64,000 nt of DNA from a virus. The translations under genes and the position numbers were made by a program. How positions within the stretch are numbered: position 1 is the first letter of the stretch; each line of letters opens with the position of its first letter. This document shows, piece by piece, positions 1 through 64,000 of the stretch. The stretch lies in IMG/VR virus record IMGVR_UViG_3300027902_000006, positions 64,001-128,000 of that record. The stretch is one strand, 5' to 3'. The notes under the pieces are model-generated. The model saw only the letters and a list, made by a program, of their open reading frames with translations. It was not told where the DNA came from and did no database searches.

Positions 1-9600: not shown

Positions 9601-10498
9601 TATCTAGACACCTATAAATTATTTCCCTAACTCGAGATGCAACTTTTTGCTGGTTCATGAAGTTTTCTAGATTCGTCTCAAAGCTTGTACCAATGTCATA
9701 ACCTACTTGTAGACGAGAAACAAAACTTGAAATTCTGCTTTCCCTCTCAGCTTTCTCAGTCGAGATAGACATGTTGAAAACATCTTCCTCAATGGGAAAA
9801 TGATGGGTCTCTACTTCACCTGTATCTTCATGAATAACAAACGCTACAGGTTTATGTTCCTTCTGGTCAATGGACATCCGCATCATACTTCCCGAGTTAA
9901 GAAGAGCGCGTTTCTTAGATGTCTCCATAAAAGTCTGATGATTATCACCCGTAAGAATAAACCGATAGTAAGGTTGTTTGCGTAGAAGATTACCTGCAAC
10001 TGTGGCTTCTTGCCCCGACCAAAGTTCCTCTCCCTTTTTAATGACAAGATAATGCCAGACTAAAATCGGCTGGTCCTTTGCATCGAGATCAAGGGCCTGA
10101 AAGTCGGGGGGGCTTGAGCCATAAGGACACCCGATTAGACAAGCGTTCTTTAAATTATAGGGATGATATGGGCTTCTGATAATATCGGCCAGTCCTGCGG
10201 CCTCTAGGAGCCCTAGACCGCTTTCATTAAGATGATCGAGGGAGTGATAGGGAAGATCGTGCTGGCCGGGGACGACAACTGGGATACAATCATATTCGAT
10301 GAGCTTATCCATAACCCATCTAATGAGGGGAATCTGAGGCCGTGCCTTATGAAAGAAGTCTCCAGGTACGACAAGAGTATTACCTCTAGCTAAGTTCAGA
10401 AGGAAGCTAAATTTAGTAGCCTGCGCTTTCCAGTAGTCATCTTTCCTAGCTACTGGAGTATCGTATCTGAGATGAATATCTGAACAAGTAACGATCAT
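9593..10498 (-). CDS. sbcD: SbcD/Mre11-like metallophosphoesterase nuclease
   Basis: SDIH, PGDFFH, PGQHD, TGDNH, NSGS motifs. Confidence 0.85.
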   Translation of the reverse strand: MIVTCSDIHLRYDTPVARKDDYWKAQATKFSFLLNLARGNTLVVPGDFFHKARPQIPLIRWVMDKLIEYDCIPVVVPGQHDLPYHSLDHLNESGLGLLEAAGLADIIRSPYHPYNLKNACLIGCPYGSSPPDFQALDLDAKDQPILVWHYLVIKKGEELWSGQEATVAGNLLRKQPYYRFILTGDNHQTFMETSKKRALLNSGSMMRMSIDQKEHKPVAFVIHEDTGEVETHHFPIEEDVFNMSISTEKAERESRISSFVSRLQVGYDIGTSFETNLENFMNQQKVASRVREIIYRCLDSE

Positions 10499-10656
10499 TC
10501 TTTATCCTCGTTTCCACAATCCTAAGAAAAAGAATGTACAGGCAAGAGTTATTGATATATACAATATGGCTGAGGGTTTATGAGTACGATAATCAATCCA
10601 AAATACACCAAACCAGAAGAGAGCTATCGTTAAGAAGATTGCATTGAGTAGAGGGA

Positions 10657-10938
10657 TCATAACTTGATATTTTTGGGCATTACACTAACTGGAATTACTC
10701 TACGCTCCTTCTCTTCCAGTTGGGCGTGTAAAAACGTCACGGCATCACTTAGTTTAAGTACCCAGTTTATTATTAGCTGACACAGAAGTCTGCCAATTTT
10801 CTCTATCTGTATTGGACTTTCTATGGGTTGATCTTCTGGAAAGATAACATACATATTACCCTTTTTTGTCTCGACAATCGTCAACTCATGTAGAATCTCA
10901 TCTTCGTGCCTCTCAAGTTCATCTACTAAGTCAACCAT
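10657..10938 (-). CDS. hypothetical protein
   Basis: GGAGG SD, operon context. Confidence 0.5.
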   Translation of the reverse strand: MVDLVDELERHEDEILHELTIVETKKGNMYVIFPEDQPIESPIQIEKIGRLLCQLIINWVLKLSDAVTFLHAQLEEKERRVIPVSVMPKNIKL

Positions 10939-11273
10939 TAAAACGACCCTCCGACTCGGACTAGAGCCTCGTAGTGATATGACCTTAGTAAGGTCTCGCG
11001 CTCCGCTTTATGTTTCTTACAATACCAACCACCCGGTTTTCCACACATGAGGCACTTCCTCTTAAGTTCTTTCTCCGAAACAATACGAACTTCATTCTTC
11101 GACACACGTGCTTGTTCCTGTAGACGACATTTTATAGAACAGAACTTTTTCCACCGTTCTCCTTCTGAACGCCGCCTTCCACAGACTCCGCACCTAAAAG
11201 CAAGGTGTGGGTGACGGATTGGCCGCACAAAGGACAAAGGCTGGGACATAACAACTTTAAGTTCTTCTTGCAT
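10938..11273 (-). CDS. Zn-finger hypothetical protein
   Basis: CGVCG..FCSIKC, CLMCG..CKKH. Confidence 0.5.
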   Translation of the reverse strand: MQEELKVVMSQPLSFVRPIRHPHLAFRCGVCGRRRSEGERWKKFCSIKCRLQEQARVSKNEVRIVSEKELKRKCLMCGKPGGWYCKKHKAERETLLRSYHYEALVRVGGSF

Positions 11274-12097
11274 CTTTCCATCTCCTCCTCATAAGTTGAG
11301 ATCCCTTTCTGTTGGGTTAGTAACGACGAAATTAATCGGGTGAGTCTTTCCTTTTCTCTACTTTTCTTTTCCAAGTCCGCGATCTTACTTTCAATTACGA
11401 TAAAATCTACATCTGGAATGATTATATTATCCAAGTTTCTTTGACAGAAATCAATCTTTTTTTTGAGTTCTTCTATGTTATCTACAGTATTTTCACAATC
11501 CATTGCTCTAACATAATAACGATTGAGTTGAGTTAAGATTCCGTCGATAAGAACAAAGTTGGGCTTACTCTCCAACTCGGAGTCTAAATCAGCTAACTTG
11601 CCTTTTATCGAAGAAATAGACGTTCTATTCTCAGTCTCTAATCTTCTAACATTGAAAAGAGACTCATCTATCTTATCCAGATTGACGATCTTATTAAGAG
11701 TACGAGCTACCGCACCCGCACTCTCCCCGAGAAGAAATGGACCATCATGTTGATACTGAATATTTAGTTCATTCATATTGATTGCCGCCGAGACTTCTGC
11801 TGGAACATCTTGTCCAAAACCTACTAATTCCATATCGTCGAGTTTATAACTATTCTTTTGTCCCTTCGACCTAGTAATAGAAACATTGTCAAACTCTAGA
11901 GTGGCAGAAACCTCCTTCTCCCCATGAGAGATGAACTGATCTCCCGAAGGACGGTTATGTACGATCCAACTTAGAGACCGGATAAGTGCACTCTTCCCAA
12001 CGTCAGTTGGGCCTATGACTACATTTACTCCCGGACTGAAGGTGAGAAGAGAGGTCTTATGACTCTGGAAGTTCGTTAGTGTTAGTGCTTTGAGCAT
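11132..12097 (-). CDS. sbcC: SbcC/Rad50-like ATPase, N-terminal half
   Basis: LTNFQSH, Walker A GPTDVGKS, Q-loop QYQHD, coiled coil ending in zinc-hook-like CPLCG. Confidence 0.85.
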   Translation of the reverse strand: MLKALTLTNFQSHKTSLLTFSPGVNVVIGPTDVGKSALIRSLSWIVHNRPSGDQFISHGEKEVSATLEFDNVSITRSKGQKNSYKLDDMELVGFGQDVPAEVSAAINMNELNIQYQHDGPFLLGESAGAVARTLNKIVNLDKIDESLFNVRRLETENRTSISSIKGKLADLDSELESKPNFVLIDGILTQLNRYYVRAMDCENTVDNIEELKKKIDFCQRNLDNIIIPDVDFIVIESKIADLEKKSREKERLTRLISSLLTQQKGISTYEEEMERCKKNLKLLCPSLCPLCGQSVTHTLLLGAESVEGGVQKENGGKSSVL

Positions 12098-12241
12098 TTT
12101 TTCTACAAGCCTCGATGATTGTGATTATATCGTTTTCTTTACCGCAGTCCTTACAGATAAACGTATTAAAGTCACATGAGGGAGCATAATAAACATCTTC
12201 GTTAATTGCGTAGCAATACGCACACTCAATATACGATAAGA

Positions 12242-12520
12242 TTATTCTATCTCCCACGACTCTTCCTTTTCTTGTTGAACTAATTCTTGCTTAGTGAGAG
12301 TTATTGTTCCCCTCTGTTTTCTAGGATTGCCACAACAGAAAGGATCAGAACAGAATACTTTAGTTTTCCGATAGACTCCAATAGGTGGAAAAATACTTAA
12401 ATCACATTCCCCATACCAACTCTTCTCTCGATGGAGTGTATTGGCGTGATACTTGTTCCAGATTTTTTTAGCGTATTTGACAGCCAATCTACGACGTTTT
12501 GCACGAATGTCTTCTTTCAT
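12242..12520 (-). CDS. hypothetical protein (C..CCGNPR type)
   Basis: GGAGG SD; CSDPFCCGNPRK. Confidence 0.55.
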   Translation of the reverse strand: MKEDIRAKRRRLAVKYAKKIWNKYHANTLHREKSWYGECDLSIFPPIGVYRKTKVFCSDPFCCGNPRKQRGTITLTKQELVQQEKEESWEIE

Positions 12521-12535
12521 ATCACCTCCAAGAGT

Positions 12536-12609
12536 TGGTAGGAGACCCTAGAATCGAACTAGGATGTCAAGGACCAAAGCCTTGTGTTCTACCATTGAAC
12601 TAGTCCCCC
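12536..12609 (-). tRNA. tRNA-Gln(UUG)
   Basis: GGGGGAC TA GTTC AATGGTA GAAC A CAAGG CT-TTG-GT CCTTG ACAT CCTAG TTCGATT CTAGG GTCTCCT A CCA. Confidence 0.9.
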
Positions 12610-13363
12610 TTCTATCCTATATTCCTGATACTCGTGTATTATAGCCCCACGAGCAGGGATTCTTGTCGTGAGCCTACTCGGGCCTGTCATGCTCATCACC
12701 GCTTGCGAACCGGCTCCAGGGCACTACTCCTGGTGGAGCATCCAACCCAGCCTGTTTCAGCCCTCTGTCCGCCACCAGCCCTCACGACGTAGTTTCCCGC
12801 CAGCAATCGGGTCAGATTTATTGTACTGCTGGTTTAACTTTTTCAATTCGTTCAAAATAAGTTCCAGAATATCATCGGGCTGTCCGTCCTTCCACTGAGC
12901 AGCCCCATAGGCTATCGTTGTGCACCTGCCTCGTTTAATCATTGTTTAAATCCTTTCTCACACTTATAGCAAGGGCATCCACCTTTTGATAAACATATAT
13001 TTTTACAAGGACAATTCTTAGGGCATGATTCCTTGTTGGGTCGTTCACATCTTTTAGCTTCGGTCACTGTCGTTCTTTCCTTATCATATAAAAGGTTCTG
13101 TCTTTTTTCATTTAATAAAAAATCTCCCAAACCCCCAACCAAGAACAAACGCTCCAATTAACATTATTAATTCTCGTGCCATCGAGCTACCTCCCAATAA
13201 TATCTTTTTCTTTTGAGTCTGTCCGTCTTTTGATATAACAATATCCGGGGATGGGCCTCGCGAGGTTTATGGTGTTCTCATTAGATTTGAGAACTTTGCT
13301 AGCATCCGAGATGGTGCTGTTCATATTTTATTATAGTCCATCCCCGGTTTTTTTTGTACTCAG

Positions 13364-13438
13364 TGGAGCGGGATGTAGGATTCGAACCTACATTCCCGAC
13401 CGGGCAGGTCGGGTCCTACCAACTTAAATGAATCCCGC
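13364..13438 (-). tRNA. atypical tRNA-Gly(GCC)
   Basis: GCGGGAT/ATCCCGC-T-CCA acceptor, CCGAC CT-GCC-CG GTCGG, GTAGG TTCGAAT CCTAC; weak D-stem, C37, A51-U63. Confidence 0.75.
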
Positions 13439-13514
13439 TGGGGTCCACGGTGGGGCTCGAACCCACAACTCAGAGTTTTAGAGGCTCCTGCTCTACCTAT
13501 TGAGCTACGCGGAC
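13439..13514 (-). tRNA. amber suppressor tRNA (anticodon CUA), Trp-like body
   Basis: GTCCGCG TA GCTC AATAGGTA GAGC A GGAGC CT-CTA-AA ACTCT GAGTT GTGGG TTCGAGC CCCAC CGTGGAC C CCA. Confidence 0.8.
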
Positions 13515-13813
13515 ATTGCAAGTTTAAGAGAACGAAAGACCCTCTCGTTATCTGTGACAGTGGCGAGTGCCGTAACCTCATTACCTATATCAGATTCCTT
13601 GAATGTCACAAAAGGGACGCCAAGGAACTCCAACTCCACACTCCAACGATAGAGCCGCTCTTCGTCTGGTACTCCAAGATAAACAAGAGTACCATTTGGC
13701 CAAGAACTTTTAGGTCCGCGAAGAAGATACTCAGCCACGGCATGTCCAGCTTGGACGGCCTGTTGAGCAACGGATAAATCTTCGCGGACCAAGACATAGA
13801 GTTTCTCATCCAT
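13505..13813 (-). CDS. peptidyl-tRNA hydrolase 2-like protein
   Basis: KLYVLVREDLS..QQAVQAGHA, F.E.DIG..VTALA; start at 13813 from GGAGG SD. Confidence 0.7.
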   Translation of the reverse strand: MDEKLYVLVREDLSVAQQAVQAGHAVAEYLLRGPKSSWPNGTLVYLGVPDEERLYRWSVELEFLGVPFVTFKESDIGNEVTALATVTDNERVFRSLKLAMSA

Positions 13814-14231
13814 TAGACGCCTCCCGAGGAGGATGTAAACGAAGCCATTCCTCATTCGCTTCATCTACTCTTCTTCGGAGGGCGTCTTTTAGTGGATCAA
13901 TTATGTGCCAGTTGGGTTTATTGAATTCACCGGGTTTTTCGATTTGCTCGTAAGAACGACCTCGCACAAGACAATAAGCAATGTGCTCATGTCTGTACTT
14001 TCTCGCTGCTACATAGATTTTCCAGTTAGCGCCGCGATCTTCTTTACGAGTTGTCTTTAGAGTTCGGATACTTCTTGCCATGTCCTTCAATTGTTCTTTC
14101 TTTTCAGTCATCGGATGCACTGTGAATCTCCTTGAATTTTTTTTTTGTATACTACAAGTTGGAGAAGTGCACTTCAAGGAGGTCCACGGATCTACGGTGG
14201 GATTTGTATCTACGTCATTTGAACCTCCCAT
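13806..14231 (-). CDS. conserved phage hypothetical protein
   Basis: R..HIAY..VRGRSYEQIE motif; real start probably near 14111. Confidence 0.55.
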   Translation of the reverse strand: MGGSNDVDTNPTVDPWTSLKCTSPTCSIQKKNSRRFTVHPMTEKKEQLKDMARSIRTLKTTRKEDRGANWKIYVAARKYRHEHIAYCLVRGRSYEQIEKPGEFNKPNWHIIDPLKDALRRRVDEANEEWLRLHPPREASNG

Positions 14232-14563
14232 CTTCCAAGATGGTCTTTGACCTCGAATTTTAGATTTTCGGGTTTCATGGCTCGCTCAACCGATTGAGCT
14301 ATTGTCTCTCCAGTAGAGATTTCCGAGACTTTTATTTTAAGCCATACTTGAAATCTCTGACTTGATATCAAATGACGAAAGGCGATCTGCTTGTTCCGAT
14401 GTTGGGATTTTTCCGACCTACTTTCACCGACAGCACCGGAGACGGGGTGCGTTATACGAACGGCTGTCTCTACTCTATTCTGATGTTGTCCTCCAGGACC
14501 ACCGGCGGTGAATGTCTGGACTTTAAAATCCTTTTTGGTCAGAGTAAAAAGACGCTCTCGCAT
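14210..14563 (-). CDS. stand-alone GGQ peptide-release-factor domain (ArfB/PrfH-like)
   Basis: TFTAGGPGGQHQNRVETAVRITH...SQHRNK..AF; no stop-codon recognition domain. Confidence 0.85.
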   Translation of the reverse strand: MRERLFTLTKKDFKVQTFTAGGPGGQHQNRVETAVRITHPVSGAVGESRSEKSQHRNKQIAFRHLISSQRFQVWLKIKVSEISTGETIAQSVERAMKPENLKFEVKDHLGRWEVQMT

Positions 14564-14579
14564 AGACTTTTCCTCCAAA

Positions 14580-14654
14580 TGGAGCGGATGACAGGAGTCG
14601 AACCTGCAACAATCAGCTTGGAAGGCTGACGTTCTACCATTGAACTACATCCGC
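14580..14654 (-). tRNA. tRNA-Gly(UCC)
   Basis: GCGGATG TA GTTC AATGGTA GAAC G TCAGC CT-TCC-AA GCTGA TTGTT GCAGG TTCGACT CCTGT CATCCGC T CCA. Confidence 0.92.
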
Positions 14655-14820
14655 ACATAGTTAGAGTTCCTCAAATATTCCTAACATTTCGGCGGCAATT
14701 AGAAAGAGAGCCGCAATGACAAGCTCTATAGGTAGGAATATGAAACCGACGATCCTAACACCGCTCTTTATAAAACTCATTTTGGTATGCCAATCGAGAT
14801 ACATTAACTCTCCTTTGTAG

Positions 14821-14895
14821 TGGTCGGAGTGGGGCATTTCGAAAGCCCGCCCTCTGCGTCCCAAACGCAGCGCTCTACCTCTGAGCTACACTCCG
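14821..14895 (-). tRNA. tRNA-Pro(UGG)
   Basis: CGGAGTG TA GCTC AGAGGTA GAGC G CTGCG TT-TGG-GA CGCAG AGGGC GGGCT TTCGAAA TGCCC CACTCCG A CCA; U53:U61 instead of G53-C61. Confidence 0.85.
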
Positions 14896-14896
14896 A

Positions 14897-15205
14897 CTAA
14901 TCTGGAAGAGGCGATACGGAACTAACATCAACTAGTTTCTTACTCTTCTTAGTCATAACCTTAGCCTTAGTTGGAACAGGCGGCATCTGAAAAACTCGCG
15001 TGTCTCCACTAGAGATACGATCTTCAATTAACTGCATTACATACAAAGCTTCTTCTGGAGTATCGTACTCTCCTACTGGCCACGACAGCTTCTCTCGACT
15101 CATCGAGGGTGCGTTTGAACAACATCTGATACTTGTCTCATTATCAATGAAGACTTCAATAGCCTTGACAATGAGCGTTCCTTCTTGACTTTTCAGAACG
15201 ATCAT
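14897..15205 (-). CDS. hypothetical protein
   Basis: AAGGAG SD; GEYDT.EEA motif. Confidence 0.55.
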   Translation of the reverse strand: MIVLKSQEGTLIVKAIEVFIDNETSIRCCSNAPSMSREKLSWPVGEYDTPEEALYVMQLIEDRISSGDTRVFQMPPVPTKAKVMTKKSKKLVDVSSVSPLPD

Positions 15206-15221
15206 ACGTTCTCTCCTTTAC

Positions 15222-15250
15222 ATGATAGGTAGTTTTATAATAGAAGTCAA
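15222..15250 (-). promoter_or_regulatory. sigma70-like promoter upstream of the tRNA cluster
   Basis: TTGACT-17 bp-TATCAT on the minus strand; very close to the next SD. Confidence 0.45.
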
Positions 15251-15317
15251 CCATTCACATACCAAGCCGATAGTCATCACACTCAATAGTACCACTATCC
15301 AAACTACAACTATAATT

Positions 15318-15719
15318 TTAAGATCTCTCAATTTTTTTCACCAGTTCAAAGAACACGTTTGCATCCAGAACGACTATTTCTTCTGTTCTTTCTGCCTTAG
15401 TTCTTCCTGTACTTTTTATTACTAATAACCAGTCCGTGTCTGGATAACAGTTAGTCTTAGCTTGTTCGACCCACTTACGAATACTCCATTGCTTTTGATT
15501 CTTACACTCGATCGTGAATGGTAGGAGGGTCCTGACATTAGGACTCATAATAACATCAGGTCCCGACTGACCCATCTGACGTGAGCGAATCTCGTGGTCA
15601 TCCGTATTGCCCCACTCAATTCCAGTTACCTCTGAAACTTGTTGACACGCCCACGCCTGTAAGGACCTTCCCTTTGCCTTACGACTCGCTACCGTGATTG
15701 GCTTCTTCTTATCTGACAT
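15318..15719 (-). CDS. PD-(D/E)XK nuclease, Holliday-junction-resolvase-like
   Basis: SRKAKGR..Q, MGQSGPDV, FTIECKNQ. Confidence 0.7.
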   Translation of the reverse strand: MSDKKKPITVASRKAKGRSLQAWACQQVSEVTGIEWGNTDDHEIRSRQMGQSGPDVIMSPNVRTLLPFTIECKNQKQWSIRKWVEQAKTNCYPDTDWLLVIKSTGRTKAERTEEIVVLDANVFFELVKKIERS

Positions 15720-15756
15720 ATATTTATTGTATCCATTCCAAGACAAAACTTCAATA

Positions 15757-15810
15757 ATATTAATCTGACTCCTTCCGATACGGAGACGCCAGAAGGAGCC
15801 AGATTAATAT
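15757..15810. terminator. long intergenic hairpin
   Basis: ATATTAATCTGACTCCTTC...GAAGGAGCCAGATTAATAT, 19-bp arm with one mismatch. Confidence 0.5.
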
Positions 15811-16343
15811 CATTTCAACGCATCGAAGTCATTGTGAAATTTAGGCATCTCGGTAATGGGTAGATAATCGCGTATAAATGGAACTACGAAGATTTGGCCC
15901 CCATGAAGTACGATTTTAAAATCACACGAATCTCGATCAAGAGTAGGAGTAGTAATGAGTAAACAATTCGACCTAGGCTGGTAACAATTACGACGCATTA
16001 TAAAAACTTTATGTCCGTTCAGTCGAAACTGCCTACCTCCTAGATGAGTGAGTTGCCCATCAAATCGGTTGAATAGATAACGCAAAAGTGTTTCGATTTC
16101 AGGGATGAATTTGACATTTCCCCAAGGACGAATAGGTTGTTTTAAATGAGCCGGTTTCTTTTTCCCCAACCTATTAAGGAGTTGATGAACATTCTGACGG
16201 GAAGTACCGATCTTCCTAGCAATAGCTGAACATGTAATTTTAGAATCAGTTTCAAATTCCATCAACATGTCCGCAGCAATCTTACCATGGTTATCCCTAA
16301 ACCTTTCTACTAACTCTTCTTCACTCTTCTTCCTAGCGCCCAT
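15810..16343 (-). CDS. HTH-domain DNA-binding protein
   Basis: SAIARKIGTSRQNVHQLL. Confidence 0.6.
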   Translation of the reverse strand: MGARKKSEEELVERFRDNHGKIAADMLMEFETDSKITCSAIARKIGTSRQNVHQLLNRLGKKKPAHLKQPIRPWGNVKFIPEIETLLRYLFNRFDGQLTHLGGRQFRLNGHKVFIMRRNCYQPRSNCLLITTPTLDRDSCDFKIVLHGGQIFVVPFIRDYLPITEMPKFHNDFDALK

Positions 16344-16878
16344 GTGGAATCTCCTTAAGTGAGTTAATTCTGATAACTCGGTGATGGATAGGACGACCCA
16401 AGTTCCAACTTCGGTTGAGAAGATAACACACTAGTCCACTCTCTGCTACTTCATTAGCTGTCCGCAGTCGATCCTCCACTATTCCGTCAAGTTGAAGTTC
16501 ATGAAGTAGTTTGACTTTGTCCTTACTCCGCGCCTGTAGAATCGTAAACTTTAATTTAGGAAAGTTATATATAAGCCAATCGTGAGTAGCAGCAATCAAG
16601 TCAGTGCGCCTAGCAGTAATAAAAAGTACAGGAGAGAACTTATAAATCTCCGACGCTCCTTCGTAGGGTTCTATCCCCATCCAGTGTTGATCAATAATAC
16701 TGAAAAAGTAATCCAAGAAGGGTTCAAAATATCCGGGTTGACAAATCTGTTCAAAGAAATCGTGTCTACTAATTCCTATATCGTCGATATCTACGTGCCA
16801 GTCTCTCCACATATGTTGTCTTAGAGGAGTAGTAACATCTGCTAGAGTTCCATCAATATCGAACGCTAAGTTTTCCAT
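16333..16878 (-). CDS. HAD-family 5'(3')-deoxyribonucleotidase-like
   Basis: FDIDGTLAD, ITAR, K, VEDR, RSWN. Confidence 0.8.
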   Translation of the reverse strand: MENLAFDIDGTLADVTTPLRQHMWRDWHVDIDDIGISRHDFFEQICQPGYFEPFLDYFFSIIDQHWMGIEPYEGASEIYKFSPVLFITARRTDLIAATHDWLIYNFPKLKFTILQARSKDKVKLLHELQLDGIVEDRLRTANEVAESGLVCYLLNRSWNLGRPIHHRVIRINSLKEIPHGR

Positions 16879-17548
16879 TTGTTTTTTGTATCTTTCGTAT
16901 CCAACGATACTTAGGTGGAGTTCTGATCCTCTTTAGTTTCAGTTCCTCTCTACTTTCCGCGAGTGTCTTTCCGTTCCTCTGGGCATATCTGAACACGAAA
17001 CGGCGGTGTCTTCGTCCTCCTCGATCATCTTCTAAATGCCATTCTGGATTTGTCATACCGTGTAAGGTAAAACCACAAGCTTTGTAAACTGTTCCCTCAT
17101 GACCATACTCAGGATCGGCAAAGGCAACAAGGCAATCGTGTTTATAAACCTTTAAGACCATCTTCGCAGTTAGTGCAATAAAGCGTGACAGTGGGTATTG
17201 TAGAGGAGGTTCACTTCTACACATTCTCTTTATCTCCAAGACTCTTTCAACTCCTAAGAAACGTGCTTGATATGGATTTACGCCTATCCCATATACTATA
17301 ATAGCATAAAGTTCAGAATTTGCGTAGAGTCCATAGCAGATATTTTTTCCAGTCGGCATTCTTTTTGAATAGTGCCACGTTTCTACCCACTTTTTTGCTA
17401 CGTTGTGTTCAATGGGTTTAATAAAGAAATGGAGCGGTGAAGTCGGATTCGCGCCGCTATCTTCCTCTTGGGACAGAGGGTATGCTGTCTTTGCACCATC
17501 ACCGCTTATCTCATCCAGTTTTCTCATCACTCGCAACGGTTCCATCAA
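16853..17548 (-). CDS. mom: Mom-family (GNAT-fold) DNA adenine hypermodification enzyme
   Basis: WHYS..MP, YGL, LEIKRM, SRFIA, AFADP..GH.GTVYKACGF. Confidence 0.7.
   Translation of the reverse strand: MMEPLRVMRKLDEISGDGAKTAYPLSQEEDSGANPTSPLHFFIKPIEHNVAKKWVETWHYSKRMPTGKNICYGLYANSELYAIIVYGIGVNPYQARFLGVERVLEIKRMCRSEPPLQYPLSRFIALTAKMVLKVYKHDCLVAFADPEYGHEGTVYKACGFTLHGMTNPEWHLEDDRGGRRHRRFVFRYAQRNGKTLAESREELKLKRIRTPPKYRWIRKIQKTNGKLSVRY
17430..17505 (-). ncRNA. tRNA-Gly-like cloverleaf embedded in the mom-like CDS
   Basis: GCGGTGA/TCACCGC-T-CCA perfect acceptor stem, GTGC/GCAT D-stem, CCTCT-GTCCCA-AGAGG anticodon arm, degenerate T-loop CGCGAAT. Confidence 0.7.
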
Positions 17549-17566
17549 TGTCGAAGGCTAAATTCA

Positions 17567-17788
17567 TTAGTTTGTCGGCCACAGAATTATGGCGTTTTTA
17601 GTTTCTTTGCTGTCCTCCTCTTCGTCTAAAATGTAACCTGAGTAGTCTGACTCAGGTACATAAGTCCCTAGATAAACGTCATGTGCGGGTGAGTAACTAT
17701 TCCCCTCAGAATCGGAAGAAAGAATAACGATGTAGTCATCTGGACACTCATCCAAAATCTCCTGAAGTTGTCTTACAGTAAGCGTCAT
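17567..17788 (-). CDS. hypothetical acidic protein
   Basis: GGGAGGAG SD; DSEGNSYSP motif. Confidence 0.55.
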   Translation of the reverse strand: MTLTVRQLQEILDECPDDYIVILSSDSEGNSYSPAHDVYLGTYVPESDYSGYILDEEEDSKETKNAIILWPTN

Positions 17789-17851
17789 TTGTAGCTCCTC
17801 CCTATTGAGATTGTGTTCTCACCTCCCTCATCAAGAGTGGAATAGTTTATA

Positions 17852-27434: not shown

Positions 27435-27913
27435 TATAACGTCTCCTTTTTTAATTGTGGTTTAGACATCACTCGTTCCAGTTCAGCGGCCACGCGTTCG
27501 GAAACCAGACTTTCTCCTACTTGGCGTCTAGGTTCTGCATAGTAGTTTGATAGATATAAATCAACCAGTTTCTCCAATCCTTTCCGTTTGTGGTCCATCG
27601 CCTTAACTACCGCTTTGTACATGTTACAATCATAACGTGCCGAGATACGCTCCTCCTCTACAGCTTGATAGTCTGGATGCCGAATAATCCAGTTCTTAAC
27701 ACCGGCTTCCGTCATCTTCTCTCCGCTAGCACGAGCTAGCTCATCCAATCTAGCTACAGTTGTATCTTTTTTGAGTTCAATGCGTTCGAGGACTTGTTCG
27801 GCGTCAACAGCGAGTTCGCTGTAGTGGAAAACTGAAGCTGGGTGATTAATCCATTCATCGTCAAGGGCATTTTTGTCAATGGAAAGATCTTTCTCGACTT
27901 GACTACGTTCCAT
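27434..27913 (-). CDS. UvsY-like recombination mediator
   Basis: L.ID...LD.EW, K.TEA, LEKLVDLY...YY helical pattern; position between polymerase and SSB. Confidence 0.55.
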   Translation of the reverse strand: MERSQVEKDLSIDKNALDDEWINHPASVFHYSELAVDAEQVLERIELKKDTTVARLDELARASGEKMTEAGVKNWIIRHPDYQAVEEERISARYDCNMYKAVVKAMDHKRKGLEKLVDLYLSNYYAEPRRQVGESLVSERVAAELERVMSKPQLKKETL

Positions 27914-27940
27914 AAATTCTCCTTTATTTTATCCTAGGAT

Positions 27941-30607
27941 CTAGTAGTTTTCAAGTAAAATTTTATCTAAACTTATTTTTTCTTTCGCTGCCCAAGGTTG
28001 GTCGATACCACTGAGTTCGTATTCAACGTCAAGGGGTACGTTCAACCACGGATGGGGTTTCTTAATAGCCGCTGTAGTAATATAGTGTGTTAGTTTCGAT
28101 ACATGCTGTAACTCAGAAGGAGCCACGCTAAACAAAATACAGTCGTGAATCTGTGCGATTATCCTTGACTTCCAATCCTCCTTCCTAGCTATTTTCATCA
28201 ACTCGATAAAACTCCAAAGTAGTAGATGAAATGCCGTTCCTTGGATAGCTGTATTAAGAATCTGATTTCTATCTAAGAACCCTTGTCTACGAAAACCATG
28301 CTTGAGTAGTACTTTTCCAGTTTCGTAGTACTTATTAACCCACTTCTCTTTCCATTGTGTGTAGACGGAGAACTTCTTCCAAAAGTGGTCCTCCTCTGCT
28401 CTAACATGAAGACTAAAATCATCTAGAGTGGATATACCCTTAGATTTCAAATGTGTGTGAATCGGCATTCCATCCTCTAAAGTTAGATCATCACTCCACT
28501 TCCATAAATTCTCAGCACATGGAGCATACCAACTTCCATAAAACTGAGCAAAAACAAAACCACCCTTGACTAAATTTCTAATCGGTTTGTTGATACGATC
28601 TTTTTGAAGTAAGAATATCCTCTCTGTCTGATCTCTGTGCATATCCGATGTAGGATCTTCACAGTAGTGAATAAGTTCTGGATCTTGTGTAAAGCAGGCA
28701 GCTACTCTGACTTCGTGCATACCGAAATCGACTTCGAGAAGTTGCTGACCCGGATGTGGGAATATCCCATTTCTGACCAACAACATCATGCGTTCGTTTC
28801 GTACGGGAATGTTTTGAAAGTTCGGGTTCTGGCTCGAAGAGCGATAACTTCTCACACTATCTAGATGAAAGAACGGATGAATTGTATCGTCGTAGATTTC
28901 TTTCATCAATCCACGTACGTAAGTAGATTCAGTTTTAGTGGAAGTTCGTAGAATAGTAATGTTCTTAAGAAATGTTCTCAGGCTTTTCTGGGATACTGTT
29001 TTAGCTAACTCATCAATATCGGCTTTATCTAGCGATGGATTCTTTTTTGCTGTATACTTGAGTGGTTTAACTCCTAACGTATTAAAAAGCAGTTTCTTGA
29101 GTTGATCTGGAGAGGTTGGATTAAGTTTAACACCGGTCTCCTTCTCCCAAAGTTTGGCATAATGGGAGTTCATTATATTCTCTTTAGCGACTTTGCACTC
29201 GTCTTCCATGCCTTTCTGAACTTCTGTGAAGTACGCCATTGAAGTTCGTATTCCAGTTATCTCTGAATCGAGGAACGCTAAAGATCCTTCGTGAAACAGA
29301 TTGTAAGCCCCTGTCAACCCTTTAATCTGCTTAAGTTCTTCCATCTGGTCTAGTGCTAACCTATGGGCGAACATTGCGTCTAATCCGTTGCGTAATAGGA
29401 GTTTATCTATAGGACATGCTTCAATATTGTTGAGGTCGTTAGAAGTTTCAGACTTCATAAATGGAGAAGTCTCATCTTTGAAACCCGCTATTCCATATCT
29501 CACGAACGTCTGAAAAGCTAGGCTCTTGATTCCGTGTCTATCGTCCAATACATGTGTAGCTAACTGAGAACACCATTTCCATCCCTTTATGGAGGTCTCC
29601 AAGATTTGTCGGGCCCACAACTCTTCAAATTTGAAGTTATGAGCCGTCTTCTTAATATCTAAGTTCTTTAGAATCATACGTAATAGGGGAACTATCTCTG
29701 GAAACATCGGAAAAGAAACTCCCTGTTCTGGATTCCACGAGAGTCCGACTGCGACTATCTTATGGCCCGTCTTATAGGGCTTTAAACCAGTAGTCTCCCA
29801 ATCCAACGTCAGAAGAGGAGGTTTATCTCGCAGAATCGTCTCTAGGACTTGTATCGCTTCTTCTGGACTGAAGATACATCTGATCTTATCTTCTTCTCGA
29901 GTCAGTTCTGGAAATGGCTTTAGAGAGTTACCAATCGCTACTTCCATTTTTTGTCGATAGATTTTCAACAGTTTCTTATTCGAACCATATTGAAAAAAAG
30001 ATGGATGATACTGAGGGATAACCCAACACTTTAAATCTCGGTCGGGAATACACCAATCTGCCCATCTAGATATGGCAGGCTGTTCCCCCCCTATCTCTAT
30101 ATCTAGAAGGTATGACTGAAGTGGAACTCTTCCAGTAAGAATAATAGCTTTCGGTCTACGATCCTTAATAAGCTGCCAAGTCTCTCCATGACACAAAGCG
30201 ATCTCTCTATCGGTCGGAGTTCTATTACTTCCCGTCTCTGAGATTGGTCGACAGCGCACGACATTGCACTTATAAAAGTCAGCATCTAAGTCGTATCCCA
30301 ACGGAGTTATAATCTCATCTCGGAATAACTGACCGGCCTGACCGCAAAGTTGATACCCTAATTTATCTTCCGTTGACCCAGCCGCTTCCGCGAGGAAAAG
30401 TATTCCTGTTCGTCCCTCTCCTGTAACCCCCATCTTAGGGGAACGACAGGTTTTATACAAGCCACATTCTTCACATGGAGGCAACGTTTCCTTAACAACT
30501 TTAGCTCTACGCACCGTTGGAGTAGAGGAAGAAGACATCTTACTAACAGTTCGCTTGACTTTTAGTTTAGTCTCTTCCTCATAGTCAAAAAACTTTCTAA
30601 TAGTCAC
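27941..30607 (-). CDS. polA: family A DNA polymerase with N-terminal family-4 uracil-DNA-glycosylase-like domain (SPO1-type) and 3'-5' exonuclease
   Basis: CEEC.L, GQAG, NVVRCRP, HPSF (UDG); DWETTG, HNFKFE (exo); SSQNPNFQN, DF..HEVR, R..VK..VFAQFYG, QGTA, QIHD (pol). Confidence 0.92.
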   Translation of the reverse strand: MTIRKFFDYEEETKLKVKRTVSKMSSSSTPTVRRAKVVKETLPPCEECGLYKTCRSPKMGVTGEGRTGILFLAEAAGSTEDKLGYQLCGQAGQLFRDEIITPLGYDLDADFYKCNVVRCRPISETGSNRTPTDREIALCHGETWQLIKDRRPKAIILTGRVPLQSYLLDIEIGGEQPAISRWADWCIPDRDLKCWVIPQYHPSFFQYGSNKKLLKIYRQKMEVAIGNSLKPFPELTREEDKIRCIFSPEEAIQVLETILRDKPPLLTLDWETTGLKPYKTGHKIVAVGLSWNPEQGVSFPMFPEIVPLLRMILKNLDIKKTAHNFKFEELWARQILETSIKGWKWCSQLATHVLDDRHGIKSLAFQTFVRYGIAGFKDETSPFMKSETSNDLNNIEACPIDKLLLRNGLDAMFAHRLALDQMEELKQIKGLTGAYNLFHEGSLAFLDSEITGIRTSMAYFTEVQKGMEDECKVAKENIMNSHYAKLWEKETGVKLNPTSPDQLKKLLFNTLGVKPLKYTAKKNPSLDKADIDELAKTVSQKSLRTFLKNITILRTSTKTESTYVRGLMKEIYDDTIHPFFHLDSVRSYRSSSQNPNFQNIPVRNERMMLLVRNGIFPHPGQQLLEVDFGMHEVRVAACFTQDPELIHYCEDPTSDMHRDQTERIFLLQKDRINKPIRNLVKGGFVFAQFYGSWYAPCAENLWKWSDDLTLEDGMPIHTHLKSKGISTLDDFSLHVRAEEDHFWKKFSVYTQWKEKWVNKYYETGKVLLKHGFRRQGFLDRNQILNTAIQGTAFHLLLWSFIELMKIARKEDWKSRIIAQIHDCILFSVAPSELQHVSKLTHYITTAAIKKPHPWLNVPLDVEYELSGIDQPWAAKEKISLDKILLENY

Positions 30608-31143
30608 TGATTAGCCTCGAAAAATGCCTTTGCAAAACTTGGGGGCGTGATACTTCTCTCCTCTTTTTGCCATCCAAAGAGTCGAATATGAATCTTACTA
30701 CCCTCTGTCGGTTCGACAATGTTTTGCTTAGGAATATTAAAGTTTCCCCATAGACACGTTTTCTTTGTATATGGGTCTCCGTAGTGAAATGGATGGAAAT
30801 AGAGTGTGGGTTTTCCTAGATAATGGACCAACCGTCCTACGGGGTTCTCCAACGCCCAAAAAATGGGTTGGGAAATCATAATAACTCTTAGGCAGGCGTC
30901 TACTACTGAGAGACCCTCTAGAAGAGCTTGGGTTCCTTTTTCTTTCCACCAACGGGCTCCGCTTCCGGCAAGGTGACAGCAAGGAGGCGCAGCCAAAACT
31001 CCGTAAACTTCTTTTGGTGGAAAGAACAATCGAATATCGTTCTCGGGCAAAGTTATCAAACGTACGTCGTATCCTGCCTCTCTATAGGGAGTAGACCATG
31101 CACCAGTTCCTCCACAGAGATCTAAGATTATTTTAGACATCAA
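30604..31143 (-). CDS. compact C5-cytosine DNA methyltransferase
   Basis: LDLCGGTG, AAPPC, LENP, KKT.LWG, RS.TP.SFA. Confidence 0.75.
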   Translation of the reverse strand: MMSKIILDLCGGTGAWSTPYREAGYDVRLITLPENDIRLFFPPKEVYGVLAAPPCCHLAGSGARWWKEKGTQALLEGLSVVDACLRVIMISQPIFWALENPVGRLVHYLGKPTLYFHPFHYGDPYTKKTCLWGNFNIPKQNIVEPTEGSKIHIRLFGWQKEERSITPPSFAKAFFEANQ

Positions 31144-32128
31144 TCAAGACCATAACGTGTTTAAAGTTCGGACCTGTAAACACACATCTGTCCTTTCCGA
31201 CAACCACGTCATGAGTAAAGTTTAGAATCTGTTCTAAGTAAAACGGATTAATAAAGATTTTAAACTCCGGACCTGTGTAGTCCACATCTAGTTCTTCCTC
31301 TACCCAACCTAACTCCTTTTGCCCTCGACAAGTTATCTTGCCAGTAGAAAAGACTAACTCAACTTTAGTCTCAAACGAAACTTCAGTAACGGTCATTATA
31401 CGACAACGTGCTAGTGCTTCTGTCATATCTGGAAGAGTGATTGTCGGGCCATCTACCATCGTATAACTCGCTATCTTTTCTTCGTCAAAAAACTCTTCTT
31501 CCATCTTCCGCACACTAAAAACCAAGCCTCCTGCCTTAAAATGAACCCAATTCTCATCAACAAGAAGATGCGTAGGATCGTACTTTTTAAGTTTTGACAG
31601 ACAAAACCCAGGCAGGAGAAAATCAAATGGACTAGGCTCTTGCAATATAATGTGAGTTACTCTATAGCCGTCTGAGCTTATTACAGAACGATCCTTAACA
31701 TGAACGCATGTAAACTTAGGACGTGTCATATTTTTACTCACGGAGAATTCTGACATCTTAATGGCAGAGAACAGATCGGGTGAAAAAGATTGCCACTCAC
31801 CTGAGACGCTAACCGGAGGATATGAAACCTCCAATATGGAAATTCCTGCTCTTACTTTTCCACAAGTCAAGCGGAACTCAGTTCCCTCTGTAAAGATTGT
31901 CACATCTTCACTAGGTAGTTTGGCAAGAATCTTTGTGAGTTCCTCTGCTCGCACTCCTCCGTCAACTCCCGACTCAAACGGAATGGAAACAAAGATTCCA
32001 TCATCAAATGTGACAATGTGATCGTTATGAAAGCGGAAACAGACATTCTGTTCAATGATATCTTTCTGTGCTAGTCCGGGTGAAAGTTTATTCAGTGTCT
32101 CTATCAGAGTCGATCTTTTTACATTCAT
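31133..32128 (-). CDS. dnaN: DNA sliding clamp (beta-clamp-like)
   Basis: 331 aa, SSDGYR, FINPFYL; adjacent to clamp loader. Confidence 0.7.
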   Translation of the reverse strand: MNVKRSTLIETLNKLSPGLAQKDIIEQNVCFRFHNDHIVTFDDGIFVSIPFESGVDGGVRAEELTKILAKLPSEDVTIFTEGTEFRLTCGKVRAGISILEVSYPPVSVSGEWQSFSPDLFSAIKMSEFSVSKNMTRPKFTCVHVKDRSVISSDGYRVTHIILQEPSPFDFLLPGFCLSKLKKYDPTHLLVDENWVHFKAGGLVFSVRKMEEEFFDEEKIASYTMVDGPTITLPDMTEALARCRIMTVTEVSFETKVELVFSTGKITCRGQKELGWVEEELDVDYTGPEFKIFINPFYLEQILNFTHDVVVGKDRCVFTGPNFKHVMVLIDV

Positions 32129-32507
32129 CTGGAGTCTTTCTCCTCATTGTGATTTTAACTTTCGTTTTAGGTTCTAGTTCTATACTCCAATTGTAGTTAG
32201 AGTACCAATTCCCCCCCGTAGACCGCTCTACGGGTTGGTATGGTAAATGTGTTTCGTACATTCGAAATGTTGAAACCGGATCTGGAATCGGGGAGTAGGC
32301 CGATGGTAGTACCAGAGGTTCAGACGAACTCCCCGGCACTCCCCACGAATAGATACTAGTAGGGAATTCACGCCTAGACCAAGGAAATTCGTCAAAGGTA
32401 AGTTCAGATTCTTCTACAGTTCGGACTTCAGACGTTTCTTCGGTAGAAAAGAACTTACATGCTTTAGTTTTTCCTTTCTTCACCGCCCTCTTTTTACGTC
32501 GACGCAT
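32088..32507 (-). CDS. low-complexity protein with VKITMRRK motif
   Basis: ORF between clamp loader and clamp; carries the recurrent motif. Confidence 0.5.
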   Translation of the reverse strand: MRRRKKRAVKKGKTKACKFFSTEETSEVRTVEESELTFDEFPWSRREFPTSIYSWGVPGSSSEPLVLPSAYSPIPDPVSTFRMYETHLPYQPVERSTGGNWYSNYNWSIELEPKTKVKITMRRKTPDECKKIDSDRDTE

Positions 32508-33426
32508 GATGAGTTACTCCTTGGTAACAAGCAAGTGTCAGACCAACTTCTTTAGTATGAAAGAATGGTTCCGAGAAGCACTCAATTAAGATTGCCGCTT
32601 GTCGATTAGGATGTTCCAACAACACGGCCTGACAATAGCGTAGTACAGCCCACCTAATCGCTTCTGGGTCTTTTTCTTTAAGACGAGTGAGAATAGATGC
32701 TACATCTTTCCAATCTGCCTTGTCCAAAAGAGCTTTGAGTAATTCTCTTACTGTAGATTCTTGGGAAGAACTCTCGATGGCTTCAAGCAACGCTCTTTCA
32801 TCGAGAATGTCTACTACTTTATCCAAGATCACTAATGCTTCACGAGGTATCCCGTGACAGACGTCTTCCCTACTGATTTGTTCTATAGCCTTCTTGGGGA
32901 AATCAGACACGCTAGCTGCTTCCAGTACGCTATTGAGTAGTCTGCGTATTTCTCCGGCCTTTAGAGGCTTAACTTCGAACCGTCTACACCGGGACAAGAC
33001 TGTCCCAGGAAGTTTGTCTGGATTCGTAGTACATAGAATGAATACGACATGCTTAGGAGTAAATTCTAGAGCATCTAGGAGACAGTCCCAAAAGTCACCC
33101 GTGGCTCGTTGGCACTCATTGAGTAGATAGATTTTGATGGGACCACCCATCGGTCTAAGTCGCATGTTACTATCAAGTTCTCTAGCTTGGTCTATCCCCC
33201 GTGTATTGGAGATATTCAAGTGGTGGAAGTCTATTTCGGCACAACCCATCATGTCCTTAACGATGTATGCCAAGGTTGTCTTCCCACAACCCCTTGTTCC
33301 AGAGAAAAGCAAAACTCTAGGTGGGTCTTCTGATGTTAGATTAAGTTGCAGAATCTCTTTTAAAGAGTCGTTTCCGAAAAACTCTCTGAGCGTCTTGGGT
33401 CTAAAGTCGATATGAAGTGGACTCAT
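32494..33426 (-). CDS. dnaX: clamp-loader AAA+ ATPase (DnaX gamma/tau-like)
   Basis: RPKTL, GTRGCGKTT, LNECQ, LCTT.P, SRC. Confidence 0.85.
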   Translation of the reverse strand: MSPLHIDFRPKTLREFFGNDSLKEILQLNLTSEDPPRVLLFSGTRGCGKTTLAYIVKDMMGCAEIDFHHLNISNTRGIDQARELDSNMRLRPMGGPIKIYLLNECQRATGDFWDCLLDALEFTPKHVVFILCTTNPDKLPGTVLSRCRRFEVKPLKAGEIRRLLNSVLEAASVSDFPKKAIEQISREDVCHGIPREALVILDKVVDILDERALLEAIESSSQESTVRELLKALLDKADWKDVASILTRLKEKDPEAIRWAVLRYCQAVLLEHPNRQAAILIECFSEPFFHTKEVGLTLACYQGVTHHAST

Positions 33427-33563
33427 TCTACTTCTCCATCATAACTTCTGGTAAATCATCCCGTCCGTAAGACTTGTAGCGCTGCGACCTAGCTCGATGT
33501 AGACAGTTCTCACAGAATTTAGTAAAGGTGGTTTTGGGTTCGTGACACCGAGCACACAAATTC

Positions 33564-33767
33564 TCATTTTGCTTTTTTGGCATCTCTTGTACTCCTTGGA
33601 TGTTCCTTATTAGTACCATTGGCAAAATATTCCAATAGCCTTTCGTCTGTTTCGTTCTGTAAAAAGAAGTAGGACAGCAATCTGAACGGATATTGCGCTT
33701 CAGTTAACACATCACCTTGTGAATCCTCCTCTAACCAAGTGGCTGTGTAGATCTTTGTCATTTGCAA
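33564..33767 (-). CDS. small protein resembling a detached DpdA/TGT-barrel segment
   Basis: KIYTA...RLLSYFF pattern; downstream of dpdA. Confidence 0.35.
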   Translation of the reverse strand: MQMTKIYTATWLEEDSQGDVLTEAQYPFRLLSYFFLQNETDERLLEYFANGTNKEHPRSTRDAKKAK

Positions 33768-34005
33768 CGCCCCCTTAAGTCCGAATAGCTATAACCAAGA
33801 CTTCTCTATCTACACATCGCAGGTAGATAATGGTAACTGTTGAGTTCTTCAAAGGCTATACCGTGGGCCATAAGAAAGATTTTAGCTTCCATCTCAGTGT
33901 TAAACACAAGGTAGTCAGAACTGTCGTCCTCCATCAGATACTCAAACGGATTCAAACAGACGCCCTCTTGGAACCTAGCCACAATGACTTCCATACATAC
34001 CTCCC

Positions 34006-34590
34006 TCAAGGTTTATGTTTTCGAAACACAATGAAATATGAATGAAACTTACGCGCATGTACTTGTTTCAGTTGCTTGGGGTGTATCATCCTATGTTTTG
34101 CCAACAAAATGAACAAATCTACAGGTACGAATCCGATTTTACGTGCCCTGTTAAAAATCTCTACATGTGTAAAATTATTCTTCCCGCTTAGGACACCGTC
34201 TTGACACTTAAAGACTAGCCAACCAGAAGAAATAAGAACTCTATAGATCTCGATCATTGCTTGCTCATAAAAGTCCCAGAGGTCTTCTATAGTTCCGATT
34301 AACTCTCCAAATTGTTTCTTTAAAGTTGCACCGGGACCCGTTCTGGCCATGAAAGGTGGATCGTAGATTATGGAACTCAAACTACTATCCTTAAAGGGTA
34401 GATTTCTTACATCGGCAGGAATTACATCTGGAAATCTCGGAGACAAATCTAACTTGTACTTAGGTTGTGGAATTTGCTTATAGAAGTTCCCTCCACCATA
34501 AGTTACATCACATTCCACTGGACCAGTGTGAAGATCGGAAATCCAACGCAAAATGTCGTGTTGAGAATATGAAATAGATGGGATAATCAT
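34006..34590 (-). CDS. amino (N6-A/N4-C) DNA methyltransferase
   Basis: DVTYGGGNFY, IIYDPPF, VFKCQD, HARK.HSYF. Confidence 0.75.
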   Translation of the reverse strand: MIIPSISYSQHDILRWISDLHTGPVECDVTYGGGNFYKQIPQPKYKLDLSPRFPDVIPADVRNLPFKDSSLSSIIYDPPFMARTGPGATLKKQFGELIGTIEDLWDFYEQAMIEIYRVLISSGWLVFKCQDGVLSGKNNFTHVEIFNRARKIGFVPVDLFILLAKHRMIHPKQLKQVHARKFHSYFIVFRKHKP

Positions 34591-35414
34591 TCAATTTCCA
34601 ATGGTGTGGCTGTGCGTCGAAACGGCCTAGGCCAAGGCAGTTGTTCTGCTAGTCCTACCATAAATCTAACATTCACGAAGTCCCTCCGTCTATACTCAGA
34701 CTGTAACTCTTCCATAGAAACACTTAGAGTTTCTAGATACGAGAGAACTTCCTGTTGTTCGGCTTTTTCAAGAGTTGTAAAGTGTTTTCCTACATTATCT
34801 AATGAGGGAGAACGATCAGAAACAACAATTTTATGTGGAGAAGTTACAAAGTCGTACTTTCCCCCAATCTTCTTAGGAATCCAGACAGTACCATACCTAC
34901 TTGTGTGAACCCAAGCCGTACTATCGACACTTGCCCAAGGAAAACGAGTCATGAGCATATGACTTGTAACAGCAAAACCGTGGAATTTAACAATGGGCAT
35001 TCCTTTTGGATCTGTTACATACTTCATACAGAGATGAAGCCATTCATACTTCTCTTTTGTAGTTCTATCATTGGCAGGGCTTAGACCGATGTACGGCATT
35101 TCTGCTATCATACGTTCTAGCCAGTAGAACTCCTCGCCTTGATGAAATACGTGGATAAGTTTTTCGACTGGGATGCCCCTACCTCGCATATAAAGATAGT
35201 TTTCCCATCCCTGTCTTGCACTTTCTTCTCGTACTTCCTGTGATAGTTGTTTCTGCCCAAACTTTCCTGGGATAACGTCTACACTGACAACATAATTAAC
35301 CTTATCAAGCCACTTTAAACAGAAATTAGTATAGGCTTCTATGTCTATCGTTGTTTGTTTCGTCCACGCACTAAAAGCCCCGGAGTCTAAAATGATATCA
35401 AGTTTCATTGTCAC
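34587..35414 (-). CDS. dpdA: DNA 7-deazaguanine transglycosylase (TGT-like)
   Basis: LDSGAFSAW, VDVIPG, HVFHQGE, YIGLS, FHGFAVT, SVDSTAW; in que cluster. Confidence 0.8.
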   Translation of the reverse strand: MTMKLDIILDSGAFSAWTKQTTIDIEAYTNFCLKWLDKVNYVVSVDVIPGKFGQKQLSQEVREESARQGWENYLYMRGRGIPVEKLIHVFHQGEEFYWLERMIAEMPYIGLSPANDRTTKEKYEWLHLCMKYVTDPKGMPIVKFHGFAVTSHMLMTRFPWASVDSTAWVHTSRYGTVWIPKKIGGKYDFVTSPHKIVVSDRSPSLDNVGKHFTTLEKAEQQEVLSYLETLSVSMEELQSEYRRRDFVNVRFMVGLAEQLPWPRPFRRTATPLEIE

Positions 35415-36080
35415 CTACAGAATCAGACGAGGAACGTCTCGTCTACGGAAGTAGTCCCTTGCTCCATCCTTAACCTGTGATTTAACATAGGATGCACGAT
35501 GTTTAACTCCCGTGTTATCCATGTATCTGTTCAGGTATTCAAACTTCCACATGACATCGTCCATAAAATGTTCTATATCCTGATAGGGTCGAAACACAAC
35601 AGGACAACCCAATAACCAGTTACGCCCAAAGTGTGTTTTTGTTAAGAGAACGGTATCCGTTCTCTTATCCCTTCGAAACTGAATTAGTGGAAACATACAG
35701 GTAATGGGATTGTTCCGATGTATTTTACAACCTTTTATACTAAATGGGCAAGGCTTCCCCTCAAACGCATTGACAAAATATGAGATAGAGTTTCCATTAA
35801 AAATGAGGTCTAACGATTCTCCTGTCATTTCAGGACAGGCCAACTCTTTTTGTGTGAAGTTCCAAAATCCAGAACAACAAGAACAACCAAGATGTTCAAG
35901 ACAAGAATAGTACCGTTCGAACAGCAATGGACTTATTTTAAAATTACTCACAGGTACTAATGAGAAGTTCTTATCTTTACATCGTACTTCGACAGGTTCT
36001 AAGATCATGGCTTCGATATAAGACAGTTCTTTTTTAAGACTTGTAACAAAGTTATGTGAAGTCTTCTTACAAAAAGCCAT
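35415..36080 (-). CDS. Cys-rich (CxxxxxCxCC...CPF...C.IH...P..C) metal/Fe-S-binding protein
   Basis: YkgJ-like Cys pattern; located between queF and dpdA. Confidence 0.55.
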   Translation of the reverse strand: MAFCKKTSHNFVTSLKKELSYIEAMILEPVEVRCKDKNFSLVPVSNFKISPLLFERYYSCLEHLGCSCCSGFWNFTQKELACPEMTGESLDLIFNGNSISYFVNAFEGKPCPFSIKGCKIHRNNPITCMFPLIQFRRDKRTDTVLLTKTHFGRNWLLGCPVVFRPYQDIEHFMDDVMWKFEYLNRYMDNTGVKHRASYVKSQVKDGARDYFRRRDVPRLIL

Positions 36081-36085
36081 TTGTC

Positions 36086-36496
36086 TTAACTCTTCTTGTA
36101 TGATGCTGTGACAGCTAGGGCAATACCCCCACGGATGTTAAAGTCTCCGATGACAGTCATCTCTCTTGGAGAACAGACGGCTACTAAATCATCGAGGATT
36201 TTGTTAACAATTGTCTCCATGAAAGAACCATGATTTCTAAACGCAAATAGGTACAACTTTAGGCTTTTCGTTTCGACGCACAACAAATCTGGAATGTAGC
36301 TTATTGTAATAATTGCGAAGTCTGGTTGTTTCGTACGAGGGCAAAGACTTGTCATCTCATTACAAATTAGCTCAACACTAAAATTCCGATCTGTATTTTG
36401 ATTCGGAAATGTTTCTAACATCTCTTTTGTTGGATTATCATATGTGTAAACTGTCTCTTTCGAGCCTAATTGCTTAAGGTGATCTACTTTATCCAT
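36086..36496 (-). CDS. queF: preQ0 reductase (type I)
   Basis: LETFPN, EMTSLCP.TKQPDFA, VETKSLKLYL..FRN.G.F.E, RGG. Confidence 0.92.
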   Translation of the reverse strand: MDKVDHLKQLGSKETVYTYDNPTKEMLETFPNQNTDRNFSVELICNEMTSLCPRTKQPDFAIITISYIPDLLCVETKSLKLYLFAFRNHGSFMETIVNKILDDLVAVCSPREMTVIGDFNIRGGIALAVTASYKKS

Positions 36497-37049
36497 TGTA
36501 TTCTCTCTCCACTATGTCTAAAAATTCCGCTCTTGCGGCTACATCTTCCATAAATATTCCGCGAACTGTTTGTGTTACCATCTTAACTCCTGCTACTTTA
36601 ACTCCGCGACAAGCTTCACATAAATGTGAGGCCGACATGATAACCATACATCCCTTGGGTTTAACTTCTTCCATGAAAGAATCAGCTAACTGCTCCGTAA
36701 GTTCTTCCTGAATCGACAGCTTTGCAGTGGTGTGTTGTATAAATCTGATTATCTTAGATGCCCCTACGACCCGACAATCTGGAATATAGCCAAAGTGTAC
36801 CACACCACTGAAGTTTAGCATATGATGTTCACAATAGCTATTGAAAGGGATTCCGATTCTTGCTACAATTCCACCGTAGCAAGAACCGAAATCTTTTAAC
36901 GAAAAGTCAAAAGGTTGATACCCTCTGAACATTTCCTCATAGGCTTTGGCTACCCTGAACGGAGTTTCTTTCAAGCCCTCACGCTCAGGATCTTCACCTA
37001 TGGCGGTTAAGAGTTGTCTTATTAGGTTCTCTATGTTTTCTTTGTTCAT
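36489..37049 (-). CDS. folE: GTP cyclohydrolase I
   Basis: GEDPEREGLKETP.RV, SYCEHH, G.SK, IQE.LT, H.C..CRGV. Confidence 0.93.
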   Translation of the reverse strand: MNKENIENLIRQLLTAIGEDPEREGLKETPFRVAKAYEEMFRGYQPFDFSLKDFGSCYGGIVARIGIPFNSYCEHHMLNFSGVVHFGYIPDCRVVGASKIIRFIQHTTAKLSIQEELTEQLADSFMEEVKPKGCMVIMSASHLCEACRGVKVAGVKMVTQTVRGIFMEDVAARAEFLDIVEREYNG

Positions 37050-37082
37050 ACCTTACCTGTTATGAAATTGAGGGTTAATCAA

Positions 37083-37667
37083 TCAATCTAATATACCTAG
37101 AACGCGTTGTCTGTCTTCTATCATCCGTGCTTTTCTACGAGTTCTCATCACAGTTTTAGCTAGTCGTTCGCTTTCCAGTTGTGCTTGCTGGGACTCGGCA
37201 GTTCGTAGAACACCGATTAAGAAGTTGGCTCCGTTCTCTAGAATTATATTACGTTCTATGAACAACGATTTTTCGTCTTCCGTATAAGCACAGAGAGCCC
37301 GTTGTGTATTTATTAAGTATTGTCTCCTGTATTGGCTTCCTGTCTCTTGACCCTGTTTAATAATTGCTACAATAGCCATGTCTCGTCCAGAACGAAAGCG
37401 GACGCCCCTATCTCTATCTACAGTTAACTCACAAGGATAACTGGCTCGTCTGAAGTACGAGTTAAGGTCCCTCACCCAGAGATTACGACTTACAATCCAA
37501 TTTTTGTATTCCAACGTTTCTGGTTCAGGTAGACTTCCTGCCAATACCCAATCTAGGGTGAACGATTCCCACGATAGACGTCTTTCCGGTCGTTCGTGCC
37601 ATAATCTCTCGGCTACGTGCGCGATCATTCCATAATACCCATAAGACGACTTTGCACTATACCTCAT
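37083..37667 (-). CDS. hypothetical protein
   Basis: ORF coupled to the ParB-like gene. Confidence 0.5.
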   Translation of the reverse strand: MRYSAKSSYGYYGMIAHVAERLWHERPERRLSWESFTLDWVLAGSLPEPETLEYKNWIVSRNLWVRDLNSYFRRASYPCELTVDRDRGVRFRSGRDMAIVAIIKQGQETGSQYRRQYLINTQRALCAYTEDEKSLFIERNIILENGANFLIGVLRTAESQQAQLESERLAKTVMRTRRKARMIEDRQRVLGILD

Positions 37668-47070: not shown

Positions 47071-48027
47071 CTACTCCTCCAAAACTGTAGGATGGTCTGG
47101 GACATGGAGAACATACTTCTTCCAATGTCTCCGCAGCATCCGTTGGTAATCTTCCTTGGAATATCCTCGTTTAGTTGATCCGTGCCACTCGAAGAACTGC
47201 ATGAGCCACCGTTGATGAAACTTCGAGAAGAGCCTAAACCAGTCTAGCGTGATACAGATGTTAGGAGTATAGGAATAATTATCAGTGAGAAACTTACAAT
47301 AAGCTTTGATGTATCCATAGAAAACTCCTCCTCTCATCACTGACATTCCACCTGATGTAAGAATCGGTTCTATTTCCGCGTCATAATAAATACGATGTTT
47401 TCTGACGACGGAAGCTATGGTCGATTCGCGATGATTAGTCATACATACTTCTTTGACTGCTTTTACACAAATGTCGATAACCTCGTCTTTCTCAGGAACT
47501 GACGGATCGCCTTTAATAAAAGCGTAGAGGAACCAACTCATCGGTCTGTACTGATTAAATTGAGTGGGTGGAGTATAGATTGCGTTAGGAAGGCCGATGG
47601 GAGGATGCTTCATAGCGTTTAGTCTCCGATAGACTTCTACGCGTTCGTCCATAGAGAATTTACGGTCTAGGAGAGGGTGTATCTGACTAGGCTTGATCCC
47701 ATTCTCACCTAGACGTTCGACGAGTTCGGAGACATTTACGTTGAGTCTCAATTCCCCCCTGTCAAGTATGTGAATCCATTTTACGGCTTCCTTGTAAACC
47801 CCCGAAGCTGGATTACGATGAGTACGCAGGTTCGGAAATGAATTCCAGACATCATCAATCTCTGGACAGTTTCTAATAGGTTTAGGAGTTTTCGTCGGAA
47901 GAGTTTTAAGTGCGTTCTTATCTTTCTTTAGAGCCTCTTTAAGTTTAGCTGCATTACCTTCAACTCCAAGTTGGAAGTCTAATCCTGTTTTATTCCCCGT
48001 TGTAATAATCGGATTTACATCTTTCAT
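47071..48027 (-). CDS. hypothetical protein (replication-module associated)
   Basis: AGGAG SD; 318 aa; no recognised motif. Confidence 0.5.
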   Translation of the reverse strand: MKDVNPIITTGNKTGLDFQLGVEGNAAKLKEALKKDKNALKTLPTKTPKPIRNCPEIDDVWNSFPNLRTHRNPASGVYKEAVKWIHILDRGELRLNVNVSELVERLGENGIKPSQIHPLLDRKFSMDERVEVYRRLNAMKHPPIGLPNAIYTPPTQFNQYRPMSWFLYAFIKGDPSVPEKDEVIDICVKAVKEVCMTNHRESTIASVVRKHRIYYDAEIEPILTSGGMSVMRGGVFYGYIKAYCKFLTDNYSYTPNICITLDWFRLFSKFHQRWLMQFFEWHGSTKRGYSKEDYQRMLRRHWKKYVLHVPDHPTVLEE

Positions 48028-48424
48028 CGCGAGTTCTCCTAACTTGTTAGTTCGTTAATAATCCTAATCGGGCGCGGCACCAACAGAACGTCTCAGGAGT
48101 ATAAAGTATATATGTCACCTACAAAGCCCCATAAAGGTTTTTTAGGTGGTATAGGTATCGTACCTTTTTAAGAAACTCCTTTAAAAAAACATCAAGCATT
48201 ATAATCGTCTCTGGAGCGACGGCTTTTGGTCGCTTCTTTCGTCATATATACCTTTCGAAGTGAGGGCGTAGCGTAGCGTAGCATTACCCGAACGGAGTAT
48301 ATGACGAAACTTAGCGGATACGAATACGAAGATAGATACTCCCTAAGTTTGATAAATATAATATATAAGGAATAGATCCCTACTCCTCGTCTAAGCCCGG
48401 AGTACTCTATGGTTCCCAGACAGA

Positions 48425-48468
48425 GGACCGGATGGGTTGCCTTAAAACCCCCACAACCCATCCGGTCC
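48425..48468. repeat. 15-bp perfect inverted repeat in a largely non-coding interval
   Basis: GGACCGGATGGGTTG-14 nt-CAACCCATCCGGTCC. Confidence 0.6.
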
Positions 48469-48486
48469 ATTATGAAATTATGATCA

Positions 48487-49032
48487 TTACTTAGCATTCT
48501 TTCTGACTCTACGAGTGGACACCCCAATCAACTCCTTTCCATCTCGCCAAGGACTAAACCAGAAGTTCCGGCGATACCAAGCCGACCATGTACCATCTTT
48601 ATTTCGCTTCGGATACTCCGAAATGTAGCCAAGGGCGTAAATGGAAGGTCTTCCACGTTCGCCTCTAAGCACCAACTTAGCCCAACCTTTATTCACCATA
48701 ATTGTCATTACATCATTAATCTGCGACTTCTTCTTCCCGTTGAACCGGCGATTTAGCTTGTCGAGATTAACTTGGACTAAAATTGCTCTACATAACCCAG
48801 TTCCTTTCTTATTCTCCACCCTATGTTGACCACCCAACACCGCTTCGCAAGCTATCATCTGCACTTCCCTAGTGTTCTCTTGTAGGTACATAATCAACTT
48901 AAACTTGAAATGGTCGAAAAATTCAAGGGGGATGTCTTCTTGCCTACCCCGCGTTACCTTTTTCGGCTTAAGTCTTTTTACATCACCGATATATTTGTTC
49001 TTGAGTTCTTGCGGACTATTGATTATACTCAT
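48487..49032 (-). CDS. basic, possibly winged-helix DNA-binding/initiator protein
   Basis: Lys/Arg-rich; MVNKGW helix-wing-like segment. Confidence 0.4.
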   Translation of the reverse strand: MSIINSPQELKNKYIGDVKRLKPKKVTRGRQEDIPLEFFDHFKFKLIMYLQENTREVQMIACEAVLGGQHRVENKKGTGLCRAILVQVNLDKLNRRFNGKKKSQINDVMTIMVNKGWAKLVLRGERGRPSIYALGYISEYPKRNKDGTWSAWYRRNFWFSPWRDGKELIGVSTRRVRKNAK

Positions 49033-49401
49033 AATTAGGCTCCAAGGTTTATTTTCTTCTAATCTCTTACTAAGCTCGATGCTTCGGTCGTATCGGGCTT
49101 AACTTTTTTATTCTACTATTTTAACGGTCTTTTCTCTCAGGAGTTTCATGATCGCTGCTCTGTTATTACAACAGTCTAGAAGAAACTTTTTATGCTTGCG
49201 ACACATATTGTTATGTGCCCAGTTCTGAAAGTCCAACTCCTTTAGACAAGCTTTACAATGGGTCCATTCTTCCTCAGATTCGATTTCGTCTTTGTAAGCC
49301 CAGAATCGTCTTCCACACATAACACATTTATCATAGTGCCTTGGTTTTGTTCTCTGAAACTTTAATACTTTCTCTTCTTTACTCATGCATCACCCCCAAT
49401 A

Positions 49402-49442
49402 TCCACTCTAGAGAGTAAATCTTACCGACTCTCTAGAGTGGA
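49402..49442. terminator. intergenic hairpin
   Basis: TCCACTCTAGAGAGT-11 nt-ACTCTCTAGAGTGGA. Confidence 0.45.
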
Positions 49443-50676
49443 GCCCTCTATCACTTATTTGCTAGTGCTTTCCATGCGTCTTCAAAACGCCAGATAAGTC
49501 CTTTATAGACGGCCTCAACTTGGCTATCGAATTCCTTCTGAGTCATTGTAGTTTCTCCGTTAATTGTCTCAGTTTTGATGAGGAGCCATCTATCATTGAA
49601 GCGTTTGACGTGAGTTTGTCTCATTTTGTTGTCCTCTTTATAGACCGATGTTTACGACGGACTCACACCACTTAACGAAACACTCTTTGTGTATGACTTT
49701 GAAAGTAGAGTTTGGAGTAAGTTCTATGCCATCATAGAGAGTTCCACCCAGTAAGACAAGAATATCTGCATCTCCAATGAAGTCTTCACCACACCAGTCA
49801 CAAAAAGATTCGTCTAGTTTCGGTACTTCCATAGATTAAAACTCCTTACATGGGATCAAGTTTTCTCAGTATTGTTTTGAATCCGACACGTTTGAGATGT
49901 TTAATTAAATCAGACGCTTTCTTCTTGTTAGAGAGCGTCCATTGTATGTCGCGCTCTCCGCATCCTGCCCCACTACCTAGGAAGTCGGCGTCGTGTGCGG
50001 CGGCAATGTGTTTAGCCATTCGATCTTGATCAAGCCAGTTATCGTCCATCGGAAAAACTACTTCAACAGACCACTCAGCCATTACTTGCCTCCATCATGG
50101 ATGTTTTTGAAAGCGGAGTAGAGAAAGTCATCTACTCCTTCAGCAAAGTCTGGACCCTCGAACCTTTTGAGTTGTCTCCAAGCAGGAGCACCTAGGGCGT
50201 CCGATTCCGAGTATTCAAGAATGTAGACATTGTTCCCCTTGTGATAACGTAGCCCAATAACTCTATAGCGATCCAACTGCCATATTTGTTCTCGACTCGT
50301 AGGACGTTGAGACTCTTCTGCCTTTTTTGTCACCTTTTCTCCCTTCTCGTCGAACTTCCCGAATGGATTGTCCCCTGGAGTATAGATGGACATATGTTTT
50401 CTCCGATTAGTGACAACATTTAACTAGAAGTAATATGACAAAAAGGAACGCACACACATCTACGATTGTTTTCATAACCAGACCCTTTTTAGCGTTGGGT
50501 AGAATGATGTCTGGGTTTGTGGTTTATCGCGCCTCGATATTCTTTGAGCTGTTCGACTTCTTTAGAACCTTCCACCGGGATTCCTAACCGTTTGCCAATT
50601 TTAACCAACTGACGAAATGCTGCTCCAGTTTTAAGTTGACGGTCCCCTCTCGTATTGTGATGTCGACGACTTTTCA

Positions 50677-51078
50677 CTACTCCTCCCGTGTCTTAATTTG
50701 GTATTTTCCGAAGGTCATGTTACCTTTGTCATTAGTACACTCAGTATTTTCGTCGAAATGAATTAAATGACCACCATAAGGGTTTCGATCCTCGAGTCCA
50801 GCAGTGACAAGTCCCAATAGTCCGGCGTCGACTCCGTAAAGGTTTCCAAACTGGTCGTTGTACACTCCGTCTCCGTATGCTGTGCTGAATGCGAGGACAA
50901 GACCGTTTGGACGTTGAATGAGAGCAGACTTCTCAAAAAAGTCGGACTCATTCAAGAGATCTACCCAACTATCGTCGAAGCAGTAACACGGATCTCCTAG
51001 CCAGTAGTCACCTGCTGGAACTATCAGTCGTATCATGGAACCTCCCTTTAGTTTGTAGACATAGCCCAGATGTACCAT
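50677..51078 (-). CDS. conserved phage protein (GDPCY...T.YGDG.Y...VDAG type)
   Basis: motifs listed; real start probably 51036. Confidence 0.6.
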   Translation of the reverse strand: MVHLGYVYKLKGGSMIRLIVPAGDYWLGDPCYCFDDSWVDLLNESDFFEKSALIQRPNGLVLAFSTAYGDGVYNDQFGNLYGVDAGLLGLVTAGLEDRNPYGGHLIHFDENTECTNDKGNMTFGKYQIKTREE

Positions 51079-51114
51079 CCAATTATAAAACCCGCCACAA
51101 AGGTGAAAATTCCA

Positions 51115-51345
51115 TCACCCCATTCCATCGGTTTCTTCCTCGTCCAACGCGTCGAACTTTACTGATTCGACCTTTAGGGAGATGTGTCCTCCCCGGTCAA
51201 CTATCTCTCCTTCCACAACTTGCAGTCTTGCCACATCTCTGGCGTTATAACATTCTACTACTTAGATAAGGTTATGAAGTTGAACGAACTCGGAAACAAG
51301 TTCTGCATTCGATAGTCCATGTGCCCAAGTAGCGAGGGTTGTCAT
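51115..51345 (-). pseudogene. 77-codon ORF broken by an in-frame TAA
   Basis: AGGAG SD, MTTLATW...HNLI-TAA(51262-64)-VVECYNARD...GMG-TGA in one frame, filling an otherwise empty gap. Confidence 0.55.
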
Positions 51346-51711
51346 GTTATCTCCTCATCAGGTCTTCTGCTACGATGTTTTTAAATCTTACTTCCTTACG
51401 TGCAGCGAGGAACGATTGCCTAGCGAACTCTGTAAATACTTCCTCTTTGTAGTTGGGATTCGTGCCTTCTAGGCAACGGGCCACGTCGGAGATAACTTCA
51501 ATTGCTTGTCCAAAGGTTTTCCGTTTGTGTGCCATCCTTACGGCCAAACTTTTTGCGATGTTCTGGTAGTCCTTTTTATGAAGCATCTTGAACCTCCTTT
51601 TTGTTCAGGTTAAGTGGGAACATAAATCGTTTACCGATACAGATCGCTCCACATGTTTTGCACCAAAAAACCGGATCATCGTGAGTCATTCCCACTAGTT
51701 TCATTTTTGCT

Positions 51712-52122
51712 TTACATCGACAGTTCATTAGAAATCTTCTTCTCACCTTGGGTGTTTACTTCGCGCAGAGTCTCCCATCCTGTTCGTGGCGTCTGTAAAA
51801 CGAGTTTGTTTGGAAAAAAGATAGCCGTGGGTCTTGCTGGCTTCTCTTTATACTCCCACCATTCGGAACCATCGTATTCGTGGCGTTCCATCCACCAATC
51901 ATCTCCAACTATGAGAAGGTCGACGGCGATTTTGGCAGCTCCGAATCCGTTATTATACTCTGTTCCAGCCGCGACGACTAAAAAGTCGTCTATGGGAACT
52001 TCTTCGGTTTGAGTTCCGACCCAACGGATGTCGCGTATAACTTTACCATTGTCTGAAAGTACTCTGTTAGTTTCTTCAAGAAGATTCATAGCGTCTCCTC
52101 TGTATCGGGTAGTGGACACCAC
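51712..52122 (-). CDS. conserved phage protein (MNLLEET...ER.EYDGSEWW type)
   Basis: motif; real start 52089. Confidence 0.6.
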   Translation of the reverse strand: MVSTTRYRGDAMNLLEETNRVLSDNGKVIRDIRWVGTQTEEVPIDDFLVVAAGTEYNNGFGAAKIAVDLLIVGDDWWMERHEYDGSEWWEYKEKPARPTAIFFPNKLVLQTPRTGWETLREVNTQGEKKISNELSM

Positions 52123-52444
52123 TTGGGAAAAGGATCGTCTGACATAGGTATGACTTTACGAGGCTTCGTTTTTGTGCAGTGATATTCTTCTTGGCCAAAG
52201 TAGAAGATGAAGGGACATTGGATACATCGTCGGATGTCCAGACTGATGTGTTTCACATCGTCTCCTTTAGTTCCGGTGCGTCCGGTAAAGGGCACCAGTT
52301 TGGATAAGGGGTATCGAAGAGCGTTAGAATTAGGGGAGGGTCTTTTCCCCATCTAGGATGTTCACACATTGCCGGAGCGTCGTGTGGATTGGGCATGTAA
52401 GGGCATTCCATACATCCAGTGATTTTCATTACGACTAACTTCAT
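52086..52444 (-). other. tandem pair of small Cys-rich paralogs (C..CP...C...P.WCPLPD)
   Basis: ORFs 52253-52444 and about 52086-52256 share the pattern. Confidence 0.55.
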
Positions 52445-52866
52445 AGTGTCAACTCCTTAACGATAAGAGTAAAGCAGGCCATCAGGTGAGGTGAGATTTG
52501 CTGGGATAAACTCTGAGAAGCCTCTCGGTTTTTCACCACAGTCCCATGCCATGAAGAAAATTTCCATATGCGGTTCGTTCTTCTCGAACCAGTCTGCCGG
52601 AGCCGTTGACTTTCTGACCAGAACGAGATCCCACTTATTTTCACCTACTTCTCTTGCCCAATACAAACCGGGAGTAGAAAGTTCTTCCATTTTCATAGTC
52701 TTATCTCCTTATCTTATTCGACAGTGTCGATCTATGGCGACTACTCTTAAAACAGTCTGCCATCTAGGATGATTCTCGTTGAAAAAATCTGGAGTGAGAG
52801 TGCTACACTCCAAGTCTCCCTCTTTTGACATCACAATGGAGAGTTCTCTAATCATGTCAGAAATTT

Positions 52867-53133
52867 TCATAGTTTCGGCTCCTTTCTCCTTTGAGTTATT
52901 ATAAAAGTCTGAGCAGTTGTTAACTCTAACTTGTGTTCATAGAAAAGAAACGCGTCCCCATCGTTAAAAATGACCTTGTAGAGGAATCTGTGTTCGGGAT
53001 AATCTATTGCTCGTTTAATGTAGGTAACTTCTCCTACGTCCTCATATCTAAGTTCTCTTTGATCAACGACTTTAACCATCTCCCCAATCAAAAATTTAGA
53101 CAGGGACTCATCTTCCATATTAGGTTGGGTCAT
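52867..53133 (-). CDS. SH3/KOW-like small protein with FIITQRRK tail
   Basis: F.IGEMVKV...GEV...YKV.F. Confidence 0.55.
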   Translation of the reverse strand: MTQPNMEDESLSKFLIGEMVKVVDQRELRYEDVGEVTYIKRAIDYPEHRFLYKVIFNDGDAFLFYEHKLELTTAQTFIITQRRKEPKL

Positions 53134-54002
53134 AATTTCAACTCCTCTCTTAGAGATTTAACTTCGTCAGTCGTTAAGTCATCTGGGTCTCCGTGATGGA
53201 GAGTTATGATGTGAGTTTCCAGTCCTAGGCTAGACAGAGTCGAACTCAACTTTTTAGCTTTCGCTTGTGCGAGTGGCTCTGCGTCGTACATAATGAAGAC
53301 TCTTTTGGGTTGGATACTACTGAGAAGTTCTACTTGTGCTAAAGAATACGCCGTTCCGAATGTTGCTAATGCACCATCACCGATTCGCCATGCGTCGAAG
53401 ACCCCCTCAACTATGACGATGGTGTCTTGGATAAAGTCTAGTCCATAAAAGATTTCTTTGTGAGGAATTATTTCTTGGTCTTTTGGACATGCTTTAGTTT
53501 TGAGTTTTGCTACTCCAGTAATGTCTCTCGAGTGATATGAGACTTCTATTTTCTCATAGGTGATCGGAAAGATCAATCGAAATCGGAAGTTTCCAGTAGG
53601 CCCAGTTCCTTTTATTCCGTATTTTTTTATAACAAAATCTGGGTCGAATCTCCGCTTCTCTAAGTAGTCTCTGTGGTAGCTCTGTAGCGGGCCTCCGGGT
53701 ATTACTAGTGGTTTCTTCTCAATCTTGATTTCAGGTAGGGTCGATTTTCCCGAATATACTTGGAGGAGTCTCTCGGCCTCACTTGGCGTGATGTTCAGAA
53801 GTTTAGAAATAACCTTCGGCATGGGGGACCAGCCACAGCGCCAGCAGTGATAATAGACTTCTTTACCTGTGGCATTGAACCCCCCATGGTCACTTTTGTC
53901 GTGACAAATTGGACAGCCAGTATTAACCCAACCAGGGGTTACGTTCTTCCCAGACGTACTGAATGGGATATAGTGATCTTTAAGTAGACGTACTATGTCC
54001 AT
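53130..54002 (-). CDS. DNA primase (Zn finger plus TOPRIM)
   Basis: CPIC.D...H, CWRCG, YL..R, IVEGVFDA, MYD, GDPDD. Confidence 0.85.
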   Translation of the reverse strand: MDIVRLLKDHYIPFSTSGKNVTPGWVNTGCPICHDKSDHGGFNATGKEVYYHCWRCGWSPMPKVISKLLNITPSEAERLLQVYSGKSTLPEIKIEKKPLVIPGGPLQSYHRDYLEKRRFDPDFVIKKYGIKGTGPTGNFRFRLIFPITYEKIEVSYHSRDITGVAKLKTKACPKDQEIIPHKEIFYGLDFIQDTIVIVEGVFDAWRIGDGALATFGTAYSLAQVELLSSIQPKRVFIMYDAEPLAQAKAKKLSSTLSSLGLETHIITLHHGDPDDLTTDEVKSLREELKL

Positions 54003-54703
54003 CTTGTTTCCTTACCCATCAAATAAATTGAGTAGGTAACTAAAATTGTAGGGTTTCTTGTACGTTAATTTGGCTAAAATACCGTGCCACAAGGTGTATG
54101 TTTCGCAATTAACAGAATAGTCTCCACAGTTTAATTGACACATCCACCAAAGGGCAAGAGTCATATCTGTCTCCTCTCTCGCTCTTGAAATTGTTTGCCT
54201 AAACCCTGTCTAGGCGGTATTATCATCCATGCTCGGCCTCCAGAGCGACCTTGGCAGCTAGGAGGATTGCACGGCCTAGGGAAATATCTCTACGGCTCAC
54301 TTCGAGCCCATCGAAATCTTCCCAATGCCCTGAGTCGGGGATATATTTCGCTTCCCAAGCTACCCCTAAATCTGTTAGTTGACTCAACCACCCCTTCTCC
54401 CGCATCTTCTCCACCACCATCATCCAGTGGTTGGCGTTGGTGAGGGGTAGCCACGAAGCCACAGGCATGATTATCGTATCTTGTGGATCTATGCTTAAAT
54501 CAATTTCCTGCCTATTGACCCACAGAGAATGAACGTAAGTTCCATCCGAAAGAGTAGGATGGAACCATTCCATAACCTCTAGGGCTATCCACTCCATCAG
54601 TTTCCTGTCTTCGTCGGTCATTTTCTTCTCCTTCCATAAGCGAACCCGAATCCACCTAGGAAAGCCATTACACTCAGGATGGCTAAGATTATTTCAGAGT
54701 CGA

Positions 54704-55578
54704 TCATGGCAATTCTCCTTTGGCTTTGAGGGCTTGTATCGTTCTCTTCGCTGACCGGTTCATTGCCTTCACTACATCTGGAACTTGCAATAGCACCCGC
54801 CACAACTCAAGACGTACCTTGCAATCGGCCAACTCATGCCGCAATTTCATTACCGTTTTACCGTAGTTTTCCAACTCTATTTCGTAGGCTGTGATTAACA
54901 AATCTCTGCTGCCCACGGCAGCTTGGGCATCAACCAGCTTCTCTTGCAGGGTGGCGATCTGTCGGTCTTTGCAGGCGTCCCCCAACATCAATTCTCCATC
55001 GTTAAATGATCTGGTGCCGCACTCGAATTGTTTGTGAATTGCCACAGCACCACAAGAAACATACTCATATTTAGTTTCTGCCTCGCATTTAGGACAAGTC
55101 TCCATCACAGTTCTCCTTTAACTTTAAGTTGGGTTATACACATGTCGATCTCGGCATGAACTTCCCAGGCTTCGCGACTATCTGAATCAGGTATGAGTTC
55201 AAGTTCTTGTTTACGATGGGCTAACTCTCGCCATAGCTCGAGTCTTCCCTTGCAATCGGCCAATTCCTTAACCATACCCAGCCATGCTCGGGTGGCTAAC
55301 GCGTCCCGACGCAGTTCTCCCCAAGCCTCTCTTAGTTGTTCCCGCAGATGATCAACCTTTGTGGTCAGGGCTTCAAGGTCTTGGAGTAGCTCGTGGTTTC
55401 TGTCGTTCAATTCCCCGGAACTGTCCCAGACCTCTTTATATTTTTCTTTTAGATCCTTGTTTTCGGCTTGTAGAGCTTCGACTTGTTTCGCATGTGCTAA
55501 TTCTCGACAATCACAGCCATGGTGATGTGTAGTACATCGTTGGGCACGTCGTTCTAGTGCCTTCAGATCAGTTTTCAT
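54704..55578 (-). other. two adjacent coiled-coil ORFs sharing a C-terminal module
   Basis: ELADCK.RLELWR and LK.KGEL in both 54704-55108 and 55105-55578. Confidence 0.55.
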
Positions 55579-56055
55579 CTTTGTCTTCTCCTCCTGACTT
55601 TTTTAGTCATGACAGTCCCCTCGGGTTCCTCTGCGCCTTTTATTCTAACATAGATAGCTTGGCGCAGAGGTCGGCGACAGTCCTTACATTGTGGATAGAG
55701 TTCTGGATTATTCTTACGAGTGATACATGCTTCTATGTGCATCATATGATGCTGTTTAAGTTTAAGACAACGTAAATATGTTATTTTGGTATAGTACTCT
55801 AATTCTTCGTCAGACATTGTTAACCTCGTTCTTCGTAGTCCTTATACGCCGCGCGTAGTGCCGTTCTGACATCCTCGAACCACCCGTCCTTCTCGATGAA
55901 AAAGGAGGTTACAATGTCTTGGGCATCGTCGCCCTCGGGGACGTTTTGCATTCCGTCGAAGGCAACGGCCCAGTGTCCATTATCGTCACAAATAAGTGCC
56001 GGACAAGATCCATCGGACGCAGCCTGTTCTAACCAATCGAGCAGTCTCGTATCGT

Positions 56056-56442
56056 TCATGTCTTTCTCCTTTGTTGAGTTATTTGAATGTTTGCTGTGGG
56101 TTTAGTAAAGTTCCCACGCCTCTTCGTACCATCTAGATAGTGAGCTGTCCATGCATAGTCTGAGTTGATTCCACACGCTTCGAAGATACCGGTTTGTGTA
56201 TTAACCCACTCTTCCAGTGTCTTGTCTTCTTCTTCTCCGTCAAACTCATCGACGGGATACCATCTATCACCACAACATTCGCAGTCTCGTCCTCCAGATA
56301 CTCCGTGGAAATAGATACCGATGTCTTCGGCTTTTGCGTTGGCTTGGTTTGCACTCTCTGCCTCGATATAGACGTACCAGTCGACATTCTCATCTTTTCG
56401 TACCATGCCTCCTGAATTATTCTGACGAAATAGGTACCACAT
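56056..56442 (-). CDS. conserved phage protein (QNNSGG...GIYF.G...DC.CCGDRW) with IQITQQRRK tail
   Basis: motifs; AAGGAGG SD. Confidence 0.65.
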   Translation of the reverse strand: MWYLFRQNNSGGMVRKDENVDWYVYIEAESANQANAKAEDIGIYFHGVSGGRDCECCGDRWYPVDEFDGEEEDKTLEEWVNTQTGIFEACGINSDYAWTAHYLDGTKRRGNFTKPTANIQITQQRRKT

Positions 56443-56782
56443 TTTTGACCTCCTTTCTTGTGATTGTGATAGTGATGGGAGTTTTTGGAGTTAGATGAAG
56501 TTTATCATCGTAGAAGTAGAAAGGTTTGATAGTAAGTCTTTGTAGGATGGGTGCGCGTTGCCATGTGGAGTATACGGCGGGATCGGAGAAGAGTTCTCTT
56601 ACATGTCCTTCACTTTTCCATCCGTGAGTGAAGACATGAGTATCTGTATCGGGGTCATTTTCAGTTCTCATACGGGATGCCCAATACTGCCGTGGAATGT
56701 AAAGACTAAGTTCCTTGTTCTGTTCAAGCTCTCCTAGATACATCGTCTCTGTGTCCATGATGATTTCATCACCGATTCTCAT
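56417..56782 (-). CDS. small protein with PITITITRK tail
   Basis: AAGGAGG SD. Confidence 0.5.
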   Translation of the reverse strand: MRIGDEIIMDTETMYLGELEQNKELSLYIPRQYWASRMRTENDPDTDTHVFTHGWKSEGHVRELFSDPAVYSTWQRAPILQRLTIKPFYFYDDKLHLTPKTPITITITRKEVKNVVPISSE

Positions 56783-58089
56783 TTATCCCTCCTTTGTTTA
56801 TACAATTTCATTAACTCTTTGAGTATTTCTGTATCTTCGGGTTTCTTTCCATCCATAATTTTTGTAATGACTTCACGTTTCCTATCAATAAGAGTGAGAA
56901 TATCCTCTTCTACTGTCTTGTCAGCTATTAGGTAATAGATATTGACTGCGTTCTTCTGGCCTATACGGTGAGCCCTGTCCTCACATTGTTCGTGATCACT
57001 TGGAGTCCAACCCAGTTCAACAAATGCGACATGATTTGAGGCCGTCAGATTGATACCAACACCCGCGGCCTGCATGTTCCCAACGAAGAGTTTAATCTTT
57101 GGGTTGTTCTGAAAGTCATCTATAGCTTTTTGTCTTTGTTTAAGGTCTTCCTTTCCGGTGAGCCTAACTGCAACCTTTTTGAACTTTTCCATGAGAAGGT
57201 CTACAATCTCGTGGTGATGACAGAAGGCTATAAGTTTGTTGTTTTCTATGACATTGGCTATCCAGTCTATAACTAAATCCATCTTCCCTCGTGTAGCGAC
57301 TCTTTTAAGATTGGAAAAGTATTGGAGTGGATTGAGGTCATTCTCGTTTAGGGCTTCTTTATATTCTCGGATATTGTTGATAGAAAGTGGGATGACTGTT
57401 CTAAGCTTGTCTGGAAGCTCTTTTTGAACTTCTGATTTTAGTTTCCTAATGGTACACGTTCGTGTAATTTTTAGGTTGAGTTCATCTAGATTCGATGCAC
57501 CACTAGTATCTAACCCCCATCGTGTTCTTTTCGCCTGACAATAACGTTTAGCATAGCCCCACCAAGAGTTGAACATACTCGGCCTGAGAAGGGCTAGGAT
57601 GTTATAGAACTCAATGGGTCTATTGATTATGGGAGTTCCCGAGATTGCGATGATATGGGGAGTTCTGACAGCGAGGGAAATGGTTGCGCGACTACGCTTG
57701 GCGTTACGGTTTTTGAGATACTGGCATTCGTCGAGGATGACTACTTGTGGTTTTACTTTAAGTAGTGCCGGAAGCCATCCGAAAACGATATCATAGTTAA
57801 TAATGATGTAGTGATCTGAGTAGGATTTTAGCGAGGACGGTTTGAGTCCTTCGAGAATTACGACTTTTGGATTTTTGGTCCATTTATACAGTTCACGTTT
57901 CCAATTAAGTTTAAGGGAGGCCGGACAAATTATCACAACCGGTTTACGCTTAGGATGTTTTGCAGTCCAGTGAATTGAGACGGCCGACTTTCCCAGACCC
58001 ATCTCTAGGGCTAGGAGAGCACGTCCATTCCATTTTTCCAACTGTTCAACACTTTCCTTTTGAAAAGGAAATAATTCTAGTTTCGCCAC
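56779..58089 (-). CDS. SNF2-family (HARP/SMARCAL1-like) helicase
   Basis: EMGLGKS, ICPASL..NW, LDECQ, SGTPI.NRP, G.GINLT, Q.EDR.HRIGQ. Confidence 0.9.
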   Translation of the reverse strand: MAKLELFPFQKESVEQLEKWNGRALLALEMGLGKSAVSIHWTAKHPKRKPVVIICPASLKLNWKRELYKWTKNPKVVILEGLKPSSLKSYSDHYIIINYDIVFGWLPALLKVKPQVVILDECQYLKNRNAKRSRATISLAVRTPHIIAISGTPIINRPIEFYNILALLRPSMFNSWWGYAKRYCQAKRTRWGLDTSGASNLDELNLKITRTCTIRKLKSEVQKELPDKLRTVIPLSINNIREYKEALNENDLNPLQYFSNLKRVATRGKMDLVIDWIANVIENNKLIAFCHHHEIVDLLMEKFKKVAVRLTGKEDLKQRQKAIDDFQNNPKIKLFVGNMQAAGVGINLTASNHVAFVELGWTPSDHEQCEDRAHRIGQKNAVNIYYLIADKTVEEDILTLIDRKREVITKIMDGKKPEDTEILKELMKLYKQRRDK

Positions 58090-58097
58090 TTAATTTA

Positions 58098-58622
58098 TTA
58101 AGACTCCAGAAGGTCATCGGAGTAGATTATATCAATCCCGAGTTTGGACAAGCAAGTATTTACTTGTTGCTCACTGATGGGTCTTCTATTCCACGTATCG
58201 TGTCGTAACAGTGCGTCTAGGTAGTAGATGGATTGTTGTGAGTTACGTTTTTTCGTGGCGCTTAGTGTATTTCTTAGTATAGCAAAAGAATTTCTAAGAT
58301 GGGTTGGGATACGATAAGTCCAGTTTCCATCATAGTAGACGTAAAGTTTAGGGTTATCGGACAAAGGTTTAAACTCAGTTTCACCCTTACGCCGTTGTAG
58401 AATCGTGCGTGTGATCTTCTCTACTAGTTCTAAGTCTTTAGGTCTGTAGTCATTTTGATATTTGTTTTCAAACTTAACGGTGCACCAGGTTGTGTGGGGA
58501 CGTTCTACCTGGGCATGTATAATCGTTCCAATCATACCCGCAGGAGTTTGCCCATAGAACTCACTTGTTGTGCTGATGACGACTTTATCGCCTTCTTTGA
58601 ACATAAGACTTAGTCCTCCCAT
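58098..58622 (-). CDS. SH3-like domain (paralog of 42081/42345) with internal KITRTILQRRK and an extra domain
   Basis: GDKVVI...SEFYGQ.P...IGT. Confidence 0.55.
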   Translation of the reverse strand: MGGLSLMFKEGDKVVISTTSEFYGQTPAGMIGTIIHAQVERPHTTWCTVKFENKYQNDYRPKDLELVEKITRTILQRRKGETEFKPLSDNPKLYVYYDGNWTYRIPTHLRNSFAILRNTLSATKKRNSQQSIYYLDALLRHDTWNRRPISEQQVNTCLSKLGIDIIYSDDLLES

Positions 58623-58825
58623 TTCCAGCAGAGTGGCTTAAAGTGGCCATTCATTTTGTGGCGCAAGTTGGGTTTTCCTTCACAACTTAGATCTACGATG
58701 AGCGTGGGGAGACCTGAATCTTCAACAATCTGGGTGCTGGAGATTTGATACTTTCCAGTATAAAGTTTAAGAAACTCACTATTTGTTATTTCAACCCACA
58801 TAAATCCCCCTTTTATTTTATCGAG

Positions 58826-59344
58826 TTATTGCCGTTTTCCAAGTCTTTTCTTTATAGTTATAGTCTGTTTCCTAACGAGCATATGACCATTCCAGGTCAT
58901 CTGTGCGAAGGAACGAGGGAAGGCGTGTTTGAACAATTGTACGGAGAATCTACAGGCTTTGAGTTCAGACGACCCGAAGAGATGATGTCCGAGTTCATGA
59001 AGTCCTGTAATTATAGAAATGGGTAGCCTCAGTAAAATCATCCCTCCTTTTTTACCGGGAATGTGTTGGGAACTCCCAGGAGCGTTTGTCACTCCGACGG
59101 CTAACTTGGGTCCCCCATATAACTCATTCAGTTGGGCTAACAAAATTACGAGAAGATTTGCCTTCTCCAGTTCATTCTTCTTCGCCCAGTTCTTAAAATA
59201 GCGATTCTTCCATCTGACTACGACATCGAGTGCCTCTGGATGGAACTCAAAGTCTTTCGCCATGATTTCTTTAGGAGTTGGATACGGATTACAACCGATA
59301 AGCCGAGTGAGAGAACGGAGAAAATCATTCAAGGAATGGCTCAT
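58826..59344 (-). CDS. HExxH zincin-like protein with ITIKKR tail
   Basis: GLHELGHH...E. Confidence 0.5.
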   Translation of the reverse strand: MSHSLNDFLRSLTRLIGCNPYPTPKEIMAKDFEFHPEALDVVVRWKNRYFKNWAKKNELEKANLLVILLAQLNELYGGPKLAVGVTNAPGSSQHIPGKKGGMILLRLPISIITGLHELGHHLFGSSELKACRFSVQLFKHAFPRSFAQMTWNGHMLVRKQTITIKKRLGKRQ

Positions 59345-59586
59345 TACAGTTCCTCCTTTTGTATTTTTCTAGTGCAGGTAATTTTCATGTTCGTCGGAGG
59401 CAGGTTCACAGTTATTCTTCCCTGTTTGATAAAAGTTACTAGGGTTCTTAGCGAGTATTCGAATTTGTTCAGCGTGTCGTTGTCCAATAGTGTACCTATC
59501 TCCTCATTTATTGTACATATTGTGAAGATTTTTTTAGTTGATTTTTCGTGTATTTCCATGCCTGGTCTGAAGTCTTTGAGCCTCAT
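59344..59586 (-). CDS. small beta protein with MKITCTRK tail
   Basis: ORF, motif. Confidence 0.5.
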   Translation of the reverse strand: MRLKDFRPGMEIHEKSTKKIFTICTINEEIGTLLDNDTLNKFEYSLRTLVTFIKQGRITVNLPPTNMKITCTRKIQKEEL

Positions 59587-59744
59587 CTTTTAGTTCTCGT
59601 TTTCAGTGATGAAGTTGATGTTAACTTTATAACTTCTCCTCACCTCTTCTAGGAAAAGGTACTCGGAAAGCAAAGTGGGTTTTTGACTTAGAGTTGTTGG
59701 TGATAGAGAAAGAAGCAGTTTTTCCAGTGCTTGTTCTTTAGTTA

Positions 59745-59975
59745 TCATAGAGTCCTCTCTTTTCGTTTCACGGTGATTTTAATGGGAGAACGCGCTATTA
59801 ATGTATTAGCACGAAGATATCTGTTCATGTCTTTGAACGTTACGGTGAAGACTGAGACGGGAGAATCTTCCTTATCTGTTTTTAAAGTTAGGACAGTGTT
59901 TAGAGGGTCTACAGTAGTTACTGTATAGAGTATCGCCTTATCTTTACTCGTGAATTGTTGGCCTATATAGAACAT
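59745..59975 (-). CDS. small beta protein with PIKITVKRK tail
   Basis: GAGGT SD, motif. Confidence 0.55.
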   Translation of the reverse strand: MFYIGQQFTSKDKAILYTVTTVDPLNTVLTLKTDKEDSPVSVFTVTFKDMNRYLRANTLIARSPIKITVKRKERTL

Positions 59976-59986
59976 TAAATTTTACC

Positions 59987-60232
59987 TCACTTTCTTCTCA
60001 TGGTGATTTTCACTTCTTCAGTGGGTAGGACCATTAGAATTCTGGTCCGAAGATGACTTCTGAGTACAAACTTAGAAAGTCTCGTTTCTTGTCGTGGTGA
60101 TGGATAATAACATTTTAAAGTGACCCATTTCTCGGAGACTGCTGTGACTAAAAACTTAAAAATTAATCTGTCTCCAGAAAAAACACATTGTCCGAGACGT
60201 TGGCCTACAAAGAATTCTTTCTTAGTTTCCAT
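59987..60232 (-). CDS. small beta protein with VKITMRRK tail
   Basis: ORF, motif at extreme C-terminus. Confidence 0.55.
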   Translation of the reverse strand: METKKEFFVGQRLGQCVFSGDRLIFKFLVTAVSEKWVTLKCYYPSPRQETRLSKFVLRSHLRTRILMVLPTEEVKITMRRK

Positions 60233-60258
60233 ATATCGTCATTCCATTTGTCGAGATT

Positions 60259-60292
60259 AACTCACCGCCTCCATAGGCGAAGGCGGTGAGTT
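60259..60292. terminator. intergenic hairpin after the amidoligase operon
   Basis: AACTCACCGCCT-10 nt-AGGCGGTGAGTT. Confidence 0.6.
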
Positions 60293-60339
60293 TTACTGGT
60301 TGAGCTGATTGAGGATAGATCACGGGTCTCCTACTGGAG

Positions 60340-61251
60340 TTAGCAAAGCATCCCGTGCGTGGTTGGCGCGGTAGTTTCATCTTTCGTTTCCGTTGTTTCG
60401 CTTTCTTCGGGTATCAGCAGATACTTGCGATGGAGAACGCACCAATGATTATTCCCTACTACAGAACTGGGATAGTAGGCATAGCGCGCACAGGTGGCGC
60501 AGTTGACGGCCTCTAGTGTGCAATCTAGCAGGAGCTTACCCATTTCGGGGGTCAGGCGTTCCGTCTTGGGGGGGTCGATATAGGTCTGGGTCTTCACGTC
60601 CCAGACACGACCACGGCCCCAGTTATTGGTTTGGTAACGCACCACCTTCTCTTGGAAAGAGGAGTTACTGTAGATATTACCATCTTGCCCTTTGATGAAA
60701 TTGCCAATCAGGATTAAGTTTCCAACCGGAGTCAGGATGGCAAATTTGTTGGAGGCTTTCAGGCTGAAAGTGAAGAATTTGACGAACGGCTCATGATCGA
60801 GCATGTTGAGGATGGACTCGTCAGCCAAGTACTCTCTGACGAAGGCTAGGGTATCACTGTCGGTCTTGCTATTCCACTCAGTGACCCCCGTGATCGTTCC
60901 ATTATGGGCCAATCCCCACCCGTATTCCCAGTTTAACAGTCGAAGAGAGGTGTCATTTGCCGTGATGGGGAAAGGGTGGGTTAACGGAGCTTGCACTCCG
61001 CCATGCGTCGCGATTCGGCAGTGAATAACGACGCCTCGCTTGGCATTGACGGCTTCATCAGTTACAAACCCTTTTCTTTCGAGTCCCATCCATAAATGTT
61101 GGAAGGACATATAGCCCTTGTCTCCGACGACGATTTCGCGCTCCTTGTCATACCACATGAAGCCCGCTCCGTCGTCATTATTAGTAAAACAATTCTCCAA
61201 AGTTTTCTTTGTCAGTGTGTTACCTTCAGGCTTGACGATAATGATGCACAT
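60340..61251 (-). CDS. class II glutamine amidotransferase (Ntn hydrolase)
   Basis: N-terminal MCII, N.DGAG, HCRIATHG, HPF, HNG, SDT. Confidence 0.85.
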   Translation of the reverse strand: MCIIIVKPEGNTLTKKTLENCFTNNDDGAGFMWYDKEREIVVGDKGYMSFQHLWMGLERKGFVTDEAVNAKRGVVIHCRIATHGGVQAPLTHPFPITANDTSLRLLNWEYGWGLAHNGTITGVTEWNSKTDSDTLAFVREYLADESILNMLDHEPFVKFFTFSLKASNKFAILTPVGNLILIGNFIKGQDGNIYSNSSFQEKVVRYQTNNWGRGRVWDVKTQTYIDPPKTERLTPEMGKLLLDCTLEAVNCATCARYAYYPSSVVGNNHWCVLHRKYLLIPEESETTETKDETTAPTTHGMLC

Positions 61252-61254
61252 AAC

Positions 61255-63180
61255 TTATACCTCCTTCCAGTCTCTGGGGTCGATAGTGGAAATCCACTGT
61301 TCATGGCCGATATTGACCTTGGTGAGAAAATCGAGTAACTCTCTCACGAAGGGAAGTTTATTATACTTGTAGAGATAGTCCGTGAAGCGGCCCCACAGGT
61401 AACTTTCTTGACATGTGGCGCAATCTCTGAGACGGGAATCCATACAGGATTTACAGTCCGCGCGGCTATCAATTTCGTTGATGAGAAGTCCTTTACTGAA
61501 TTCAACGAAATGATGGGTGAAGGCCAAGTATGCCTTAATAGTTGGAGTGTGAAGAGTTCCTTTAAAAATTCTGAACTCGAATGTGTTGGGATTGGAGCCG
61601 AAGTTTATGCATTGATACCGATGTCTGAGATGGGAACGATCTTTCATGACCATCGTATGCGCTTGGGCTTTGATTCTTCGTTCTCCGGGACGTTTAGTCC
61701 CCGGACGACTCAGCCGATTGTCGAATACGTCCCAATTTGCGAACCGATCGTTGCGTCTTTGGGCTACTGTGATGAGTCTGGATTTCCAGAGCTTCAGCAG
61801 CATACAGAGCTTAATCTCATCGGTTCTCTGTAAATCACTCTTACTCCTATGGAAATGGATTCCACAGGTTCCTGGGTCCCACGCCTTGGCTCCTTCCTTT
61901 TTCGTTAAATTGATGACGTCTTCGACTTTGTCCCATGATTCTACCCAAGAATCAATGGAGCGTGGATGGAAAACGAGTTCAAATCCGTTCTCCAAACTTC
62001 CATCTCTCTTGATATAGAAGAAGGTTTCGTTCTCAGAGAGTGTATGGATTTTCTGAGAGTGCCGAGGAGCTTCCTTCGGGAAGTGGTCGACTTCTAGTTC
62101 CATCCCATAGAAGGGGGGGTCACCCGAGAGGACGAACCTTCTCGGCTTGTAATCGTGCCGGTGGATCTTACTATGGAATTGTTGGGCACAGCGATTGCAG
62201 AGAGTGAGTTGCGGCTCTCCTGTGTCTGGATGTGGAATAATCTCCATGCCGAATAGCGACTCACTTCTTCCACAGTGATCACACGGCCTCATACTGTTTT
62301 CATAACAGCGTTGACAAATGGTTCTCCCTGGAAATGTGAGTAGTTCAAATTGGGACCGACGCGCTCCACATTCGGAGCAAGGGACCAAAGAACTGGTAAA
62401 ACAAGATTGACAGATGCGGACCTCGGGTCCGGGCATTGGTGTCCTGCGAGGACCGCCAGAAAGAGAACCACCCGCAAAATGGGGGATAGGCACAGGTTCC
62501 GGCTCGTCCCCTGTGGAGAACCCCCTTCCCCTAATAGGTATACTGGGATTATTGTAGCGGATTTTTTGCGTATTCACTTTTGGGTGGACCTCGCCACAGA
62601 CAACACAGTCCACATATTTTTTGGTGCATTCATTGGAACAGAAGTGCTTTCGGGCAGGTCCCTCTCCTGCGAAGGAGGACCAGACACGGCTCCAAGGATA
62701 CTGGTTTCTACAGTGATGACATTCCTCCCAAGAGAGACTCAGAGCCATCGCTTTCTGGGTAGAACCATCTCCACTCAGAAAGGGTCCCAACAGGTGGGCT
62801 AGCACTCCTCGTGGGAGTTTGTCGTGAGCGCCGATTAAGATAAGGTCCGTAATGTTTCTGGAGGCAAAGAAATTCAGAGCCATACTGACCTGATCTTTGT
62901 TTAAATCGACGGCTGAAACATCCTCATGTGAGAATTCCCGCTTGTGGATAATCAATCTTGGGAGAGTTCTGACGACCTCACCTCTCTCTCCTTCCTCTAC
63001 TTTGACTTCATAAAGGTCGGAGATTTTTAATTGTAATGGGGCAAGGTAGCCTTGTTCAAGCACGGAGTTAAGTTTTTCCAAGCACGCAGGACAGAGGACG
63101 ATATTATCTTCCCCATGTCCTCTAAAGAATCGAGAACATGTGTCACAGGCACCTTGGGTTTTTACCGTCGGCGATGCCAT
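61255..63180 (-). CDS. amidoligase (COOH-NH2 ligase) with N-terminal Zn-ribbon repeats
   Basis: GMELEV, K.DGSL..GFE, TCGIHFH, RY..IN, TFEFRIFKGTL; many CxxC upstream. Confidence 0.8.
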   Translation of the reverse strand: MASPTVKTQGACDTCSRFFRGHGEDNIVLCPACLEKLNSVLEQGYLAPLQLKISDLYEVKVEEGERGEVVRTLPRLIIHKREFSHEDVSAVDLNKDQVSMALNFFASRNITDLILIGAHDKLPRGVLAHLLGPFLSGDGSTQKAMALSLSWEECHHCRNQYPWSRVWSSFAGEGPARKHFCSNECTKKYVDCVVCGEVHPKVNTQKIRYNNPSIPIRGRGFSTGDEPEPVPIPHFAGGSLSGGPRRTPMPGPEVRICQSCFTSSLVPCSECGARRSQFELLTFPGRTICQRCYENSMRPCDHCGRSESLFGMEIIPHPDTGEPQLTLCNRCAQQFHSKIHRHDYKPRRFVLSGDPPFYGMELEVDHFPKEAPRHSQKIHTLSENETFFYIKRDGSLENGFELVFHPRSIDSWVESWDKVEDVINLTKKEGAKAWDPGTCGIHFHRSKSDLQRTDEIKLCMLLKLWKSRLITVAQRRNDRFANWDVFDNRLSRPGTKRPGERRIKAQAHTMVMKDRSHLRHRYQCINFGSNPNTFEFRIFKGTLHTPTIKAYLAFTHHFVEFSKGLLINEIDSRADCKSCMDSRLRDCATCQESYLWGRFTDYLYKYNKLPFVRELLDFLTKVNIGHEQWISTIDPRDWKEV

Positions 63181-64000
63181 TGTTCCTCCAAGTTTTCTAT
63201 GAATGTTTGAAGCGCTGGAATATACTGAGCGGCGTCGTATTTATAGGAACGCCATACCTTACAGATTGCCCGACCCTTACGATATCTGAAATGATCACAG
63301 AGGACGCAGTTTTCAGATTCATGACAACTAGGAAGAAGTCTGATTTTTGGTACAACAACGTCCACTCCATACTTCTTGATAGCGTCAACTATCGCGTTGG
63401 TCGGGAGGTGTAAATGGATAGGAACCGTGGCGGGTGGTAGTGCTCGCTGATATGTTCTTGCAGGAACACTTCTCGTTACGCGACATTGGGTCCTATGGTT
63501 GAGATTTGAGAACGCTAGGCCGTCTTCTTCCTTGAAATCACCTAGCCAGTAGATTAGTTCTCCTGTCATGATGAGAAACTTAGAGGTATAGAATGAGATG
63601 TTAGGAAGAGCGGCCTCGACTCTCTGTTTGAGGTCAACTGCAGTGATGCCATCTTCATAAACATGATGGAAGACTGTACTGACAATTTCTTGGGTATCAG
63701 ACCAGTCGATCCCACCCATTGTTCCGATCACACCATTGTGCATGACTGCTACTTTGGCCGTGGAACTGAGCCTCTCTTGTAACTTATACGAACGCGTAAT
63801 GGGAAAAGGATGAGTTCGTCCTGGATGGATACCTCCCGATGTCGCAATTCGGAAGTGAAACGCGATATCGGGTTCTTTTGGTACTACGCCATCGACAAGG
63901 AATCCTTGATCTTTTAAGAAGGTTACTAAGCTATCAAAGGTCATGAATCCCTTACGAATCGAAACTTCTCCTTCTTCCCGCCACATGAGTCCGGCTCCGT
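63162..64000 (-). CDS. second class II glutamine amidotransferase (5' end outside window)
   Basis: GAGLMW at window edge, HFRIATSG, THPF, MHNG, SDT. Confidence 0.8.
   Translation of the reverse strand, partial: GAGLMWREEGEVSIRKGFMTFDSLVTFLKDQGFLVDGVVPKEPDIAFHFRIATSGGIHPGRTHPFPITRSYKLQERLSSTAKVAVMHNGVIGTMGGIDWSDTQEIVSTVFHHVYEDGITAVDLKQRVEAALPNISFYTSKFLIMTGELIYWLGDFKEEDGLAFSNLNHRTQCRVTRSVPARTYQRALPPATVPIHLHLPTNAIVDAIKKYGVDVVVPKIRLLPSCHESENCVLCDHFRYRKGRAICKVWRSYKYDAAQYIPALQTFIENLEEQWHRRR

Follow-up and report, generated by a model that had tools for sequence, protein, structure and literature searches.

Two tRNA-Gly genes with an unusual T stem lie near a gene of the Mom family in a phage genome, which raises the question of whether these tRNAs serve translation or supply glycine to a DNA modification enzyme. 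The window, i.e., the whole stretch of 64,000 nucleotides that was analysed (positions 64,001 to 128,000 of IMG/VR virus record IMGVR_UViG_3300027902_000006), contains tRNA-Gly(UCC) 2.2 kb and tRNA-Gly(GCC) 3.4 kb from the stop codon of mom. An earlier note on this DNA had proposed that the two tRNAs evade EF-Tu and act as dedicated glycyl donors for Mom. We lean towards another reading: the two genes would encode tRNA-Gly that serve translation within a translation-support island, and the specific partner of Mom would be an RNA embedded in mom itself.

Identity and T stems of the two tRNA-Gly genes

Both genes lie on the minus strand, were called by ARAGORN and by the Rfam tRNA model RF00005 (cut-off 29 bits), and are genuine phage-encoded glycine tRNA genes. 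At 75.6 bits, tRNA-Gly(UCC) (14580-14654) has the top Rfam score among the tRNAs of the window, and its minimum-free-energy fold is a perfect cloverleaf with U33, A37, a stable D stem, the GG of the D loop and the TTC of the T loop. The aberrant tRNA-Gly(GCC) (13364-13438) has the lowest score, 34.0 bits, which is still above the cut-off. Its D stem (A10.C25, U-A, U.G, U.G) is not formed in the minimum-free-energy fold, nucleotide 26 is missing, and its anticodon loop, C-U-GCC-C-G, has a C at position 37, as do only 5 of the 1566 tRNAs in the surveyed phage loci. In spite of C37 and the absent D stem, it retains the D-loop GG and the T-loop TTC, and its acceptor stem, T arm and anticodon stem are intact. 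The T loop reads TTCGA in both genes.

Bacterial GlyRS recognizes an identity set made of G1-C72, C2-G71, G3-C70, U73, C35 and C36. Direct reading finds this full set, and an encoded CCA, in both genes, so both tRNAs should be charged by the host GlyRS. The T stem is G49-C65, U50-A64, A51-U63 in tRNA-Gly(GCC) (bracket output; T arm GUAGG/CCUAC) and G49-U65, C50-G64, A51-U63 in tRNA-Gly(UCC) (GCAGG/CCUGU), the latter differing from the bacterial consensus (GU, CG, GC) solely by the change of G51-C63 to A51-U63. The tRNA-Pro, the tRNA-Thr and the amber suppressor of the window all have G51-C63. The descriptive claims of the earlier note, namely the retained Gly identity, the contrast at 51-63 with these three tRNAs, and the poorly paired D stem and C37 of the GCC copy, are thus borne out. 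Two further tRNAs, which the note did not mention, also deviate: the tRNA-Tyr of this phage, encoded beyond the window, has A51-U63, and its tRNA-Gln has U51-A63.

We calculated EF-Tu affinities with the additive Schrader-Uhlenbeck T-stem model, using the values of PMC3239215. For tRNA-Gly(GCC), the calculated ΔG is -9.4 kcal/mol and the class mean -11.0, which makes it an outlier by the criterion of 1.3 kcal/mol, whereas the ΔG of tRNA-Gly(UCC) is only mildly weak (-10.1 against -10.8); by this calculation, neither reaches the tight affinity typical of its class. The cell-wall tRNA-Gly of staphylococci is close to the GCC copy, at -9.5. These non-proteinogenic tRNAs, NP1-3 of Staphylococcus aureus and S. 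epidermidis, are the donors for FmhB, FemA and FemB (PMC7826273, PMC3239215), and have a weak T stem (A49-U65, U50-A64, A51-U63) and TGC or TGT in place of the T-loop TTC, which leaves no psi55 (PMC7826273). The class is further defined by a measured failure to bind EF-Tu.GTP and programmed ribosomes. The phage genes share with them the Gly identity set, the coexistence with an aminoacyl-tRNA-dependent GNAT-fold transferase, and two of the three T-stem pairs in tRNA-Gly(GCC), U50-A64 and A51-U63, or A51-U63 alone in tRNA-Gly(UCC), which retains the tight G49-U65 and C50-G64. Unlike them, they keep the D-loop GG and lack the TGC or TGT loop, they are carried by a phage, and the glycyl acceptor would be DNA instead of peptidoglycan. 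The non-proteinogenic signature that had been assigned to the pair extends to A51-U63 and to the calculated ΔG of tRNA-Gly(GCC), but not to the canonical T and D loops. In line with the proposed evasion of EF-Tu, the T stems predict that EF-Tu is bound less tightly, markedly so for the GCC copy and slightly for the UCC copy.

The pair A51-U63 was found in none of 101 unique phage Gly-GCC genes and in 4 of 124 unique phage Gly-UCC genes. Combined in a sequence pattern with the common Gly-UCC anticodon arm, it gave a single match in 185,579 prokaryote species genomes, on a 3.6-kb contig with four tRNAs; the neutral Gly-UCC arm alone occurred in 319 of the 401 genomes sampled from one phylum. A sample of bacterial Gly-UCC genes had G-C or C-G at 51-63 in all 29 cases (mean ΔG -11.16). 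Judged from these patterns, cellular tRNA-Gly almost never has A51-U63, a pair that is rare in phages too. A search of viral contigs with a 15-mer of the GCC anticodon arm returned 119 GC-rich chance matches, with no tRNA among them, and was discarded.

Such rarity in bacteria also fits a role in counter-defence, where C37 and the altered T stem would protect the phage tRNAs from nucleases or toxins with which the host attacks tRNAs, while decoding is preserved. Anticodon nucleases are known to be evaded by phage tRNAs that carry mutations in the anticodon loop (PMC10264068), the unrelated phage L512 has a Gly-GCC gene with C33, and Gly-UCC genes with A51-U63 occur in phages devoid of Mom. Yet the T-stem change is far from the anticodon loop, and our analysis identified no nuclease specific for tRNA-Gly. 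We regard this explanation as very unlikely.

The mom gene and the distribution of A51-U63

The neighbouring gene, described previously as mom-like, does encode a true Mom-family GNAT protein (16853-17548, minus strand), a family of glycyl-tRNA-dependent adenine modification enzymes. It matches PF25680 (E 3.3e-29; 102.4 bits for a cut-off of 27.1) and aligns to Mom of phage Mu (PDB 8bv8, E 1.9e-8) with conserved equivalents of H58, Y59, R111, S124, D149 and Y159, but with Glu in place of R151. That Mom transfers glycine from Gly-tRNAGly onto DNA adenine is a recent finding (Silva et al. 2026, PMC13219725), made in a study that regards the tRNA as something scavenged from the host. Mu Mom accepts all three tRNA-Gly isoacceptors of E. 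coli, and Mu itself encodes no tRNA (PMC13219725), in contrast to the present mom, whose 5' coding region itself contains a tRNA-Gly-like cloverleaf. A HAD-like gene (16333-16878) lies immediately downstream of mom. Translation and local alignment revealed a short ORF (17511-17567, minus strand) that duplicates the N-terminus of this gene and thereby marks the mom cassette as an insertion. From its sequence, the cassette, which is common to otherwise unrelated small phages, looks like a recent insertion into the HAD gene.

The distribution of the T stem does not follow that of mom. The same UCC T stem (GU/CG/AU) is found in two Mom-less large phages, G001 (93% complete) and G002 (100% complete), with arrays of 23-24 tRNAs each. 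Conversely, a tRNA-Gly gene is absent from the closest Mom relatives (G004 and G005, 62-72% identity), and the Mom-positive cultured phages Darwin, SH3-3 and DSL-LC03 have tRNA-Gly with G51-C63 (ΔG of -10.5 to -11.2). The whole phage shares a few weak protein matches with G001 and G002, and Mom alone with G004 and G005. A search of G000, G001 and G002 for Fem-type transferases (PF02388, PF13480) gave no match. The surroundings of canonical phage tRNA-Gly genes (234 loci, 2.1 Mb) contained no Mom homologue, which says little given the rarity of Mom. Near mom in other loci, the three tRNA-Gly genes for which ΔG could be computed also fall in the weak tail (-9.7, -10.1 and -10.1). The A51-U63 signature is real, but these sequence comparisons do not support the expected co-occurrence with mom.

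A Gly-type RNA linked to mom

The cloverleaf within mom (17430-17505, minus strand) lies in frame in the 5' part of the ORF. Covariation backs this structure: 98.9% of cells are paired, seven pairs have double changes, and none of 500 shuffles scored as high. In all 36 IMG/VR loci bearing the element, the Mom core begins directly after its CCA. With a model of mom-adjacent Gly-type tRNA-like RNAs defined in this work (model R1), 39 of 80 diverse Mom loci gave a match to such an RNA no more than 1 kb from mom. The aligned RNAs have GCG...CGC acceptor ends (36/36) and U73 (34/36), but a TTC T loop in only 8 of 36; typically, the T stem is GGCGG/CCG(A)CC with a bulged A and the T loop starts with TGC, GGC or TGA, often TGC. 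As far as sequence and covariation tell, dedicated Gly-type RNAs physically linked to mom exist. We found no mention of a mom-linked tRNA-like partner RNA in the literature searched.

The embedded element scores 82.4 bits with model R1, tRNA-Gly(UCC) 50.5 bits and tRNA-Gly(GCC) 27.7 bits, below tRNA-Thr. This score alone cannot part canonical tRNA-Gly (40-55 bits) from the mom-linked family, and we therefore inspected acceptor ends, T loops and position. The two window genes share the GCG...CGC-U(-CCA) acceptor end and the NCC anticodon with the family, but they are not within 1 kb of mom, have no bulged A in the T arm and keep TTC loops.

These results bear on the proposal that one or both tRNAs, above all the GCC copy, are non-proteinogenic carriers that escape EF-Tu and feed Mom while the translational pool is spared, in parallel with the staphylococcal tRNAs and Fem ligases. 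The outlying ΔG of tRNA-Gly(GCC), the absence of A51-U63 from the other phage Gly-GCC genes, a C37 and a weak D arm that suggest poor ribosomal use, the use of Gly-tRNAGly by Mom, and the frequency of private Gly-type RNAs beside mom all speak for it. By our own rough estimate, about 80,000 adenines are present in a genome of 140 kb, and momylation could therefore use glycyl-tRNA in amounts of the same order as virion protein synthesis. Yet the window tRNAs show no conserved linkage with mom, retain the TTC and GG that non-proteinogenic tRNAs lack (PMC7826273) and fall outside the mom-adjacent family, a partner RNA is already present within mom, and the cassette seems to have arrived recently. 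We consider the proposal unlikely, and the role of dedicated donors finds no support in the compared phages; Mu Mom, moreover, takes every E. coli isoacceptor.

The earlier note had gone further, to a tRNA-dependent DNA hypermodification system with three Gly-type RNAs. Spelled out for this phage, it would be a three-RNA glycyl supply for momylation in which the embedded cloverleaf would act with two free A51-U63 tRNA-Gly kept off EF-Tu, the GCC copy being a true non-proteinogenic donor. We consider this scheme unlikely. If it were true, no earlier phage counterpart of the staphylococcal cell-wall tRNAs would precede tRNA-Gly(GCC), which would serve DNA hypermodification in place of the cell wall.

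A putative translation-support island

The two tRNA-Gly genes have neighbours related to translation, all on the minus strand and with tRNAs identified by ARAGORN and Rfam: tRNA-Gln(UUG) (12536-12609), an amber suppressor tRNA(CUA) (13439-13514; 59.4 bits), a Pth2-like ORF with a weak match (13505-13864; PF01981, E 0.003, below cut-off), a stand-alone RF-1/GGQ-domain protein that resembles ArfB (14210-14578; PF00472, E 2.7e-17), tRNA-Pro(UGG) with a U53.U61 mismatch (14821-14895), and tRNA-Thr(UGU) (19143-19217), nested in frame in a class II RNR-like ORF (19060-21318). The stop codon of the Pth2-like ORF falls within the suppressor tRNA. Homologues of the RF-1-domain protein (59-73%) occur in unrelated phages, P22-like and others, and peptide patterns revealed no close relative of it in viral contigs; for the tRNA island as a whole, we found no syntenic relatives. 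As in the tRNA clusters of phages such as T4 and T5 (PMC10264068), the tRNAs are clustered and co-oriented, some abut as dimers, and codons often used by the phage are read, such as GGA and CAA. What sets this phage apart from these clusters is that two of its seven tRNAs are Gly, both with a pair at 51-63 that cellular tRNA-Gly hardly ever has.

Among the Gly codons of the phage, GGA makes up 40%, GGT 32%, GGG 17% and GGC 11%, and other phage tRNAs also read A-ending codons (e.g., CAA, 60%). Recoding of TAG is not clear: coding density is 0.855 under code 11 and 0.882 with TAG as sense, and TAG is the stop codon of 37 of the 179 ORFs. A scan for promoters and terminators was not clearly above shuffles and gave no readout on a transcript shared by mom and the tRNAs.

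The CCA of the suppressor directly abuts G1 of tRNA-Gly(GCC), which points to a dimeric precursor of the two. This arrangement is also the starting point of another explanation. As a duplicate in decay, tRNA-Gly(GCC) would persist chiefly because it offers a tRNA shape on the 3' side of the suppressor, whose mature CCA end would be freed when RNase P cuts at the 5' end of the copy; the odd features of the copy would be drift, and tRNA-Gly(UCC) would be ordinary. The zero spacer, the lowest Rfam score in the window, the unformed D arm and a cognate codon, GGC, that is the rarest for Gly are consistent with it. However, the copy has an undamaged acceptor stem, T arm and anticodon stem as well as the full GlyRS identity set and the CCA, and a role as processing scaffold alone would not keep C35 and C36. 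We find this explanation quite improbable.

In the reading that we favour, tRNA-Gly(UCC) would be a fully canonical elongator for GGA, the commonest Gly codon of the phage, and tRNA-Gly(GCC) a divergent, structurally weakened copy, presumably transcribed head-to-tail with the suppressor. Both would be charged by the host GlyRS, bind EF-Tu less tightly than cellular tRNA-Gly, and enlarge a Gly-tRNA pool on which translation and Mom would draw; Mom can do so because it accepts any Gly-tRNAGly. The specific partner of Mom in this phage would then be the embedded cloverleaf, a role that we consider somewhat probable as part of the same reading. Several observations weigh against it. A51-U63 is so rare in cells and phages, yet both Gly tRNAs of a phage with only seven tRNAs have it and lie close to mom. 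The calculated ΔG of tRNA-Gly(GCC) equals that of the staphylococcal non-proteinogenic tRNAs, the three tRNA-Gly genes near mom in other loci are in the weak tail too, and the C37 and missing D stem of tRNA-Gly(GCC) are hard to reconcile with efficient decoding.

Overall, our results suggest that a large subfamily of mom has its own Gly-type tRNA-like RNA, placed next to the gene or, in this phage, within its reading frame, and often with TGC in the T loop, a mark of the staphylococcal non-proteinogenic tRNAs. Should such RNAs act as private glycyl donors, or as regulators that mimic the substrate, they would represent a second, independent split between translational and non-ribosomal aminoacyl-tRNA, and a clean system in which to study the evolution of EF-Tu avoidance. 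The two free tRNA-Gly genes would provide ready-made comparison substrates for the embedded element.

tRNA genes of the phage

The window covers bases 64001-128000 of a single virus contig of 140,478 bp (43% GC, 92% complete by CheckV estimate), to which none of 50,697 deposited phage genomes is closely related. Of the seven tRNA genes in its genome, only Tyr-GUA lies outside the window; the six inside are all encoded on the minus strand and comprise Gln-UUG, Gly-GCC, an amber suppressor (CUA), Gly-UCC, Pro-UGG and Thr-UGU. The two glycine tRNAs are genuine and keep the Gly identity set (G1-C72, C2-G71, G3-C70, U73, C35 and C36), with CCA encoded. tRNA-Gly(UCC) (14580-14654, minus strand) has the top tRNA score in the window (75.6 bits, Rfam) and a perfect cloverleaf as its minimum-free-energy fold. 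tRNA-Gly(GCC) (13364-13438, minus strand) scores 34.0 bits, just above the Rfam cut-off of 29, and lacks nucleotide 26. The earlier note described its D-stem as poorly paired and its position 37 as C, and both descriptions hold: the D-stem reads A.C, U-A, U.G, U.G and is absent from the predicted fold, and C37 occurs in only 5 of 1566 tRNAs of the surveyed phage loci.

The central observation of that note, two tRNA-Gly genes with A51-U63, is confirmed as a whole. The T stems are G49-C65, U50-A64, A51-U63 (GCC) and G49-U65, C50-G64, A51-U63 (UCC), and both tRNAs retain the canonical TTC T loop and GG D loop. The suppressor, Pro and Thr tRNAs have G51-C63, as had been stated. Weak 51-63 pairs are also found in tRNA-Gln (U51-A63) and tRNA-Tyr (A51-U63), classes with weaker mean EF-Tu affinities (-9.1 and -9.2; PMC3239215).

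Other tRNAs of the window have peculiarities of their own. tRNA-Pro (14821-14895, minus strand) has a U53.U61 mismatch at a pair, G53-C61, that is nearly universal in tRNAs. tRNA-Thr (19143-19217, minus strand), which has a C50.A64 mismatch, is nested complete and in frame inside a class II RNR-like ORF (19060-21318, minus strand), where it separates the catalytic part from the C-terminal Cys-rich ribbon. The amber suppressor (13439-13514, minus strand) has C73, its nucleotides 8-10 are the TAG stop (13505-13507, minus strand) of a Pth2-like ORF, and TAG still serves as stop in 37 of the 179 ORFs of the genome. Its CCA directly abuts G1 of tRNA-Gly(GCC), with zero spacer. tRNA-Gly(GCC), with its compromised D arm and its C37, might be a decaying copy retained as a processing partner or scaffold for the suppressor, a reading we regard as quite improbable; on paper, the tRNA is chargeable.

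Calculated EF-Tu affinity and rarity of the pair

All EF-Tu values for window and survey tRNAs were calculated from the T stem with the additive Schrader-Uhlenbeck model, in which pairs 49-65, 50-64 and 51-63 each contribute an increment to a base value of -10.1 kcal/mol (PMC3239215). tRNA-Gly(GCC) has a calculated dG of -9.4 kcal/mol, for a bacterial class mean of -11.0 and a value of -9.5 for the staphylococcal cell-wall tRNA-Gly (PMC3239215); 101 unique phage Gly-GCC genes average -10.75 (sd 0.33), the weakest being -10.0. tRNA-Gly(UCC) is at -10.1 kcal/mol, for a bacterial class mean of -10.8 (PMC3239215). Unique phage Gly-UCC genes (119 computable out of 124) average -10.63 (sd 0.35), with 17% at or above -10.1, and 29 bacterial ones from one phylum average -11.16 (sd 0.13). 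The outlier limit of 1.3 kcal/mol (PMC3239215) is exceeded by GCC, not by UCC. On these calculated values, GCC is predicted to be a poor EF-Tu ligand and UCC a mildly weakened one.

The A51-U63 pair was present in none of the 101 phage Gly-GCC genes (whose survey pattern had A37 fixed and is uninformative on position 37) and in 4 of the 124 phage Gly-UCC genes (~3%), Mom-less phages included. A pattern scan of 185,579 prokaryote species genomes for A51-U63 with the common Gly-UCC anticodon arm gave one match (L426), on a 3.6-kb contig with four tRNAs that looks phage-derived; the neutral anticodon arm was present in 319 of the 401 genomes sampled from a single phylum. The pair is almost excluded from cellular tRNA-Gly, and its occurrence in phages would reflect a relaxation or a selection specific to them. 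Since the T stem is GU/CG/GC in 26 of the 29 bacterial Gly-UCC sampled, the window's UCC departs from the cellular consensus solely at pair 51-63. Phage tRNA variants that evade host defences have a precedent (PMC10264068), and we consider it very improbable that the two tRNAs are of this kind. An unrelated phage with an RF-1-domain homologue (L512, 1058-1132) carries a tRNA-Gly(GCC) with the window's acceptor stem but with C33, where U33 is universal in tRNAs.

The proposed linkage of the two tRNAs to Mom

The earlier note proposed that both tRNAs feed the nearby Mom-like enzyme as dedicated glycyl donors. Its premise is sound, because the neighbour (ORF 16853-17548, minus strand) is a true Mom-family protein (PF25680, E 3e-29) and Mom moves glycine from Gly-tRNAGly onto N6 of adenine (PMC13219725). 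The protein aligns with the Mu Mom crystal structure 8bv8, with equivalents of H58, Y59, R111, S124, D149 and Y159 conserved and that of R151 not. All three E. coli tRNA-Gly isoacceptors are usable by Mom, and Mu itself carries no tRNA (PMC13219725).

Coincidence is argued against by a seven-tRNA phage in which both Gly tRNAs carry a pair almost never tolerated by cells, and by three tRNA-Gly genes, the only computable ones close to mom in other loci, whose calculated values are weak as well (-9.7, -10.1 and -10.1). Yet the expected co-occurrence of mom with A51-U63 fails for both genes. The only surveyed sharers of the GU/CG/AU stem long enough to judge, the large phages G001 (155 kb, 93% complete) and G002 (160 kb, terminal repeats, 100% complete), have no Mom match and no Fem-type transferase, and place their tRNA-Gly within arrays of 23-24 tRNAs. 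The nearest homologues of the window's Mom (72% and 62% identity) belong to 39-kb and 31-kb phages that have nothing but Mom in common with the window genome and have no tRNA-Gly gene. Among cultured Mom-positive phages, Corynebacterium phage Darwin, Listeria phage SH3-3 and Synechococcus phage DSL-LC03 have G51-C63 in their tRNA-Gly (calculated -11.2, -10.5 and -10.8), and S-SSM7 and phiSHEF2 have no tRNA-Gly gene. In Synechococcus phage S-SSM7 (L515, NC_015287.1 216423-217395), a cluster of Ile, Thr, Arg and Leu tRNAs, without a Gly tRNA, is followed immediately downstream by the Mom-like gene. Staphylococcal non-proteinogenic tRNAs have a TGC or TGT T loop and dihydrouridine at 19 (PMC7826273), unlike the window pair with its TTC and GG. 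Codon supply also speaks against dedicated donors: the phage uses GGA (40%), GGT (32%), GGG (17%) and GGC (11%) for glycine, its tRNA-Gln reads the commonest Gln codon (CAA, 60%), and its tRNAs fit this demand. We therefore judge it unlikely that both tRNAs are dedicated to Mom, although GCC could be a specialised donor.

We lean instead, without great confidence, towards both tRNAs serving translation, where they would only enlarge the Gly-tRNA pool. UCC is most economically read as a functional elongator whose T stem is somewhat weakened, as is also seen in phages without Mom. That the two tRNAs are charged, that they decode and that Mom could use them are all inferences.

Gly-type RNAs embedded in and adjacent to mom

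Odd 'Glu|Gly' tRNA calls by ARAGORN overlap the Mom start in relatives, and their homologue in the window is a 76-nt tRNA-Gly-like element (17430-17505, minus strand) that forms part of the 5' coding region of mom and is read in its frame. The pattern of its anticodon and T arms is matched in 36 viral loci (L390-L425), including Mom clades just 25-31% identical to the window's, and the Mom core starts right after the element's CCA in all 36. Even with such divergent Moms attached, the element is conserved at ~90% nucleotide identity (window; L390-L425, L427, L496, L503). Across 18 distinct copies of the cloverleaf, 98.9% of cells are paired and seven pairs changed on both sides; none of 500 shuffles scored as high, and sliding the partners reduced pairing to ~50%. 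In this cloverleaf the anticodon loop is 8 nt long and the T stem contains a bulged A; relatives score 32-36 bits against the Rfam model for tRNA. The mom frame is open across the element. Every locus has a start codon upstream of it, in most cases an ATG or GTG at a distance of 10-13 nt and often with GGAG before it, so RNase P-type excision would remove the start codon. Two explanations are suggested by this: the transcript may either release the tRNA or be translated, or substrate mimicry may serve autoregulation.

Upstream of mom, a 19-codon ORF (17511-17567, minus strand; 18 aa plus stop) repeats the N-terminus (NLAFDIDGT) of a HAD-like gene (16333-16878, minus strand) that begins inside the 3' end of mom. 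Given this duplication, the element and mom resemble a cassette that has entered the HAD gene at its 5' end. The duplication, together with the sharing of the cassette by unrelated phages, points to a recent insertion into an already existing tRNA island.

We found no mention of a tRNA-like partner of Mom in the searchable literature. We ran a covariance model built on the element (R1) against 80 diverse Mom loci (L427-L506), a biased sample because they are the best matches to the alignment. It matched less than 1 kb from mom in 39 of the 80, mostly at 60-300 nt past the gene and on its strand, and in none of five cultured Mom-positive phages. All 36 aligned matches adjacent to mom start with GCG and end with CGC; U73 is present in 34 and an encoded CCA in 24. 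The first bases of the T loop are TGC (14), GGC (5), TGA (3), TTC (8) or other variants, for TTC in 58 of 63 ordinary tRNAs. Independently of R1, 11 of the 30 ARAGORN tRNA calls in these loci are Gly-type. Mini forms of ~69 nt, seemingly without D arm, occur in L455, L463, L468, L490-L492, L456, L481 and L488, and L432 has two copies of the gene. The idea of private Mom RNAs with a non-proteinogenic look, which the comparison does not support for GCC and UCC, is borne out by these embedded and adjacent RNAs, and the association of mom with a Gly-type RNA is a feature of a large subfamily and not of Mom as a whole.

Follow-up and report, generated by a model that had tools for sequence, protein, structure and literature searches.

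A Mom-family gene in a 140-kb viral record (92% complete) carries within its 5′ coding region a 76-nt sequence that homology and covariation identify as a functional structured RNA, namely a diverged member of a tRNA-Gly-like RNA family that travels with Mom genes. The best supported explanation for this element, and the one towards which we lean on balance, is that it would act as Mom's private glycyl-tRNA carrier.

An element of this kind has a precedent: McMurdie et al. (2011) described a 76-bp tRNA-Gly-like 'pseudo-tRNA' in the first 150 bp of a mom homologue in the ssrA islands of Dehalococcoides, left the RNA without an assigned function and considered Mom to be a protection enzyme of the methylation type (PMC3146451). 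Of the novelty that a preliminary description of this DNA had seen in the locus, the conserved embedded tRNA-Gly-like element stands as real, while its occurrence within mom homologues has been on record since 2011 (PMC3146451). That description had also noted that Mu Mom has been reported to use Gly-tRNAGly, which is confirmed by its characterization as a Gly-tRNAGly-dependent N6-carbamoylmethyl-adenine synthase; this Gly-tRNA dependence dates from 2023 and 2026, and Gly-tRNAGly-dependent modification of double-stranded DNA is demonstrated for Mu Mom and two mined homologues only (PMC13219725). The authors of that work conclude that Mu scavenges host tRNA, and mention neither a tRNA-like element nor embedding (PMC13219725). 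Our literature search found no paper joining the tRNA-Gly-like RNA of 2011 with Gly-tRNA-dependent Mom.

A tRNA-Gly-like RNA inside a Mom-family gene

The window, by which we mean the whole stretch of 64,000 nucleotides that was analysed, encodes the Mom-family protein on its minus strand (Table 1). The ORF matches PF25680 over residues 41-224, scoring 102.4 bits where the cut-off is 27.1 (E 3.3e-29), and a profile of 36 homologues matches the Mu Mom sequence 8bv8_A (E 5.4e-13). The AlphaFold model of the ORF (mean pLDDT 85.6, above 90 from residue 41) has as its closest PDB fold the crystal structure of Mu Mom S124A (8bv8; E 1.5e-10, TM 0.59-0.67), generic GNATs ranking behind at E 1e-5 or worse; in the Foldseek alignment the window protein is about 22% identical to Mu Mom. 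The family assignment of the preliminary description, which had allowed that an HMM or structure search might disown the protein as Mom, is thus upheld by both, and from family membership the domain is predicted to carry out Gly-tRNAGly-dependent adenine modification.

Table 1. Coordinates of the Mom gene, the embedded element and neighbouring features in the window
Feature	Position	Strand	Basis
Mom-family ORF, maximal extent, 231 aa	16853..17548	minus	Pfam PF25680
Mom catalytic (GNAT-fold) domain, aa 41-224	16877..17428	minus	Pfam, AlphaFold, PDB fold match
tRNA-Gly-like element, 76 nt	17430..17505	minus	MFE cloverleaf, R1, nhmmer
Acceptor stem GCGGUGA/UCACCGC, perfect 7 bp	17505-17499 / 17440-17434	minus	
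U8	directly after the element's 5′ acceptor strand		
D arm, 4-bp stem GUGC/GCAU	17496-17482	minus	
Anticodon stem CCUCU/AGAGG, 5 bp; 6-nt loop GUCCCA	loop 17474-17469	minus	
T arm AGCGG/CCG(A)CU, 5 pairs with bulged A at 17443; loop CGCGAAU	17458-17441	minus	
U73	17433	minus	
Encoded CCA	17432-17430	minus	
HAD-like gene remnant, 18 codons (MNLAFDIDGTVASDEKTG*)	17511..17567	minus	sequence, alignment to intact gene start
Intact HAD-like gene (phrog_420)	16333..16878	minus	
Canonical tRNA-Gly(UCC)	14580..14654	minus	ARAGORN; Rfam 75.6 bits
Second canonical tRNA-Gly, tRNA-Gly(GCC)	13364-13438		

The preliminary description had drawn a 76-nt cloverleaf on the minus strand from 17505 to 17430, and every part that it listed was recovered in place. 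The cloverleaf is the minimum-free-energy structure of the element (-24.1 kcal/mol), with a z-score of -1.87 against shuffled sequences and 8 of 200 shuffles folding equally well; judged alone, the fold of the window copy beats chance only weakly. Its D loop (AAAGACA) has no GG, and with the T loop CGCGAAU it makes up an elbow that, by its sequence, is weakened. ARAGORN calls six tRNAs in the window, the element not among them, and the Rfam tRNA model RF00005 yields no match to it at E ≤10 in searches of 141 nt and of 8 kb. With no RF00005 match, a 6-nt anticodon loop and a bulged T stem, it falls outside the canonical decoding tRNAs, and it is recognised only through models of its own family. 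An nhmmer profile of 13 homologous elements (window excluded) places it at 17505..17430 with E 7e-10, and the covariance model R1, built from 44 homologous elements again without the window sequence, aligns to it over its full length, 1-76, with 77.0 bits (E 2.8e-18). This is the top R1 match both in the 64-kb window and in the 140,478-bp virus record, with the phage's genuine tRNA-Gly(UCC) scoring below it at 55.4 bits. The significance of the element therefore comes from its homologous family and not from the fold of a single copy. We retrieved 24 viral and 59 metagenomic homologous loci; ARAGORN calls a two-base-anticodon tRNA (6-nt loop) at the Mom 5′ end in 9 of the 24 viral ones, and Rfam tRNA scores for the homologous elements range from 26 to 38 bits, around the gathering score of 29. 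A locus in a Dehalococcoidia MAG (L100) likewise has an R1 match of 74.7 bits followed by a Mom-like reading frame.

The preliminary description had proposed covariation as a check on the fold, and an alignment of 47 distinct elements (A3) displays it. The cloverleaf with the T-stem bulge pairs 97.6% of pair cells, against 39-53% in slid controls, and in 18 of the 21 pairs both partners have changed; all 500 shuffles fell short on every one of five measures, and RNAalifold, unaided, returns the identical cloverleaf including the bulge. The window copy retains all 21 family pairs and is the sole one with A-U at the outermost T-stem pair, a compensatory change. This pattern shows that the cloverleaf is under selection. 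Across the family G1, C35, C36, G71, C72 and the bulged A of the T stem are invariant, and C2, G3, C70, U73, CCA, A37, U8 and A14 are conserved in at least 90% of copies. The window copy has both hallmarks of the family, a 6-nt anticodon loop (N-N-N-C-C-A) and the invariant T-stem bulged A; of 41 copies, 18 have AUUCCA as their hexaloop, and the base at position 34 can be U, C or A. The D and T loops occur in the combinations GG/UUC (28), AG/UGC (6) and YG/CUC (5), a co-variation that is suggestive, though few events may account for the pattern. Bacterial GlyRS recognises its tRNA by the identity set G1-C72, C2-G71, G3-C70, U73, C35 and C36. This set, which the preliminary description had attributed to the element, is complete in the window copy and invariant or at least 90% conserved across the family, within a cloverleaf that is itself conserved and covarying; by its identity elements the window copy would thus qualify as a GlyRS substrate.

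Constraint on the RNA and its placement relative to Mom

The CCA of the element stops one base short of codon 41, where the Mom domain begins, and the Mom frame lies at A76+2 in all 48 elements analysed, the window included, being open through the element in 44 of them. Read in that frame, the window element gives the peptide GDGAKTAYPLSQEEDSGANPTSPLH. In-frame starts in the window are TTG 17548, ATG 17545, GTG 17530 (the start of the database gene call P0001) and ATG 17527, the last of which is the nearest, 22 nt upstream of the element. There is no in-frame ATG, GTG or TTG between the window's A76/CCA and Met64, which lies inside the conserved core; a separate upstream tRNA gene with Mom starting after it was accordingly rejected. 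A scan for promoters and terminators around the Mom gene returned nothing above shuffles.

Among the 268 database relatives of the Mom protein we observed a conserved N-terminal stretch, C-G-D-S-S-x-A-E-L-P-L-F-Q-x-x-D-G-G-S-[I/T/N/H]-P-T-S-P-L-[Q/H]-F, which at the DNA level is the tRNA, with GGnGGTTCGAnTCC corresponding to the T arm and GGTGATAGCTCA to the acceptor end and D stem; a scan of genome contigs with the protein pattern found no relative. The nucleotide conservation of the element exceeds that of the adjoining Mom catalytic domain, with mean nucleotide entropies by codon position of 0.63/0.80/0.86 in the element versus 0.89/0.83/1.57 in the first 36 codons of the domain, and the 30 nt upstream of the element are nearly unconstrained (1.81). 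The anticodon stem has been replaced wholesale (CCCCU/AGGGG, GGAAC/GUUCC, CUAAC/GUUAG), altering the peptide, and residues 1-40, though conserved in the alignment, are modelled by AlphaFold with pLDDT below 57 and no secondary structure. Moreover, close relatives that lack the element start with M-x(1-4)-F41 behind a Shine-Dalgarno site, and neither their flanks nor their whole records, including that of a 96%-complete 35.9-kb phage, contain an R1 match. In the protein tree these are nested among element-bearing relatives with moderate support, which suggests two or three losses of the element. Taken together, the codon-position entropies, the disordered N-terminus and the element-less relatives starting from residue 41 show that selection acts on the RNA and not on the peptide. 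The element offers a clean natural case of a single sequence under selection both as RNA and as a (dispensable) peptide.

The position of the element relative to Mom was approached from the RNA side, by scanning viral contigs for the bulged T-arm motif alone, Mom not being used as a criterion. This recovered 68 matches confirmed by R1 at E 1e-6 or better, and 53 elements were placed by nhmmer together with a Mom-domain HMM. The element adjoins the 5′ end of the Mom domain in 20 of the 53, and in 5 more if partial HMM alignments are allowed (about 25 of 53); in another 19 it lies downstream of a Mom domain on the same strand, at or after the 3′ end of the ORF; and 8 have no Mom in the retrieved stretch, several of them sitting at a contig edge. 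Inspection of 16 downstream cases showed that the element falls within the last Mom codons in 9, where it again reads ..GGS[I/T/N]PT.., that the stop codon lies inside its first 7-14 nt in 5, and that it begins 12 nt past the stop in 2. Elements at the 3′ end are unable to gate initiation, so that the feature common to both placements is co-transcription with Mom, which favours an RNA acting in trans. The same T-arm scan applied to genome contigs gave mostly chance matches in GC-rich genomes, with true R1 matches in 4 of 80 loci (L100, L135, L145 and L168). One locus, L029, encodes tandem Mom paralogues with one element each, and its two elements are far more alike than its two Mom domains. 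At five sampled Mom loci of cultured phages (Synechococcus, Enterococcus, Listeria and Corynebacterium phages) no element was found within 2.5 kb.

Possible roles of the element

Under the reading that we favour, the element would be transcribed together with mom and excised from some transcripts by the tRNA-processing enzymes of the host, with RNase P cutting at G1 and 3′ trimming proceeding to the CCA. Host GlyRS would then glycylate it through G1-C72, C2-G71, G3-C70, U73, C35 and C36; the 6-nt anticodon loop and the bulged A, located where EF-Tu reads the T stem, would exclude it from translation; and Mom would draw on it as a Gly-tRNA supply of its own when forming N6-carbamoylmethyl-adenine in the phage DNA. 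We infer that the RNA is processed, charged, excluded from EF-Tu and the ribosome, and used by Mom. With a start codon upstream of the element, a single transcript could act as mRNA or, alternatively, as tRNA precursor. Mu Mom works with any of the three tRNAGly isoacceptors but not with Gly-tRNAAla, and the authors of that work trace the specificity to the 3′ end and the amino acid (PMC13219725). Since Mu Mom reads the 3′ end and takes every isoacceptor, GlyRS explains the invariance of C35 and C36 better than Mom does. EF-Tu affinity is set by three T-stem pairs (PMC3239215), and the bulged A of the element falls within these three. The hexaloop, for its part, deviates from the 7-nt loop used for decoding. 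Against this reading, excision at G1 would split the start codon from the body of Mom, so that carrier and enzyme would compete for the transcript; the weakened elbow, together with the failure of ARAGORN and the Rfam tRNA model to see the window copy, means that it could be a poor RNase P substrate; and both the element-less Mom relatives and the use of host tRNAGly by Mu Mom imply that the element is not required for catalysis.

The main competitor is a substrate mimic acting in cis, whereby the element, folded within the mom mRNA and with or without bound Mom, would block or slow the ribosome at the start of the gene and thereby limit synthesis of a potentially toxic DNA modifier, in the manner of the tRNA-like thrS operator. 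Translation of Mu mom is also controlled through mRNA structure (Com). Most homologous loci of the 5′ type place their nearest in-frame ATG close to the element, typically 4-13 nt before G1 and often behind AAGGAG, and in five loci the sole possible start (ATG, GTG or TTG) lies within the D loop, which would render fold and initiation mutually exclusive; the retention of one element by each of the tandem paralogues of L029 is likewise more easily explained by a role in cis. However, about 19 of the 53 elements found from the RNA side lie at or after the 3′ end of the Mom ORF, where they could not touch initiation, the window's nearest start is removed from the element by a distance beyond the usual initiation footprint, and the invariant C35/C36 and the conserved elbow would be needless for a binder of the acceptor end. 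The two Mom-linked arrangements thus favour a glycyl carrier acting in trans over a start-codon operator, and the operator reading loses weight as a general account; we regard it as unlikely, if still worth serious attention, and it may coexist with a carrier role.

The remaining possibilities are considerably harder to reconcile with the data. That the 76 nt are a recombination or attachment sequence, a DNA site at which mom cassettes are moved or exchanged, much as integrases use tRNA genes, would fit the duplicated HAD 5′ end that flanks the inserted mom cassette of the window, as well as the greater likeness of the two L029 elements than of their Mom domains; yet the compensatory, pair-keeping changes point to selection on the RNA fold and not on DNA identity, the left junction of the window cassette lies upstream of the element and not within it, and the element-bearing islands of Dehalococcoides integrate at ssrA instead (PMC3146451), all of which leave this highly improbable. 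We give still less credence to an unusual decoding tRNA whose 6-nt loop would read glycine codons or promote frameshifting in phage translation: although the phage has a tRNA cluster and the homologues draw two-base-anticodon calls from ARAGORN and Rfam scores on both sides of the gathering threshold, in its hexaloop and bulged T stem the family consistently deviates from the requirements of EF-Tu and the ribosome, the element goes with Mom genes rather than with tRNA clusters, position 34 is free, and two canonical tRNA-Gly genes are already encoded by the phage. An element with no present function, be it a decaying tRNA gene or a chance fold that an extended ORF has overprinted, would suit the modest z-score of the window copy taken alone, its invisibility to generic tRNA finders and the tRNA-rich region, but it is contradicted by the strong full-length R1 match, the preservation of every family pair including one unique compensatory change, a nucleotide conservation above that of the adjoining catalytic domain, and the covariation; we hold it to be the least probable reading of all.

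Returning to the private glycyl carrier, a broader version of it would have the Mom genes of this clade be self-contained two-part modules, each a cassette of about 700 bp comprising the enzyme and a dedicated non-translational glycyl-tRNA that overlaps its first or last codons, is charged by host GlyRS and is hidden from EF-Tu by the bulge and hexaloop. We consider this proposal evenly poised between right and wrong; if true, each transcript would become either mRNA or tRNA precursor, thereby setting the ratio of enzyme to donor.

Known counterparts and genomic setting

The nearest counterpart is the Dehalococcoides element, which is alike in being a 76-nt tRNA-Gly-like cloverleaf within the 5′ coding region of a Mom homologue; it differs in residing on an integrative island, whereas the present one belongs to a 140-kb phage, and the window copy is set apart from it by its diverged loops (GUCCCA, CGCGAAU and a D loop without GG). 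Mu Mom has its protein family and fold in common with the window Mom, but relies on host tRNAGly and has no embedded tRNA. The proposed logic has a parallel in staphylococci, where non-proteogenic tRNAGly evade EF-Tu and provide FmhB, FemA and FemB with glycine (Rietmeyer et al., 2020, PMC7826273). In both cases a variant charged by GlyRS and poor for EF-Tu and the ribosome would be reserved for a non-translational transferase, with distinguishing features in the D and T arms. The staphylococcal tRNAs, however, come from free-standing chromosomal genes, have anticodon loops of the normal 7 nt and have had their function shown by experiment, in contrast to the element, which overlaps the coding sequence of the enzyme, combines a hexaloop with a T-stem bulge and has the role that we infer here. 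Transfer RNA mimicry in an mRNA whose product handles that tRNA, or tRNA genes on such an mRNA, are also known from the thrS operator of E. coli, a mimic of the anticodon arm only, which sits in the mRNA leader and is never charged, and from thrU-tyrU-glyT-thrT-tufB, a tRNA-mRNA co-transcript in which an independent start codon follows the tRNAs. Unlike these, the element is a full cloverleaf with CCA placed downstream of the start codon. If true, the carrier reading would explain what an RNA labelled 'pseudo-tRNA' since 2011 does, and the staphylococcal non-proteogenic tRNAs would have their first counterpart in a virus. A widespread clade of Mom proteins with its own deformed tRNAGly further suggests that competition with EF-Tu for Gly-tRNA matters in DNA hypermodification.

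The surrounding minus strand encodes a replication module with RNR, DNA polymerase, a DnaB-like helicase and a UvsX-like recombinase. Just upstream of the element lies the remnant of a HAD-like gene, running from ATG 17567-17565, which overlaps the stop of the ORF 17567..17788 (TAATG), to TGA 17513-17511, 6 nt short of the element. A 23-nt core of the remnant (17561-17539) is identical at 21 of 23 positions to the start of the intact HAD-like gene (16869-16847), into which the last 8 codons of the Mom ORF extend. In L335, a related phage, the RNR...HAD-PDDEXK-tRNA synteny is the same, but neither mom nor the element is there. The mom cassette is an insertion, and the HAD remnant marks its left edge. 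The phage of the window also has a canonical tRNA-Thr lying in frame inside its RNR gene, a further precedent in favour of the carrier reading.

Elements of other Mom loci

The tRNA-Gly-like element recurs in other Mom loci. Two Mom genes stand in tandem in the fetched locus L029, each bearing its own element at its start (1197-1272 and 1930-2005), and the same tandem Mom-element arrangement was recovered in L030. The second L029 Mom gene is highly divergent (PF25680, E 4e-29). The two L029 elements are far more similar to each other than are the Mom proteins that they accompany, a hint that the element may have undergone concerted evolution or been a site of module swapping. A further Mom lineage (viral contigs L236, L243, L246, L250, L256, L281, L288, L289 and L292) displays the element within the final 25-30 codons of the gene; the anticodon loop of these 3'-located versions often measures 7 or 5 nt, and their 3' end is often U-CAA, not U-CCA.

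Setting of the mom cassette

In the window, the mom-plus-element cassette (~690 bp) is flanked on both sides by the duplicated 5' end of the HAD-like gene, and the final 8 codons of the Mom ORF derive from the 5' region of that gene, read in a different frame. The related phage L335 possesses the HAD gene without the cassette (2447-3115). Mom genes are often adjoined by tRNA clusters: for instance, in locus L037 a canonical tRNA-Gly(UCC) lies ~850 nt downstream of an element-bearing Mom, and in Synechococcus phage S-SSM7 (L092, 2092-2406) four tRNA genes are followed by a Mom-like gene.

Coordinates of features in the window and in locus L037
Feature	Source	Position	Strand	Remark
Duplicated HAD-like 5' ends	window	17511-17567; 16847-16878	-	
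tRNA neighbourhood of Mom	L037	2412-2486; 2580-2650		
tRNA-Gly(GCC)	window	13364-13438		low-scoring, Rfam 34 bits
tRNA, anticodon CUA	window	13439-13514	-	amber-suppressor type; ARAGORN label 'Pyl'
PDDEXK-like ORF	window	15318-15746		
Near-perfect hairpin, ~85 nt	window	15740-15824		between PDDEXK-like and HTH ORFs
HTH ORF	window	15810-16343		
RNR large-subunit ORF	window	19060-21318	-	ribonucleotide reductase
Canonical tRNA-Thr(UGU)	window	19143-19217		within RNR ORF

Other RNA features of the window

The match of the hairpin to mir-3914 (33 bits) was dismissed as spurious. The CUA-anticodon tRNA directly adjoins tRNA-Gly(GCC); TAG terminates 9 of the 52 long minus-strand frames in the window, and wholesale TAG recoding is therefore not evident from their stop usage.

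The RNR large-subunit ORF traverses the tRNA-Thr gene in frame (aa 701-726, LGWRSSTEEQSPCKAQVAGSIPIASP), a second case of a tRNA within a coding sequence in the genome carrying the Mom element, and continues into a Cys-rich tail (MCPDCGELLDMGGGCSTCPWCGWSNCS) before its stop. Since this tail begins with ATG, it could instead constitute a separate small ORF rather than the RNR C-terminus. The RNR-tRNA arrangement is shared with L335 (ORF 2-1201, tRNA 974-1049).

Follow-up and report, generated by a model that had tools for sequence, protein, structure and literature searches.

A nine-residue tag near the C-termini of 25 small phage proteins, a putative handle for one cytoplasmic factor

Twenty-five small proteins of an uncultured phage, all encoded on the minus strand and 67–158 aa long, carry near their C-termini the same nine-residue tag, P-[IV]-K-I-T-x-R-R-K, whose amino acids are under selection, which sits on several unrelated folds and which homologues in other phages lack. 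We consider it somewhat probable that this is a lineage-private short linear motif in a flexible tail, serving as a common handle for one putative cytoplasmic factor. The window, a stretch of 64,000 nucleotides, comprises bases 64001–128000 of a 140,478-bp IMG/VR record; 13 of the carriers lie inside it (Table 1) and the other 12 just past its end, at 130.8–137.5 kb of the genome. The distance from the tag to the C-terminus is 0–15 residues, with the tag at the extreme end in only nine proteins and 1–15 residues following it in 16. An earlier note on this DNA had listed about 16 carriers, 14 of them with a C-terminal copy. Each of these 14 sites was confirmed as an in-frame copy on the minus strand, and 13 of the carriers are solid members, whereas ORFs 39424, 58098 and 58826 are not; genome-wide, the set is larger than the note had supposed. 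As it also claimed, the core enzymes lack the tag.

The tag is far above chance and strictly C-terminal. A profile of the tail scored 24 carriers at 19–33 bits, and the next best protein of the genome at 4.3 bits; the 25th carrier (ORF 46775–47125) was used to build the profile and is absent from the scored protein set. When each carrier was left out in turn, 21 of the 25 retained at least 9 bits. A comparison with background, as the earlier note had proposed, set the 25 proteins observed against residue shuffles: C-terminal matches averaged 0.25 when whole proteins were shuffled (maximum 3 in 1000 shuffles) and 0.61 when the shuffle was confined to the last 25 residues (maximum 4). Matches elsewhere in proteins were at expectation (2 observed, 1.9 expected), and six-frame matches numbered 28 on the minus strand and 2 on the plus strand. 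Core identity among the tags is 55%, compared to 7% in the 13 residues upstream.

Table 1 Tagged proteins and related features in the window
Feature	Position	Strand	Tag (position)	Remarks
Tagged ORF, 139 aa, orphan body	32088..32507	-	K-V-K-I-T-M-R-R-K (32162-32136)	Between clamp-loader and clamp genes; tag 15 aa ahead of stop
Tagged ORF, 87 aa, SH3-like barrel	42081..42344	-	P-I-K-I-T-M-R-R-K (42137-42111)	
Tagged ORF, 95 aa, SH3-like barrel	42345..42632	-	P-I-K-I-T-M-R-R-K (42401-42375)	Weak DUF4314 match
Tagged ORF, 86 aa, orphan body	42629..42889	-	P-V-T-I-T-M-K-R-R (42667-42641)	
Tagged ORF, 107 aa, orphan body	43306..43629	-	P-I-K-I-T-Q-I-R-K (43359-43333)	
Tagged ORF, two-TM membrane protein, longest frame 127 aa	46501..46884	-	P-T-K-I-T-Q-R-R-K (46530-46504)	Likely start 46773; tag at extreme C-terminus, basic cytoplasmic side
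Tagged ORF, up to 116 aa, two-TM membrane protein	46775..47125	-	P-I-K-I-T-Q-R-R-K (46804-46778)	Tag at extreme C-terminus
Tagged ORF, 88 aa, possibly SH3-like	52867..53133	-	T-F-I-I-T-Q-R-R-K (52908-52882)	hhalign 31%
Tagged ORF, 128 aa, DUF7296 alpha/beta domain	56056..56442	-	N-I-Q-I-T-Q-Q-R-R-K (56091-56062)	Domain at residues 1-111
Tagged ORF, 121 aa, orphan body	56417..56782	-	P-I-T-I-T-I-T-R-K (56479-56453)	Tag 11 aa ahead of stop
Tagged ORF, 80 aa	59344..59586	-	N-M-K-I-T-C-T-R-K (59391-59365)	Variant tag
Tagged ORF, 76 aa	59745..59975	-	P-I-K-I-T-V-K-R-K (59786-59760)	
Tagged ORF, 81 aa	59987..60232	-	E-V-K-I-T-M-R-R-K (60016-59990)	Tag at extreme C-terminus
Borderline, 172-aa HExxH protein	58826..59344	-		Ends Q-T-I-T-I-K-K-R-L-G-K-R-Q; fits the loose pattern, 0.8 bits on tail profile
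Not a member, 174 aa	58098..58622	-		1.0 bit; degenerate internal copy E-K-I-T-R-T-I-L-Q-R-R-K
Not a solid member, 200 aa	39424..40026	-		4.3 bits
GATase_4-like	60340-61251			Part of amidoligase block
Amidoligase_2	61255-63180			Part of amidoligase block

Selection maintains the tag as a peptide and not as DNA, in agreement with the protein-level selection suggested by the earlier note. Its information content is three-periodic, with 1.3–2.2 bits at codon positions 1–2 of I, T, R and K and 0.02–0.3 bits at position 3. The synonymous codons for Thr, Ile, Pro, Lys and the second Arg follow genome usage (p 0.16–0.95), Thr drawing on each of its four codons as often as the genome does (p = 0.95), and the invariant Arg is encoded by both AGR and CGN. 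A DNA weight matrix found no copy out of frame, in intergenic sequence or on the plus strand, which answers the note's question whether the DNA motif occurs outside the reading frame. The sole position with codon bias is the first Arg, which favours AGG/AGA (p = 0.004); K-E (AAG GAG) often comes after the tag.

This bias fits the note's further remark that the R-R codons partly serve as the Shine–Dalgarno sequence (SD) of the next gene: in most junctions the R-R-K and K-E codons (AGG AGA AAR, AAG GAG) are that SD, and the next start codon lies 14–35 nt past the Thr codon in 21 of the 25 cases. A tribasic cluster also ends 11% of untagged minus-strand proteins but only 1.7% of internal windows, a six-fold enrichment, so that SD overlap partly explains the R-R-K part of the tag. 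From the same observations, and from the likeness to translationally coupled junctions that have an SD inside the upstream gene, the tag codons might be taken for an initiation or coupling element (A/U-rich enhancer plus SD) of the downstream gene, with the peptide incidental. We regard this as highly improbable, and for the I-T core it is largely refuted. All 25 copies share a reading frame and leave third positions free, no gene is preceded by an intergenic copy, the Thr codons are unbiased and Arg alternates between the AGR and CGN families; coupled junctions explain the basic part only, whereas the I-T core is conserved purely as amino acids. Where R-R is written with CGN codons, which are not SD-like, a separate SD follows downstream, as in ORFs 42081 (AGA CGT) and 59745 (AAA CGA AAA), and anything from 5 to 36 nt separates the SD from the Thr codon; tag peptide and SD are thus not one rigid RNA element. 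Three copies lie 45–86 nt from the next start. In ORF 42345 (AGA CGT) this distance, counted from the Thr codon, is 45 nt, and in ORF 43306 the next gene starts 86 nt past the Thr codon, which puts the tag outside any initiation region. In ORFs 32088 and 56417 the next gene begins within the post-tag extension (at 32128 in the former). The nascent tag peptide could conceivably act in translational coupling.

The bodies that carry the tag include SH3-like barrels (8 certain and 3 possible among the 25), one DUF7296 protein, two two-TM proteins, a Trp-rich acidic pair and orphans. One tail-less profile groups eight tagged proteins with four untagged relatives, three more carriers reach 25–31% hhalign probability to this SH3-like family and one matches the Tudor-like ProQ_C weakly. 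The description of the carriers as otherwise diverse is therefore correct in that several unrelated bodies occur, but overstated, as 8 certain and about 11 probable members belong to one expanded family. These relationships raise the possibility, in our judgement rather unlikely, that the tail is a native C-terminal extension of one fast-diverging SH3-like (KOW/CPH-type) small-barrel family that has no common reader and serves the fold itself, for example in subunit strand exchange or in nucleic-acid contact through its K/T/R face, other genes having gained it by recombination at gene junctions. Consistent with this, a degenerate copy internally closes the SH3-like domain in the paralogue 58098, and the basic/hydrophobic/Thr alternation of the tag resembles the DNA-contacting beta-ribbons of ribbon-helix-helix proteins. 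However, at least 14 carriers bear no discernible relation to the family, among them the two membrane proteins and the DUF7296 protein, whose alpha/beta fold is confidently predicted and has no structural match to SH3-like proteins. In SH3-like proteins with several repeats the tag is missing between repeats, a protein with two repeats being tagged at its very end only, and randomised third codon positions argue that each copy has long been kept separately. The tail is also not packed against the barrel in the SH3-like AlphaFold model; in both AlphaFold models it is predicted to be disordered (pLDDT about 55), and the formed beta-strand of the earlier note was not borne out. The tail is absent from all 119 listed DUF7296 homologues elsewhere, the closest of which (56% identity) ends in K-R-R-K only.

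The tag was not found in 1.84 billion protein representatives, in IMG/VR or in scans of metagenomes and bacterial genomes, nor was a description of it found in the published literature, as the note had anticipated; the collections searched also yielded nothing closely related to the early region. From these searches the tag is best read as private to its lineage, so far from a single genome.

A common handle, the reading that we favour, would place the tag in a flexible tail, immediately behind the final beta-strand of the 25 carriers, which are small, non-structural and probably cytoplasm-facing. Basic and beta-prone, with alternating hydrophobic (I-I-M/V/Q) and polar (K-T-R) faces, it may join one reader protein as an additional extended strand, the R-R-K cluster then sitting on an acidic patch of that reader, and a single cytoplasmic factor, of phage or host, could thereby dock the entire set of clients, modify them or eliminate them. 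SD codons inside gene ends (AGG AGA AAR, AAG GAG) would already have provided basic C-termini to many of the genome's proteins, and the motif-specific hydrophobic-[KT]-I-T-hydrophobic was probably then gained just upstream, arising repeatedly in disordered tails and spreading via expansion of the SH3-like family. Counting against a handle, no reader was found for the tag. Also counting against it, 8–11 of the 25 carriers are of one fold, which makes the pattern partly a family trait.

The tag might instead serve as a substrate site, for recognition or as acceptor, of an enzyme that covalently modifies or degrades proteins, which we hold to be unlikely. The candidate enzymes are two amidoligases, the second a paralogue just beyond the window end, and a class-II amidotransferase-like protein, which would use the conserved Lys in the manner of pupylation; alternatively, a host AAA+ protease that clears early proteins could take the tag as its degron. 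The densest tag clusters flank the GATase_4-like/amidoligase block on both sides (ORF 59987 lies directly downstream of it), the complete or near invariance of Thr, Arg and Lys exceeds what a docking strand needs, and the tail is disordered, as in degrons and modification sites. Soluble and membrane carriers alike would suit a membrane-anchored or cytosolic protease. C-terminal degrons (ssrA, the MuA-type ClpX signal, the lambda CII tail for FtsH) are likewise short, transferable, unstructured tail peptides that deliver unlike proteins to one machine, and the MuA type is basic (R-R-K-K-A-I). Yet the tag matches none of these signals in sequence; ssrA ends in LAA and the MuA type in RRKKAI at the free carboxyl end, whereas the tag ends basic and tolerates 0–15 extra residues, at least one in 16 of the 25 carriers, where such degrons need a free C-terminus and a non-polar end. 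Moreover, no substrate of a phage amidoligase cassette is known in the genome papers found, and neighbourhood in one genome is weak evidence.

Two other known systems resemble the tag. Clamp-binding tails (the C-termini of T4 gp43, gp33 and gp55 on gp45; bacterial QL[SD]LF; the PIP-box, which is often basic-flanked) are short peptides, often C-terminal within a disordered tail, through which many dissimilar proteins attach to a single hub in the form of an extended strand; the phage encodes its own clamp loader and a divergent clamp (at most 24% identity to any phage clamp, too divergent for alignment), with one tagged gene between them. Encapsulin cargo-loading peptides (e.g., L-T-V-G-S-L-R-R) are short, portable, C-terminal tags of unrelated cargo with alternating hydrophobics and a dibasic end, which bind the inner face of an HK97-fold shell, and the major head protein of the phage is itself of HK97 type; T4 also has a short portable tag in its capsid targeting sequence, but this is N-terminal and cleaved. 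The tag, however, has neither the Gln, aromatic or Leu-Phe pair of the clamp-binding consensuses nor the G-S-L core of encapsulin peptides, and both two-TM carriers present it on the cytoplasmic side, which opposes both capsid loading and a DNA-clamp hub, suggested by the earlier note, as its general destination. Replication and accessory genes surround those of the carriers, which lie on the other strand from the head genes, and a candidate late-promoter box was found in the structural module only.

Two of the three ORFs outside the solid set carry their tag-like segment internally. In ORF 58098 the degenerate copy lies at the end of the N-terminal domain and a further domain of 90 aa follows, and in ORF 39424 the segment S-I-T-V-K-R-K lies between two wHTH-like repeats.

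A nine-residue tag, P-[IV]-K-I-T-x-R-R-K, recurs near the C-terminus of 25 small proteins, hereafter carriers, encoded on the minus strand of this phage, and as an observation it is well established. A six-frame scan with a loose form of the pattern gave 28 matches on the minus strand versus 2 on the plus strand; with three chance hits and double counts subtracted, 25 carriers remain, which are 67-158 aa long, bear the tag 0-15 residues before the stop codon and lie at 96-137.5 kb of the genome, 13 of them inside the window and 12 shortly after its end. Carriers scored 19-33 bits with a tail profile, compared with 4.3 bits for the top non-carrier of the genome, and 21 of the 25 tails kept ≥9 bits in a leave-one-out version of the profile. 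Residue shuffling of whole proteins yielded a mean of 0.25 proteins with a C-terminal match (maximum 3 in 1000), and shuffling of the last 25 residues only, which preserves the basic composition of gene ends, a mean of 0.61 (maximum 4), versus 25 observed. Outside C-termini the pattern occurs at chance level (2 observed, 1.9 expected). An earlier note, made from the sequence alone, had proposed 16 tag sites, 13 of which proved solid; ORF 58826 (ORFs are named here by their start coordinate in the window, and all are on the minus strand) is borderline, and 39424 and 58098 turned out to be non-members. In the latter, a degenerate internal copy of the tag closes an SH3-like domain. The former (39424-40026, minus strand, 200 aa) has two wHTH-like repeats, each opening with S-P-Y-G-H-R, and S-I-T-V-K-R-K stands exactly between them.

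The record is a linear IMG/VR virus of 140,478 bp, estimated to be 92% complete and encoding some 250 proteins; its bases 64001-128000 form the window. Structural genes, among them those for terminase, portal and an HK97-type major head protein, occupy the plus strand from about 4 to 54 kb, and from 54 kb to the right end all genes are on the minus strand. This non-structural arm encodes a divergent beta-clamp, a clamp loader, a DnaB-like helicase, a Toprim primase, an SNF2 helicase and many small orphans; the main landmarks are collected in the table. The preQ genes comprise QueF-like, GTP cyclohydrolase I (FolE), QueC, radical-SAM QueE-like and PTPS/QueD members, and the pathway points to modified DNA.

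Landmark features of the non-structural arm (L140 is a coordinate label for a genome part reaching beyond the window)
Feature	Location	Strand	Remark
Family-A DNA polymerase with N-terminal uracil-DNA-glycosylase-superfamily domain	window 27941-30607	-	single 888-aa protein
Divergent beta-clamp	window 31133-32128		relatives not usable for alignment, too divergent for pattern search
Complete 7-deazaguanine (preQ) pathway	window 36086-41107	-	adjoins ParB_N-domain protein
GATase_4-like class-II amidotransferase-like protein (303 aa) and Amidoligase_2 (641 aa)	window 60340-63180	-	
Unknown protein (305 aa), second amidoligase paralogue (389 aa, phrog_16683/2443), unknown protein (154 aa), three-SH3-repeat protein (343 aa)	with L140 3162-6710	-	

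Several properties of the tag distinguish selection on the peptide from selection on the nucleotides. In a codon alignment, positions 1-2 of the Ile, Thr, Arg and Lys codons hold 1.3-2.2 bits and position 3 only 0.02-0.3 bits. The Thr codons ACA/ACC/ACG/ACT are used 8/4/5/8 times, where genome usage predicts 7.1/4.2/4.4/9.3 (p = 0.95); codon choice at Ile, Pro, Lys and the invariant second Arg likewise fits genome usage, with both the AGR and the CGN family in use at the latter. The earlier note had suggested looking for the DNA motif out of frame or between genes, and its case for peptide-level selection is borne out, as a DNA weight matrix run on both strands recovered only the known copies or one-codon shifts of them, with no copy in other frames, in intergenic DNA or on the plus strand. 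The tails share 55% identity in the core versus 7% across the 13 residues upstream, and the paralogues 42081 and 42345 have the same tag residues, encoded with two synonymous differences, behind linkers that cannot be aligned. Given the free third positions, the genome-like codons, the lack of off-frame copies and the contrast between tag and linker in these paralogues, we conclude that the tag is under selection as amino acids. An RNA-level initiation element, combining a Shine-Dalgarno sequence (SD) with an enhancer, is very improbable: it would be conserved as nucleotides whatever the upstream reading frame and would also turn up in intergenic leaders, whereas the information here follows a period of three, with free third positions and every one of the 25 copies in frame, and only the first Arg codon behaves as such an element would.

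The basic end of the tag nonetheless has a second role, as the earlier note had partly anticipated. R-R-K(E) is partly dual-coded, because the first Arg is biased to AGG/AGA (p = 0.004), Lys-Glu (AAG GAG) is frequent just after the tag, the next start codon lies 14-35 nt past the Thr codon at 21 of 25 junctions, and a tribasic cluster also occupies the last 12 residues of 14 of the 129 untagged minus-strand proteins (11%, versus 1.7% of internal 12-residue windows). The tribasic ends of the arm (54-140 kb) thus look like a proteome-wide imprint of SDs inside upstream genes. Dual coding is not the whole story, however: some copies have R-R encoded as AGA CGT, AGA CGC or AAA CGA and a separate SD downstream, the SD lies anywhere from 5 to 36 nt from the Thr codon, and in three copies the next start is 45-86 nt away. 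In 5 of the 8 ORFs that extend well beyond the tag, the next gene begins within the extension, so the post-tag residues seem to be a tolerated run-on, and the tag does not need a free carboxyl end directly behind it. A slippery frameshift site was ruled out, there being no X-XXY-YYZ heptamer.

The bodies to which the tag is attached are diverse. An expanded small-barrel family, which we call SH3-like and defined by BLAST and an iterated tail-less profile, supplies eight tagged members, with three more carriers at 25-31% hhalign probability; 58098 belongs to it without a tag, as do proteins of 343 aa (three repeats) and 237 aa (two or three repeats) and a weak member of 69 aa. The AlphaFold model of the domain is a five-strand barrel (mean pLDDT 73), which Foldseek likens weakly (E-values from 7e-3) to CPH/Mib-Herc2, Pif1 SH3-like and KOW domains. 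No tag occurs between the repeats of multi-repeat SH3-like proteins, and the one two-repeat carrier is tagged only at its end. ORF 56056 belongs to DUF7296 (E = 4e-27) and has a confident alpha/beta fold to residue 111, for which no structural match was found in the PDB. Hydropathy scans place transmembrane segments in two carriers only, upstream of the tag; these are the two-TM proteins 46501 and 46775, whose tag lies beyond the second helix, on the basic side. One pair of carriers consists of Trp-rich acidic proteins, and for about ten no family was detected. In both models, SH3-like and DUF7296, the tail has no secondary structure and a pLDDT near 55. The tail is missing from all 119 DUF7296 homologues listed for other genomes, and the nearest of those listed (56% identity) ends directly in K-R-R-K, which suggests that the I-T part was added in this phage upstream of a pre-existing, SD-encoded basic end. 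Two untagged SH3-like proteins, at 5653-6366 and 7570-7779 on the minus strand of L015 (a genome part reaching beyond the window), share the ending P-P-x-(x)-I/F-x-[VI]-I-[KE]-G-F-stop, perhaps another C-terminal motif that is rarer than the tag. On the plus strand, the protein at genome positions 8027-8314 has the C-terminal end Q-N-G-F.

For a tag that is selected as a peptide, portable and disordered, the best-supported reading is a short linear motif on a flexible tail, a common handle for one cytoplasmic factor. The disorder of the tail in two models, its attachment to unrelated bodies and its absence from homologues elsewhere are features of such motifs. The tag would dock by strand addition together with a basic patch, and a single reader would serve the whole carrier set. 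With the SH3-like domain as candidate reader, co-folding of the domain and the tail alignment gave a score of 0.02 (mark 0.32), which speaks neither for nor against this idea. Capsid loading of the carriers is argued against, since membrane proteins are among them and all lie in the non-structural arm. In principle the tag resembles clamp-binding tails, encapsulin cargo peptides and degrons; judged by the features that define them, as far as sequence can tell, it belongs to none of these groups. The 25 aligned tails have neither the conserved Gln nor the aromatic pair of clamp-binding motifs (Q-L-[SD]-L-F, Q-x-x-L-x-x-F-F and the PIP-box Q-x-x-[ILM]-x-x-[FY]-[FY]). Encapsulin cargo peptides are likewise C-terminal, but have a G-S-L or L-x-I-G-S-L-[KR] core, whereas here Gly-Ser-Leu is lacking and K and R flank an I-T core; moreover, encapsulin cargo is enclosed in a shell, and the membrane-protein carriers argue against enclosure. 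ClpX degrons of the ssrA/MuA type occupy the very end of the protein, which is non-polar and bears the free carboxylate, whereas only 9 of the 25 tags end their protein; 1-15 residues follow the other tags, and the tails finish in basic or polar residues. Sortase and exosortase signals (LPXTG, PEP-CTERM) combine a motif with a TM helix, a basic cluster and an N-terminal signal peptide, but here no hydrophobic helix separates the I-T core from R-R-K. A Tat-like signal was also ruled out, as the tag is at the wrong protein end and has no h-region.

An enzyme-substrate site, rather than a docking handle, is a reading that we keep alive, given that Thr, Arg and Lys are invariant in the tag and that a block of larger genes, coding for the amidoligases and the GATase, is placed between the two densest tag clusters, although this position is a matter of neighbourhood in a single genome. 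In its specific form, the tag would be the acceptor site of a phage-encoded protein conjugation, with the two glutamine-synthetase-like amidoligases and the class-II amidotransferase-like protein as enzymes. On some 25 small proteins of the phage itself, these would attach an amino acid or a small peptide to the conserved Lys or else work on the end of the tail. We regard this as very improbable; if true, it would constitute a viral counterpart of pupylation directed to a consensus site and provide, at last, a substrate for phage amidoligase cassettes.

Under the preferred reading, a common handle for one factor, the shared tag would mark as one set about a tenth of all genes in the phage and one in three of the small ones in the non-structural arm. 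Among genes whose function is unknown, those for small early and accessory proteins of phages form the largest pool, and a nine-residue tag is a direct experimental handle by which the factor could be found and 25 orphan proteins classified together. The overlap with SDs also indicates a possible route of origin, in which SDs inside gene ends may provide a basic C-terminus that a few added residues turn into a specific signal. Private address tags of this kind may be a recurring, undescribed trait of large phages.

The tag was searched for widely outside this genome. The earlier note knew of no described system with such a tag, and none of the tag strings had a match in the literature searched. 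An exhaustive profile search of 1.84 billion representatives (E ≤0.001) returned only seven of the phage's own proteins and five proteins of 655-5,236 aa, which we take as repeat artefacts because two of the five, on inspection, turned out to be repeat proteins and the majority align in more than one stretch. As 7 of the 25 own tails pass this threshold, the per-protein sensitivity is about a quarter; despite this low value, a relative with a similar tag set should have been detected. A word-indexed search of proteins of 22-79 aa returned own proteins only. The DNA pattern for I-K-I-T-M-R-R-K matched 9 stretches in IMG/VR, at least 118 in JGI metagenomes and 85 in 185,579 bacterial genomes, all solitary, and ORF scans place only scattered ones near an ORF end; the peptide pattern [IVT]-K-I-T-[MVQ]-R-R-K gave 42 stretches in all of IMG/VR, none confirmed and their number estimated to be at or below chance. 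No match came from an exact-protein look-up among contigs or from megablast of the early region against GenBank phages, searching loci with the amidoligase or the clamp likewise gave nothing, and a homologue search with ORF 32088 found itself alone. The SNF2 helicase loci search gave one relative only (43%), without tags, and portal relatives at 67-72% identity are only 9-26 kb structural fragments, also without tags; the samples IMG 3300009506 and 3300010413 contain such portal fragments, at 70% identity. A close relative of the early arm is therefore absent from every collection searched.

The 16-mer AATTTTCTTGTAGTTC, a candidate late-promoter box, precedes two structural operons outside the window, with identical copies at 32804-32819 and 37113-37128 on the plus strand of G000:C1; looser copies lie at 17313 and 46272. 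It has no counterpart upstream of the tagged genes, the intergenic k-mer search having given this one box, in the structural module only. The apparent minus-strand k-mer ATGGAATG turned out to lie mostly in coding sequence, and scanning the right end for sigma-70 promoters gave no more than background. The first gene at the right end of the genome is followed, at L015 11790-11816 (minus strand), by a strong intrinsic-terminator-like hairpin of 10 pairs (7 G-C) and then a T run. ARAGORN detected an amber-suppressor tRNA (anticodon CTA, labelled Pyl) at window positions 13439-13514 on the minus strand, adjoining a tRNA-Gly(GCC). Global recoding of TAG is ruled out, as 18-28% of genes in each of the three genome parts use this codon as a normal stop. 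One tagged ORF beyond the window, at L015 7342-7560, stops at TAG in frame with the next gene, so that suppression would fuse the two and make the tag internal.
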